Of a stretch of DNA of 64,000 bases, positions 1 through 64,000 are shown piece after piece. The position numbers and the translations under genes were made by a program. Below the pieces are notes generated by a model. The model was given only the letters and a program-made list of their open reading frames with translations, searched no databases and was not told where the DNA came from. Source of the DNA: Cenococcum geophilum (Eukaryota); contig CP158635.1 in assembly GCA_050273025.1 (NCBI GenBank), positions 7,936,001 to 8,000,000 of the forward strand, written 5' to 3'. How positions within the stretch are numbered: position 1 is the stretch's first letter; every line of letters begins with the position of its first letter.

Positions 1-535
1 TGCGAGTTAGTATTTACTATACTAGTATTATTACCTAATCCTAAGGTAATCGCTGCTATAGACGCCGTTATAGCTGCTACTTTTAGTAGTATATTATTTA
101 ACTTTATTAATACTATAACCTTAGTAGTAAATATATAATAAAGCCTTATAGTAGGAACTACGGTAGACTTATTAATAGGCTAGGTATATAGGTAAATAAG
201 AAGTTAATAATGTAATAATAACTAGTGGAGTAGTTGCCTAACAGAATAACTCTAATTATATTCTAAGATTTACTATAAAGAGAAGAACTATTTAGGTAGG
301 GACTGTGGTCCTTTAAATACATAACCGTACTCCTAAGAAATCCTCCTTATATGTAAGGTATATAAGTTCCTCTTATTCCTCTTATTTAATACGTAGCACG
401 TTATATAACCTTAGTTACCATTCCTTGTTATATAGTTCTATTAGCTCCATTCTAGACCGTGCCTTAATTAAATAACTAGCTGCTTTTAACTCCTCTCCTA
501 GTAGTTATAATATTGTACTTAAAGCGTCTATAATA
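1..535 (-). mobile_element. Ty3/Gypsy family A, 5' LTR (134-535) plus start of gag; runs off the window; nested in Gypsy B
   Basis: 134-535 matches the LTRs at 9672-10095 and 22622-23041. 1-133 matches the leader and gag start at about 9540-9671. Confidence 0.9.
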
Positions 536-2790
536 ACTAGAGTTCTTTCTAGTGCCTATTTATATCTAAGTAGAGTTATACTATATAGGTAATCTCCTAT
601 ACGGTATAACTACTATTAGCAAGTTATAGGGCGCGGGCTTTAGTAAGGGGTAAGGTAGGTAGGCTATAAGTATATATAAATTAGGTATTTATAAATTTAT
701 TAATAGCTTTGTAATTAATTATAGAACGGCTTTTATATTATTTTTTAGCAGTAGTTCCTATTATAGGTAAAACTATCTATTTCTGTCTATTTATTTTTAC
801 TAAGTTATTTATTAAGTAAACCGATATATAGGTTCCTCTGTTATTAGAGCGTCTTAACCTATAACTTAGAGCTAGGACTTAGCGTTTTCCGCTTCCGTAT
901 CTAACTTTAATACTATTACTATATCTTTATCTTATATAGTAGTAGTATATAGCAACATATTTAGTGTTTAGGGTATTAGGTTAGGTATTAGGCAGTAGCT
1001 ACTAAACCTAGCTATTAAGCAGTTTAGGTTATTATAATAGTAGCTTTCTTAATAGTATTTATAGCAGCGTCTTAGTCTCTAGAGTAGCTTACGCTCTTTA
1101 TCTAGAAGTTTTTATAGAAAGGTTAGTATAGAGAGGTTGATATTAGCTTTAGTGGTATTTAAGGTAGTAGGCGTTAGTGGCTTAGTATATATAGGTTTAG
1201 TAGGTCCGGAGGGCTTCTATAAGGAGGTCTTTAGGTAAGGGTTAGTAATAGCAATCTAATTTAGTTATCGTTTAATCTTCTATAGAGCTGCTACTATATT
1301 ATAATTATTATTATAATTATGGCTAGCGGCTGCGTAACTAAGGCAATAAGTGACTTTTTTAAGGAGATCTTTTTAGTCTTTAGTATCGTCTCGGGCGAGA
1401 GCTTTACTATATTTCTAGAATTTAACATAGAACTTACTAAATAATTTAGTAGGACTTATTTTTAGGCCACGTAGTTTAGCTTAGTTAGTGGCTAGTAGGT
1501 TGTAGTTATAGTATATTAGGTTAAGATTGTTAAGGACTTTTTAGTAGGACTACCACTTCTAAGGGCTACTAGTCTCCTATTAGGCGAAGAGTCTATTAAA
1601 TAGTGTACTCTTTATTCGCCTAATAATGTATCTAATTTTAGTATCTTCTATAGGAAAAAGGTAGGCGCTCTAAGTTAGTTTCTTATAGATTTGTATCTTT
1701 TAGTAGCTATATTTCTTACGGTCTCCCTAAAAGATTATAGAATTAAAGTAATACGTATTAGACCCTATAGTGGCAACTTAGGTCTAATTATTATAGCTTT
1801 TATTATTACTGCTTTAGTAGGGGTTCCTATTAAGTGAAGCTACTTAGCGCTAACCCTCTATTAAGCGTTAAGTAGGTAAAGTTACTAGGGGTATAGAGAC
1901 TTAGGTGGCGTTATATACAGTAAAGAGGTATCTAGCGTTATTATAAATATGCTCGTTAAGCTAAGATTATAGGTATTTAATTATACCTTCTTTTTTAGTA
2001 ACTATAGCAATTAGTATAATTTTAGCCTTCTTTAACTATTAAACGTCGCGTTTAGACACGTGGAGGTTATCTTTAGTTTCTTAATATATATTATTAGCGA
2101 GCACCTTATAAGCTTATAAGTCTTAAATAATATCGCAATCTTAGGTAGTACGCATCTTAGCTTATATAAGCTTTAGGTAATAGTTCTATAAAAGGCAGTA
2201 GTATTTATTAGGTTTTTATACTACTATTTTTATAAATATCTCGGCGTCTTATATTTTAATTTTAATAGATAGTAGCCCTTTTATTTGCTTATTTATAGTT
2301 ATATAGGTAATAAAAGATAAGATATTATTAGTGTCTATCTCCTTAGGGGTTAAGGCTAGGGCTAATAAATTAAATTCTTCTAGGATTAATTGGCGTTATA
2401 GGTTAAATATAGGTATTAAATTGTTCTTTAGGTTTAATATAGTAGCTAATAAGGAATATAATTTTACTATTGTAGGTTCCTTAGAAGTATAAAGTAAGGT
2501 AATTTATAGACACGCTGCTTTTAGTAGCGCCTACAGTATTATAAAGACGTAGAATTGGTTATAGGCTAAGTATTAGTAATAAAAAGGCGCAATATAATAT
2601 TATAGGTTGGGGGCAGTGGCTATAGAGCGTATGTATTTAAGGAGTCTATAAGACGTTGCGCGACCAATCGTAAGGGTCAAGGGCGTAAGGAGGTAATATA
2701 CCTACGCGTAGCTAACATAAGCTGTACGTAAGGTGTACGCGAGAGCACGGAGCTCTTCTATAGAGGCCCTAGCGGTAAGGTTTTGTAACA
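536..2790 (-). mobile_element. Ty3/Gypsy family B, partial (5' LTR 2598-2790, gag, protease start), RIP-degraded
   Basis: Reverse complement of 38706 to about 40985. The 193-bp LTR ends ...TGTAACA at 2790. The element is interrupted at 535 by Gypsy A. Confidence 0.9.
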
Positions 2791-3177
2791 AAATACTACT
2801 TTAAAATAAAAGAGAATAAATAGCAGTATATATTAGAATAGAGAGAGACTACCTTTTTAAGGATTATTGCTATAAACCTAGGTATTCCTCTACTTAATTA
2901 TCTTTAAAAGCTCTTTAATTAACTTTAGATAATCCAGTATAGTCTATCCGAATTATATTAGGAGGATTTTAGCCTATATAATTAAGTTATTAGCGCATAT
3001 TAAAGTATTAAGAAATATAACCTTACTCTCTTTAATCCTGCAAATACTTATAAAGGAGTGTATACCTAATTAAGATCTTCTGTTAGCACCGCTTTACGCT
3101 CTTAAGAAGTACAGTAATTTAATACCTAACTCTAACCTACTTTAATCGACCCGCCTAACTAATACGATTATAACTAG
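2791..3177 (+). mobile_element. Outer Copia (GalEa-like) gag fragment
   Basis: Homologous to inner Copia gag at about 24150-24531: diverged up to about 3153, near-identical after it. Ends at the inversion breakpoint TATAACTAG. Confidence 0.8.
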
Positions 3178-6100
3178 TGAAATTTTTTATATAATTTTAA
3201 AAGGTCCTAGTCTAACATAGTTTAACTTCTTACTTAGTTATTAACTCTTAAAATTTTTGTGTAGTAGCTATACTTTATCTCCCTCCTTAAGATCTAGTCC
3301 CTTAGATCTCTTAGCATTATAGTACTTTTTTATTCTTTTTTATACTTTCTTTACTAATTCTATAAGGTTTATATAAAGATTTATTAACGTCTTTATTCTT
3401 TCTTTAGCTATGCTACTTATTTTCTTTACTTACTATAGTAATAACGATATTCTTAGCTTATATCTATAATTTGCCTTAAATAGTAATATGCCTATACCTT
3501 CCTGTAGTGTTATATTATATATAAACTATATAACTAGTAATAGTAATACCTAATTATTCTATGTGTAATTAATATAATGCCTTAGATACTGCTTTAGTGT
3601 CTAATTTAATCTTTCTATTTAACTGTCTGTCTGCGGATAATATACAGTAGAAGTTACTACTTAAACTCCTTGTTCCGCTAAAAATACCTCCTAAAATACT
3701 GCTATAAATCTTAGATCTCTATCCAATATAATCTTACTTAGTGCTGTATATCTTATAAACACTTCTTTAATATAGATTCTAGCAATATCTTTTGCTAATA
3801 TCTCTTTTATATATACTATAAAGTATCCCTACTTCGTAAGCTTATCTACTATTATTAAGATTATGTTATAATCTTATCCGGTAATAGAATCTCTTAACTT
3901 TAGTAACTTAATAATAAAGTCCTATAATATAACCTCCTATAGTCTCTCTAGTATTTTAATAGGTTATAGCCCTCTATATAGCTTATACCTCGTTAATTTA
4001 TTCCTTTAGTAATCTAGATATTCCTTTATAACTTTTCGCGCTAAGCCCTAAATTCTATTAATAATATACTCCTTCTAGAGTCTTAATACTAAGCCCATAG
4101 CCCCATTATATCCTTAAGTTATTCCCTTATAGAAATCCTCCATAAACTATTCTGCTATACTTCTTAGGATATACTTTACTTCTTAATTTTTGTATATATC
4201 TACTTATAGATCTTCTAGCTATGCTTTTAGAATTTTTTATACCTAAAAGCTCTCTAGTAATTTATAAACTCTATTTAACTCCTCTTAAGTTACCATAATT
4301 TTCAGATAATTATATTTAATTAATCCGTCTATATTTTTTCGCAGTAAAGCCCCTAATGGCTTTTTATTATTTTATAGTTTAGCCTTTTAACTTAAAGCAT
4401 CTGCTTATATATTATCCGTTCCCTTAATATACTAAATCTTAAAATAGTATTCTATAAGTATCTCTGCCTATCTAACCTATCTTTAGTTAAGTTCCTTTAT
4501 TATTAGGAATTCTGTTAGGTTCTTATAATCTATCTTAACTATAAATAGTTTCTCTATGCCTTATAAGAATGCTCTCTATTTCTTTAGTGCTATAACTATA
4601 CCTAATAACTCCTTATTATAGATATTATAGTTTAACTCTAGTAGTGTTATTTTTTAACTATAGTATATTACTAGGTGCCATCTATTTTAATATTTCTGTA
4701 TAAAGTATGCCCCTAGTATATAATCTAATATATCTGTTTCTATAACTGTCTCTAGTTCTAGTTAATAGATTTTAAGAACTAGCTCCTAGGTAAATAATTC
4801 TTTAACTCTTTTAAATAACTTTTATTACTCCTCTCCTTATACCTATAATTCTTCTTTCTTCGTTAATCGCGTAAATAGTTTAATATCCTTTAACCATTAC
4901 GTTATAAACCTCCTATAGTAATTGCAAAACCCTAAAAACAATCTCAACTATATAACATTCTTTAGTTCTTACCAATTTACTATAGCCTCAATCTTTTTTA
5001 GATCTATACTAAGTTAGCCTAGTTTAATAATAAATTTAATAAAATTAGTCTTTCTAGTAAAGAACTTGTATTTTTTAATTACTACTAGTATCTATTCCTC
5101 TTATAGTCTCCTTAAGACCCATTTAATATGTTCTTTATATTCTTCCTTAGTTATTAAGTAAATAATAATATTGTTAAAATATGCTATAATAAATTCATCT
5201 AAGTGCTCTTCTAATACATTGTTAATATGCTTCTAGAATATTACTAGTACATTTATAAGCCTAAATTATATAACTAATAGTTTATATAGTCCTTCCTTTA
5301 ACCTAAAGGCTGCCTTTTATTTGTCGCCTTCCTTAATCCTAATCTAATAGTATGCCTATCTCAGATCTATCTTTATAAAGATTTGCGCATTACCTATCCT
5401 ATCTTAGATTTCGCTAATTAAGGGTAAAGAATACCTATCCTTCCTAGTAATACTATTTAACTATCTATAGTTAATGCATAACCTTAGTTTACTATTCTTT
5501 TTTGGTATAAATAGTACTAGATAACCCGCTAATAACTGCGATAGTCTAATATATCCCTTTTATAGGTTTTTCTAGATAAACTCTTTTAATACTCTACCTT
5601 CTTCTTTAGTAAGCTTATAGATTAGAAAAAACCTTAAACTTATTCCTGGTTCTAATTCTATCTTATAGTCCTATGCTGTATATTCTAACAGCTTTTTACT
5701 TTCTAGTAACTATAGTTTCTTGCCATACTTATGGTATTTCTTTAGTACATAACTTAAGCCTTACTTAGTCTCTTTATATATTACTCCAACTTAGTACTAT
5801 ACTAACTTAGTTTACTATTATATCTTATAGCATTAAGTATCTCTAATATTAACCTAACCTATAATCCAATCGATCTTTAGATTGTATTCCTATAATTAAG
5901 GCATTCCTAGTACTGCCTTATTATTTCCTAATGGTAGTATATCAAAAGACATCTCGATTTGTTTCTCTTTAATAGTTAACTAAATAGGTCCTATTTCTAG
6001 ATTAATAATCCCTCCTCTATAGGCTATTAGATCTCCTAAAATCGTAACTAATAGGTAAAGTTGCTCCTTTTTCCTATATAGTAATTCTATTCTTTTAACT

Positions 6101-8432
6101 GCTGCTAGCGAGATATAGTTTTTTATTGCTCCACTATCTATTAATACCTTAAACTGTTAATCTTGCCACTTAACTTATAAATTTAGGTGTTGTTCTTAAA
6201 TTCCTTTAAGGGTCTAAGGCTCTACTACTGGCTCCCTTTAGTCCCATAGGCCTCTACTTTTCCTAACTATTAGCTGCTTAATCCTATTACACTTAGCTCG
6301 CTCTTTAGCTAATACCTAGTTCGCTTTTTATCTTTAATATACTATAGATACGTATTCTCTAGGCATTTCCACCACTATCGTCCGTTTAAGTATTCTTCTA
6401 TAAGGAATCTTCCTGGCTAAAGTATTAAGTCCCCTTAGCCTTATACTTTTACTAGGTGCCAACTATATATATACTTAGCGTTTTAGTATTTCGCCTCGTC
6501 TAATAACTAGTATATCCTCGCTAGGTATTTCCGGTTCTTATTTTTTGGTACTTTATATATATTGCACGCATTATCTATATATGCGATCTATGCTAACGTG
6601 TAATATGCTAGGTATTTTAGGTTAACTCTTAACTTATCTTTATCTTTAAGTTTAAACCTTTCTTGCGTTAATCTAAGCGTTGCGACTTTATTTATAGGTA
6701 CTATAATTTACCTCTCACTTCTCTAGTCCTTTAATTGCTTCTCTAGATCCTTTAACGTTATAATTAAGGCTCCTTTAATATAATTTATGGCCTTCTCTAT
6801 AATCGGGTGGTCTTAGATAACTTTTTTATCTAACTATATATAGAAATCTTCCCACTTATTATTGTGTTGCTGCCTATACCACTTTTAGTATAACCCTTTA
6901 AGCGTATACGGCTTATCCGTAAGGAAGTATCTTCTTATTACTGCGTCGTAATAGCCCTTTATATATCGTTCTTCGAACCTAGTAGAAATCCCTAGATCCT
7001 CTTCGTTTTCTAGTTTAGTAAGCTACTTAGCTCTTAGTGTGCCTGCCCTAGGCCTATTAGTGATTCTTTATACTAGTGCTCTGTCCCTTATACGTCCTAA
7101 TATACTAGATCTTTTATCTAGTTTCTGTTCTTGCTACGAGGTAATTCTTGCTTTAAATTTCTCTATAGTTTCTTTTCTTTCGCGTCTTGCGAGTAGATCC
7201 TTAAAGTCTTCTTACTTCTTAATCTTGGTATTAACATTTTAATCTTTAGGCCGAATACTACGTTTTCCTAGTAAGTTCTTTGGGTCTATGTATTTATCTC
7301 CTAGTCTAGTTGCTGTTTGCACTATAGATTCTCTAATCTATAAAGAAGCCTCTTGCCTCTTATTTGTGGGTGTCCTTATTTATACTCCAAATTCTTAACC
7401 CCTTTAGATTCTTGATCCTAAGCTTGCTTCTATTTTAAGCTTTACTCTAGCCTTAGTCTAACTAGGCTTAGGTATTCTTATCTTGTCTTAAGAGTTTTAA
7501 ATCTTACTTATCTCGTCTTAAGAGTCTTATGCCTGTGGGAAGCTCTATCCCGAGCTTATTTGTATATTTTTAAACTAAGCTACTGCCCTGCTCTATCGGT
7601 TTCTGTCTATTATAGGTCCTTAGGTCTGCCTTATCTTATCTTAAGAATCTTAGTTGTCTCTTATCTTATCTTAAAAATCTTAAGCCTTTAGCCTTTTACC
7701 TTTATTGAGTGCCGACGTAGTTCGTTATCCTACTTCTCTTACGTCTTATAAAGCAATAGATATCGTATCTAATAGGGTCTTAATCCCTACTAATGTTCCC
7801 TATTCTATAGTAGAATCATCCTCTACCTCTAGTATAATATCTCTAAGGTCTGCATGCTCCTAATAAGCTACTTTTGTTACCTTATTGTTACTAAATATTT
7901 CGCCTACATTAAATTTATTATCCTTAATGTCCGATCTGCAAACTAGTTTATTAGTTCCTCTACACTCTGTAGATTTTAGCTCCTATAGCCAATAGCTTAC
8001 GCCGTACTTAGCGTCTTTATAAATTTAGCATGCATTATTATAACAAAACGCGAAACTTCTAATTAAATATTCTTTTATTCCCCGCAGTACACTATTATCC
8101 CTCTATACGTATATATCTTCAACTATTAGTCTAGTTCCCTTTATTATATAGTGACTCTAACTATTTTTATAATCCCTTATAAAATAACCTTGTTTTCTAT
8201 AATTTATATAAGCTCCGTTTTTAAACTATTAACTTTACTATAGAGTCCGCCTAAACGTCTTCTGCTACTAAGATCCCTGGTTTAGCCTCTACTCTTTAGT
8301 CCTATAATTACTAGATCCTTAACCCTTAGGTTTCTATAATTTCTTACTCCATCTCTTATAGGCTTCTTTAGTACCACTTAGGTCTATTAGCTCTGCGCTA
8401 TACTATAGTTTTTAACTTAGCTTTAGTTATTA

Positions 8433-8841
8433 ACGTAGTTTATAAGCGAGCTGGCACCCCAAGCGAGCTGGCACTTCAAAAACTCACCAAAAATTGGAAA
8501 AATCGCACCTTAATATCTCAACAACTACTTAATAATAATTAATGCAAATTTAATAGCGGCCTATTAATGTAATAACTAACTTATATAGGAAGTATTGGAA
8601 ATCTTATATAAGCGGAAGTAGGTTAAATAGAAAAAGTGAGGTGATTTGGCCCCCACTTTCCTATCTAACCTACTTCTGCTTATATAAGATTTCCAATACT
8701 TCCTATATAAGTTAGTTATTACATTAATAGGCCGCTATTAAATTTGCATTAATTATTATTAAGTAGTTGTTGAGATATTAAGGTGCGATTTTTCCAATTT
8801 TTGGTGAGTTTTTGAAGTGCCAGCTCGCTTGTGAACTACGT
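8433..8841. mobile_element. Fold-back MITE of Tc1/mariner Fot1-pogo type
   Basis: Absent from the sister Gypsy A copy (about 21800). TA is duplicated (8431-8432 and 8842-8843). Termini are ACGTAGTT...AACTACGT, with near-perfect inverted arms of about 180 bp and a subterminal AAGCGAGCTGGCAC repeat. Confidence 0.9.
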
Positions 8842-9671
8842 TACGTACTCTACGCCTTATATAACTATAGAACTTTATCCTAGCCTCTCTTAGCCTATTC
8901 CCTTTAGTAGATCCGATTATTAATCTTAATTACTTAATCTATTAACTCCCTTAGGGTGTCCGCATCTTCTATTAGGATAATCGCGTCCTAGACTTTAGCC
9001 TTAAGTCCTTGCTTATACTATACTATAAGCGCCTTATTATTCTACTTTACTTACATCGCTAATATCTGGAACTGCGTTGTATACTTAATTACTAAGGTTT
9101 ATTATATAATATTTTAGAGTTTTCTTTCCGCCATAGTTGTTACCTTTAGGTCTTTAAATATTTATATAAGTCGTTCTATAAACCCTTCCTAGCTTATAAA
9201 TATAAATCGTATATCCTAATTAGTGGTCGTCATTCCGTTCACTTATATTTCCGTAAGGTAAGGCTTAAACCACTTAAGTGCCCTTCCTAATAGGAATAGT
9301 CCCGCATATGCTATTCGATCTATAGGTGTTAGTAGCTTTACCCCTTCTTACGTAACCTTAAAGTGCATTTACGTAAGGAATCCTTTAAGTTTTAATCTCT
9401 CCCCTATATACCTTTTAATTAATAGTAACCTAATCTTTGCTGCTCCTATCCCATTAATCCTATTTTCTAATATTGTATTATTTTCTGTTAACTAGTCGAC
9501 TATCTCTTATAGCTGTCCGACTGTTATAGGTTGCTATAAGTTAATGTTTGCTATACTAGTGTCGTTACCTAATCTTAAAGTAGTTGCCGCCGTTAATGGC
9601 GTTATAGTGGTTGCTTTTAGTGGCATATTATTTAACTTTCTATATTTAATACCGTAACTAGGTAGTAATTA

Positions 9672-10095
9672 TGTAATAGAACCTTATAGTAGGAACTACA
9701 ATAGGCTCGTTAATGGGCTAGGTGTATAGGTAATATAAATTAAAGTTAACAACGTAATAATAACTAGTGGAGTGGTTGCCTAATAGATTAACTCTAATTA
9801 TATTCTAAGAATTACTATAAGGAAGGAACTATCTAGGTAGGGACTAAGGGTCCTTAAATACACAACTGTACTCCTATAAAATCCTTCTTGTACGTAATAT
9901 ACGTGTGCTTTATCTACTCTGTCTTAGATTATATAGATCTTACAGATTATATAGATTACGTTACGTGACCTTAGCTACTATTTCTCGTTATATGGTTCTA
10001 TCGGCTCCATTCTAAACCGTACCTAAATCAACCAACTGGCTTCTTTTGACTCTTCTCCAAGTAGTTATAACATTGTACTTAAAGCGTCCGTAATA
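9672..10095 (-). repeat. Gypsy A copy 1, 5' LTR (424 bp)
   Basis: Reverse complement of 12827-13250. Flanked by AGTTA, the reverse complement of the TSD TAACT. Confidence 0.95.
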
Positions 10096-11798
10096 AGTTA
10101 AGGTATTTAGGCTATTTCTTATTTCTAGTACGTTATTAACCTAGTATATAGCATAGAGACGTTATACCTCCTTTATTACTTTGTGAATAGCCTTAGCTTA
10201 TTATATAATAGAGGGAGATAGTAGAGAATTGTTAGTTATTTAAGGGTAGGCACTAAAGACTAGTAATATAGGTATAAGTCTATCCGGGCTAGCGGAATTA
10301 TTAATAGCTTTAATAGCTATTTATAAGATAAGCTCTTTACTAATGCCCTTTAGTTTTAAAAAAATAATCTTATATACGCGGTGTAATAGTATATAATATT
10401 GCTCTACTTTTCTAATACTATTATATACCTTAACAGGGACTACCTTAACCTTAGTCGCTATTACTTTTACCTATTATTAAAACTCTATAAATAAGAAGTT
10501 CTTTCCTATATTATAAATAATTTAATTAGGGGGTCCTAGGTAGATATTAATCTAGTATAATTAAAGGGTATCCTATATATTCTTAGCTAATATATCCTTT
10601 AAGAAACGTGTGGCTTAAAAGGAGGTTAAGGAGTTAATAACTTAAAGAACTGGCTTACCACTAAGATATATAATATTAATAATAATAAAGAAGTTAAAGT
10701 TATAGTTATTCTTAAGGGTAAACTTAAATCGACTAGGGGACTTCTAGTTTATTTAGTAGTAATAGTAGTACTTTATAAGATGCTTAATTACTTTAAGCTT
10801 AAATTTATAACCTACTTATTAAAGAACCCTAAGTAATTAATAAATAGATAAGTAGCTAAAATAATAGTATAGTTAACGTAACTCTAACTTAGTTAAGTGG
10901 CTTTAAGTAATACTCTTTTCTAGTTAATAAAGGAGTAATTAGGGGTAGCCCTATTTACGCACAACGGGTACCTAATTATTTCCCTAAATAAGTATATATT
11001 TAAGGTTATTAAGCTTAACGCCTAATTTATTTATATCTTTAATATAAAATAAAAACGGAGTATTTATAGGGATAATATGGAAAGTAATATGTCCTAGGGG
11101 GGTTTAGACCCTAATTATACTAAAAGAAATTATAGTACCCTTACTAAAACAAATCGTATATTAGCCTACCGTTAATTAGTCGATCTAAATAGAGCTATTA
11201 AGCTGCTAAAGAGCTTGAACTTAAGGTTCTCCTACTATAAATACTCCTACGGCTCCCGTATCTGGCATAATACTATAAAAGATATTCGCTAAGTTTTTAT
11301 TATTAAAGGAGAACGCAAAGCTCACCTTTAGCTTGTTAAAGATATTTAACTTTGTAATAGAATGGAGCGTAGATTAGTTATTAAGAATAGTAATAGTTTA
11401 TATACTATCTACCTTACTATACTTAGTAAAGTATTAGTTAGGGGAGTGGTCCTTAATTTCTATATCTATAAGGAGCTGTTTAGCCTTATTCACTTATCCT
11501 TAAGATCTTTTACGCCTCTATATTAAACTAGGAAGCTTTAAAAGTAAGCTATAGTAACCTTATAATTTCCGACGTTTCTTATACTCTAGCGAAACTTATT
11601 ATATACCTCTTTTTGCTTATTAAGAGAATGCCTAGTTAACTAGCAATTTGGCTTCTTATAAACGTAGTATTTCTTCTAGTAATTACTTTAAAATAAACCT
11701 CTATAAGGACCTCCATAATTGCCTTATAATTAACATTAATTATACCCTTTACTATATTGCCTACTACGGCCACCATATATTTAATTAGTTTAGTTATA
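10096..11798 (-). mobile_element. Outer Copia gag end, protease and integrase (inverted segment)
   Basis: Near-identical reverse complement of about 24523-26228. Confidence 0.9.
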
Positions 11799-13250
11799 TT
11801 TAAGTTAAACCTACTAGCTAAGATAAAGATCTACCCTATATAGTATATTATAATGCTAGAGCCAGTATACGGGAATATTAAGCCACTGATTTATAAAGTA
11901 GACACGTATAGAGGACAAAAGGAAGATAAATAGTAAGTTTTAAAAATTGTTAGTTATAAGGACGTTAACAATAAAATATAGTACGAGGTTAAGTGGATAG
12001 GCTACACTAAAACTACCTAGGAATTACTAGAGAATTTAAAGAACGCTATAGGAAAGATATAGGAGTATCGAAAGAGATTAGGTTAGGCAGTATTAATAAA
12101 AAAGGATTGCCGAAAAATAAGTCACCTAAGGGGGACTTAAGAAGAGCAGTTACTAAGCTACTTAGATCTATTCCCTTCTTAAATAAAAGAAAATCCGTTC
12201 TTTTATTACCAAGTTCCTATAAACCTTATTTTATAAATTTTTACTCCTTAAAACGGACCTTCTTATAAACCTTTTTAAGACAGATTAACTAAGTGGACGC
12301 TATAAAACGAGACCTAAGGGCCCGTTACTAAGTATTAGTAGCCTCCTATTCTACGTTATAAGAATAGCGTAACTCCGCTAGAGTAATAGATAGTTTATTA
12401 TCTAGCTACGTAGTAGCAGATTAAATATAAGACCCTAAAATAGATTAGCTAAGGAATAAGATAACTATTAAGAGTAATAGGTCGCGTATATTTAGTATTA
12501 GAGATAAAGCGAACGTCATAAGACGAATAAATATTTGCTTTAGTACACTTTAAATAAAAGAACGGTTATTATAAAGATAGACTCGCTAATATAATATAAA
12601 CTAACCCCTCTTTTAAACAATAAGAATATGGAGATGGCATAATCTCACTAAAAGATAATATCGCAGTAATAGTACGAATACGACGAGCAGTTAAAGAGGA
12701 AGAAATTACTTTAGGTATAATAAGTAACAATATTAACTAAATTAATTAGATAGATATTATACCTCTAGTAAATAACTTAGAGATCTTTAAGATCTTTAAG
12801 GACAAAGATAAAAAGGAGGGAGATAGTGTTACGGACGCTTTAAGTACAATATTACGACTACTTAGAGAAGAGTTAGAAGAAGCTAGTTAGTTAATTTAGG
12901 TATAGTCTAAAATAGAGCTAATAGAACTATATAACGAGGAATAGTAGCTAAGGTTATATAACGTAATCTATATAATCTATAGGATTTATATAATCTAAGA
13001 TAGAGTAAATAGAGTATATATATATTATATACAAGAAGGATTTTATAGGAGTACGGTTATATATTTAAGGACCCTTAGTCCCTACCTAGATAGTTCCTTC
13101 CTTATAGTAATTCTTAGAATACAATTAGAGTTAATCTATTAGGCAACCACTCCACTAGTTATTATTACGTTGTTGACTTTAATTTATATTACCTACACAC
13201 CTAGCCTATTAACGAGCCTATCGTAGTTCCTGCTATAAGGTTCCGTTATA
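11790..13250 (+). mobile_element. Gypsy A copy 1, 3' part (chromodomain, PPT, 3' LTR 12827-13250)
   Basis: Chromodomain YEVKWxGYxxTTWE at about 11982-12025. The purine tract AAAAGGAGGGAGATAG precedes TGTTAC. The LTR is followed by the TSD TAACT. Confidence 0.92.
12030..12718 (-). pseudogene. Antisense Zn2Cys6-like/coiled-coil accessory gene of Gypsy A (copy 1), RIP-inactivated
   Basis: Homologous to 15546-16250, with the same Cys spacing and an intron with a GCTAAT branch point and TTTTAG acceptor. The 3' end is approximate. Confidence 0.7.
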
Positions 13251-14733
13251 TAACTACGCTTAATCTATTACTCTAGTCTAAGGTATATGTATAGCGTAAA
13301 AAGGGGGGGTAATTAAATTTACATTAACTTATTATAATTAATAGTTAAACTTATCCTATTTAGATGCCTTATAGACCTACTTAATTCCGTTTAACTGTTA
13401 TTAAGCTTTACTATAAAGATAACAGTTTTAAGCCTTTATAGGGTGCCTTAAAAAATGCCTTAAAGGAGAACTACAATTAATATACTCTAGAAGGCGACTA
13501 TAATTCTAATATAATTATAGTAGATATGCCGTAACTATAACGCGGTAGAGGTTAACTAAAGGGATTACAAAATTACTAATATCTTATTAATTTTAAAGAG
13601 CAATTTATTACCGCCATTAAGAATAGAGTTAAGTTATTAATGGCCTTTATAATAGCTAAGGAGAAGACTAACTTTAAGCTCGCAAAATAGCTCTAAAAGG
13701 AAGGTTATATTATAACCTTTAAAGCTTCTTTCTAAGTATCTAATAAGCAGGAGATTGATAATCTTATTATAAGAGGAGTTTTTAAATTTAAGAAGTATAA
13801 CCCTATTAAGTTTAATAAAGTTTGTATTTTTAAGTTAAGAATAGTTAACGAGATTAAAGGCAAAGCTACTAATACCCTATTTAAGAAATTAAGGCTTATT
13901 ACCTAAGGTTATAACAATAATAGTAAAAAAGTAATTCTTATGTAATCTTCCACGATTTAACAAGCTAGTTAGTAAGTTATTATTACACTAGCTCCCTTCT
14001 TAATAAAGAATAAAATAGTGATTTATTTATAAAATATTACCTAGGCCTATACCGAATTAGAAACGCATCTTTAGCGCTTAATATTAGTATACCTTTTAGA
14101 GTAAATTTGCCACTAATATCCTAAAGATATAATTATAGTTATACTTAAGCTATTATATAGAATTACAGAGGCAGGAACTTATTAGTGGGCTACCTATAGT
14201 AAGCACTATAAAGAGAAACTTTTAATAACTACTTCTATATTTAATTTATACTTCCTTACTATAACTACAGAAACCCTATTTAGAATTATTGGCATATAAA
14301 CTAATAATATAATTATCTTAGGAGACAACTAATTCTTAGCTCTTAAAGAAAATAAGCTAGTAAAGGTAAATCTTATAGCAAAGCTAAAGGAAAAGCTTAA
14401 TTTAATAACACTATTACTTTTTAATAAATGTATTCTCTCCCTAAATAAGGATTCTATTACCTTACGCTAGAAGGGTTAAGGTAAGAAGATTAACGTTATT
14501 AATATTAATTCTCTAAAGTAAAAATATATAGAGCAACACGCTTATAGAGCTTATATTACTTCTATCTATTAACCTAAAGCTTTATTTAATCTTTCTATTA
14601 CTACCTAATACTAAAAACTAACTAAGGATAACGTTCTTGCCCTAAATAAACGTCTTTCCTAGTAAATAAACTATCTTAATTAGGGACTACTCTATATACC
14701 TATTAATCTTTCTACCGCTACACTCTTTATATT
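13251..14733 (+). mobile_element. Outer Copia pol (reverse transcriptase)
   Basis: De-RIP motifs EIKGK..FEKSRLIxQGYND, TQSxTIQRASQ and GMQTDD. Colinear with about 26224-27707. Confidence 0.9.
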
Positions 14734-14932
14734 TATTAGGAATAAAGGCAAGCGCTTACCATCTAAGGCATATTGCCGTCAAGTATAGCAAGTTGCCGTT
14801 ATGTATTACCGCGGCGCTAGCGTGGCAAGGAGCCTTAAGCTCCTTACCCTCCCTTATTAAGATAGAGAGAACAATTAATTATTATACTATCTACAAACCG
14901 TAGCTACGTGATATCACCTTGTGTAACCAACA

Positions 14933-14941
14933 CTAATTAGT
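14933..14941 (+). promoter_or_regulatory. Palindromic site at the PBS position (CTAATTAGT, de-RIP CTGATCAGT); GalEa conserved hairpin site
   Basis: Lies immediately after the 5' LTR, where no TGG tRNA PBS is present. Matches my recollection of the conserved hairpin site described for fungal GalEa elements. Confidence 0.6.
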
Positions 14942-15545
14942 AGTTAACTTTACTGTTATACTACAAAACAGCTAGGTATTCTACTAAGAAGAGACGAGCT
15001 ACTATACTAGTACTACTTGTAACGGAGCCTTATAGTAGGGACTACGGTAGACTCGTTAATAGGCTAGGTATATAGGTATTGCCGGAAGTTAACAACGTAA
15101 TAATAACTGGTGGAGTGGTTGCCTAATAGATTAACTCTAATTATATTCTAAGAATTACTACAAGAAAGGAACTACCTAGGTAGGGACTAAGGGTCCTTAA
15201 ATACACAACCGTACTTCTAAGAAAGTCGTTACTCTGCCTACTCTATCTACTCTATTCGCTCTGTTATAAATCTTATAGATTATACAGATTACACAGATCA
15301 CGTTACGTAACTCTACTTACTATTCCTCGTTATATAGTTCCACGGGTTCTATTCTAGACCGTGCTTATATTAACTAACTAGCTTCTTCTAACTCCTCTCT
15401 AAGTAGTTATAATATTATACTTAAAGCGTCCGTAACACTATCTCCCTTCTCTTTATCTTTGTCCTTAAAGATACCTAGTATCTCTAAGTCGTTTACTAAA
15501 GGTATAATATCCGTCTAATTAATTTGGTTAATATTGTTACTTATA

Positions 15546-16250
15546 ATACCTAAAGCACCTTCTTCTTCTTCGACTCTTTGTTGTATGCGTACAATTTCTT
15601 CCATACTGTCGCTTAGTAAAGTAATACCGTCTCCATGTTCTTATTGCGCGAAAGAAGGGTTAATCTATATTACGTTAGTAAGTCCTTTATCTTAGTAACC
15701 CTCTTCTTATTTAGAGTGCACTAAAGTAAACATTTAGTTGGTTTGCGATATTCGTTTAATTTCTAACGCTAAGTATACGCGCCCTATAACTCTTAATAGT
15801 CTCTAAGTTCCCTAAGTAATTTATTATAGGGTCTCGTGTTTAATTTACTGCTACAAAGCTTAATAATAAGCTGTCCATTGCTTTGGCGGAACTTTGTTAT
15901 TCGCGTAATGCTAAGAAAGAGGCTGCTAATGCTTAATAACGGGCTCTTAATTCTCGTCTTGCTGCGTCCGCTTAATTAATTCGTCTTAAGAAAGTTCGCA
16001 AAAAGGTTTATTTTAAGGAGTGGAAACTTATAAAATAAGGTTTATAGGAACTTAGTAATAAAAGAACGGATTCTCTTCTAATAGAGAAGGAAACAACTTT
16101 AAGTAGTTCGGTAGTCGCTCTTCCTAGGTCCCCTTTAGGTAACTCGTTCTTTAGTAATTCTTCTTTATTAATATTACCTAACCTTTTCTCTTCTAATACT
16201 CCTATACCTTTTTTATAGCGTTTTTTAGGTTCTCTAATAACTCCTAGGTA
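15546..16250 (+). pseudogene. Antisense Zn2Cys6-like/coiled-coil accessory gene of Gypsy A (copy 2), one intron at 15775-15829
   Basis: De-RIP reading MPKAPSSSS...PCSxCAKEGLxC...PSSCSECTKANIRSVCDIRSISDAE|W, followed by a helical charged tract. The 55-nt intron is needed to restore the frame. The 3' end is approximate. Confidence 0.75.
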
Positions 16251-19200
16251 GTCTCGTCGTAGCCTATTTACTTTACCTTATACTATATTTCGTCGTCTAC
16301 ATCCTTATAGTTAACGATCTTTAAAACTTACTATTTATCTTCCTCTTATCCTCTATATATATCTGCTTTATAGACCGGTGGCTTAATATTCCCATATGCT
16401 AGTTCTAGCATTGCAATGTGCTATATAGGGTAGATCTTTATCCTAGCTAATAGGTTTAACTTAAATATAACCGGTGAAATTTTCTATATAATTTTAAAAG
16501 GTCCTAATCTAACGTAGTCCAACTTCTTGCTTAGTCGTCAACTCTTAAAAATTTTGTATAGTAGCCATACTTTATCTCCCTCCTTAAGATCTGGTCCCTC
16601 AGATCTCTTAGTATTATAGTACTTTTTTATCTTTTACTGTACCACCTTAGCTATTTCCGTAAGGTTTGCATAAAGATTTATTAAACTCTTTATTCTTTAC
16701 TTAGCTATGCTACTTATCTTTTTTACTTAATGTAGCGATAATAAGGTCCTTAGCTTATATCCGTAATTCGCCTTAAATAGTAACGTGCCTATTCCTTCTT
16801 ATGGTATTGCATTATATATAAACTATATAACTGGTAATAGCGATACCCAATTATTCTATATATAATTAACATAATACCTTAGATACTGTTTTGGTGTCTA
16901 ATTTAATCTTTCTATTTAACCGTCTGTCTATAGATAATATACGGTAGAAGTTACTGCTTAAACTCCTTACTCTGCTAAGAATACTTCCTAAAATACTACT
17001 ATAAATCTTAGATCTCTATCTAATATAATTTTACTTAGTGCTCTATGTCTTACAAATACTTCCTTAATATAGATTTTAGCGATATCTTCCGCTGATATTT
17101 CTTCTAAATATACTATAAAGTATGCCTACTTTATAAGCTTATCTATTATTACTAAGATTACATTATAATCTTATCCGGTAATAGGGTCTCTTAACTTTAA
17201 TAACTTAATAATAAAGTCCTATAATATAACCTCCTATAGTCTCTCTGGTATTTTAATAGGTTGTAGCTCTCTATATAGCTTATACCTCATTAGTTTGTTC
17301 CTTTAATAATCTAGATATTCTTTTATAACTTACCTAGCTAGTCCCTAGATTCCATTAATAATATACTCCTCTTAAAGTCTTAACACTAAGCCTATAGCTC
17401 CGTTGTGTCCTTAAGTTAATCCCTTATAAAATAACTTAATAAACTCCTTTGCAATAGCTCTTGGTATATACGTCGCTTCTTAATTTTTATACTGCTTTAA
17501 GTCTAGATCCTCTATTTATATATCTAGGATCCTTTATATCTAATTACTCTCTAGTAATTTATGGATCTTCTCTTTTTTTATTGCTATAATCTTTAGATAA
17601 TTATACCTAATTAATCCATCTATATCTTTTCGCAATAAAGCCCCTAATAGCTTTTTATCATTTTATAATTTAGCCTTTCTACTTAGAGCGTCTGCTCGTG
17701 CATTCTCTGTACCCTTAGTATACTAAATCTTGAAATAGTATTCTGCGAGCATCTCTGCCTATCTAACCTATCTATAATTAAGTTCTTTCGTTATTAGGAA
17801 CCCTATTAGGTTCTTATAATCCGTCTTAACCATAAATAGTTTCTCTATACCTTATAAGAATGGCCTTTATTCCTTTAATGCTGTAACTATACCTAATAAC
17901 TCCTTATTATAGATGTTATAGTTTAGTTCCAGTAATGTTATCTTTTAACTATAGTATGCCACTAGGTGCCATCCATCTTTATATTTCTATAGGAAGTACG
18001 CTCCTAGTGTATAGTCTAATGCATCTATTTCAACTACTGTCTCTAACTATGGTTAATAGATTTTAAGAACTGGCTCCTAGGTGAACAACTGTTTAATTCT
18101 CTTAAATAGTTCCTTTTACTCCTCTCCCCATGCCTATGGTTTTTCTTTCTTTATTAATTTTATAAGTGGCTTAATATCCTTTAACTATTAAGCTATAAAC
18201 CTTCTATAGTAGTTGCAGAACCCTAAAAATAACCTTAACTGCGTTACATTTTCTAATTCTTACCAATTTACTATGGCCTTAATCTTCTTTAGATCTATAC
18301 TAAGTTGGCCTAGTTTAATAATAAATCTAATAAAATCTGTCTTCCTAGTAAAGAATTCGTATTTCTTAATTGCTACTAGCATCTGTTCTTCTTGTAGTCT
18401 CTTTAAGACCTATTTAACGTGTTCTCCATATTCTTCCTTACTCATTAAGTAGATAATAATATTATTAAGATATGCTATAATAAATTTATTTAAGTGTTTT
18501 CTTAATATATTATTAATACGCTTTTAAAACGTTACTAGTGCGTTTATAAGCCCAAATTATATAACTAGTGGTTTATATAGTCCTTCCTTTAACCTAAAGG
18601 CTACTTTTTATTCGTCGCCTTCCTTAATTCTAATCTAATGGTACGCCTATCTTAGATCTATCTTTATAAAGATTTACGCATTACTAATCCTATCTTAAAT
18701 TTTGCTAATTAAGGGTAAAGAATACCTGTCCTTCCTAGTGATACTGTTTAACTATTTATAGTTAATGCATAGTCTAAGTTTTCCATTCTTCTTTGGTACG
18801 AATAGTACTAGATATCCCGCTAATAACTGCAATAGTCTAATGTATCCCTTTTAAAGATTTTCTTAGATAAACTCTTTTAATGCTCTACCTTCTTTTTCGG
18901 TAAGCTTATAGGTTGGAAAGAACCTTAGACTTATTCCTAGTTCCAATTCTATCTTATAGTCCTATATTACATATTTTAACAGCTTTTTACTTTCTAGTGA
19001 CTATAGCTTCTTACCATACTTATAGTATCTCTTTAGTACATAACTTAATCCTTAATTAGTCTCCTCGTATATTGCTCCGACTTAGTACCATACTAACTTA
19101 ATTTATTATCGCATCTTGCGTTATTATATATCTCTAATATTAACCTAACCTATAACCCAATCGATCTTTGGATTATATTCTTGTAACTAAGGCATTCCTA

Positions 19201-22200
19201 GTACTGCCTTATTATTCCCTAGTAGTAATATATCAAAAGACATCTTAGTTTGTCTCCCTTTAATAGTTATCTAAATTAGTCCTATTTTAAGATTAATGAT
19301 GCCTCCTTTATAGGCTATTAGATCTCCTAAAATTGTTACTAATGGATAAGGGTGCTCTTTTTGCCTATGTGGTAGCCCTATCCTTTTAACTGCTGCTAAT
19401 AAGATATAGTTTCTTATTGCTCTACTATCTACTAGTGCTTTAAACTGCTAATTTTGCTATTTAACTTTTAGGTTTAGTTATTGTCCTTAAATTTCTTTAA
19501 GGGTCTAAGGCTCTACTACTAGCTTCCTCTAGTTCTATAGGCCTCTACTTTTCCCAACTATTAGCTGCTTAATCCTATTATACTTAGCTTACTCTTTAGC
19601 TAATGCCTAGTTCGCTTTTTATCTTTAATATACTATAGATAGGTGTTCTCTAGACATTTCTACTATTATTATCTATCTAAGCATTCTTCTGTAAGGAATC
19701 TTCCTGGTTAAAGTGTTAAATCTCCTTCCTCTTAAACTTCTGCTGGATGCCAGCTGTGTATATACTTGGCATTCCTATACTATTGTTTATCTATTATCTA
19801 GTATATCCTTATAGGGTATTTCCGATTCTTTTCCTTTAGATTCCTATGCATTTTATATATATCGTCTATATATGCAATATATAATAGCGTATAGTGTACT
19901 AAGTGCTTTAGGTTAACTTTTAGCTTGTTTTTGTCTTTAAGTTTAAACCTTTATCGCACTAATCTAAACGTTGCGACTTCGTTCGCAGGTACTAAGACGC
20001 GTTTCTTGCTTCTCTAGTCCTCTGACTATTTCTCTAGATCCTTTAATATTATAATTAAGGCTCCCTTAATGTAATTTATTGCTTTTTCCGTAATTAGGTG
20101 GTCTTAGATAACTTTTTCGTCTAACTATATATAGAAATCTTCCTACTTGTTATTGTGTCGCTGTCTATACCACTTTTAGTACAGCTGTTAGAGTGTATAC
20201 GGCTTATCCGTAAAGAAGTATCTTCTTATTACTGCATTGTAATAGCCCTTTATATATCGTTCTTTGAACCTAGTAGGAATCCCTAGATCCTCTTTATCTT
20301 CCAGTTTAGTAAGCCACTTAGCTCTTAGTGTACCTGTTTTTAGCCTATTAGTGATTCTTTATATAGGTGCTCTGTCCCTTATACAACCTAGTGTGCTAGA
20401 TCTTATGTCTAGTTTCTTTTCTTACTATGCGATAATTCTTGCTCTAAACTTATCTATAGTTTCTTGTGGTTTGCGTCTTGTAACCAAATTTTTAAAGTTC
20501 TCTTGCTTCTTAATTGCTGTATTAACTTTTTAATCTTCGGGCTAAATACTGTGTTCCCCTAGTAAGTCTTCTAGGTTTATATACTTGTCTCCCAATCTAA
20601 CTGCTATTTATATTACAGATTCTCTAATTTATAAAGAAGCTCCTTACCTCTTGCTTATAGGTGTCTTAATTTATACTCCGAATTCTTAGCCCCTTAGATT
20701 CTTTAATCCTAAGCTTGCTTCTTTCTTAAGCTGTGCTCTAGCCTTAGTCCAACTAGGCTTTACTAGTGTCCTTATCTCGTTTTAAGAGTCCTAAATCTTA
20801 CTTATCTCGTCTTAAGAGTCTTATACCTTTAGGAAACTTCGTCCTAAGCTTATTTATATGTTGCTAAACTAAGCTATTGCTCTATCCCATCGGTTTTCGT
20901 CTATTATAGGTCCTTAAGCATACCTTATCTTATCTTAAGAATCTTAGTCGTCTTTTATCTTGTCTTAAGAATCTTAAGCCTTTGGCCCTTTACCTTTATT
21001 AAGTAGTAAGCTAGCACTAGCAGTCGTCTGCTTGCTTAATCGTCTCTAAATGTTGCTCCTTCCGTCTTATAAAGCAATAGATACCGTATTTAACGGTGTT
21101 ATAATACCCGTTACTAAACCTTACTCTATAGCGGTCTTAGTCTTTACTTCTATTACGTCATCGAGGTTTAGATACCCCTAGTTGGTTCCTTTACTATCCT
21201 TATCGCTATTAATTAATAAGTACTCCAACTCCATTGTTATTGTTGCTAATTATTATCCGTATATTACTATAATATTTTAATCTAGCTTATAGAGTCGATC
21301 TTATTTTTTATCTAACTCTTTAGTTCCTTTAAGTCCTCTTAACTCTAGCTCTTATAGCTAATAGCTTATACCATACTTAGCGTCTTTATAAATTTAGCAT
21401 GCGTTATTATAACAAAACGCAAAACTTCTAATTAAACATTCTTTTGTTCCTCGCAGTACACTATTATCCCTCTATATATATATATCGCATACTACTAATC
21501 TAGTTCCCTTTACTGCATAATAACTCTAACCACTTCTATAGTCTCTAGCAAAATAACCCTGTTTCCCATAATTTATATAAGCTCCCTCTTTAAACTATTA
21601 CTTTTATTATAGAGTCCGCTTAAACGTCTTCTACTACTAAGATCCTTAGTTTAGCCTATGCTCCTTAGTCCTATAATCACTTAATCCTTAGCCTCTAGGT
21701 TTCTATAGTTTCTTACTCTATCTCTTATAGGCTTCTCTAGTACCACTTAGGTCTATTAGCTCTACGCCATACTATAGTTTCTAATTTAGCTTTAGTTGTT
21801 ACGTGCTCTGCGTCTTATACGACTATAGAACTCTATCCTAGCCTCTCTTAGCCTATTCCCTTTAAAAGATCCTATTGTTAATCTTAATCGCTTAATCTAT
21901 TAATTCCCTTAGGGTATCCGTATCTTCCATTAGAATAATTACGTCCTAGACTTTAGCCTTAAGTCCCTATTTATATTATGCTATAAGCGCCTTATTGTTC
22001 CATTTAACCTATATAGCAAGTATTTAAAACTATATCGTATACTTAATTGCTAAAGTTCGCTGTATTAGGTCCTAGAGCTTTTTCTTTACTATAGTTATTA
22101 CTTCCGGGTCCCTAAATATCTATATTAATTGTTCCGCAAATCCTACCTAGCTAGAAAACACAAATCGTACCTCTTAATTGGTAGTAGTCATTCCATTAGT

Positions 22201-22581
22201 CTATATTTCCGTTAAGTAGGGTTTAAACTATTTAAGTGCCCTTCCTGATAAGAATAGTCCTGCGTAGGCTATTTAATCCATTATTATGGCTAACTTGGCC
22301 CCTTCTTATATAACTTTAAAATGCATTTACATTAGAAATCCTTTAAGCTTTAATCTCTCTCCTAAGAATCGTTTAATTAAAGGTAACTTAACCTTTGCTA
22401 CTCTGATCCCATTACGTCTTTCTTTAAGTATTTAGTTGTTCTCGTTTAACCTATTAATAATTTCCTATAACTGCCCAACCGTAACTAGTTGCGAGTCAGT
22501 ATTTTGTATACTTGTATCTCCACTTAACCTTAAAGTGGTTGCTGCCGTTAACGGCGTTATGGTAGCTGCTTTTGGTGGCAT
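16130..22581 (-). pseudogene. gag-pol polyprotein of Gypsy A copy 2
   Basis: ATG at 22581, CCHC knuckle at about 21535-21580, protease at about 19420, RT AYLDD at about 18461-18475, then RNase H, integrase and chromodomain. Many RIP stops. Confidence 0.9.
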
Positions 22582-23317
22582 ATTATTTAACTTCTTAAAA
22601 CCGTAACTAAGGTAGTAATTGTGTAACGGAGCCTTATAGTAGGGACTACGGTAGACTTGTTAACAGGCTAGGTATATAGGTATTGCCGAAAGTTAACAAC
22701 GTAATAATAACTAGTGAAGTAGTTGCCTAATAGATTAACTCTAATTGTATTCTGAGAATCACTATGAGGAAGGAACTACCTAGGTAGAGACTAAGGGTCC
22801 TTAAATACACAACCGTACTCCTAAGAAAGTCGTTACTCTGCCTACTCTGTCTGCTCTATTCGCTCTATTATAGATCTCGCAGATTACATAGATCACATAG
22901 ATTACGTCACGTAACTCTGCTTACTATTCCTCGTCACATAGTTCCACGGGTTCCATCCTAGACCGTGCTTATATTAACCAACTAGCTTCTTCCAACTCCT
23001 CTCTAAGTAGTTATAACATCGTACTTAAAGCGTCCGTAACACTACTTATGCTAGAGAAAGCTGTCTTTTAAGGTTAGAACTAGTCCTAAACCTTAAATAG
23101 AACTCTTCCACAAATCTAAGGATCTAAAGGCTAGAACTGGTCCTAAGCCTTTCTAAGATTACGGATTCTTACGTTAATTACACAGAATAACACACTTTAC
23201 AAGTCTTCGCGATTTAAGGCTAGAACTGGTCCTAAGCCCTATAATTATAAATACACATTATAAACGCGTACTAAATAATAATCCCTAAACTAATAATACT
23301 CCCCTTCCTCTAAAAAT

Positions 23318-26300
23318 ATGGCTACGCCTGCTTTAAACAACTAGGAAGACTCCTTACCACTAAGGGTAGCTATATACGCGAAATTCATTAATAAAAATTA
23401 GGATAAATTTACTATTAATATAATAACTTATACCGCAAAACAAGTTAATGGCTTTCTCCTATACTATATCCTATTCTACTAAAGTAAACACTACGCCAAT
23501 TCACAACTATAGGAATATTTTAGGGAGGATTTTGTAGGATAGACCGCCGACACTTAGGTACTTAGTAATGTTAATATTATTTAGGATTTCTAAGACTTCC
23601 TTTATAGGAATGGGGTATATATTACTAAGAATAGTAACCTAATTGCTAGTAATATTTAGGCCATTATTATTAATATAGAAGAACCAGTATAGACAGAAGC
23701 TAAGATTATACGTTAACTACGGAAACCTAAAACTAACCTATATTCTTTAGAAGGCAACTTTAATTTATATTAAAACCCCTAGAACGCTAATCCCCTACCT
23801 AGAAATACTCTCCTATTAGGAGGTACTCTCCTACCTAGAGGTGCTCTTCCGCTACCCCCTCCGCTACCTTTATCCCCTCCATTCTAGCTAACCGGTAAGC
23901 CTCTATTATAAAAAGTCACAAATCTAATAAAGGTATATTTAGACGAAGAAAAGAAGTTTAGAGGAGAACTATATAATATACTTAGAGCAAAACTATAGGT
24001 CTTCTATAACTGTTACAATAAGGTTAAAATTTAATGCCACTAGTACCACTACGCTTTCTCCATTATATTAAAGGGACAGGTAATAACATTCTATTATAAC
24101 TATATTGCGGGTAAAAACTATAGCTTTAATATAATGCTTTAGATTATTAGAGCCCACTTTAAGACTAATAAGAATCGCTAACTTTATATATCCAAATAGC
24201 GAGAGACTATATTTTAGAGAGTTATTACTTCTAACCCAATAAAGACTTAGTTAGAGTGCCTTTAACTACTCTTTAATAAACTCTAGAAAATCTAACGTAG
24301 TCTTACTAAAACTTACTAAAATAAGAACAGCCTAAGGGATTAGGTTATCTTAGCATGCTATAGCGTTCTTAAGTGTAACTTAGCGCTATATAAACCTATA
24401 AATACGTTTAAAGGAGTATATACTAAGCTACGCTCCGCTATAGGTACTGCAATATAAATATAAGAATCTTAACAGTTCTATACTAAAAACTCTACCTAAC
24501 TAAGTATTCCTAACTAACACGATTATAACTAGACTAATTAAACATATAATAGCCGTAGTAGGGAATACAAAAAAGGGTATAATTAATATTAACTATAAGG
24601 TAATTATAGAGGTCCTTATAGAGGCTTATTTTGAAGTAATTACTAAAAGAAGTACTACGTTTATAAGAAGCCAAATTACTAGTTAACTAGACACTCCCTT
24701 AATAAGCGAAAAGAGGTATATAATAAGTTCCGTTAAAGTGTAAAAAATATTAAAAATTATAAGGTTACTGCGGCCTACTTTTAAAGCTTCCTAGTTTAAT
24801 ATAAAGGCGTAAAAGATCTTAAGGGTAAGGTTAATAAGGTTAAATAGCTCCTTATAGATATAGAAATTAAAAACTACTCCCTTAACCAATACTTTACTAA
24901 GTATAGTAAGGTAGATAGCATATAAACTATCACTATTCTTAATAATTAATCTACGCTCTATTCTATTATAAAATTAAATATCTTTAATAAGCTAAAGGAG
25001 AGTTCCGCGTTTTCCTTTAACGATAGATACTTAGCGTATATCTTCTATAGTATTATACTAGATATAGAAGCTATAGGAGTATCTATAGTAGGAGAACCTT
25101 AAGTTTAAGCTCTTTAGTAGCTTAATAGCTTTATTTAAATTAACTAATTAATAGCAGGCCAATATACGATTTGCTTTAGTAAAGGTACTATAATCTCTCT
25201 TAGCACAATTAGGGTCCAAACCCCCTTAGGATACATTACTTTCTATATTATTCCTATAAACACTTTATTTCTATTTTGCATTAAAAATATAGATAAGTTA
25301 GGTATTAGGCTTAATAACCTTAAAAATATACTTATTTAGGGAGATAATTAGGTGCCCGTTATACGCAAGTAGGGTTACCCCTAGTTACTCCTTTATTAAC
25401 TAAAAAAGAGTATTACTTAAAGCCACTTAACTAAGTTAGAATTACGCTAACTACACCGTTATTTTAGCCACCTATTTATTTATTAATTGCTTAGGGTTCT
25501 TTAGTAAGTAGGCTATAAAGTTAAGGTTAAGGCAATTAAGCATCTTATAAAGTACTACTATTACTATTAAATAAACCAGAAGTTCCCTAGCCGATTTATG
25601 TTCACTCTTAAGAATAACTATAACTTTAACTTCTATATTATTATTAACGTTATATATCTTAGCGGCAAGCTAGTGCTCTAAGTTATTAACTTCTTAACCT
25701 CCTTTTAAGCCGCGCGTTTTTTAAAAGATATATTAGCTAAAAACGCATAGAATACCCTTTAGTTATACTAGATTAATATCTATTTAGAACCCCCTAATTA
25801 AATCATCTACGATATAGGAAAGAACTTCTTATTTATAGAGTTCCAACAATAGACAAAGGCAATAGCAATTAAGGTTAAGGAAGTCCCCGTTAAGGCACAT
25901 AATAGCATTAAAAAAAGTGGAGCAATATTATATACTATTATGCCACGTATATAAGATTATCTCTTTAAAACTAAAGGACGCTAGCGAAGAACTTACCTTA
26001 TAAATAGTTATTAAAGCTATTAATAATTCCGCTAGCCTAGATAAACTTATACCTATATTACTAGTCTTTAGCGCCTACCCTTAAATAACTAACAATTCTC
26101 TACTATCTCCCTCTATTATATAATAAGCCAAGGCTATTTATAGAGTAATAGAGGGGGTGTAACGTCTTTACGCTATATACTAGGTTAATAACGCACTAGA
26201 AATAAGAAATAGCCTAAATATATTAACTATACTTAATTTACCACTTTAGTCTAAAGTATATATATAGCGTAAAAAGGGAGAATAGTTAGGCCCACACTAA

Positions 26301-28230
26301 CTTATTATAATTAATAGTTAAATTTATACTATTTAGATGCCTTATAGACCCACTTAATTCCGTTTAACTGTTATTAAGCCTTACTATAAAGATAACAATT
26401 CCGAGCCTTTATAGGATGCCCTAAAAAATGCCCTAAAGGAAAACTACAATTAATGTGCTCTAGAAGGCGACTACAATCCTAATATAATTATAGTAGATAC
26501 GCTATAACCATAACGCGGTAGAGGTCGCGTAAAGGGATTATAAAATTACTAACATCTTATTAATTTTAAAGAACAATTTATTACCGCCATTAAGAATAGA
26601 GTTAAGTTATTAATAGCCTTTATAACAGCTAAGGAGAAGGCTAACTTTAAGCTTACAAAACAGCTTTAAAAAAAAAGGTTATATTATAACCCTAGGAGCT
26701 CCTTTCTAAGCATCTAATAAGTAGGAGATTAACGGTCTTATCGCAAGAGAAGTCTTTAAATTTAAGAAGTATAACCCTACTAAGTTTAATAAAGTTCGCA
26801 TCTTTAAGTTAAAGATAGTTAATAAGATTAAGGGCAAAGCTACTAATACCCCATTTAAGAAATTAAGGCTTATTATCTAAGGTTACAACAATAATGGTAA
26901 AGAGATAATCCTTATATAATCTCTTATAATTTAACGAGCTAGTTAGCAAGTTATTATTATATTAGCTCCCTCCTTAATAAAGAATAGAATAGCGGTTTAT
27001 TTATAAGATATTACTTAAGCCTACACCTAATTAGAGACGCACCTTTAGCGCTTAATATTGGCATACCTTCCGAAGCAAATTTACTACTAATATCCTAAAG
27101 ATACAATTATAGTTATGCTTAAGCCATTATATAGAATCGCAGAGGCAGAAACTTACTAGTAGGCTACCTATAGCAAGCACCATAAAGAGAAGCTTTTAAT
27201 AATTACTTTTATATTTAATCCCTACTTCCTTATTATAACCATAAAAACCCTATTTAGAATTATTAGTATATAAACTAATAATATAATTATCTTAGGAGAC
27301 AACTAATTCTTAGCTCTTAAAGAGGATAAGCTAATAAAGGTAAATCTTATAGTAAAGCTAAAGGAAAAGCTTAATTTAATAACACTATTACTTTTTAATA
27401 AATGCATCCTCTCCCTAAATAAGGATTCTATTACTTTACGCCAGAAGGGTTAAGGTAAGAAAATCAACGTTATTAACATTAATTCCCTAAAGTAAGAATA
27501 CGTAGAGCAACGCGCTTACGGAGCTTATATTGCTTCTATCTATTAACCTAAGGCTTTATTTAATCTCTCCGTTACTACCTAATACTAGAAACCAACTAAG
27601 GATAATATTCTTACCCTAAATAAATGTCTTTCCTAGCAAATAAACCATCTTAATTAGGGGCTACTCTATATACCTATTAATCTTCCTACCACTAAGCTCT
27701 TTATATTTATTAATAGATTATTTATAAATAATAAAGATTTTAGCTCCTAGTTAGGATATAAGATTATTATCGCAAATAAATTTATTAAAGAGAATAACTT
27801 TACAATCTATAGTAATCTTATTTATTAGAGCTTAACTAAGAGCAAGTGCGTTACCTAAAGTATTTTAGCGTTAGAGATATATAGAATAGTTAGCGGAGTT
27901 AATATAGTAATTACAATTAGAACTACCCTAAAGATAATTATAGATTAACTTAAACTTCCCGTTATCCCTATAATCGTATACACCGACTTATATTCCCTCT
28001 ATAAGTATTTAGTTAAGCTTGGTACTATAAAGGAGAAGCGCCTTATAATTAATATTATAGCACTTTAGCAATCCTACAAGCGTTAAAAACTCTTTAAGAT
28101 TTAATAAATTAATAGCTAAGATAACCCGGTAGATATAATAACAAAGGCGAACCCAAACAAGGCACTAGAGACGTTTATTAACATAAATACTCTACATATA
28201 TAAGTTAAAGGTTAGGTTAAAAGGGAGTTT
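23318..28230 (+). pseudogene. gag-pol polyprotein of the inner Copia
   Basis: ATG at 23318, protease PDTGA-like at about 25057-25075, integrase LHRxFxH at about 25451, RT KSRLIIQGYND at about 26860, RNase H DNPAD-like at about 28120. Confidence 0.88.
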
Positions 28231-28825
28231 TTAGAAATTTCTTAGTTATATAAGGTCTTAAAATATCTAGGAATTTTAACTAGCGGTTAAAGTTATCTAA
28301 TTAGTTAGATTCTCTTACTAAGACTTTTTTTTAGAGGGGGGAGTATAACATTTTATAGACCCTGACTTAACCTAGCTAATTAGGATTTTCCATCCCCGGA
28401 ATAAAAAATCGCTATTAACTCGCTTACCGCTAGCGCCTTAGCGGCCCTACTAATAAGATACCTACCCATAACTTATAAGCAAGAAAGCGCCACGTGCTAA
28501 AAGGCAAATTTTGGGACAGCGAGACTTATATTATAATAGCAATAGTAAGTAAGGAGGATTAATATTTATTCCGCTAGTTAAGCGGTATATATATATAAAT
28601 AGCAACTATAAAAGAAGAGTTGCTAGTATTAGGAATAAAGGCAAGCGCTTACCATCTAAGGTATATTGCCGTCACGTGTGGCAAGTTACCGTTACGTATT
28701 ACCACAGCGCTAGCATAGCAAGGAGCCTTAAGCTCCTCACCCTCCCTTATTAAGATAGAGAGAATAATCAATTATTATACTATCTACGAACCGTAGCTAC
28801 GTGATATCACCTTATATAACTAACA

Positions 28826-29799
28826 ATATTTATTAATAGATTATTTATAAATAATAAAGATTTTAGCTTCTAGTTAGAATATAAAATTATTATCACAAAT
28901 AAATCTACTAGAGAGAATAACTTTATAATTTACGGTAATCTTATCTATTAGAGCTTAACTAAAAGTAAGCGTATTATTTAAAGCGTTCTAACGCTAGAGA
29001 TATATAAAATAGTTAGTAGGGTTAATATAGTAATCGCAATTAGAACTACCTAAAAAATAATTATAAATTAACTTAAATTTCCTATTATCCCTATAATCGT
29101 ATATACCAACTTATACTCCCTCTATAAGTATTTAGTTAAGCTTAGTACTATAAAGAAGAAGCGCCTTATAATTAATATTATGGCACTTTAGTAATCCTAT
29201 AAACGGCGAGAACTCTTTAAGATTTAATAGATTAATGGCTAAGATAACCTAGTAGATATAATAATAAAGGCAAACCTAAATAAGGCTCTAGAAATATTTA
29301 TTAATATAAACACTCTATATATATAAGTTAAAGGTTAGGTTAAAAGGAAGTAGGAGTATAATAATTTGCAGACCCTAATTCCAACTAGCTAATTAGGACT
29401 TTCCATCCCTAAGATAGAAAATTGCTATTAGCTCGCTTATAACTAGCGCCTTAGCGTTTTAATAGGACGTTTACTAATAACTCTTAAGCAAGAAAGCACC
29501 ACGTGCTAAGAGGCAAATTTTAGGACAGCGAGACTTATATTATAATAGCAATAGTAAATAAGAAGAATTAATATTTATTATGCTAGTTAAGCAGTATTTA
29601 TATATAGATAGCAGCTATAAAAGAAGAGTTGCTAGTATTAGAAATAAGGCAAGTAGTTATTATATATCGCCACAGCACTAGCGTAGCAAGAAGTCTTAAG
29701 CTCCTTATCCTTTCTTATTCTAAGAAGAAGCATATTAACTAACATCACTATAACCTACTTAAGTAGTCGTTATTAATAAGTCACCCTATATAACCAATA
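28826..29799 (+). mobile_element. Outer Copia 3' end (RNase H, 3' UTR, variant 164-bp LTR 29636-29799)
   Basis: Resumes exactly where 14733 stopped. AAAAGAAGAGTTGCTAG precedes the LTR, as in the inner copy. Confidence 0.88.
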
Positions 29800-31054
29800 G
29801 ATTATAAATTAATTATAAATTCTGCTGCCCCCTAAACGCATTAAGAAACTATATTTTATATTTTTAGACGCGGAGCTTAATAGGAATAAATTGGAAATTA
29901 ATAAGTGGGATATAGAAATTAATAATTTAATAGAACATAAATATAAGAACGACCCCTAAATAGTAGATATAATAAAAGCAATTTAAATAGGGAAATGGTA
30001 ATATAAAGATATTACACTCGCTAAATATAAAATCCGTAATAATTGATTATACTATTAATAAAAGATAGTAGTCTTAAATTCCAAACCCTTAAAATTTAAG
30101 ATACTCGAATTTATATACAATTCCCCTATAGTAGGGCATCCTAGCTATATAAAGACCTATAAAATTATCCAATAAATATACTACTGGCCTATAATATATA
30201 ACTATATACGAAAATATATTTAAGCCTATAGAATATATATGCGTAGGAAGACCTCTTATATAAAGAAGTAAGGGGTACTTTAACCATTGCTAATTCTGAT
30301 ATAAAGATAGCAAGATATTTTAATTAACTTTATAGTTAACCTGCCTAACAGTAATAGGTTTATAAATGTTATAGTAGTTATTAACCGTTTTATAAAAATA
30401 TAATATATAATTCCTATAAACTTAATTAATATAATATTAGTAGCCGAAGGTTTTATTAAGTATGTCTTTAAACTATATAGACTTCCTAATTTGATAATAT
30501 CCGACTATAGAAGCTAGTTTATTTTAGACTTCTAGTAAGCCCTATATAAGCGATTAAGTATATAAATACGACTTTTAACTATATTTTATCCGGAGATAAA
30601 TAGATAAACTAAAATTGCGAATACAATTATAGAATAATACCTATAAATATACTACTCCTACCTATAAAACGACTGGGAAAAGTAGCTGCCTTTAGCTAAG
30701 TTTACTGCAAATAATACAATAAACGTATTAATAGGCGTAATGCTATTCTACGCTACCTCTAAATAAGACCCTTAACTTAGATTTAAACTATAACCTAAAA
30801 TTAATATAATAGGACCCATAATTAAACGGATTTAGTTAATTAATATATATAACTTTACTAATTAAATTAAGTAGTTAACGGAACTATTATAAAGTAAATT
30901 AACGTACGCTTAAATAGTATAGGAATAGTATACGAATAAAGGACAAGCTCCTATATAGGACTTTAAGAAAGGTAATATAGTTTACCTAAATATATAAAAC
31001 CTAAAGACTTAACGGCCCTTAAAGAAACTTAACTAGAAGTTTATAGGCCTATAC
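29800..31054 (+). mobile_element. Gypsy family D integrase remnant (outermost host)
   Basis: De-RIP HDSPxAGHPG...YYWP, integrase core and KKLxWKFIGPY. Continues at 36985. Confidence 0.85.
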
Positions 31055-34000
31055 CATTACGGCACTAGCAGAACTCTACACCGGCAAGTTACCACAGATT
31101 ACCGTATATTGCGGTTATATAACGCGAAGATCTTATAAAATATTAAATGGCGCTACTCTTCTTCTCCTTTCCTTTCCCTAGCTTTAGATTCTTGTCTATA
31201 GATAATCCGATTATATAGGCTTACGCGTCCCTTTTGCCGTGCCCATGCCTTAATTAACTAAGTCGCTAATATTATCTAAAGCTTAGTCTACTCTTTCTTC
31301 CTAAGAAGGAACTTAAATATATTTATAAGAATATAGAATAGGACCTTAAGGACATTACTAGGACCACAAGAATAGGACCTAAAAGAAAAAAACAGAACCT
31401 TAAGGAAAGGACCTACAAGATATGCACAGACTAAAACCCCTAAAGAAATTACCCAGAATTACCTAATACCCCTACCACTATGCTATAAAACACAGTAGTA
31501 GGTAAAGCAGCTATAGGACCCTTAAATACTTTAGACAAAGAAACAATTAACGTTTTAACCCCTAGGCGGAGCATGTGGCTGCTAATACTAAAATTAAACG
31601 ACTACAAGAGCTGCTTAAAGCTAGAGATACCCCTATATCTAATAATAAGTCATTATTAGACAACTAAAGACTTGCTATAGTCCTTTAGGCCCTATCTTAG
31701 CACCTTAGCGGATTTACTAAGGCCTATATAGCACTAAAGCGGTTAGTAAAGGTTATGGATTCCCTACTACCCATAGACGGAACCAACCCTATATTTAATA
31801 ATTGGAAGCTTTAATTACGGGATAAGCTTAAAGTTAATATAGACTACTTCCCTAACGCCTAAGCTAGAATGGCCTATATCTTTAGCCGTACTAGCAAAGA
31901 CACCTAGACGCATTTACGCCCGTAATACACTAAAGACTTAATAGACCCCTTTATCTCTAAAGAAAAAATAATTAAATACTTATCTTTTATTTATAAAGAC
32001 CCTTTTAAGGTATAAAACGCCCACCTTAGCTATAAAAGCCTAAATATAAAAATAACGGAGACCTTTTTAGCCTTCTAAACCCGCTTTTTACACCTAGCCG
32101 GATAAGCCTAGATCCCCTAAAAAGACCTACTACTAGACCTCTTTAATAAGCTTACCCTAGATCTACAGCGGGCCATATTACTAGCTTATACTATAGTATA
32201 GACGTTAAAGAAACTTATAGACTATTGCCTAGCTATTAACTATAGCCTCTATTAAATTAAGGTATGCGCTAATTAGCTAAAAACTAGAAACCTTATAAAC
32301 CAGGCCGTAAGTACTATAAGTACGGCCCGTAGTGCCCTAGTATAATTAGCAACTCCTATAGTTAACCTAGCAGCTACCTACGCAGCTACCCTTACTACGG
32401 GCCTAGTATATACCTAGCCTATATATAGCGACCCCTATATATAGGCCCTTAGTAATTAAAAAGCTTACTTCTTATATAGTTAAATAGGCTACCCTATAAA
32501 GAACTACCTAATAAAGGTAAAGACAAATAAGGTCCTATTAATTTAGGAGGATAATACAGAGCTGGAAAAAGAGGAACCCTAAAGGAAGACTCCTCTCTAG
32601 GGTTAAAAGGGATTAATATATTATATATTAATCTAGGTCGGCTAGTTAGTAGAAGAAGCTATACTATCCCTTATACTTTATTTTATAATAGATATTAAGT
32701 TTTAACCTCTACTTTAGCTAATTTAGGAGTAAATACCTTTACCTTAATTAATATAAAGTGCGTTATAAAACTAGCTAACTTTTTAAATATACCCCTTAAA
32801 GAACTGCCTAACCTAATTCCTATTCGCGGTTATAACGGACGGGTAGGGCTACCTATTATAACTATCTTATGGATTTACCTCCGCGTTAATAAATAAAGGC
32901 AGTATAATATCCCCTTCCTTATTATAGACCTTAGAAGCTATAATATAATCTTAAAAAAAATGGCTAGCCTATTTAGGCTTATAGCTTAATATATAGAATA
33001 GGTAACTTATCTAGCCAAAACTATACCCCTAACGCCTTCCTTTATAAAAGATATTAGTATTATAATGGAAAACCTTATACGGCTGTAAATAAACACCGTT
33101 TACTAGGCTAATATAACGCGTAGGGACTAGGCTTTTAAGAAGGATATATAGCTTAATACGTAACGGATCTGTATACTACGCCGCCCCCAAACTACCTATA
33201 TTACACTACCTGCACTAAAGACTTAGAAAGTTAATAGTGGCCTAGCTAAGTCCCTAATAGAGAACTTAGGCCCTACGCAGCTATAAAGGAAGGCTAAAGA
33301 TATTAGACAATATACCAAACTAATAAACTAAAAGGATAACTTATGGAAAATAAAATATAAGCTAAGGAAGACTATAAACCCTATACCGCAAAATACGGCC
33401 TAATAAATATCCGTAAAGAAACCTACGGACCTCCCACTAGTTAATATCTGCTATATTAGCGCTATAGGATTCTACTAAACCCTAGTTTAGCCTAATACCG
33501 TTACTTTTATAACTAGCTTATACAAAATTAATTAAATAATTAAAGAGAAAAAAGCCTTAGCCTAAGAAAAAGGTAAACTTATAGATAAGGAGCTAGTAAA
33601 ATAGAAACTACCCCATTAATACCAGAAATTTAAAAATACCTTCTCTAAAGCAGCGTTTAATATACTCTCACCTCACCAACCATATAACTATAAGATTAAA
33701 ATTAAGCCGGATAAGGTGGTTACCCTTAGCTATAGCCCCCTCTAATAGTAATCTATTGCCAAATTATAGGCCACAAAGCAGTATCTTATTAATAACCTAG
33801 ATAAGGGCTTTATTAAGCCTAGTTAAGCCCCTTTTAGCTTACCCATTTTCTTTACCAAAAAGCTAAATAGAGGACTTTATTTCTGTATTGACTACTATAA
33901 GCTTAATAATTTAACCCTTAAAGACCGCTACCCACTACCTTTACTTAATAAGACTTTAGCCTAAATAAGTAGAGCTAAGATCTTTATAAAGCTTAATATC

Positions 34001-36979
34001 CGCTAGGCTTTTTACCAAATTAGGATAAACCCTAAATTAGAAAACTTTACTCTATTTTAGACCCGTTACGGAACGTATAAATATAAAGTATTACCTTTTA
34101 AACTAACTAACGGACCGGCCATATACTAACAATATATAAATAATATACTATTTAACTACCTTAACGACTTCTATATAGCATACCTAGATAATATTATAAT
34201 CTACTTTAAAAATAAACTGGAATATAAAGAGCATATCTATAAAGTCCTATAACGGCTTTAAAAAGCTAGCCTCTAAGCCAATATTAAGAAGTTAGAGTTT
34301 AGTATTAAGCGTATAAAGTACCTAGGGTTTATTATTAGTATAAACGGGATTAAGGCAGACCTAAAAAAGACGGCTATAATTAACTAATAGGTACCCCTAA
34401 GGACCGTAAAGGGGGTATAGTTATTTATAGGGTTCTATAACTTCTACTAATGCTTTATTAAGAACTATAGCAGGATTACCGGGCTACTAAGCCTACTTAC
34501 CTATAAGGACCAGCCCTTTTATTTTAATACTGTATATAGGCAGGCCTTTAACAAGCTTAAGAAACAACTAGTCTTTACTCCCTTACTTACCTACTTTAAC
34601 CTAAAACGGCCCTTAATACTAGAAACCAATGCCTTAGATAGTATTATAGCTAGTATTTACTCCTAAAAGCAAATAGACGGAAAATGGTACCCTATTGCTT
34701 ACTATTTAAAGACTATAGTAAATGCTAAGCTAAACTACCCAATTTATAATAAATAAATGCTAGCCATTATCTCTAGCTTTTAGCACTAGCGAGCCCAACT
34801 AGAAGGCACCCCTGAGTTTATCTAGGTAGTTTCCAATTATAAGGCCTTAGAATATTTTATAACAATAAAGGCCCTTATAGCCTAATAGGCGCGCTAGGTA
34901 GACACCCTATCTTAGTTTAACTTCCTAATTATATATAGGCCAGGCGCCACTAACTGTGCGGACGCTCTTATAAGGCGTAAACAGGATATAAATAACTAGA
35001 TAGCTGTAAAGATCTTATTATAGACCTAAGTATTACTATAACTAGAGTACCTTAACTCCTAAATACGGGCAGAACTAAATATAGACTCTTTAGATACTAA
35101 GATATACCTTATTAACTCTATAGAACTAGACCTTATTAATAAACTACTATAGGTAAACCGTACGGCCCCTTCTCTATAGGAGTACCGCGAAAAGGCAAAG
35201 AACGTTTCTAGCCTATAGTCCCTTAAAAGTAGACTACTTAAGCACTGTAAATAGTTAGTGGTAGTAGAGGAACAGAACTTATAGACTTAACTTATTACCG
35301 AAATACATACCTAGGTCTTTACGGCCCACCCTAAAAAAATAAGACCTATAGGATTATTAGCAACCGCTACTACTAGCCCGGAATAATTATAGATATTAAC
35401 CGCTATATATGGAACTACAATAACTACTATAGGTTTATAATTTTACAAGATAAGACCCTAGGATTATTAAAACCCCTCCTAATACCTAACCGCCCCTAGT
35501 AATATATCTCTATAAACTTTTATAAGCTACCTCTAGACTGTAACGGATATAATATAGTTATAATCCTAGTTAACCACTTTAGTAAGCGCCTATTTTTAAT
35601 TCCCTATTATAAGAATATTAATACTAAAGTGGCCCAGCTATATATCTACTATATCTACTAAATTTACGGACTACTAAATACTATTATATCTAACCGCGGG
35701 CCGCAGTTTATATTAGCCTTTTAGAATAAGTTTACCTAGATCCTAAGCATTAAGCTAAAGCTTTCTATAGTATATTACCCCTAGATAAACGATTAAACGG
35801 AGATTATAAATTAATACTTGGACTAGAGGCTCCGGCCTTTTATTAACTACTTTTAAGATAACTGGGCTAAACTATTACCCTTAATAGACTACACCTAAGC
35901 GACCCTACCCCACAATTCTACCGGATTTGCCCCTATTTAGCTAAAAATAGGTTACCTACTCCATATAAGCTTTAACTGGGAAAGACTAGAAGGGCCCCAG
36001 ACTATACGCGAAAAACTATCTTATAAGGAAGCCTAGTAGTACGCTAAGCGCTTAGAAGAAGCCTAGAAAGTAGCCTATATAAACCTAAAAAAAGGCCTAG
36101 AAATTAATAGAATAATAAGTAAATAAGTATAAGCGCAAGCCTAACTTTACTATAGGCGATATAGTCTAGGTTATAATAAAGAACTAAAAGATAAAACGGC
36201 CTAGCTATAAGCTAGACTATAAAATAGCAGGACTGTATAAGATTCTTAATAAAGTAGGCAACTTGTATAAGGTTAAGCTCCTAGACTTAATTAAAGTTCA
36301 CCCTATCTTCTTACCGGATAAGCTACAGAAAGCTATAAATAACCTACTACCCGGACAAAAGAATAAACCTCCCCTACTAATTTAAGTTAATAGCAATAAT
36401 AAATGGGAAATTAAAGAAATACTAGCCTATAAACTTATAAAGGATATAACTTAGACCCCACTTAGTACCCTATATAGAACTTTATAGGTAGTCCCTATAA
36501 GCTTTAGGAGTTTTATAGCCGTTACCCTAATAAACCTAGACCGCCAAAGTACCTAGATAAGTAGATGGAATGCTAGTATAATAAAGACAATAAGCTACCA
36601 GAAGAATATAAGGACAAAAACGCCCCAGAAATTTCTTAGTTATATAAGGTCTTAAAATATCTAGGAACTTTAACCAGCGGTTAAAGTTATCTAATTAGTT
36701 AGATTCTCTTGCTAAGACTTTTAGCAACAAAGCCTAAGGGCAGGCTTTTTCAAAGGGGGGGGGTAATATTATAGCACTGGCAGAACTTGGCAGAACTCCG
36801 CACAGATTGCCGCATATTACGGTTACGTAACGCGAAGATTTTATAAAACACCAAACGGCGCTACTCTTCTTCTCCTTTCTTTTCCCTAGCTTTAGATTCT
36901 CGTTTATAGACAATCCAATTATATAGGCTTGCGCGTCCCTTTTACCGTATCTATACCTTAATTAACTAAGTCACTAATA
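31055..36979 (+). mobile_element. Complete Gypsy family C chromovirus
   Basis: LTRs at 31055-31271 and 36767-36979, TSD TATAC, and a G-run PPT at about 36752-36763. RT AYLDD at about 34178, RNase H ETDASD at about 34622, then integrase and chromodomain. Confidence 0.93.
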
Positions 36980-37282
36980 TATACTAAATTAAGAAGAAAC
37001 TAAGCCTATACGCTTATAAGCTTAAACTGCTAACTAAAATAAAAATATACCTAATATTTTATGTAAGCTTACTATAACCTTTAAAAGATAAACCTTTAAC
37101 TTATAAAGTGCCGCTGCTACCTTTTATAATTATTAATAACGGTAATAGTTCTTACTTTATTAACTTAATTAATAATATATAATAAAAAAATATAATCTAA
37201 ATAATTTAAACTGCTTATTAAGTGGGAAGGATATAAAATATAAACCTAGGAAACCTATAACTAGATTAAGGCTAACGCGCCT
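36980..37282 (+). mobile_element. Gypsy D integrase C-terminus and chromodomain, cut at 37282
   Basis: De-RIP AYELELP...IHPxFHVSLL, then LLIKWEGY..TWEP. It stops abruptly after ..KADAP. Confidence 0.8.
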
Positions 37283-37380
37283 CATTAGGATTTTTTTTTG
37301 GGCTAGTTGTTGCGGTTTACGGCAAATTGCTACAAACTGTACGGTTGCGGCAGGTAGATATAGTCGTTAGCGAATTATAT

Positions 37381-37740
37381 AAACCATGCGTTTTATAATA
37401 AGTTTGCAGTACTCTAATAGTAAACCATACGTTTTATAACAAGTTTATAGCATCTAATAGCAAACCGCGCGTTTTATAATAAGTTTGCAGTATCTAATAG
37501 CAAATTATAGCAAAACGCTTAACTACCAAACTAATGCTAGCTTTTTGCTACCCTATAAATAAATAGCGCGCAAACTATATAAACTATACAAACTATACAA
37601 ACTATATAAACTATATAAACTATACAAACTATATAAACTATACGAACTATATAAACTGTCTAAACTATATAAATTATAATATACTGCTACAGATTGCCAC
37701 AGATTGCCATAGATTGCTATAGATTGCTATAGATTGCTAT
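37381..37740. repeat. Subterminal tandem arrays (about 40-bp x3; AAACTATAY x about 12; AGATTGCYAY x5)
   Basis: Directly visible in the sequence. Confidence 0.9.
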
Positions 37741-37789
37741 AATATGCCTTTAAAAATATATTTATATTATAACTACTATATAAAATAGC

Positions 37790-40700
37790 TACTCCTCTAA
37801 ACCTATTACAGACTATAAAGCATTTGCCTTATCTAGCCCCTCCTCTACCCTCGTTCTAAAGATATCTAGATCCTTATTATTAAATAGTATAAACTTAACC
37901 CCTTTTCCAATAGTATACTAAAGACTTATATTGGGTTTAGCCCTAAGCGTCTTTCTAAATAGCTTAACTACAGCTATTAACTATTCGTAATTCTAGCAAT
38001 ATAGTATATTAATGGTACGTTTCTAATTCCGCGATTTTATACCTTTAAAGATAAACTTATAGGTATTATTTCCAAAATTATTACTAGCGCCACCATCCTT
38101 ATCTATATCTTCTCCACTATTCACGCCAGTATTATTGCCTATGTCCACTCCATTATATTCGTTGCCCCCCTTTCTTGTACTATTCTAATTATCTATATTT
38201 CTACCTAGAGCTATATCCGTTCTATTATCCGCATCGCTATCTTTATCTATATTAACTCCACTATATCCGTCACAACGCTTATTTATATTAGTCCCGCTAT
38301 CTATACTGCTATTAGGGTCGCTAACATTATTAGGCCTACCACCTTAGTAATTAGTACTGTGGTCGGTCTAATTAGGCGACATATTATGGGGTATATTAGG
38401 CTAAATAACAGTACTAAAAGGGCGGGAGGTGTCTAGGTTTAAGGAAAGGGACGCGTTAAGTACCTAAATATAAGTATTAGTCCAGAACTGTTATTATAAG
38501 TAGTTGTATACTGGTAAAAGTATATTAAAGCGCTACTTATTAAATCCTATGTTATAGTCGGAGTCTAGGTCAGAAAGATTATTAAGACTATATTTAAATA
38601 GATTTGGAATTACTCATATAGCAGGGTCGTTACTATGTATAGTTACTTAATATCTTTTTAAGACGCCCTATCGCAAAAGCCCTAAAATCCAGTTCTAGCG
38701 CTCTATGTCACGGAACCCGACCGCAGGGGCCTCCATAGGAGAACCCCGTGCTCTCGCGTACACCTCGCGTACAGCTTATGTCAGCTACGCGAGGGTATAT
38801 TACCTCCTTACGCCCTCGACCCTTACGATTGATTGCGCAACGTCTTGTAGACTCCCCGAATACATACGCTTTGTAGCCATTGTCCGCGTTCTATGACATT
38901 ACGTTGCGCCTTTTTCTTTACTAACGCTTAGCCTACGACTAATTCTACGTCTCTATAATACTGCAGACGCTGCTAGAAGCAGCGTGTCCATAAGTTACCT
39001 TACTTTATACTCCTAAAGAATTAATAATAGTAAGACGAAATTCCTTACTAGCTACTATATTAAACTTAAAGAATAACCTAATACCTATATCGAAACCACA
39101 ACACTAATTAGTCCCAGGAGGATTTAATTTGTTAGCCCTAGCCTTAACCCCTAAAGGGAAGCCTAGTAGCTTAAAAGACTATAATGACTATAAGGGGGAT
39201 ATTAATAATGTCTTATTCTTTATTAACTATATAACTACGGATAAATAAGCCGAAGGGCTACTACCCATTGAGATCAAGATATGAGACGCCGAGATGTTTG
39301 CTAAAATGGTAGCATGAGAACCCGATAAATACTACCGCCTTCTATAGAACTACTATCTAAAGCTTACACGAGCTAAGATGCGTACTGCCTAAGATTATAA
39401 TATTATCTAAGACCTATAAGCTTATAAGGCACTCGCTAATAATACACGCCAAGAGATTAAAGATAACCTCCGCGTGTCTAAACGCAACGTCTAACAATTA
39501 AAGAAGGCCAAGATTATACTTATTGCTACAGTTACCGAAAGAGAGGGTATAATTAAATACCTATAATCCCAGCTTAATAAGCACACTCGTAATAATACTA
39601 GATACCTCTTTACTATATATAACGCCACCTAAGTTTCTACGCCCCCAGCAACTTTACCTACTTAACGCTTAACGGAAGGTTAGCGCCGAGCAGCTTCACC
39701 TAACGGGAACCCCTACTATAGCAGCGGCGATAACGAAAGCTATAATAATTAAACCTAAACTACTACTATAGGGTCTAATACACGCTACCCTAATCCCCTA
39801 ATCTTTAAGGGTAACCGCAAGAAATACAGCTACTAGAAGATGTAAACCCGCGAAAAACTAACCTAGAGCGCCTGCCTTTTCCCCATAAAAGATACTAAGA
39901 TTGGCTACATTATTAGACGAACAAAGGGCATCCCGTTTAATAGGCTTTTCGCTTAATAGGAGATTAGCAGTCCCTAGAAGTAGTAGTCCCACTAGGAAGT
40001 CCTTAACGACCTTAACTAAATATACCGCAACTATAACCTAGTAGCTACTAGTCGAGCTAAACTACGCTCCCTAAAGATAAGTTTTACTAAATTATTCGAC
40101 GAGTTCTATGTTAAATTCCAGGAATATACTAAAGTCCTCGCCTAAGACGACGCTAAAGACTAGAAAGATCTCCTTAAAAAAATCACTTATCGCCTTAGTC
40201 ACGCAGCCGCCAGCCATAACTATAACAACGTTTATAATATGGTAGCAGCCCTACGGAAGATTAAACGACGGCTGAACCAGATTACTACTGCAAACCTTTA
40301 CCCAAAGATCTCCCTATAGAAGCCCTCCGGACCTACTAAACCACTAACGCCTACTACCCTAAGTAATACCACTGGTCCTAATATCGACCTCTCTATACTA
40401 GCCTTCCTAAAGAAGCTACTAGATAGAGAGCGCGAGCTACTCCGGAAGCTAAGGCGTTACTATAAATACCATTAAAAAGGCTATTATAGCTATAGCCCAA
40501 ACTGCCTAATAGCTAGGTTTAGCAGCTACTATTAAATACCTAACCTTATACCCGGGACACTAAATACGTTGCTACGTACCGCTACCGCATAAGACGAAAA
40601 TGTAATAATGGTAGTAGAATTAGACGCGGAAGCGGAAAACGCAAAGTCCTAGCCCTAAGTCGTAGGTTATGACACTCCGACAATAGAGGGATCTATATAT

Positions 40701-43700
40701 TAGCTTACTTAATAGATAGCTTAGTAAGAATAAAAGGACGGAAGCAAATAGTCTTACCTATAAAGGGAACTACCGCTAAGAAACAATATAAAACCCGTTT
40801 TATAATTAACTATAGAGCTATTAATAAATTTGTAGATACCTAATTTATGCGTATTTATAACCTACCTACCTTACCCCTCGCTAAAGCCCGCGCCCTATAA
40901 CTCGCTAACGGTAGTTATACCGCATAAAAGATTACCTATATAGTATAACTCTACCTAAACATAAACGGACACCAGAAGGAGCTCTGGGCCTATATTATAC
41001 TACTTATAAACTACCCTATTATCCTTAGAATGAACTAGCTTAAATAACATAACCCCGCCATTAACTAGCAAAAGAAAGAAGTAACCTTTAACTCTAAATA
41101 CTGTAGAGAGACTTGCCTAGGGCACGGCCTAGCCACCTCTATCTACTCTCTAGGATATCAACCTAAGGAAACCCTTATTACCCCACCTATAACTAACTAC
41201 CACTATATAAGCGCTGCGGCCTTCTACCGTATAGCACATAGGAAAGGCTGGACCGTTGCTCTAGCCTTCTAATTATAACTATACAAGCTTAATAAAGATT
41301 AGGACCACGTCCTCTACAGTAATAAAATAGATATAGTTAACCTCCTAGAAAATAATACCCCTATAGAACTCTACGGACTTTTACCTTTAGACTTTAAGAA
41401 GTTTATAAAGCTTAAAAAAGGATTTACCAACAAGGAACTCCGTAAGCTCCTCCCTAAGAGATACTATGACTTTATTAACGTATGCTTATAAAAGAGCGTA
41501 GATATACTCCCCCCACATTAACCTAACAATTATACTATTAATATTAAATAAGGAAAAACACCGCCCTATAAGAGACCCTACCTAATATTAAAAGATAAAC
41601 TCCTAGTTATTAAAAAGTATATTAACGAACACCTTAACAAAGGGTTTATTCGTCCCAGTATATCCCCAGCAGCCGCCCCTATCCTCCTTACTAAAAAGCT
41701 AGGAGAAGGTATTTAATTCTACGTTAACTATAGAGGACTTAATACTATTACAATTAAGAACTAATACCCTATACCGCTTATACGCGAAACCCTTAAACAG
41801 CTTAGCCAAGCTAAAATCTATACTAAACTTAATATTATCGCCGCCTTTAACCGCCTCTAAATACAGGAAGGTGACGAATAGAAAACCGCATTTATATTGC
41901 GCTTCGGCCAATTTAAATACACTGTTATACCTTTTAGCGTATATAACGGCCCAGGCAGCTTCTAAAGCTATATCAATAATGCCTTATAGGACTACCTTAA
42001 CAACTTCTGCTCCGCATACCTAGATAATATACTTATTTATAGCAATAACCCTTTTAAGTATACTAAGCACGTTTAAAAGGTCCTATAGCGCCTTAGAGAC
42101 GTAGGACTTTATATTAATTTAAAGAAGTGCGAATTCTTAGTTATAGAAGTAAAATACCTTAGACTAATTGTTACTACTAAGGGTGTCTATATGGACCCTA
42201 AAAAAGTATACATAATTACTAGATGGCAAACCCCTACCTGCATTAAGGACGTATAAGCCTTCCTTAGTTTTACTAACTTTTATTAAAAATTTATATACAA
42301 CTTCTTAGGTATTATAGCACTACTTACAGCAATAATATAAACAAAGGGCCTTTCCGCAAAAGGAAGAAAAACATATTTACATTTTATTTGGACGCCTAAA
42401 TACAAAAAAGCGTTCTAAGACTTAAAAGATGCGTTTACTAAAGCACCTATCCTAGCTTACTTTATACTAGGACGACAACTCTATCTTAAAACTAACTCCT
42501 TAGACCACGTTAACGCGGGCGTCCTCTCCTAGATAGGCAATAATAGTCTCCTCTACTTAGTTATATTCTACTCGTCTAAGCTTATACTATAAGAATATAA
42601 CTATAAAATCTATAATAAGGAACTCCTTATAATTATATAAGCATTTAAGAAATTCTAACCAGAACTCTTCTTAGCAGAACCTAACTAGCTAACTAAGGTC
42701 CTTACGGATTATTGCAACCTTAAGTACTTTATAACTATAAAATAACTAAACTAACGCCAAGTACGTTAGAACGAGTTCCTCTCCGGTTTTAACTTTAAAA
42801 TTATATATAGGCTAGGAGTATAAGGTACTAAGCCTAATAGCCTAATACGCTATTTGTAAGACCTTCCTTAGTTAGAAGATAACCCTTATAATTAATTCCA
42901 ACGATAAATAATCCTAAAAGCACGAAACTTAGCCCTAGGTATACTACCCAAGATAAAACTAACTGCCCCTTAGCTTCATACCATAGAACTAGAGTTACCC
43001 CCTAAAATTAACAAACTTATTACCGTAGTATATAACACCCCTATTAACCCATTACTATATTAACTAATTACCGTAAAGATCGCCGGCACCTATATACTAC
43101 CTACTAACCTCTAAAGCTTAGGCCAGATTAATATAGCAGCCTTAAAAGTAAAAAAGAACAGGCTCTATTATAAAGGCTGTCTATTTATCCCCAACTTAGA
43201 AGACCTATAACGGCAACTAATCTAAATGGCCTACAACCTCCGATTAAGCGGCCACCCAGGCAAAGGAGGAACCTATAAGCTTCTCAGCCGATACTACTTC
43301 TGGCCTAAAATAATAGACTTAGTTAAACGCTTTATAAGCGCCTACTACAGCTATAAATATACTAAAGCATTTTATATAAAGTACTAAGGACTGCTATACC
43401 CTCTACTAGTACCTATACAACAATGGGCAGATATTGCTATAGATTTCGTTGTTAACCTACCGCCTTATAAACGATATGGCCGAACCTATAAGAATATCCT
43501 TATAATAATATGCCGACTTATAAAAGAACGCCACTATATCCTAACTAAAGGCGTAGCCGTAAGCGACGTTGCCGACGCCTTCCTCTATAAAGTTTACCGA
43601 CTATATAGGTTACCTGACTCTATTACGTCTAACTAAGGTATATAATTTAACTCTAATATATAGAGGCAGATCTGCTAACGCCTTAGTATCTCCATTAAAA

Positions 43701-46700
43701 TGTCTACATCCTTTTACTATAAAACTGCGGGATAACTAGAAAACGCTAACGCTAGTATAAAGGCGTACTTACAATAGGTAGTTGCCTATAGTTAGGACAA
43801 CTGGGTAGACTATCTTTTACTAGGTAAATTTGCAGCAAATAACTACGTCTTAGCCACTATAGGACTTACCCCGTTCTTCGCGAATAAAGGATATTACCTA
43901 TAATCCGGTATAGAGCCACTAGAGCCTATTAATAAGAAACTGCTATATAGAAAACGCCTTAAGATACTACTTGCCGATTAATATATAAACCGTATAAAAG
44001 ACCTACTTAACTACTATAAAGGAGAGATAGCCTAGGCCCAAGTAAAATAAGCTTACTTCGCTAACCGCTATAGAATACCACCACCTAAGATGCGTGTTAG
44101 CGACTGGGTATAGTTAAATATATATAATATCTCCACACAGAAACCTATAAAGTCACTCGATTATAAGAACCTTAGCCCCTACTAGATTAAACAAGTTATT
44201 AATAAAAAAGCTATATACAAACTAGAGCTCCCACCTACCTTAGCTACCCGCGGGATATAGCCCGTGTTTTACCTATAGCTACTATACCTTTACTAGCCTA
44301 ACCCTCTACTAGGACAAATATAGCCTAAACCCCTACTAGTACTAATCTAAGATAAGAACGAAGACGAGAACCATAAGGAGTGGACTGTTAAACAAATCAT
44401 TAACTCTAAATACTTTAGTAAAGGCAGAGGACGGCGGCTCTACTATAAAGCTACCTATATAGGATTTAATATAGATTAGCCGGAATGGCAACAATAGGAA
44501 GATTTTAAAAATATAAAAAATCTAATTAGCGATTTCTACTACGCAAACCCATAGAAACTAGGCCTAAGCAGAGATTTCGTACCTAATCCCCTATAGGAGC
44601 CGTCATAGCTAAATCGTTGTATATTACCGTTACATAACTACTCTAATAAGATATTAAGGAACTTTAACCGCCAGTTAAAGTTATCTAATTAGTCAGATTC
44701 TAGACGCTAAGGAGAAGCTAACTAATTAGGATTTTCCATCCCCGGGATAGAAAATCGCTATTAGCTTGCTTGCTACTAGCGCCTCAGCGACACCCTCGCA
44801 CCTTACTAAGTCCCTAATAGCCTCCTTCCCCTCTATAACCCAGTACCTTCGCATAGTAGCAACCCATAAGCTTTAAGTCAGAAGCACCTATACGAGCCCG
44901 TTACACCTATAATGATATTCCTTCTTCTAGATACCCTAAGCATTTCCCCCTATATATACATAGCAACCACAGCGTCGCCGGAGCTCCGCCTTAATAGGAG
45001 GGGGGGTAGTGTTATGGAACCCGACCGCAGGGGCCTCCATAGGAGAACCCCGTGCTCTTGCATACACCTCACATACAGCTTATGTCAGCTACGCGAGGGT
45101 ATATCACCTCCTTACGCCCTCGACCCTTACGATCGATTGCGCAACGTCTTGTAGACTCCCCGAATACATACGCTTTGTAGCCATTGTCCGCGTTCCGTGA
45201 CACTCTATTAACTAATCCGCCTATATAGCCTTTATCCGTTCCTATATAGCTAATATTAGAGTTAGTTATAGCGTAGCCTAGGTAGTTAGAACGAGGGTAG
45301 AGAAAGAATAAATTACTATTAAGATTGGCACCTACTTTAAACTTTTATTAGGTAAAACTACTACTTTTCTATTTATTAATAACGTGGCGGATTATTATAT
45401 AAATTAGTATAATAGCCCTAGGGCTAATTGGGCGCAAAAAGTGCTACGTATCTATACCGAACCCAAATTGCTACCTTCCTTTAAAGAATGACTTAGAGAG
45501 ACTAACTATAATAACCGGTACTATAAAGCGGGATTACTCGCCCTATAAATAGTTAGGAGAGTACTAAGGTAGTATAGCTATGCGTACTATCTTAGAGTAT
45601 TAAAAGTCATCTATATAGAGTAGCTCTTCTACTTTAGCAATTATTTCCTACTTAGAGAGCTTTCTAAATAAGTACTTAGCCTTTACGCAATCTTGTATAC
45701 GTCTTAATAGGTAAGACTAGAACTAGCTAATACTATTATATATCTATTTTATATTAGTATATATAAAAGTAATAAAAGGTAGCTTACCATACAATATATT
45801 AATGGCGATAGTTTTTATATTGCCTCGCTAGAACTATCGCCTTTAGAAACCCTATTATACTCTACTACTTTATCCTATACTAAGTCCATTGTCTTTTCTA
45901 GAGTCTTTACGTTCCCTTCCGGCTATAGCGTAAAAGAAAGACCTTTAGGAGCCTTACCCGACATTATAAACATTAAAAAGAAGCGCATAGCAGCTTTTAA
46001 TATTAGTTTATCCGTAAGTTTTAATTTAGGTTTACTACTACGTTTTATTCCTTACTATCTTCTAACTATATATATACCGTATTAAGACTTCTACGGTTTA
46101 TTACTGCGTATAGGCGCTATATAAAACGACTTAGCTATAAAGTTATCTTCGGCACTAGAGATAAACTCTTTAGTAAAAGAACAGTAGCATTAAAGCCGCT
46201 TATTAGGGCGATTTAGGACTTATAACCGCTATTAAAGCGTAAGCGGGTGTAAAGGAATAGAGTCTATATAATAGATACTATGGTTAAATTCTGTATATAT
46301 AGATTTAGAGATTATTCGTCTAAACTCTACTAAAGTTATCGACAATGCGCTCTTCCCTAGGGCATTAAGCCTCTATCTTCTTTAGAATCGCTATTTATAT
46401 CTAACTAACGTTTTAGGATGCTATCCCTAGATACTCTATTGCTATATATAGCCGTCTGCTAAAGTTAGCTGCATACTACCATATATATACTATTTATAGT
46501 ATTTTAGCCTAACTGCCGTTCGCGTATACGTTTCTAGATTCTTCTTATACTAGCAATATTATTTCTTTTACCTTTACCTTAGTGGCAGGTATATATTAAT
46601 ATTTTAAGTAGTTATATAGAGGGTAGTCTATACCTTATTCTTTTTAGAAGCTATAGTTATATTTTTTTAGAATAGTAGAGGTTAATAAACCTTCGGCATA
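37790..46700 (-). pseudogene. Multi-exon gene of unknown function, RIP-inactivated and split by Gypsy B (38706-45202)
   Basis: Protein-like de-RIP frames lie on both sides of the insertion. There is a minus-strand GTAAGC intron donor at about 45787 and an acidic low-complexity tract at about 38100-38330. Boundaries are approximate. Confidence 0.45.
38706..45202 (+). mobile_element. Complete Gypsy family B chromovirus
   Basis: 193-bp TG..CA LTRs at 38706-38898 and 45010-45202, TSD CTCTA, PPT GGAGGGGGGGTAG. RT AYLDD at about 42014, then RNase H, integrase and a chromodomain at about 44380-44550. Confidence 0.95.
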
Positions 46701-46949
46701 ATAAATATAGAAGAAGTTAAAGAAGTTAATAAAGATATAAAGATAAAGTATAATACTTTTAAATTATATATTTACTAGTATGGATGCAGTTAATGAAATA
46801 GAGGAGTAAAGGGGGAGATTTTAATGTTTTACTAGGGAGCTTAGACCTATCACTAGCCCACTTAGGGCAAATTATGGCAGATTGCCGTATATCTTGCCGT
46901 TAGCTATGCAATATTAAGAATTCCTACTAATAAGCAAGCACTAGAGCTA

Positions 46950-47720
46950 ATCTTTATAGGTAAAAACGTTATAACCGCCTATAAAAATGTAAGAATTTAA
47001 CTAATTTATATAGATATAGCTAACCTTTTCTGGCGGTTTAGTAGGTTAACACCACCTAAGCAGTAAGTGCTTAACAGTTATTCTTATTCTCCTCCCTTAT
47101 TAAGACGTACTTTAGAGCTCCCCTTTATACCTAGTTAGCCTATAGATACACCCAAGACGTAGAGTTAGTTTAATCGTGCTATTTCCGCCTTTTTCTACCT
47201 AAAATCTCCCTTAAAGCGTATTAGCTTAGGCGATAAGCTAATAAAGTCGTTTTATATTTAAAACTTAAGGAGAGCCTTTATAGAGGAGCAATATAAGGCT
47301 ATTCTATATATTAAGAAGTGGCGGTTATAAAGATTAGCTATTAATTTAGCCCTAAGTGTTAATAAAGTTAATATACTCAATTACGAACAGTTATAAGAAG
47401 GTTAGACTATAAAGGTAGAGATTATTATAAAAATAAAGCCTATTAAAGAAAAACGTGCGGTAAATTAGAAGAGAAAGGCAGAAGAGGGGGGATTATTATA
47501 CTACTCTGCCAATATAAAATCCGCAAAAATACGTATAGCTAGCTAGCCTCTTACTCTAATAAGCCCCTCTACTACTTAATTCACCTATATATTGGACACG
47601 CCGCCTCTACCTTTAAGCCAACTAATAGCTTTCTTAACTTCTTTCTATCTTACTTTATTTTATAGCCAATTTACCTAGATTCCTAGGGATTAAATATACC
47701 GGATTCCCTATTATGTTAGC
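46950..47720 (+). pseudogene. Decayed ORF of unknown function
   Basis: De-RIP frame TPKTWSQFDRAISAFFHPESPSKR... with a basic C-terminal tract. Boundaries are approximate. Confidence 0.3.
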
Positions 47721-49646
47721 CGTTTTCGTTTTTATTCTAAGGCCTCTTATAATTTAATTAGAAGCTTAGTTTTAAATTTTTATTTCTTTATAAACTTATT
47801 TACGCATATACTATTAATCTAAAGAAAATTGTTATTGTAGAATTGATTATATATGTCCCAATCTATATACGAGTTTATCTAGAACGTTCTTCTTTTATTT
47901 AGTAAAGTTGGTATTAGTTATATGGGTCTCTTAATATAGGAAATGTCGTATATTTAGTGGCCGTTTAGGTTTCGTCTATTTTACGCTATATTTATAGGAA
48001 ATTATTCTACTTTAATTATCCCATTAAAAGGATCTACCTTACCTCCATTACATAGACGGAATAGCTTAAAAAGTGCTCTATAGTATACTCAGTATCTACT
48101 ATTCTTACCTATATAATTTAAGTCCTATACTAATACCAGCAATTCTAGACGGGCAGCCCGCGTTCCCTTTATTCCATCTATTACGTTCTTATATTCTTGT
48201 ATAAAAACTTAGTCCCTTTATAAGGCAGTAATCCGCATTTAGACTGGATTATAGCGTGCGCGTGCTTTATATAGTCGATTAAAATTATAAAAGTCTTTAC
48301 TATATTAAATATAATATATTATAGAGTAATAAATACTAATAGGTAAATCTTATACCCAGGCTGCATCCCTTTTAAGGTGCTTAATGTCTAAATCCGTTGC
48401 TTATATACTATTAACTCACTTATAACATTCCCGCACAAATAAAGCTAGTTTTATAATAAATTTATTAATACCTAGCCTAGTCTAAATTTCGTAAGCTCTG
48501 CGCTATAAATTTAGGTTTATTCCGCACATTAAAAACATTTAGTTAGTTAACTAGCAGTAATCCCATCTATACGGCTTATCTATTAGGTTAACTATACCTA
48601 ATAATAATACAATATATAAATCTTCTATAGTATTAGCTGCTAGTATTAGCCTTATGTTTTCCCATAGCTCTATCTCTTATATTACTATAGTATTTATTAA
48701 TTCCGTATTAAGATAAATTATTTACTCTTTATACCCTTTACGCTTATTTAATCTTTAATAGAAATTCTTCTAAGGAATATATACCCTTTCGCCATGCTCT
48801 ATTATAGTTCCCATTAGGGCACTAAATATATAAATTATCTCCGGATAGTAGGAAATTGCATAAAGTTTAAGTATATTAAAATTAGGTAGGTTTTTGTTGT
48901 TAGGTCGGTACGGTAAGAACGCCTCTTTAGTCTTATCTATTTAATATAATACAGCTTTAAGATATTTAATCGTATCTTTATTATATAATTCGTATTTAGC
49001 TAATAATATAAAGTTAACTATAGCATAAATAAACAGCATTACCCCCTTGTGCCTATATAGCAATGGTGCCATAACTAGTATAATCTAACAAAGAAGGGAC
49101 TTGTATATCTTTCCAGTCCATTAACTTAACTCTGCAAAGTTATCCCATCTAATTATATCCTAAAAGGGTTTAACCTTAGCAAATTATGCGTCAGGAAAAC
49201 GGGGGGTGGCGCACGAAATTTAGTTTCGCTAAAAGTGTTTTTGGGGCCCGGGGCTAGCTCTCCGCCATATTAGCTGACCCCCTAGAGCTCTACGCCAGCT
49301 TTCTACCATATTAGCTAGGCCCTAGAGCTGTACGCTAGCATTATGCTAGCTTATGGCTATAAAATAAACATTATTACTATTATTGCGTTTATTGCTATTA
49401 GGGTATTAAAATCCTAAAGGCCTCCTAGCAGGCTCCTAGCAGGCTTCCTAGTAGGCTCCTAGTAGGACTTTAATTTTCCTAGTTATCTCAATCGCCCTGA
49501 CAGCGGCCCACAGTGCTATCGGGTCCCCACTATATTCCCGGCAGCCTCTACGTGTCTTTACATACCCCTTATATACCTAAATACCACTTATTTTTTACCC
49601 TTCCTTCCATCCTCTCTACCTAGGGAGGCACTACAACGGCAGCTAG

Positions 49647-50245
49647 TAGATGACTGTGGCCAGAACCAGACGACCGTCGCCAGAACTAGATGACTGTCAT
49701 CAGGACGACCGTCATCAGGACCAGACGACCGTCGTCAGGACTAAACAACCGTCGTCAGGACCAGATAACCGTCGCCAGAACTAGACAACCGTCGCCAGAA
49801 TTAGACGACCGTCGCCAGAACTAGACGACCGTCGCCAGAACTAGACGGCCGTCATCAGGACGACCGTCATCAGGACCAGACGACCGTTGCCAGAACTAGA
49901 CGACCGTCATCAGGACGACCGTCATCAGGACCAGACAATCGTCGCCAGAACTAGACGACCGTCATCAAGACCAGACGACCGTCGCCAAAACTAGACGACC
50001 GTCGTCAGAACCAGACGACTGTCATCAGGACGACCGTCATCAGGACCAGACGACCGTCGCCAGAACTAGACGACCGTCGTCAGAACCAGACGACTGTCAT
50101 TAGGACGACCGTCATCAGGACCAGACGACCGTCGCCAGAACTAGACGACCGTCGCTAGAACCAGACGACCGTCATCAGAACCAGACGACCGTCATCAGGA
50201 CGACCGTCATCAGGACCAGACGACCGTCGCCAGAACTAGACGACG
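49647..50245. repeat. GC-rich minisatellite of 20- and 15-bp units with core GACGACCGTCRYC
   Basis: About 30 directly visible units. Confidence 0.95.
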
Positions 50246-50354
50246 ATCGTTCGAACAACCAGTCAGCAACACCACGAACGACTTAATCGATCGATCGAAT
50301 CGAACCAGAGCCTCGATATCAGCCCGCTACCGAATCAAATCGAATTAGATACCA

Positions 50355-50545
50355 TAGACAGATATAGACGGTAGGCACAGACAGGTAGGCATATACAGGT
50401 AGGCACAGATAGGTATAGGTAGGCAGGCAGGTAGGCAGGCAGGTAGGCAGGTAGGTAGGCAGGCAGGCAGGCAGGTAGGCAGGCAGGTAGGCAGGCAGGC
50501 AGGCAGGTAGGCAAGCAGGTAGGTAGGCAGGCAGACAGGTAGGCG
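50355..50545. repeat. (AGGC/AGGT)n microsatellite
   Basis: Directly visible in the sequence. Confidence 0.95.
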
Positions 50546-53149
50546 GGTGCTAGGCCTAGTTAGGAAATTAGTACACGGCCGGTGGATCGTCAGGAATATC
50601 GCCAATTGACGATTTGGAGCCTCTGCAAGAGGCTTCCCACTTATTTTAATTAATTGCTTAATAACCAAATTTAAAAATTTAAAACCCATTATTATTCCCA
50701 TATAAATATTGCAGTTATAGAAAATATTATAACTATTATAGTAAAAAGATATATTATAATTTTTAAAATTAATATTATTAATATTACTAATGTTGCTAAT
50801 GTTGCTAATGTTGCTAATGGGGCCCGGGGCTAGCGTAAAGAAGTGTACATGAGCAGATCAGCGGATCTAGCTAAAATGACCCCGGGCCAGCCCCGGGCCA
50901 GCCCCTGGCTAGCCCCTACCACTCTCCCGTTTTCCTGACGTGCGGTTAGAAGACGTTTTACCCTATCCTTAGCAGATAATAGGGTTTTTATACCACTCTA
51001 ATTAGTTATTAAAACCTTCCCTTTCCCTTTTTTAATATTAAGTAGTAGTGCCTAAAGCCGGCTTATTAAATGCTCTGTAACGCCTTTATATAGCTAGTAT
51101 AGTAAATTAGGGGCCATTATAGCGTGTATATCCGCTATATAATAGGACTAGGCAAATTTTTTAATTGGCCTAATATACTTAGGGTCGCTGCGATCTAGCT
51201 ACAAGTTTTACTGTCGTTTAAGTTGCTTAATAGTCAATTTATATATCCGTTACGGCCATTTGCTAGATATAATGCTTAGTAGGTTACCTTATTTATAAGG
51301 CGGTATATAATATATTATATAGTGTTACCCTAATTTTACTTCTATTAATATAACCTACTCCTTATAGTCTGCTATAAACCCAATAAGTATAGGGTAGTAT
51401 TGCTAGATAAACCCATCCGCGTATTATATTAGTATACCGCGCCTAGTAGCGCGTTTAAGGGCTAGTTTTTATATTAACTTAAGTACCTATACACTACTAA
51501 AGTAAATACTTACGTTTAAATATAATGCTTATTACTTAATGGTATATATCCAGCTTATTTATCTAGTTACTTAGTAAGTCCGTAGGTATATAACCTAGAA
51601 GAAGTATTACTGGCCTACTAGCTATACGTTAAGTCTTTAATAGGATATTAAGTATTGTAATATAAACCAGATGCGCCTTTTTATCTCTAGATAGTGTAGT
51701 TAGCTTAGTTTAGTTGCTACTAGGTATTACTATAATAGCCGTCGCACTATTAGGTAATTAATCTTAGAACTCCTACTAACAGTTAGCTATATATGCCTCG
51801 TTATACACTCTATTACCTTTTATATTAAACTAATAAATAGGAGAATAAACCATATTATCTTTAAATAGGAAATAACTAATTAGAAAGGCCACCACGCTAA
51901 GTATATTACAGTAGTATATCTTTAGGTTTTTGCCGTATATATTAAATTCTATAATTCGCCAGCTCTTATTACTTACACCTTTAAAAATAGAATATAGTTT
52001 TATCTTAACTTCTTTTATATTTCGGTATAATATATATCCGTCCCTTATATTTTTAATATAGGGGTCTTATAGCTACGCGTCTATTTCTTTTACTAACGTG
52101 CTATTACATACCTACTAGGCAACTTACGCCCATTCTATAAAGCTTGTAAAAGGGTAGAATATATTATTGCCCTTATTTATTCCATCTGCTGGCTAGCTAA
52201 GCCTTAGTAGGTAGCCGCGATCCGTAGTAGACTACTAATTAGAGTTCCCCTCTAGGTGGCTAAGTAGGGTTCCTATATAGCGGCCAGTCACTTTATAATA
52301 AGTTTGGGTATAATAAATATTTAAAGTAGAGAGGCTTATTGCCGCGTAACTATACATTTTAGTACTAGTTAGTTATTCTACCGGTGCTGTATTACTTAGC
52401 TCCTCTACTAATATTAAGCCGGTATTTCCTGTAATGGTTAGTAAAGTATTATTAATAGCGGTATTAGTTGCTATAAGGTTATATACCCATTATTCTATAG
52501 TAAATTTGTCATCTTTATATATATCCGCTTAAGCCTAAATTATAGGATAGACATTATCCTATTAGTTAAAATAGTTTATACCTATAGCTTTACAGTATAG
52601 CTTATATCGCGCCAATCTACCTATAGTAAAAATTGTGCGCTTGCATTTAGGGCACTAGCGATTTATTAAGCCTATTATAATAGCAACAAATACGGCTCCT
52701 TACGTTGTTATTAAGATTTAATAGGTGGGTTTATACCTAAAAAGGGCAGTATATTACATAACTAATCTAATAGCCGTAATATACAGCAATCTGCTAGCTA
52801 TCCTAATAGCTATAACGGCTTGCTCCTTTTAAATTATAAGTTAAATACACTAAGTAGCATATTATCCTAAGCGCTAATAATATATAAAGCAGTATTATAT
52901 CCTACAGTACCTATTATAATTAATTTACAACCACCAAACATTTATAAACCTTTAATCCCGCGTCCCTTACTAATACTATACGCACCTAGCATAGCAATAA
53001 TATAATTAAATAGTATGCATATTATAGAGGAGGTATAGTATAAGTCTACTAGTAAAACTCCTAGGAAGGATAAGCAGATTATATCTAGGTTTAGTATTAG
53101 CAGCGCTCGTTTATACAAAATTAAAGGGGTAGTTAAGGATATTGTAAAT

Positions 53150-53880
53150 AAGAGCAATATAATATCTATACGCTTCTAAGACTAAATAAATTACGCTATT
53201 TAAAGTAAAATTATAGCTAAAATCGTTAATTAAATCCTAGAGTTTAGTAATGCTCTAGTTAGGTAGACTAAAGAAGTAGCCTAATATCTCCTTACTCGCA
53301 CGTAGTTAAATATACGTAAGAAAGCTAGCCGGGCTAGTGCTAAATTGGGACTTCGGTATAGAGCTATAAATTCTGCTATAGGGTACCCTTATACAGAGCC
53401 TTAGGATATATATTAATCTCTTTTACCTAAATATGTTAACAAATATAACGTTTAGGGTCTTATAATCTATATATACTAAGATTTAGAGAATATACTACAG
53501 TCTATAATTTATATGGACTTAGGTACTAGTCTACTTTAAACTAACTTAGTAAAAGGGTGGATAAGTCTTTTAAATTTCCCTAAATTTTTTAATATTACCT
53601 AGGACGCTAGAGTTAACCTAGAGATAGAGGAGTTATAGGCAGATATACTAATAATTATACTAGTTCGGAATATAGGACTTTTAAAGTATATAATATAATA
53701 AACGCTTAAAGCCTTTAAGGATATAATTGTTTTTATAGTTACGAATATACGCGGTATATAGTATTAGTCCTTATAGCTTTAAATCTAATACTATTTAGAG
53801 TCTCAATTATTTACTGGAAGCCCTACTTAAAAGGGTATATTAAAGCGGTCTTAATTAAGCTAAAATATCAATCCTAAATA
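53150..53880 (+). pseudogene. Decayed ORF divergent from the transposase, unknown function
   Basis: Protein-like de-RIP frame (..YxRKLAGLVLNWDFGIELQ..). Boundaries are approximate. Confidence 0.3.
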
Positions 53881-54318
53881 GGCAAAACGTCCTAAGCGTA
53901 TTAACCCTCATTCTTAGGTTATATATTCTAATATACTTCTAGCTCTACCCATTATACTAGTTTTATAAAGAATATTTTCTATAACTAAAGGAAGCGCATT
54001 TAGCGGCAATCTGCTATAGCAAATTGCCCTTTAACTCGCGCGTATTACATTCCGTTAGCAAGAGCATTTGCCTTAAGCTTATTTACTTTACTTTACTTTT
54101 TACCTCTACTACCTTAATTAACTCTCACACGGTGCCTCTACGCGACATTAATTAGTTAATTAATTAGTTAAACCGCCAATTGCTGCTTTAAGCTGCGACT
54201 TACTCCCTAAAACTACAGCAATCTGCCTAGTAGATTAACTCTTATAATTAGTTTATCTTACCTACCTACTTTAGACTCGCACCTTTACTAATTACTAATT
54301 AGATTCTTCTACTTTTAT

Positions 54319-57300
54319 ATAGCAACGCTCTACTTCTTCTTTATTCCGTCTTAGTATTTTTATATATTATAATAAAGGACTTAGATATTATAAAGGGATA
54401 GGATATTAATGCTTATCGCCTTAAGGAAATTAAAAGATATAATCTTAGATAATATATAAGAGGCCGGGCTTAAAAAACCCACGTTTTGTACTACTAAAGA
54501 TAAAGTGCCGTATAATTAGTTTATTTAGAAAATTTTTAGCAACTTAACTAAGAAGGAACGTGCTTTAAACAGCTAGTCTAGATAGGCTATTATTTCTTTT
54601 ATATTATCCTAGAGGACTAATACTACTAAACGGCAAAATAATATAAAGTTGGAAGTTAAACCTAATTTAAACCCATAATAACGCTAGCACGTACATTTAC
54701 TTCTAAGCCAATCTCTAAATTATACGGGTTTACATCACTAAATAAGCCGTTCTTACTTAAAAATATAACCTTTTAGTTTTAAAGAATAAACCTAATCACC
54801 TAAAGCACTGTAAAGCTTTATATAGTTTATAAATTTTAGAAGGCAATATAGAAACTCTAATAGTTAAAGAAATTAGTTTCTCGCTATTTTAAAAGGTCTT
54901 AGTATTAGTAGGTTTTATCTTAGATAAGAATGAAATTACTTAGCTTAACATAGTTACTAATAAGGAGGTTTATATTACCTAGCGAGGGCCATTATAAGCC
55001 TTATTTTAGTAGTGTATGCTATATAATAGGAGTAGAGTAAAATTTCTACTTAAGAGTACGGATTATAAGTCCCTTTAATAATATCTAGCTATTTATATGC
55101 TAATAATTATAGCCAAGTATTTAATTATAAAAGTACTGTACTAATTACTAAATAAGTAGGGTATAAACCCTCCCAGAATTGCTAATACTTTAACCTATAG
55201 TATTCGCGCGCTAAGGCCGCACTTAAGAAACGGTAGAAGATTACGCCTAAGCCGATCCGCAAGCACTTAGATATTAAGTTTATTAATAAAAACAGTAAGA
55301 ATAAGAGCGATACTTTATCTATTTTATTAATACATAGCGGTATTTTAAGTTTATTAAGTCCGAAGAAACGTAATTATAAAAGGGAGTAACCTACTAGAGG
55401 CATCTACGGGCAAACTACGGCAAATTGCGGTAAGCTACTAGGAACAGCCGTAATAATCTAGTTATCTAGCCTATAGACAATCCTGACGATATAGAGCACG
55501 GTAAGGATAATTATAATACTCCCTAGAGTAAAACTGCTTTATATCCCTAATTAGCTTAAACTCTATATAATAATTTAACACTATACCCGCAAAAGCTTTC
55601 CTTAGTAAAATTATAGAAATTAATACAATCTAAGATACCTTAGGTAAAAATGCGCCTAAGGATAATATAACCTAGCTAAGGAAATATAGGCTATAATACC
55701 TATTGCGTAAAGGTATAAGCATATAGTTATATAGAGTATATCTTAAATTAGACTAATATTAGCTCTTTTTAGATTTTAAGAGGCCGCTATAGCTAAAGCA
55801 GAAGGTAAGGTTTAATAAATAGAGTAGTAAATATACGAACGTTTGGCTAAGCTATGCAGAGTTCCTAAAAAGGCCGTCTTAGCGAAGAACCCGGTCCCCG
55901 TTTCTAGTAAATAGGGTTTAAATCTAAAGTTTAAATTATTTCTATACCAGCTATATGGCGTATTTAAGATATTCTACTAAAAGTACACGCAACTAAACGG
56001 TGGGGTTTTTGCTAATGGTGTAGGAACCAGAAAAATTATAACCGCGTACTTAACTATTATCCTTAGTTACTACTATGCTATAAACCTAGATAAAGCGGCT
56101 GCTAATTAAGCGGCTAAAAATGCAAATTAGTATCTATAGAAGGATAACTAGGCTAAAGACGCTAAGTGTCCTAGCTAGGACAAGATGCCTTTTCTATACT
56201 TATATGTAAATTAAAACGCTATGTCTATAATATAAAGATAGTATAGTGCAAATCTAGTTATTATAATTCTAAGTGTAATTACTAGCTAGAGAGACAATTA
56301 TATCTTATTATTTAAGGACTCTACGCTTATAATAAAAGAGTAGACGCTACTACGGTTTGCAATATGCTATAAGATAAAAGGTATATCTAAAGGAATGGCG
56401 CGACTAAACCCTTAGGAATGGCTTTAAATGGGGACTTTAGGGGACTAGTTAGATCACAATATAATAAATAATAGTCGGACTTTTATAGGTAAAAAGAAAA
56501 CGCCCTACTTATAGTTCTCTAACGGCCCTCTATAGAAGTACATAAACCGTTATAACTACGCTCTTTAGCAGAATCTTATAGGATAAGTTTTATAATAATA
56601 AAAATTAAGAAACTTATATTAACCAATTCCTTTATTCTTAAAAAAAAATGTAGTACCGCTATACCTAAGATTCTTTGCCTAGGCCATTTCTAGTATAGTA
56701 ATAGAGAATGGTGTTATAGATATATACTAGTTTATTATAAGCGCCCTTAAAGATGCAGATTAGGCAACCGCTTAAGCTGACCTAGTATTTTTAGAAAATA
56801 CACGTCCGCGGAAGTTAATAAAATAGCTAAACTATGGACCCAATTTTTAAAGCAGAGAAGGAGTAACCCTAAAAGTGCCTTACAGTCTATAATATATAAA
56901 GAATTAGTTAAGGTTAGTGGCCTAATTCTTATAAATTTTCTTATTCGCCGTAACCGGGATACTATTAACTTTAATAACTAAAAACTAAAGGCTGTCCTAG
57001 GCTAGCTCTAAATTTAATACGTAAAGTGTAATTATAAAACTAAAGAATTTAAATTCCTATATAGTATAGAAGGTGCAATAGTGTTAGAAATAGAAGAGGT
57101 ATTCTAGCAGAAAATAGTCAAATAGAGAGAAGATAGTTTTCCTACTAGGAAAAAACTAGTACAAATGGCCAGCAGCTCCTTAAGCAGCTACTTTACGTGC
57201 TATAATATAGCGATAACACCTAGGTTACTTTTATAGAAGGATAGATTTAATAAGGATCTTTTAGATAATAAAAAAAATAAACGTCTAGTCTAATACTACA

Positions 57301-57850
57301 CTAACGCAGTTAAAAATCCTATTAAAAGTATCTTAGATTAGAATAAGGAGGAAATTCTTTATAACAATATAAAGTTTAAAACGCTTTTAGCTATCTATAA
57401 AGAAATTACAGCAGCACTATATGTTAAAGGCTATCGTAGTAAATTTTTTATTAGTACTAATTTTTTATTTATTAGGGCGGTATATATACTAGTAAGTAGT
57501 AAAACACTCTATCTTTTTACCTCTTAATAGCAGTACGCTTAACTGGAACTCTAAGCTAATACTTATTTTAAGCCTTAGTTGCTAAATATAGCAAGGATGC
57601 TATTATATGCCTCCCTAGAGGAACATTACTAAAGTAAAAAGACTATATAATTTATAACTTATAAAAGCAGCTAAATAGACTATAAATTCTCTTATTATTT
57701 CTAAAGGCTATTACGGAGGGTGTTACTATTAACGGCTTCCCGTATTGGAAGTGGAATTCTAAATAAGCTTAAGTTTAAGAAAAATGTAGACATAAATAAG
57801 CCTGGAAATTTAAAGAGGTAGCTAATATAAATGTTATAGATTATAGTAGC
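54319..57850 (+). pseudogene. SNF2/SWI2-like SF2 helicase, paralog 1
   Basis: De-RIP PHQLYG (Q motif), NGGVFADGVGTGKT at about 55996-56037, RDEFH at about 56580, and motif-V-like KAITEGVTI..ASR at about 57704-57743. Long acidic/basic N-terminus. Confidence 0.75.
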
Positions 57851-57869
57851 AATATATTTTTAATCCTTT

Positions 57870-58915
57870 TAGCGCGGAATTAGGTAATATACTAAGTAGT
57901 TTGCCGTAAATTCTTTTTTAGTAGAAGAAGTATAACAGACTATTATTTTTAGAATTAGGTAATATAGTAGGCAGTATTCCGCAGTCTTACGGTTAGTAAA
58001 AGGCAAATACTAGATTGTTTTTTTTTATAGAATTAAGCAATATACTTAGTAATATATAGCAGTCTTATAGCTAATAGAAGGCATATACTAAGTTATTTTT
58101 TATAAAACTAGGCAATATATCGGCAATATACCACAATTCTTTTATTAATAAGAGAAGTATACTATTTTACTATTTAAGGAACCGGGCAATACACGGGTAA
58201 TATATCGTAGTGCTCTATTAATAAAAGAAGCCGCTAGCTTATAACGCGGGAACCAGGTAATATATAAGCTAATATTCGGAATACTTTACTTATAAAAGGA
58301 GCTTACTAGCTTGCGATATAGGAACCGGGTAACGCATAATTAGGTATATCACAATGCTCTATTAATAAGCAGCGCTTACTAGTTTACTATTTAAGGACCT
58401 AAGTAATACGCTAGGCTATATATCGTGGTGCTCTGTTAATATAGCAAGTCTACTAGTTTGCGGCGTAAGAGCTAGGTAATATACGAGCTAATATATCGGA
58501 ATACTCTGCTAATAGGCGATACCTGCTAGCTTGCAATTTAAAGAATTGGGTAATATGCCTAGCAATATACGGCAACTTCGTGCTTAGTAGTAAAAGTTTA
58601 CTAGCTTGCCGCTTAAGGAACTAGGCGGTGTGCTAGGCAATATATAGCAATTTCGCGCTTAGTAATAAAAGTTTACTAGCTTGCCGCTTAAGGAACTAGG
58701 CGGTGTACTAGGCAATATACGGCAATTTCGCGCTCAGTGATGGAAGTTTATTAGCTTACCGCTTAAGAAACTAGGCAATATGCTAGGCAATATACGACAA
58801 TTTCTTACTTAGTAATAGAAGTCTACTAGCTTACCGCTTAAGAAACTAGGCGTATGCTAGGCAATATGCGGCAATTTCGCGCTTAGTAATTAAAGTCTAC
58901 TGGTTTACTCTTTAA
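57870..58915 (-). repeat. Degenerate tandem repeat, mostly 72-75-bp units, probably coding (24-25 aa units)
   Basis: GGAACYRGGYAA recurs at in-frame spacings. The minus strand reads about FLERQAGxLPSLSAKLPYIAQHxAQ after de-RIP. Confidence 0.7.
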
Positions 58916-59899
58916 GGCAGTAATCTTGTTAGATTGGAGCTCCTAGCTAGAGTTATAATTAATATAGACTTTAGATCTAACTATTTAATTAGTAGAGCGG
59001 AGTGAATATAAAGTTAATATAGCTCTTAGAGCTCTAGATCTATAGCTAAGGAAGAATAGATTACTGGTAACTCCGTGCTTAATATAAGGCCAATTAGTAA
59101 CTTCTAGAGCTCTACTACTAACTCGGTGTCTATTAAGGGGCATATTAGCTATAGAATTTAGAATACCCACTTATTCTACTACTATTCTCTTTATACTAGT
59201 ATACGGCTCATTCCAGATATATACCCCAATCGCAATACTATAGTCGCGTTTGCATACCTTATATAATGTTATTATCTTAATCTTTTTAATCGCGATAAGC
59301 TTGTTTCCGGGGGGTTCGTATAAAAGGTAGGCAAAGATATAGAAAACGCCGATTATAGAGAGGACGTTAGTTAAGGAGGAGGCTCTATTACTATATTAAA
59401 GTAAGGAGTCGCAATAGAGGCCTAGTGGCAGAGAGGGGCTCTTTTAAATTGTTTACTAACGTTAATTACGCATTAATATACAAAGTTAAATCTAGAGCCT
59501 TATTTTGGAGCCTTACTAAATAATTAACTTAATTACAGATTTAAATAAGCTATAGTAGTAGCCGCTACTAATTATAAAACGGGTAATATTAAAAGGCGTA
59601 TAGATTAAACAGTTATAATATAGAGGTGATTTGCAACTAAATAGTAAGGAGCTTTAAGCTCTATATCCCTTCGTCTAGTAAAAGAGACTTTTTATATTGG
59701 GCGCTTTAGGCGCTCCTACCTAGGTTAGTATACTGCGGGCACCCTAGCTAGCGTGATTTTATTAGCAAGCCTTACCAAAACGCGTTAACTTGCGATGCCG
59801 ATAAAATGCTATAGAAGGCCACTACCTATATATATATTTAAGGAAGTTAGGCAAAATGTCGTAATATATAATATTATAATTATAGGTTTTTACCCTTCC

Positions 59900-61050
59900 T
59901 CTATTAACCAGCTGCCGATTATATAGAATAATCCTCTATTAAAGTCTTCCCCTAAATTACTACCACCTATTCGCTTTATACGCATTCTTAATATTAATAA
60001 GGATAAGCTTCCCTCTTAGATCTTACTACTAAATACTATCCATCTATCTATTACCTACTCTCTACATTAGAACTAATTTCCCCTTAACTTAACTATATAC
60101 TAGCCCTTAACCTATTTCTAAAGTAAACGTTATAATAATATATATGCCAATAAGGAGTTATAGATATCTTATACTAATTAGTTATTATAGATAAATAAAA
60201 ACCCTAAGTATATAACTACCCCAGCCAAGCGCACTAAGCGTCCCTATATTAAAAAGGCGTTACTAAAGAATAGAGATAGGATTACTAAGCCAGCTCTAAA
60301 GCCGCAAAAGAAGAAAGCGGCAGATAGTTGCTAAAAGGAGATTAGAGGGTTTCTAATTAAGTAGGAGAAGAATAGTAAGGTAGCTAAAGCTATAAAGACA
60401 GCTTAGCTACCTATTAAGAAGCCTTTACCAACCCATTCTGTCCTGCCGGCCGCTAGAAATGCCACTATATATAGTTTAAAAAGAACCGAGTTAAATAAAA
60501 ATAGTGCCGCGGAGATAGCTGTTATAGAAACTAAAAAACTATAAAGAGGGACCTCTTTAATATTATAAGTTAGATAATTAGTCGTATAAAGAAGGGATAG
60601 GATACTTTATAGACTATATTACCCGCTAATTGCCAGAATAGAGAGTTTAAAGACAGAAATTAAGGAACTTTAAAAAGCTAAGAAGGCTTAAAATATATCT
60701 ATTATTAATCTAATCCAGGACGCCTAAGTAATAAAGTAGGATTATCTCTAAGGTTATAAAACTATATTTGTAACTAACTAAAGCGCATAATATAAATTAA
60801 AGAAAGGTAATATTTTAAAAGCTTTTAGTAAAGGACCAGCTTAAGGTTATAAGGGAGACGTACTATATACGCTAAATAAGGTATATTAAGTGCTATAAGT
60901 AGTTAAACAGTTTAATTGGCGGCTGTTTAATATAGAGGATTAATTAAGGGCGGTATAGGAGGGCTTAAAGGAGGCTATAGTAAAGGCTTAATTAGCTTTA
61001 CCTAGTCTCCTATTAAAAAATAATCAAAAACAATACGTAAATTCTATACT
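59900..61050 (+). pseudogene. Decayed ORF with Lys/Arg-rich and coiled-coil-like tracts
   Basis: PAKRTKRP and KPQKKKAA are read on the + strand. Boundaries are approximate. Confidence 0.3.
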
Positions 61051-61549
61051 TAGCTAAGTTATTACCTTTTTATATTAGTAGTTAAGGTAGGGTTTATAAG
61101 GTTTAATAAACTAATAAGTTAGTTTAGTTCTTAAATCCTAAAAATTATAACTATATAAGGCTTATACTACCTAAGGCAATCTACTATAAAATGCCGCTAG
61201 ACTCGGTATTCCGCGTATTTACTAGAACTTCTTAATTCACCTTACCATTAATAAGTATTAGATAACGGTAATTTGCCTACTAGCGTTACTATAGAAGTAC
61301 TTAACTTTAATATCCACTTCGCCTAACTCTTTACCTCTATTACCTTAACTAACTCTCTTACGGCACCTCTACGCGACATTAATTAGTTAATTAATTAGTT
61401 TAACCGCTAATTACTACTTTAAGTCATAACTTATACCCTAGAACTGCGGAAATCTACCTAGTTAATTAATTCTTATAATTAGTTTGTCTTACCTACCTAC
61501 TTTAGACTTATACCTGTACTAAATACTAACTAGATTCTTCCGCTCTTAT

Positions 61550-64000
61550 ATAGTAACACTCTACTTCTCCTTTATCCTATTTTAGTATCTTTATACATTA
61601 CTATAAAGAACTTAGATATTATAAATAAATGGGAAATTAATACTTATCGCCTTAAGGAAATTAAGAAGACAATCTTAGATAATATAGTAGAGGCTAGGCT
61701 TAATAAAGTCGCGTTTTATACTACTAAAGATAAAATACTACGCGATAACTTTATCTAGAAGGTTCTTAGCAACTTACCTAAGAGAGAAGGTATTTTAGAG
61801 AGCTAGTCTAAAAATACTATTATTACTTTAATAACATCTTAGAGAACTAATGCTATAAAATAGCAAAATAATTTAAAACCTAAAAGTTAGACTTAAACCA
61901 AATTTAAACCTATAATAACGCTAGCGCCTATATTTACTCCTAAGCAAATCTTAGAATCACTAGGCCCTATATTATTAGGTAAGCCGCTTTTACTTAAAAA
62001 TATAACCTTCTAATTTTAAAAAATAAACTTAACCACCCAAAACACTATAGAGCTTTATATAATCTATAACATTATAAAAGCTAATACAGAAACTCTAACA
62101 ATTAAAGAAATTAGTTTTTTGCTATTTCAAGAGGTTATAGTATTAGTAGGGTTTAACTTGGACAAGGATCAAATTATATAGGTTAACATTAAATCCTATA
62201 AGGAGGCTTATATTACCTAGCAAGGGGTATTATAAGCCGTATTTTAGCAATATATGCTATACCACAGAAGTAAAGTAGAATTTATACTTAAGAGTACCGA
62301 TTATAAGTTCTTTTAACAACATCTAGCTATCTATATACTAATAATTGCAGCTAAGCATTTAATTACAGAAATATTATACTAAATACCGCGCAAGCAGAGC
62401 ATAAACCCTCCCAGTATCGCCAATACCCTAATTCGCCAGTCTTTGCACAGCAAGCCTATACACAAAAAACGGCGAAAGACTGCGTCTAAGCAGACTTACA
62501 AGTACTTAGAATACTTAGATAATAAGTTCGTTAATAAAGACATTAAAAGTAAGAGCGATGCTTTATTAACCTTATTAGCGTACAGCAGTATTCTAAGTTT
62601 ATTAGGTCGGAAGAAACGTAGTTATAAAAGAAAGCAACCTACTAGAGTATCTAAAGGCAAATTATAGTAAGCTACTAAGGACGGCTACAGCGGTCTAGCT
62701 ATCTAGCCTATAGGGGTCCTAATAGTATAGAGAAGAATAAAGACAATTATAATGCTCTCTAAAGCGCAACCGCTCTAGATCCTAAACTAGCTTAACTATA
62801 GGTTATAACCGCAGACAATCTAGCTAGTAATACTATATAGGTTTCTATAGAAGACGACAACCTAGAAGAAAAGGCCCTTAAAGATATAATAAATAAAGCC
62901 AATAGGGAGGCAGAGGCTGCTAATTATATTAAGTAAAGGTATAGGCATATAAGCATATAGAGTACATCTTAAATTAGACTAATATTAGCTTTTTTCAGAT
63001 TTTAAGAAGCCGCTATAGTAAAAGTAGGCGGTAAGGTTAAGAGAATAGAGCAGTAGATATATAAACGCTTAGCTAAGCTATAGGGGGTTTCTAAAAGGGC
63101 CCTTCTAGGGAATAATATGGTCCCTATTCCCCGCAGATAGGGTCTAAATTTAGAGTTTAAAGCGTTTCTATACCAGCTATATAGTACATCTAAGATATTC
63201 TACTAGGAACGTATAGAGCTAAATAGTAGGGTTTTTATAGACGGTATAGGGACCGGCAAAACAGTAACCATATACTTAACTATTGTCCTTAACTACCACT
63301 ATACTATAAACCTAGATAAAGTAGCTACTAATCAAGCGGCTAAAAATGCTACTTAATATCTACTAAAGGGCCACTAGGCTAATAGCGTTAAGTATCCTAG
63401 CTAGGATAGAGTGCCTCTACTATACTTATATATAAATCGCAACGCTATATCTATAATACGTAAACAGTATAGTGCCAGCCTAGTTATTATAGTTCCACAT
63501 ATTATTACTGCTTAGAGAGATAATTATATCTTATTATTTAAAGACTTATTACTTATAACACAAGCGTAGGCACCACTAAAAGTTACAATGTACTATTTAA
63601 CGGCGGATGTTTTTCTAGGTATAGAGCAGCCGACTTTAGATAAGTGGCTAGAAATAGGAATATTAGGAAACTAAACCGCCTATAATGCTTTAAATACTTA
63701 TTAGGCTCTTATAGATAAAGTAAAAACCCCTTACCTATGGTTCTCCGACAGTATCCTACCACTTAAAAAGGGCAATCCTTTAGTTAGTACCCCGGCTGCC
63801 TTAGTAATAAGATTTATTATAATTATAATATCTAAATGCCTAAAACAGTATATTATTAACAACTTTATAATTACTAGAAGAGTCCACCGCTTCTTATCTA
63901 ATAGTAAGCAAAAGGATAAAGGTTAGTAGTCGGTTAAGACTATATTTTTTAGTAGGGTTTTATAGGATAAGTTTTATAACGAGAAGAATAAAGAGACTAT
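61550..64000 (+). pseudogene. SNF2/SWI2-like SF2 helicase, paralog 2 (runs off the window)
   Basis: Colinear with about 54319-56610. DGxGTGKTV is at 63240-63266 and de-RIP RDEFHNEK at about 63964-63987. The supplied ORF 62443-62667 is a surviving in-frame piece. Confidence 0.78.

What the first reader, a model, noticed from the sequence alone, without database searches (positions are those of the whole stretch)
28233..28445. Palindromic 3'-UTR modules shared by a Copia and two unrelated Gypsy families
Seen: module 1 (about 95 bp, containing AACTTTAACC-NNN-GGTTAAAGTT and ATCTAA-TTAG-TTAGAT) is near-identical in the inner Copia (28233-28327) and Gypsy C (36627-36722), and partly present in Gypsy B (about 44650-44701). 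Module 2 (GATTTTCCATCCC-C-GGGATRGAAAATC and flanks) is in both Copias (about 28374-28443 and 29386-29456) and in Gypsy B (about 44722-44789). Their LTRs and ORFs are otherwise unrelated. Both modules contain CTAATTAG (de-RIP CTGATCAG), the palindrome at the Copia PBS position. Inference: a structured cis-element (dimerisation/packaging, priming or a protein-binding site) is exchanged across superfamilies.
Basis: partly seen in the sequence, partly recalled or inferred. Interest (0 to 1): 0.75.

Follow-up and report, generated by a model that had tools for sequence, protein, structure and literature searches.

The report
Shared hairpin cassettes in retrotransposon tails
Three unrelated, mutation-scarred fungal retrotransposons carry nearly identical short hairpin-forming stretches just after their last gene, which points to swapping of non-coding control modules between element families.

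Summary
Module 1 (28233-28328) matches 36627-36722 at 96.9% (E 3e-39) and partly matches 44647-44701. Module 2 (28369-28443, 29385-29456) matches 44715-44789 at 85-87% (E 1e-18).

No other copy exists in the window on either strand. All six copies lie in sense orientation between the pol stop codon and the polypurine tract of an LTR element.

The differences between superfamilies are almost all RIP-type transitions (C>T/G>A changes typical of repeat-induced point mutation). They are no larger than the differences between the two LTRs of a single element.

The "Copia" belongs to the fungal GalEa clade. Its palindrome at the PBS position is the published Conserved Hairpin Site motif CHSeq1 (CTAATTAGT). 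Module 1 carries CHSeq1 exactly, and module 2 carries its 8-nt core.

Best reading: stop-codon-to-PPT cassettes of small hairpins were exchanged between co-resident families by recombination before RIP. They plausibly serve RNA-RNA pairing, either 5'-3' cyclisation or dimerisation.

Function is not shown. Covariation cannot be tested with three RIP-damaged copies, single hairpins occur at chance frequency, and CTAATTAG can arise by RIP convergence. A genome-wide survey is decisive and could not be run here.

The parts
14734..14932 (+). 5' LTR of the inner Copia (GalEa clade), 199 bp; TSD ATATT at 14729-14733 and 28826-28830
   Evidence: 14734-14942 matches 28627-28835. The same 5 bases flank both LTR ends. 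The outer Copia resumes at 28826 exactly where it was interrupted at 14738/27712.
14933..14971 (+). Conserved Hairpin Site of the inner Copia: CHSeq1 CTAATTAGT (14933-14941), 21-nt interval, CHSeq2-like ACAAAACAG (14963-14971)
   Evidence: Sequence. Motif definitions from PMC5445492 section 10 and supplement 3. CHSeq1 matches 9 of 9. CHSeq2 matches 8 of 9 to the listed variant ACAGAACAG, and the one difference is G>A.
28233..28328 (+). Module 1 in the inner Copia. Hairpin A 28272-28294, CHSeq1 copy 28297-28305 inside hairpin B 28295-28310. Its first 12 nt extend the Copia ORF in frame to a TAG at 28243-28245.
   Evidence: ORF end from tblastn with a Copia polyprotein relative, aligned to residue 1125 of 1126 at 28224.
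28325..28343 (+). T8 run followed by a purine run (AGAGGGGGGAG), resembling the T-run plus PPT of Gypsy C. It lies at the right edge of the segment that the outer Copia lacks.
   Evidence: alignment of inner Copia against Gypsy C and against outer Copia.
28356..28443 (+). Module 2 in the inner Copia: CTAATTAG 28376-28383; imperfect 13+13 palindrome 28384-28410
28611..28825 (+). True PPT (AAAAGAAGAG, 28611-28620) and 3' LTR (28627-28825) of the inner Copia
   Evidence: The PPT resembles the putative PPT AAAAGAAGAGAC listed for the GalEa family Chaglo1.
29369..29456 (+). Module 2 in the outer Copia. Module 1 is absent here; the ORF stop TAG is at 29351-29353.
36627..36763 (+). Gypsy C 3' cassette: module 1 (36627-36722), hairpin C (36709-36727), hairpin D (36729-36748), T-run, PPT AAAGGGGGGGGG (36752-36763). 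The 3' LTR follows from 36764.
   Evidence: (fold z -2.29, 4 of 200 shuffles as good).
39100..39143 (+). Gypsy B leader segment that is the best pairing partner of Gypsy B's module 2 region. It also holds a CTAATTAGT that is probably a RIP artefact.
44629..44789 (+). Gypsy B modules 1 (44629-44712) and 2 (44701-44789), contiguous. CTAATTAGT at 44685-44693 and its exact complement ACTAATTAG at 44721-44729, 27 nt apart. Palindrome 44730-44756. The true PPT and LTR start at about 44997 and 45010.
   Evidence: (fold z -3.38, 1 of 200). The polyprotein alignment ends at 44557.

Best explanation
The modules are non-coding 3'-terminal cassettes of LTR retrotransposons. Each is a run of two to four short hairpins lying between the pol stop codon and the plus-strand primer (polypurine tract, PPT).

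They occur in a GalEa-clade Copia and in two chromovirus-type Gypsy families living in the same genome. They were moved between those families as units by recombination, before RIP (repeat-induced point mutation) inactivated the copies. The most likely route is reverse-transcriptase template switching between RNAs, with junctions at purine or T runs and in hairpin loops. Patch repair between DNA copies is the alternative.

The likely role (inferred) is RNA-RNA pairing. Both modules carry the 8-nt palindrome that forms the core of the GalEa Conserved Hairpin Site at the primer-binding position. They could therefore pair the 3' UTR with the 5' leader, as the CYC5:CYC3 cyclisation sequences do in the yeast element Ty1, or pair two genomic RNAs. 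Pairing between RNAs of different families would itself favour co-packaging and further exchange.

Shown: the sharing, the position and orientation, RIP-only divergence, and the identity of the motif. Inferred: the exchange mechanism and any function.
For: 1. Significant, exclusive sharing. E-values are 3e-39 and 1e-18, and there are no other copies in 64 kb on either strand.

2. Position. Six of 6 copies are in sense orientation, between the ORF end and the PPT. The Copia ORF ends at 28224 (inner) and 29347 (outer), and the Gypsy B polyprotein alignment ends at 44557.

3. Divergence:
- Module 1, Copia vs Gypsy C: 3 transitions and 0 transversions in 96.
- Module 2, Copia vs Gypsy B: 9 transitions and 1 transversion in 75.
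- Module 2, between the two Copia copies: 10 and 1 in 74.
- LTR pairs of single elements: 5-12% transitions and 0-1.5% transversions.

4. Module 1 is present in one Copia copy and absent from the other. The inserted segment runs from the last sense codon to a T-run plus G-run that resembles the T-run plus PPT of Gypsy C. It brings its own in-frame stop codon.

5. The Copia meets the GalEa definition, and CHSeq1 follows its 5' LTR. Module 1 carries CTAATTAGT in 3 of 3 copies, and module 2 carries CTAATTAG in 3 of 3. The window holds 13 other CTAATTAG sites in 64 kb, so both about 90-nt modules holding one by chance is roughly 4e-4 (my estimate).

6. In Gypsy B, CTAATTAGT and its exact complement lie 27 nt apart and pair in the minimum-free-energy fold.

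7. The least RIP-damaged copies fold unusually well. Gypsy B has z -3.38 and Gypsy C has z -2.29. Of 100 evenly spaced control windows, 0 reached -3.38 and 5 reached -2.29.

8. 5'-3' complementarity:
- Copia leader 14928-14960 pairs with module 1 at -21.6 kcal/mol. That is the best locus within its own 5.8-kb RNA (the next locus is -17.1) and the third-best locus of 12,769 plus-strand windows.
- The best partner of Gypsy B's module 2 core among 2075 windows of its own RNA is its leader at 39105-39137 (-24.6; mean -8.9, sd 2.9; next locus -19.4).
- The longer Gypsy B duplex scores -29.5, reached by 3 of 500 shuffles.

9. Precedent:
- GalEa 'extended CHS' stretches are shared between distant families within a species (PMC5445492, section 10 read).
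- Non-coding regulatory sequences are exchanged between pararetrovirus genera by recombination (PMC5491270, passages read).
Against: 1. There is no covariation evidence. Each module has only 3 copies, and nearly all differences are RIP transitions. These degrade the stems rather than compensate.

2. The Copia copies fold like shuffles: z -0.78, -0.60 and -0.51.

3. Single perfect hairpins are not enriched. Stems of 9 or more number 14 observed against 10.4 +/- 3.2 in shuffles. Stems of 10 or more number 5 against 2.9 +/- 1.9. Saturating RIP also preserves palindromes without any selection.

4. CTAATTAG is a common RIP end-product: 19 sites against 9.5 expected. The CTAATTAGT in Gypsy B's leader reads CCAATTAAT in the other Gypsy B copy. 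That instance therefore arose by RIP from a different ancestor, and the same could be true inside the modules.

5. Gypsy C shows no outstanding 5' partner for module 1. A cruder leader-module test gave 4 of 200 for Gypsy C and 30-120 of 200 for the other five pairs.

6. With module 1 as the query, one internal Copia site (-23.1) beats the leader (-21.6).

7. The outer Copia lacks module 1, so that module is dispensable if the outer copy arose by transposition.

8. All carriers lie within 17 kb of each other. A local DNA-level event therefore cannot be excluded for module 1.
Confidence: 0.5

Rival explanations
1. Neutral recombination debris. The 3' UTR is the one place where an LTR element tolerates foreign sequence. 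Patches copied from other elements by template switching therefore accumulate there and are inherited, with no function of their own. The hairpins matter only as pause sites for reverse transcriptase.
For: Module 1 is dispensable within the Copia family, being present in one copy and absent in the other. There is no covariation. The Copia copies do not fold better than shuffles. Junctions lie at T and purine runs and in a hairpin loop.
Against: Both independent modules carry the CHS core palindrome. The Gypsy B and Gypsy C copies fold in the top 1-5% of the window. Leader-module complementarity ranks first within the element's own RNA in 2 of the 3 element families tested.
Confidence: 0.25
2. 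A small autonomous-looking hitch-hiker, a foldback or MITE-like palindromic element of about 100-160 bp. It inserted independently into master copies of the three families and was then amplified along with them.
For: Module 1 as a whole is an imperfect 96-bp foldback. It behaves as a clean insertion or deletion between two Copia copies.
Against: No free-standing copy exists in 64 kb of almost pure repeat DNA. No target-site duplication or clear terminal inverted repeat lies at the block edges. All six copies are in one orientation and one compartment of their hosts, which is not expected for DNA-transposon insertion. The block edges differ between hosts.
Confidence: 0.1
3. A local, post-integration DNA repair event. 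Module 1 was copied into this particular Copia copy from the Gypsy C element 8.4 kb downstream, by templated patch repair or short-tract conversion. On this view the sharing is a property of this locus and not of the families.
For: All carriers lie within 17 kb of each other. The neighbouring outer Copia lacks module 1. Copia module 1 differs from the Gypsy C copy only by 3 RIP-type changes.
Against: Module 2 is in both Copia copies, which were separate insertions, so at least that sharing predates integration. Gypsy B's module 1 differs by transversions and indels, so it is not a local copy. The insert sits exactly between the last codon and the stop codon and keeps the reading frame closed, which suggests a copy that still had to function.
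Confidence: 0.1
4. DNA-level protein-binding sites. On this view the near-perfect palindromes with 1-4 nt spacers are binding sites for dimeric host transcription factors. They would be comparable to the palindromic repeated motifs of plant Sireviruses, and were co-opted repeatedly as enhancers.
For: Very short spacers are more typical of dimeric protein sites than of RNA hairpins. Module 2 has a CCCGGG centre. Sirevirus palindromic boxes with a CGG-CCG core are proposed regulators (PMC2829016, abstract and passages read).
Against: The modules lie upstream of the 3' LTR and not in U3, so they are not duplicated into the 5' promoter. They are single-copy per element, not arrays. Strict sense orientation is not needed for palindromic DNA sites.
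Confidence: 0.05

Closest known systems
[quoted passage not shown] 2017, PMC5445492)
   Same: The host Copia has it: CTAATTAGT directly after the 5' LTR and a CHSeq2-like 9-mer 21 nt downstream. Module 1 contains the same 9-mer, and module 2 contains its 8-nt palindromic core. In Gypsy B the 9-mer and its complement lie 27 nt apart, inside the 2-41 nt interval range tabulated for CHS. The paper also reports 'extended CHS' stretches shared between distant families of one species.
   Different: The modules are in the 3' UTR, not at the PBS position. They lack the conserved A/A mismatch. They also occur in Gypsy elements. The word UTR does not occur in the main text of that paper.
Ty1 CYC5:CYC3 cyclisation sequences and the 5'-3' bipartite PBS of Ty3 (reviewed in PMC4974528)
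   Same: A short sequence next to the primer site at the 5' end pairs with a sequence in the 3' UTR of the same genomic RNA. Here the Copia leader pairs with module 1, and the Gypsy B leader pairs with the module 2 region.
   Different: In Ty1 the pairing was proved with compensatory mutants, whereas here it is only predicted. No tRNA bridge is implied. Gypsy C shows no such partner.
Sirevirus (plant Copia) conserved non-coding motifs (PMC2829016, PMC4728375)
   Same: More than one purine tract lies upstream of the 3' LTR. Palindromes able to form hairpins occur in non-coding regions and are conserved among otherwise divergent elements.
   Different: Sirevirus palindromes are multi-copy CGG-CCG boxes inside the LTR or before env, within one genus. 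Here they are single-copy 3'-UTR modules, near-identical across superfamilies, in a fungus.
Exchange of non-coding regulatory sequences between pararetrovirus genera (PMC5491270) and template-switch chimeras of LTR elements (PMC1950507, seen only in a search listing)
   Same: Region-specific recombination homogenises non-coding cis-regions between otherwise unrelated reverse-transcribing elements in one host.
   Different: Those cases involve autonomous and non-autonomous partners or members of one superfamily. Copia-Gypsy sharing of a 3'-UTR cassette was not found in my searches.

Membership tests
Fungal GalEa-clade Copia (host element of the finding) | Copia-type polyprotein (RVT_2 reverse transcriptase at the C-terminal end, integrase upstream) | tested here: met
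   Pfam fails on the RIP-damaged frames themselves (0 real hits in 12 translations). phmmer finds 1616 relatives. Five of 5 tested carry RVT_2 at E<=1e-5, 3 of the 5 above the cut-off. tblastn maps residues 21-1125 of one relative colinearly on 24938-28224.
Fungal GalEa-clade Copia (host element of the finding) | LTRs of 138-311 bp bordered by TGT...CA; 5-bp target duplication; element about 6.1 kb | tested here: met
   The LTRs are 199 bp and end in CA. They start with TAT, which is TGT after one RIP change, so that letter is inferred. The TSD is ATATT. The length is about 6.07 kb once the nested Gypsy A is removed (definitions).
Fungal GalEa-clade Copia (host element of the finding) | No tRNA PBS; CHSeq1 (CTGATCAGT or CTAATTAGT) directly after the 5' LTR and CHSeq2 a few to 41 nt downstream | tested here: met
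   CTAATTAGT lies at 14933-14941, 9 of 9. ACAAAACAG lies 21 nt downstream, 8 of 9 to the listed variant ACAGAACAG, and the difference is G>A.
Fungal GalEa-clade Copia (host element of the finding) | Protein motifs DITQAY, QTDD, CQPEA, ADxxTK | tested here: met
   They read as DITXAY, XTNN, YXPKA and VDIITK in the read-through translation. Every difference is a RIP-type codon change. Motifs are from supplement 4 of PMC5445492. The comparison was made by eye.
GalEa Conserved Hairpin Site (are the modules themselves CHS copies?) | Located immediately after the 5' LTR | tested here: not met
   All six module copies are in 3' UTRs.
GalEa Conserved Hairpin Site (are the modules themselves CHS copies?) | CHSeq1 9-mer paired with CHSeq2 carrying a conserved A/A mismatch | tested here: not met
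   The CHSeq1 9-mer is present in module 1 (3 of 3 copies). The partner in Gypsy B is a perfect complement with no A/A mismatch. In the inner Copia it is about 70 nt away with a terminal G-U pair. In Gypsy C there is none.
Ty1-type cyclisation (CYC5:CYC3-like) sequences | Direct complementarity between a leader sequence near the primer site and the 3' UTR | tested here: inconclusive
   The complementarity is present and ranks first within the element's own RNA for the inner Copia (leader as query) and for Gypsy B. It is absent for Gypsy C. With module 1 as query, one internal Copia site scores better.
Ty1-type cyclisation (CYC5:CYC3-like) sequences | Pairing proved by disruptive and compensatory mutations | not testable with these tools
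   This needs an active element and a retrotransposition assay.
MITE / foldback element | Terminal inverted repeats, own target-site duplication, solitary copies | tested here: not met
   No duplication at the block edges. There are 0 solitary copies in the window. The rest of the genome could not be searched.
Any curated RNA family (Rfam 15) or tRNA-derived element | Covariance-model or tRNA match | tested here: not met
   There are 0 matches at gathering score in the whole window. The 2 sub-threshold matches in 28000-45300 both lie outside the modules. ARAGORN found 0 tRNAs.

The most novel reading that the evidence does not exclude
The modules are a transferable cyclisation or priming cassette for PBS-less retrotransposons. 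The 3'-UTR copy of the CHS palindrome pairs with the CHS at the 5' end, or with a second RNA. This pairing helps to start or transfer minus-strand synthesis in GalEa elements, whose primer is still unknown. Gypsy families that captured the cassette can pair with GalEa RNA, get co-packaged and recombine. The result would be a cross-superfamily network of cooperation or parasitism that spreads the cassette further.
Probability: 0.12. Interest if true: 0.85.

Novelty: new variant of a known kind. Interest (0 to 1): 0.5.

Why it matters
Fungal GalEa Copia elements have no tRNA primer-binding site, and the authors who described their hairpin site wrote that no known priming model fits it (PMC5445492, discussion read). 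A second copy of the same palindrome in the 3' UTR, with flanks complementary to the leader, would give that open question a concrete and testable handle: 5'-3' pairing or dimerisation.

Near-identical non-coding cassettes in Copia and Gypsy elements would also show that cis-acting modules, not only proteins or LTRs, move between retrotransposon superfamilies within one genome. That bears on how families are classified. It also bears on how RIP-degraded repeat regions are annotated, because short shared modules can falsely link families.

Tried and rejected
1. Homology beyond module 2. Copia 28444-28626 against Gypsy B 44790-45009 scored 52 (2 of 300 shuffles reached it). That is below the window-wide 95th percentile of 61, so it was dropped.

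2. Copia 3'-UTR block against the Gypsy C LTR, and most LTR-LTR pairs: not above shuffles.

3. Rfam and tRNA searches: nothing in the modules.

4. Pfam directly on the Copia frames: nothing real. A phmmer search plus Pfam on the hits replaced it.

5. Long-sequence duplex folding of leaders against modules was uninformative: 4 of 200 for Gypsy C module 1, and 30-120 of 200 for the other five pairs.

6. The 13-nt identity AACACTAATTAGT between the Copia U5/CHSeq1 and the Gypsy B leader was rejected as homology. The second Gypsy B copy reads AACGCCAATTAAT there, so it is RIP convergence.

7. Enrichment of perfect hairpins: not significant.

8. Other strong 'partners' of the Copia leader (55976-56040, 47316) rest on G-U-rich pairing and not on sequence complementarity.

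9. Two scans of the prokaryote genome collection with the module cores found nothing, as expected.

10. A six-frame Pfam scan of 45203-64000 failed on output size and was not repeated, so that third of the window is unannotated.

11. Covariation statistics were not attempted, because three copies differing only by RIP transitions carry no signal.
Full report
**Setting**

The window is AT-rich repeat DNA (GC 0.27-0.40 in 2-kb windows). It is built of nested LTR retrotransposons whose copies differ almost only by C>T/G>A transitions, the signature of repeat-induced point mutation (RIP). It holds no tRNA gene and no Rfam family at gathering score.

**Architecture around the finding**

- Self-comparison and the sequence itself show an inner Copia at 14734-28825. 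It has 199-bp LTRs (14734-14932 and 28627-28825) and a 5-bp duplication ATATT.
- The inner Copia is inserted in an outer Copia of the same family. The outer copy is interrupted after 14738 and resumes at 28826.
- A minus-strand Gypsy ('A', 15018-23044) is nested in the inner Copia.
- Downstream lie Gypsy C (about 31041-37000) and Gypsy B (38706-45202), both on the plus strand. Both have RT, RNase H and integrase-SH3 domains.
- The RT region of Gypsy B has fungal Ty3/Gypsy polyproteins as relatives.

**Observation**

The matches are listed below.

| Module | Copy A | Copy B | Length | Identity | E-value |
|---|---|---|---|---|---|
| 1 | 28233-28328 (inner Copia) | 36627-36722 (Gypsy C) | 96 bp | 96.9% | 2.8e-39 |
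| 1 (core) | 28259-28313 and 36653-36707 | 44647-44701 (Gypsy B) | 55 bp | 83.6% and 87.3% | not recorded |
| 2 | 28369-28443 (inner Copia) | 44715-44789 (Gypsy B) | 75 bp | 86.7% | 1.2e-18 |
| 2 | 29385-29456 (outer Copia) | 44718-44789 (Gypsy B) | 72 bp | 84.7% | not recorded |

- A transition-tolerant alignment extends module 1 in Gypsy B to about 44629-44712. It extends module 2 leftwards to 28356/44701.
- A window-wide scan with the same scoring, on both strands, finds no other copy.
- Apparent homology beyond module 2 did not exceed the window background and was dropped.

**Where the modules sit**

- tblastn with a full-length Copia relative aligns to residue 1125 of 1126 at 28224 (inner) and at 29347 (outer). 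A Gypsy relative aligns to 44557 in Gypsy B.
- All six module copies therefore lie between the end of pol and the polypurine tract, in sense orientation.
- In Gypsy C, module 1 is followed by two more hairpins, a T-run and the PPT AAAGGGGGGGGG at the LTR edge.
- In Gypsy B, modules 1 and 2 are contiguous and are separated from the true PPT by about 210 bp.
- In the Copia, module 2 lies about 170 bp upstream of the true PPT AAAAGAAGAG.

**Module 1 is an indel within one family**

- The outer Copia reads last codon, TAG stop, then the shared 3' UTR.
- The inner Copia has about 100-110 extra bases exactly between the last sense codon and that TAG.
- The insert starts with 12 bases that close the ORF in frame (E-I-S-stop). 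It ends with T8 plus a G-rich purine run that resembles Gypsy C's T-run plus PPT. A 25-27-bp hairpin between two CTTTT repeats is missing relative to Gypsy C.
- The moved unit therefore looks like a whole 'stop codon to PPT' cassette. Whether the inner copy gained it or the outer copy lost it cannot be decided from two copies.

**Age of the sharing**

| Comparison | Transitions | Transversions | Aligned |
|---|---|---|---|
| Module 1, inner Copia vs Gypsy C | 3 | 0 | 96 |
| Module 2, inner Copia vs Gypsy B | 9 | 1 | 75 |
| Module 2, inner vs outer Copia | 10 | 1 | 74 |
| Module 1 core, Gypsy B vs the other two copies | 5-7 | 2 | 55 |
| LTR pairs of single elements (identical at integration) | 5-12% | 0-1.5% | n/a |

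- The modules were therefore essentially identical in the different superfamilies before RIP.
- Module 1 of Gypsy B is older: it also has indels in its 5' part.
- A caveat applies. Saturating RIP drives different copies to the same TpA state, so low divergence in a TpA-rich block overstates recency.

**Structure**

- Each module is a series of short hairpins.
- The least mutated copies fold unusually well. Gypsy B 44645-44792 has z -3.38 (1 of 200 shuffles as good). Gypsy C 36620-36765 has z -2.29 (4 of 200).
- Of 100 evenly spaced 148-nt control windows, 0 reached -3.38 and 5 reached -2.29.
- The Copia copies fold like shuffles (z -0.78, -0.60, -0.51).
- Single perfect hairpins are not enriched in the window: 14 against 10.4 +/- 3.2 for stems of 9 or more, and 5 against 2.9 +/- 1.9 for stems of 10 or more.
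- The differences between copies are RIP changes that create G-U pairs or mismatches. There is not one compensatory pair.
- Structure is therefore plausible but unproven.

**Identity of the Copia and of its palindrome**

- Pfam sees nothing in the damaged frames.
- phmmer finds 1616 relatives. Five of 5 tested full-length ones carry RVT_2, 3 of the 5 above the cut-off.
- Donnart et al. 2017 (PMC5445492; section 10, discussion passages and supplements 3 and 4 read) define the fungal GalEa clade by these features:
  - LTRs of 138-311 bp bordered by TGT...CA.
  - A 5-bp duplication and a length of about 6.1 kb.
  - Motifs DITQAY, QTDD, CQPEA and ADxxTK.
  - No tRNA PBS.
  - A Conserved Hairpin Site: CHSeq1 (CTGATCAGT, or CTAATTAGT in low-GC families) right after the 5' LTR, and CHSeq2 a few to 41 nt downstream.
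- The inner Copia fits these features:
  - 199-bp LTRs, TSD ATATT and about 6.07 kb without the nested Gypsy.
  - Motifs read DITXAY, XTNN, YXPKA and VDIITK.
  - CTAATTAGT lies at 14933-14941 and ACAAAACAG lies 21 nt later.
The authors call its role unknown.

**Link between CHS and the modules**

- Module 1 carries CTAATTAGT in 3 of 3 copies. Module 2 carries CTAATTAG in 3 of 3.
- The 8-mer occurs 19 times in the window against 9.5 +/- 3.1 expected. Six of the 19 are in the modules. The 9-mer occurs 15 times on both strands against 5.7 +/- 2.7.
- Using the 13 non-module sites as background, I estimate the chance that both modules hold one at about 4e-4.
- In Gypsy B the 9-mer and its exact complement are 27 nt apart and pair in the predicted fold. 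There is no A/A mismatch, so this is CHS-like but not a CHS.

**5'-3' pairing**

- With the Copia leader 14928-14960 as query, module 1 is the best partner within the Copia's own RNA: -21.6 kcal/mol against -17.1 for the next locus, over 1912 windows.
- Module 1 is also the third-best locus among 12,769 plus-strand windows. The two better loci rest on G-U-rich pairing.
- With module 1 as query, one internal Copia site (-23.1) beats the leader.
- In Gypsy B the module 2 core finds its best partner, of 2075 windows, in the leader at 39105-39137 (-24.6; mean -8.9, sd 2.9; next locus -19.4).
- The longer Gypsy B duplex scores -29.5, reached by 3 of 500 shuffles.
- Gypsy C shows nothing comparable.
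[quoted passage not shown] Here it is a prediction from damaged copies after several exploratory tests.

**A warning from RIP**

- Gypsy B's leader contains AACACTAATTAGT, identical over 13 nt to the Copia U5 end plus CHSeq1.
- The second Gypsy B copy (539-2790, minus strand) reads AACGCCAATTAAT at that place.
- The ancestor was therefore CCAATT(A/G)G-like, and the identity is RIP convergence.
- The same could hold for the motif inside the modules, although all six copies show the same state. That includes lightly mutated Gypsy B, whose LTR pair differs by only 5%.

**Interpretation**

- The best-supported account is modular exchange of a 3' non-coding cassette between co-resident retrotransposon families, before RIP.
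- A possible role is RNA-RNA pairing tied to the GalEa hairpin-site palindrome.
- Exchange of non-coding cis-regions is known between pararetrovirus genera (PMC5491270, passages read). It is also known among GalEa families for the 'extended CHS' (PMC5445492).
- Palindromes and multiple purine tracts upstream of the 3' LTR are known in plant Sireviruses (PMC2829016 abstract and passages; PMC4728375 abstract).

**Literature searches**

- I found no report of Copia-Gypsy sharing of a 3'-UTR module, nor of a CHS palindrome in a 3' UTR. This rests on searches.
- In search 81 the phrase 'Conserved Hairpin Site' was shown for only 2 of the 15 listed papers. The total of 64,902 matches counts the unrelated word-start 'galea', so the count of 2 is not exhaustive.
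- 'UTR' occurs 0 times in the main text of PMC5445492.
- The library lacks most subscription journals, so this absence is weak evidence.

**Rivals**

- Neutral recombination debris.
- A foldback or MITE-like hitch-hiker. No solitary copy, duplication or terminal repeat was seen.
- A local repair patch from the neighbouring Gypsy C. This is possible for module 1 only.
- DNA sites for dimeric proteins.

None can be excluded without the rest of the genome, which no tool here could search.

Noticed in passing
10096-13257: Part of the outer Copia (10096-11798) is the reverse complement of 24524-26228. It sits next to a reversed 1.45-kb Gypsy A fragment. The block is bounded by Gypsy A LTR copies in opposite orientation (9665-10093 and 12829-13257), as expected for an inversion by LTR-LTR recombination.
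   Followed up: partly
30107-31054: A Gypsy C-related integrase fragment abuts the 5' LTR of Gypsy C. It is colinear with 35301-36238 and lacks the last roughly 525 bp of the internal region, including module 1. No continuation was found after the 3' LTR.
   Followed up: partly
39100-39112 and 2320-2440 (minus strand): The 13-mer AACACTAATTAGT is identical in the Copia U5/CHSeq1 and in the Gypsy B leader. The other Gypsy B copy reads AACGCCAATTAAT, which shows that RIP can create CTAATTAG from a different ancestor.
   Followed up: yes
28233-28245 and 36631-36642: The first 12 nt of module 1 (GAA ATT TCT TAG) close the inner Copia ORF in frame. In Gypsy C they lie in the frame that is most open over the preceding ~35 codons, so the cassette may bring its own stop codon.
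   Followed up: partly
52379-52649 (minus strand): A diverged sequence resembles the Copia LTR plus leader (RIP-aware score 93.5). No Copia coding similarity was detected nearby.
   Followed up: partly
28680, 31083; 9348, 9369, 15303, 36823; 28491, 28673, 29500: Short motifs are shared between LTRs or UTRs of different families. GGCAAGTTACC occurs in the Copia LTR and the Gypsy C 5' LTR. TTACGTAA occurs in the Gypsy A and Gypsy C LTRs. CACGTG occurs in the Copia 3' UTR and LTR. These may be promoter motifs.
   Followed up: no
49647-50274, 50417-50548, 57941-58908, 37381-37678: Tandem arrays: a GC-rich 20-nt unit (about 30 copies), an AGGC-type 12/20/32-nt array, 75-78-nt repeats, and 40-nt and 9-nt arrays just downstream of Gypsy C.
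   Followed up: no
54095-56370 and 61326-63596: Two copies (75.6% identical) of an unclassified repeat. The right-hand third of the window was not annotated because the six-frame Pfam call failed on output size.
   Followed up: no

Follow-up and report, generated by a model that had tools for sequence, protein, structure and literature searches.

Positions 37283 to at least 58916 of the window (the whole 64,000-nt stretch of the Cenococcum geophilum contig CP158635.1) probably hold a single dead copy of a DNA transposon, large and autonomous, from the Plavaka lineage. It carries extra genes, including a decayed helicase-like gene, and appears to have been killed by RIP. Two other mobile elements, the retrotransposon Gypsy B and a TIR element, are inserted in it. 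The transposase is on the minus strand, and the net length after subtracting the two insertions is at least ~13.4 kb. The features are listed in Table 1. The main comparison is with L001, an un-RIPped metagenome contig that is independent of the window.

Table 1. Features of the Plavaka block and its surroundings (positions in the window).
Position	Strand	Feature	Evidence or detail
37220..37282	+	Left flank: end of truncated Gypsy pol, chromodomain	Translations, tblastn map
37283..37290	+	Candidate left terminus	CATTAGGA, readable as RIP form of CATCAGGA/CGTCAGGA
37381..37741	.	Left subterminal tandem repeats	40 bp x3.1, 9 bp x11.9, 10 bp x5.7
38621..38705	-	DUF6532 relic, 3' part, cut by Gypsy B	tblastn, L001 ORF 514-1164, residues 179-206
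38706..45202	+	Gypsy B LTR retrotransposon, later insertion	5-bp TSD CTCTA
45203..45743	-	DUF6532 relic, 5' part	PF20149 E 6.2e-6; tblastn 70% identity / 181 aa
47010..47690	+	Relic of 227-aa ORF (L001 2427-3110)	tblastn 69% identity / 227 aa
47714..49188	-	Transposase relic, C-terminal part, downstream of TIR insert	tblastn, L001 ORF 3132-5102, residues 161-656
49189..50940	.	Non-autonomous TIR element, 1.75 kb, GC-rich (GC 0.56), not RIPped	TSD TG
50943..52675	-	Transposase relic, N-terminal exon and start of exon 2 (DDE core)	PF18759; tblastn, L001 ORFs 5164-6342 and 3132-5102
52895..53758	+	Relic of 288-aa ORF (L001 6566-7432), divergent from transposase start	tblastn 67% identity / 288 aa
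54016..57854	+	Helicase-like pseudogene relic, copy 1, ~3.8 kb, motifs in changing frames	tblastn of L001 segments
55999-56040	+	Copy 1, candidate motif I	
56582-56605	+	Copy 1, candidate motif II	
56686-56709	+	Copy 1, candidate motif III	
56937-56957	+	Copy 1, candidate LRRxK	
~57686-57730	+	Copy 1, candidate motif V	
57877..58916	.	Tandem array, 75-78-bp units	L001 contig ends within array
58917..61283	.	RIPped DNA without similarity to rest of element (scores at null level)	No Pfam match
~60170-61000	+	Lysine/arginine-rich reading inside 58917..61283	
61284..64000	+	Helicase-like relic, copy 2, runs off window	Candidate motifs I 63225-63263, II 63966-63989

Extent and Unity of the Block

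L001 is collinear with the window at 38075-38704, 45203-49190 and 50939-58701, with 83-85% identity. DUF6532 and Plavaka are on one strand of L001 and the helicase-like stretch is on the opposite strand, in the same order and spacing as in the window. Gypsy B and the TIR element are both absent from L001, which has empty sites with the TSDs CTCTA and TG. The alignment skips exactly these two insertions, in agreement with the sequence-only reading, which had set both aside. Because the un-RIPped L001 is collinear and shows clean empty sites in place of both insertions, the DUF6532 gene, the transposase, the two small ORFs and the first helicase-like stretch are, as judged from sequence, one conserved unit of at least 13.4 kb net.

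The sequence-only reading proposed that more than 18 kb had moved as one cargo-rich element. The unity of the block holds up to 58701. Nothing independent supports the part beyond 58.9 kb, the second helicase-like copy included, and no right end was detected. L001 does not stop before ~54 kb but reaches the equivalent of 58701. An element ending at ~52808 or 54052, with the helicase-like repeats as a separate family, was considered and rejected, since L001 continues through both points. L001 ends inside the element at both sides, and the point where collinearity stops on the right, 58701, is its contig end. L001 may represent this very locus in a relative and be no transposed copy. The right terminus of the large element, an inverted partner of its left end and its TSD were all not found in the window up to 64000. 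We therefore infer, rather than observe, that the window copy moved as a single piece. The helicase-like stretch at 61284-64000 might belong to the same Plavaka element or lie outside it. L002 and L003 have no relation to the window element at the DNA or protein level.

Only two ORFs of at least 80 aa overlap 37000-64000. Starships, the giant cargo elements of fungi, have a DUF3435 tyrosine-recombinase "captain" at one end. Six-frame Pfam scans of 37001-64000 gave no DUF3435 match at E <=0.01. The left arm shares a 19-nt word (AGATTGCC...) with the 75-bp array and with a Gypsy LTR, and its 14 matches exceed the 0.19 expected by chance. The word was rejected as a shared signal because a stricter 9-mer count failed outside the arrays.

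Left Edge and Nested Insertions

The left edge adjoins a Gypsy element whose chromodomain is cut at 37282. This chromodomain belongs to an older Gypsy, with its integrase at 30008-31054. The older Gypsy is split by a complete LTR element at ~31051-36996, which carries its own chromodomain and polypurine tract. The Gypsy tail motif EF[HY]..P.KP, in a RIP-tolerant reading, is missing at ~37220-37282. On the plus strand of the window it is seen only at 36508 and 44531, both inside other Gypsy copies, so the truncated Gypsy does not resume before 64000. The interruption and the lack of resumption up to 64000 thus stand as first described, with the correction that the chromodomain is that of the older Gypsy and not of the LTR element inside it.

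The CATTA at 37283 is suggestive of a RIP form of CATCA, since PlavakaB elements have 5'-CATCA..TGATG-3' as their ends (PMC12730594). The candidate end is only 8 nt long, and its degenerate 8-mer is expected about once per kb by chance. The 8-mer class of CATTAGGA also ends the nested TIR element and recurs within it. Subterminal repeats, proposed from the sequence at the outset, are present in the left arm; the 40-bp repeat unit has three matches in the window, all of them there.

The LTRs of Gypsy B are 193 nt long and 94.8% identical, and its Pfam matches are RVT_1, RNase H and integrase. The ends of the TIR element are CGTCAGGAAAACGGG...CCCGTTTTCCTGACG, of the type CGTCA..TGACG, with ~22-nt inverted ends and TG on each side. 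Inside it, 15-20-bp arrays carry further copies of the end motif CATCAGGA. Beyond the 8-nt end, no match was found between its arms and the left arm of the large element.

RIP Signature

In nine of nine sub-regions of 37283-64000, TpA/ApT is 1.26-1.84 and (CpA+TpG)/(ApC+GpT) is 0.41-0.69. The corresponding indices of L001 are 0.99 and 1.16, and L001 is not RIPped. Substitutions from L001 to the window total 1949, of which 1753 are of the RIP type: 916 G>A and 837 C>T, most of them in the CpA/TpG context (542 changes at CpA and 572 at TpG, with L001 as the reference). Both the indices and the excess of G>A and C>T bear out the uniform RIP first seen in this block.

Transposase and Accompanying Genes

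The transposase relic spans 47.7-52.7 kb. Pfam's Plavaka domain, PF18759, is matched twice on the minus strand, at 51931-51563 (E 2.3e-17) and at 51459-51064 (E 1.8e-8), which confirms the Plavaka transposase recognised by eye. In L001 the two matches have E-values of 5.1e-36 and 2.1e-28. There, ORFs of 392 aa and 656 aa are joined by a 61-nt GTAAGT...AG intron, and a C2HC finger is present. The motifs CTMC (CxxC) and HAISH (H(3-4)H) are found in the L001 ORF; the catalytic D/D/E residues were placed only by eye. Both motifs have been described for this transposase clade (PMC12730594). The two-exon transposase of L001 looks intact. Between L001 and the window its CDS has no indel, whereas the helicase-like region has 16, of which 13 shift the frame. 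Word-indexed protein searches have little weight here, because they returned nothing even for the Plavaka stretch recognised by Pfam.

PF20149 is matched in L001 with E 6e-17. DUF6532, an uncharacterised domain, is physically linked to a Plavaka transposase in two copies. The 227-aa ORF has no Pfam or PDB match. The 288-aa ORF has no family match; its two weak PDB matches are to designed proteins (OR497 and OR329), with no aligned stretch passing alone.

Helicase-Like Stretches

The two SNF2-like ATPases of the sequence-only reading are two direct copies of one sequence. Between copy 1 (54053-56533) and copy 2 (61284-63759), 1851 positions are identical, and 450 transitions and 144 transversions are seen. 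Copy 2 differs by ~6% transversions from both copy 1 and L001, against 0.6% between copy 1 and L001. It is accordingly not a recent internal duplicate, and its sequence reads as that of an older, diverged paralog of copy 1.

SNF2 identity is only partly supported. A home-made test with motif consensus strings was used to score ordered motifs. L001 9300-11800 scored 247, compared with 167-204 in 13 of 13 control stretches, and none of 60 shuffles reached this score (mean 178.2, sd 7.8, max 198). Taken singly, the scores of motifs I, II, III, LRRxK and V were reached by 1, 11, 21, 6 and 27 of 500 shuffles, respectively. These five motifs are in canonical order with a long gap after III. Motifs Q, Ib, HPxL, IV and VI were not above shuffles (311, 454, 439, 444 and 498 of 500). 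In a RIP-tolerant reading, motif I is seen only at 55999 and 63225 across the whole window. Scoring replaced the candidates first chosen by eye for motifs II and III (LVMEEQ and QTGTLGD) and for motif V. At 56364 a different frame of copy 1 seemed to contain a DExH box. This was rejected as an artefact of RIP-tolerant reading, copy 2 having VLFNGGCF, without DExH, at the matching site (by eye).

No match to the SNF2 Pfam families (PF00176 SNF2-rel_dom and PF00271 Helicase_C) was obtained at any threshold tried in the window, L001 or 15 fragments, a test weakened by pseudogene queries. PDB searches by phmmer or profile, with an E limit of 10 (1 in one search), gave no Snf2 match, only single unrelated chance rows. 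Whole-library phmmer from the RIPped copy found no full-length protein. In the Atlas feature search, fragment P0001 points to "SNF2 N-terminal domain (Fragment)" at 0.94 and to a cluster with 91% PF00176 at 0.89, which is a lead only; fragment P0015 had no usable match.

The 15 short ORF fragments come from other assemblies and are 40-69% identical to the helicase-like stretch; one segment occurs in as many as five different versions. The helicase-like segment is multicopy. Both subtypes have metagenome relatives; P0015, P0006 and P0004, for example, resemble copy 2.

Across 7.7-11.7 kb of L001 no frame stays open, and stops and frameshifts break the helicase-like gene. A working remodeller aiding transposition is not supported, because the gene is broken in the un-RIPped L001 while the transposase is intact there. 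For these copies, the earlier suggestion of a remodeller-like ATPase assisting transposition or opposing silencing likewise lacks support.

Alternative Explanations

The block could belong to one giant element that runs from 37283 past 64000, exceeds 18 kb net and carries two SNF2-type paralogs as accessory genes that helped transposition or opposed silencing. This is possible, but we consider it somewhat unlikely. The truncated Gypsy tail and the right end are both missing up to 64000, the metagenome fragments include relatives of both helicase-like subtypes, and a red alga is known to have Plavaka elements of 17.4-19.1 kb that carry accessory genes. All of these would suit such an element. 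The collinearity of L001, however, stops at 58701, its contig end; 58917-61283 resembles nothing in the element; and the ~6% transversions of copy 2 do not fit a recent internal duplicate. The breakage of the helicase-like gene beside an intact transposase in L001 also speaks against it. Still less probable is a block that is not mobile at all, that is, a conserved chromosomal segment in which a domesticated or dead transposase and its neighbours were RIPped via segmental duplication, L001 being the same locus in a relative. The position of both L001 contig ends inside the block, leaving no flanks, and the 0.6% transversions between copy 1 and L001 would agree with this. Against it are the intact L001 transposase with family motifs and a conserved frame, the coincidence of the left edge with a truncated Gypsy and a CATCA-type end, and the several differing RIP-like versions of the helicase-like segment in other assemblies. 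RIP requires repeated DNA, which also disfavours a non-mobile segment.

As for the "SNF2-like" stretches, they might not be helicase relics at all, but unrelated DNA, non-coding or coding for something else, in which a Walker-A-like word occurs by chance. The HMM and profile searches were all negative, five of ten motifs are at the null level, and the DExH-like reading of copy 1 at 56364 was spurious. Even so, we regard this as unlikely. Five motifs each exceed shuffles and are in canonical order with the long post-III gap typical of Snf2 (PMC1616948), and the Atlas feature matches point to SNF2 N-terminal clusters. A dead Plavaka element carrying a decayed helicase-like gene is the reading adopted below.

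Possible History and Implications

By analogy with its family, the live element would have moved by cut-and-paste, its two-exon DDE transposase acting on short CATCA-type ends and subterminal repeats. The helicase-like stretch most probably represents a gene of old standing, accessory or captured, which would have decayed before this copy was inactivated, and not a working remodeller. The copy would then have been destroyed by RIP, with C to T changes at CpA and CpG. Gypsy B presumably interrupted the element, and later the un-RIPped non-autonomous TIR element with the same class of ends may have been inserted. It can be speculated, with considerable doubt, that the PlavakaB lineage anciently recruited an SNF2-type ATPase (now two paralogs) and DUF6532 as a standing accessory module, giving an element of more than 18 kb, and that in an intact ancestor the ATPase opened targets or resisted silencing. 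If true, fungi would have, in the ATPase and DUF6532 module, an equivalent of the cassettes of accessory genes known from giant Plavaka elements of red algae.

The block offers a worked example of a large fungal Plavaka with mapped content: DUF6532, a two-exon transposase, two ORFs and a helicase-like relic. L001, as an un-RIPped relative with an apparently intact transposase, is a candidate for activity testing. A striking cargo gene can be dead already in healthy relatives, and this tempers claims of functional transposon-borne remodellers. If intact helicase-bearing relatives exist, giant-Plavaka accessory cassettes would extend from red algae to fungi.

Comparison with Known Systems

Plant CACTA/EnSpm elements capture gene fragments. 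The present block resembles them in being a CACTA-type element that carries, besides its transposase, coding sequence of a gene now no longer intact. In contrast to such captures, the carried sequence is long (~3.8 kb), is represented by two old paralogs, and has a conserved position beside the transposase.

In Snf2 family proteins, seven motifs related to helicases follow one another in order, and the spacing between III and IV is elongated (PMC1616948). The stretches here share with Snf2 ATPases the ordered candidate motifs I, II (DExH type), III and V and the long spacing after III. They differ in the absence of PF00176 and PF00271 matches, in that motif VI was not found, and in a frame broken in every copy seen.

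The closest likeness in fungi is to PlavakaB, of the CMCT clade (CACTA/EnSpm-Mirage-Chapaev-Transib) (PMC12730594). PlavakaB is characterised by 2- or 3-bp TSDs; TG/TG flanks the nested TIR element, as the empty site in L001 confirms. Points of likeness are the Plavaka Pfam domain, CxxC and H(3-4)H, the candidate CATCA-class left end and the nested relative with a 2-bp TSD. The fungal families described in PMC12730594 carry at most a TET/JBP gene, whereas DUF6532 and a helicase-like relic are present here; Pfam scans of the block gave no TET/JBP match at E <=0.01.

The sequence-only reading knew of no description of this gene combination, but a giant Plavaka with three accessory genes is known from the red alga Bostrychia moritziana. 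It is 17.4-19.1 kb long, with the accessory genes PAG1-3 and tandem repeats (bioRxiv 10.1101/2025.02.11.637652). Both are large Plavaka elements with several non-transposase genes and internal tandem arrays, and most copies are degenerate. The algal accessory genes are of methylase/SET and ParB-oxygenase types, not DUF6532 or helicase-like, and their host belongs to another kingdom. Inactivation by RIP is a further difference of the copy described here. The element is a variant of the known Plavaka transposon type, not a new system.

Composition and repeats of the window

By GC content (0.27–0.40 per 2-kb bin), the entire 64-kb window is AT-rich. The analysis draws on the window plus publicly available protein and metagenome sequences. 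RIP dinucleotide-index thresholds serve as the yardstick for its mutation. The indices are extreme and of the RIP type in all nine sub-regions tested (TpA/ApT, 1.26–1.84; (CpA+TpG)/(ApC+GpT), 0.41–0.69), in agreement with the uniform RIP described in the sequence-only reading. Only two ORFs of ≥80 aa overlap 37000–64000. A Pfam scan in six frames, with X placed at stops, recovered the pol domains of Gypsy B, a retrotransposon nested in the block from 37283 to 64000, as well as minus-strand matches that confirm the proposed Plavaka transposase. The repeats in the table were mapped by self-comparison of the window. The direct repeat has 1851 identical positions, 450 transitions and 144 transversions. 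Positions 1–30000 contain more RIPped repeats: an inverted Gypsy B fragment (539–2790), a second Gypsy family present twice (3169–7710 and 16466–21004), and several 0.4–1.7-kb repeats in both orientations.

Features of the Plavaka block, its surroundings and the related contig stretch L001
Feature	Window position	L001 position	Strand	Details
Older Gypsy integrase	30008–31054			pol picks up again at ~37000; chromodomain end 37220–37282
Complete LTR element	~31051–36996			LTRs ~235 bp; polypurine tract ~36750; own chromodomain ending near 36570
Gypsy B	38706–45202			193-nt LTRs, 94.8% identical; self-comparison
GC-rich tandem arrays	49.6–50.3 kb			self-comparison
75–78-bp unit arrays	57.9–58.9 kb			self-comparison
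Direct repeat, 2.3–2.5 kb	54053–56533 vs. 61284–63759			self-comparison
Collinear block	38075–38704	1–627		BLASTN
Collinear block	45203–49190	624–4611		BLASTN
Collinear block	50939–58701	4606–12396		BLASTN
DUF6532 ORF			minus	L001; Pfam E 6e-17
DUF6532	45752–45336		minus	Pfam E 6.2e-6
DUF6532	45743–45201 + 38707–38621			split by Gypsy B; tblastn
Plavaka transposase, two ORFs (392 + 656 aa)		3132–6342	minus	E 5.1e-36 and 2.1e-28
Plavaka transposase	51931–51563		minus	Pfam E 2.3e-17
Plavaka transposase	51459–51064		minus	Pfam E 1.8e-8
Transposase	52675–51503, 51420–50938, 49201–47714			split by TIR element; tblastn
ORFs of unknown kind	47010–47690, 52895–53758			227 and 288 aa in L001; tblastn
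Helicase-like, copy 1	54016–57854			tblastn
Helicase-like, copy 2	61361–63752 and onward			tblastn

An un-RIPped relative and the gene content

In a whole-library phmmer search, the first helicase-like stretch matched only 15 short ORFs (39–239 aa, 40–69% identical), from ENA and JGI assemblies. One of these fragments, P0003, led by related-locus search to L001, which is 12,401 bases of a 12.9-kb metagenome contig with GC of ~0.45. Its RIP indices of 0.99 and 1.16 are those of un-RIPped DNA. BLASTN of L001 against the window gives three collinear blocks with 83–85% identity. Because these skip just Gypsy B and a TIR element (49189–50940), L001 lacks exactly these two insertions, and its junctions are clean empty sites with duplications of 5 bp (CTCTA) and 2 bp (TG). 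The idea that the block is one unit once both insertions are removed is thus upheld for 38075–58701. This copy does not end before ~54 kb, since its alignment reaches 58701. Between L001 and the window there are 1949 substitutions, including 916 G>A and 837 C>T, most at CpA/TpG. This excess and the un-RIPped state of L001 indicate that the window copy arose through RIP from an element like L001.

The two transposase ORFs of L001 are bridged by a 61-nt GTAAGT...AG intron, and encode a C2HC finger at the N-terminus as well as the CxxC and H(3-4)H motifs. Judged from these features, the two-exon transposase is apparently intact, and the L001 relative may be an active element. On the plus strand are the two ORFs of unknown kind, followed by the helicase-like stretch. 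The genes of L001 were placed on the window by tblastn. Without Gypsy B and the TIR element, 37283–58916 is ~13.4 kb net.

The TIR element has GC of 0.56, inverted ends of ~22 nt (CGTCAGGAAAACGGG...CCCGTTTTCCTGACG) and internal arrays containing CATCAGGA or CGTCAGGA ~25 times. It is a non-autonomous 1.75-kb element with PlavakaB-like ends and TG on either side as TSD. It is un-RIPped inside the dead, RIPped transposase gene, and therefore a related family moved after RIP of this copy. The array at 49686–50254 is strongly self-complementary (score 240 vs. ~60 in shuffles).

Boundaries and size of the element

At the left edge, a complete LTR element is inserted within the integrase of an older Gypsy. 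The pol tail EF[HY]..P.KP (RIP changes allowed) is seen on the plus strand only at 36508 and 44531. This indicates that the older Gypsy is truncated at 37282 without resumption before 64000, as had been noticed, with the correction that the chromodomain belongs to an older Gypsy split by the complete LTR element. The sequence at 37283 is CATTAGGA, and three tandem arrays lie behind it. This sequence could be a RIP form of the PlavakaB CATCA..TGATG end class; as the degenerate 8-mer occurs about once per kb, it is no more than suggestive of a terminus. A 19-nt word of the AGATTGCC type is seen in the left-arm array (37691–37739, plus), the 75-bp array (58560–58877, minus), both LTRs of the Gypsy nested at the left edge (31096 and 36804), and at 52774 and 27800. 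It has 14 matches vs. 0.19 expected; a tighter 9-mer count is not clearly enriched outside the arrays.

The sequence-only reading proposed a single element of >18 kb with two SNF2-like ATPases. A unit spanning at least 37283–58916 is probable, and the larger element appears rather doubtful. Up to 64000 the window has neither a continuation of the Gypsy tail nor a recognisable right terminus, which would suit the larger size. However, 58.9–64 kb has no independent support as part of the element, since the L001 contig ends in the 75-bp array, and the 2.4 kb ahead of copy 2 (58917–61283) match nothing in the rest of the element. In RIP-tolerant local alignments, 45–64 kb yielded no inverted match to the left end above shuffle level. 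Transversions are 148/2443 aligned positions between copy 2 and L001 and 144/2445 between the two copies, far above the 15/2580 between copy 1 and L001, indicating that copy 2 is an older paralog and not a recent duplicate. Just upstream of copy 2, 60170–61000 (plus) shows a lysine/arginine-rich reading and then a coiled-coil-like stretch, with no family match.

Ancestry and decay of the helicase-like gene

Neither SNF2_N nor Helicase_C was matched by Pfam in the six frames of the window, L001 or the 15 fragments, and neither phmmer nor profiles of 2 or 16 sequences matched PDB. Three word-indexed protein searches found nothing; they also miss the Pfam-recognised Plavaka stretch, so this negative is weak. 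In the Atlas feature search, fragment P0001 gave "SNF2 N-terminal domain (Fragment)" (0.94) and a 91%-PF00176 cluster (0.89), a lead only, and fragment P0015 gave nothing. A self-written ordered-chain test used consensus strings of ten SNF2 motifs. L001 9300–11800 scored 247, vs. 167–204 in all 13 control stretches and at most 198 in 60 shuffles. Tested singly, motifs I, II (a DEFH..KN box), III, LRRxK and V exceed shuffles (score reached by 1, 11, 21, 6 and 27 of 500), and motifs Q, Ib, HPxL, IV and VI do not. Across the entire window, the motif I word (RIP changes allowed) has just two occurrences, at 55999 and 63225. The distance after motif III is long, as described for Snf2 proteins in PMC1616948. 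For the proposed SNF2-like ATPases, five motifs speak for this identity and the Pfam and PDB searches against it; SNF2/SF2 ancestry is probable.

Between L001 and the window, indels number 0 in the transposase coding region and 16 (13 frameshifting) in the helicase-like region. No frame is open across L001 7.7–11.7 kb, the transposase frames of L001 are free of stops, and the SNF2-type motifs lie in shifting frames in both copies. Thus, even in un-RIPped L001, where the transposase is apparently intact, the helicase-like gene has decayed. There is therefore no support for the suggestion that a functional remodeller aids the movement of these copies; the stretch is better explained as an old gene, either accessory or captured.

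Comparison with known Plavaka transposons

From 37283 to at least 58916, the block is a large transposon of the PlavakaB type that was killed by RIP; it carries the genes mapped above and, as the relic of a pseudogene, the helicase-like stretch. DUF6532 is listed beside Plavaka among enriched domains in one paper. In the literature searched, co-mentions of Plavaka or EnSpm with SNF2 are unrelated; families related to this element may be included in Data S1 of PMC12730594. PMC12730594 defines PlavakaA, PlavakaB and their TET-bearing families, and gives PlavakaB termini as CATCA..TGATG with 2–3-bp duplications. Unlike those TET-bearing families, the block has no TET/JBP match in six-frame Pfam scans. 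According to bioRxiv 10.1101/2025.02.11.637652, TET/JBP was the only gene found with Plavaka in basidiomycetes, and a red alga has giant Plavaka families of 17.4–19.1 kb, each of which contains tandem repeats in addition to its three accessory genes.
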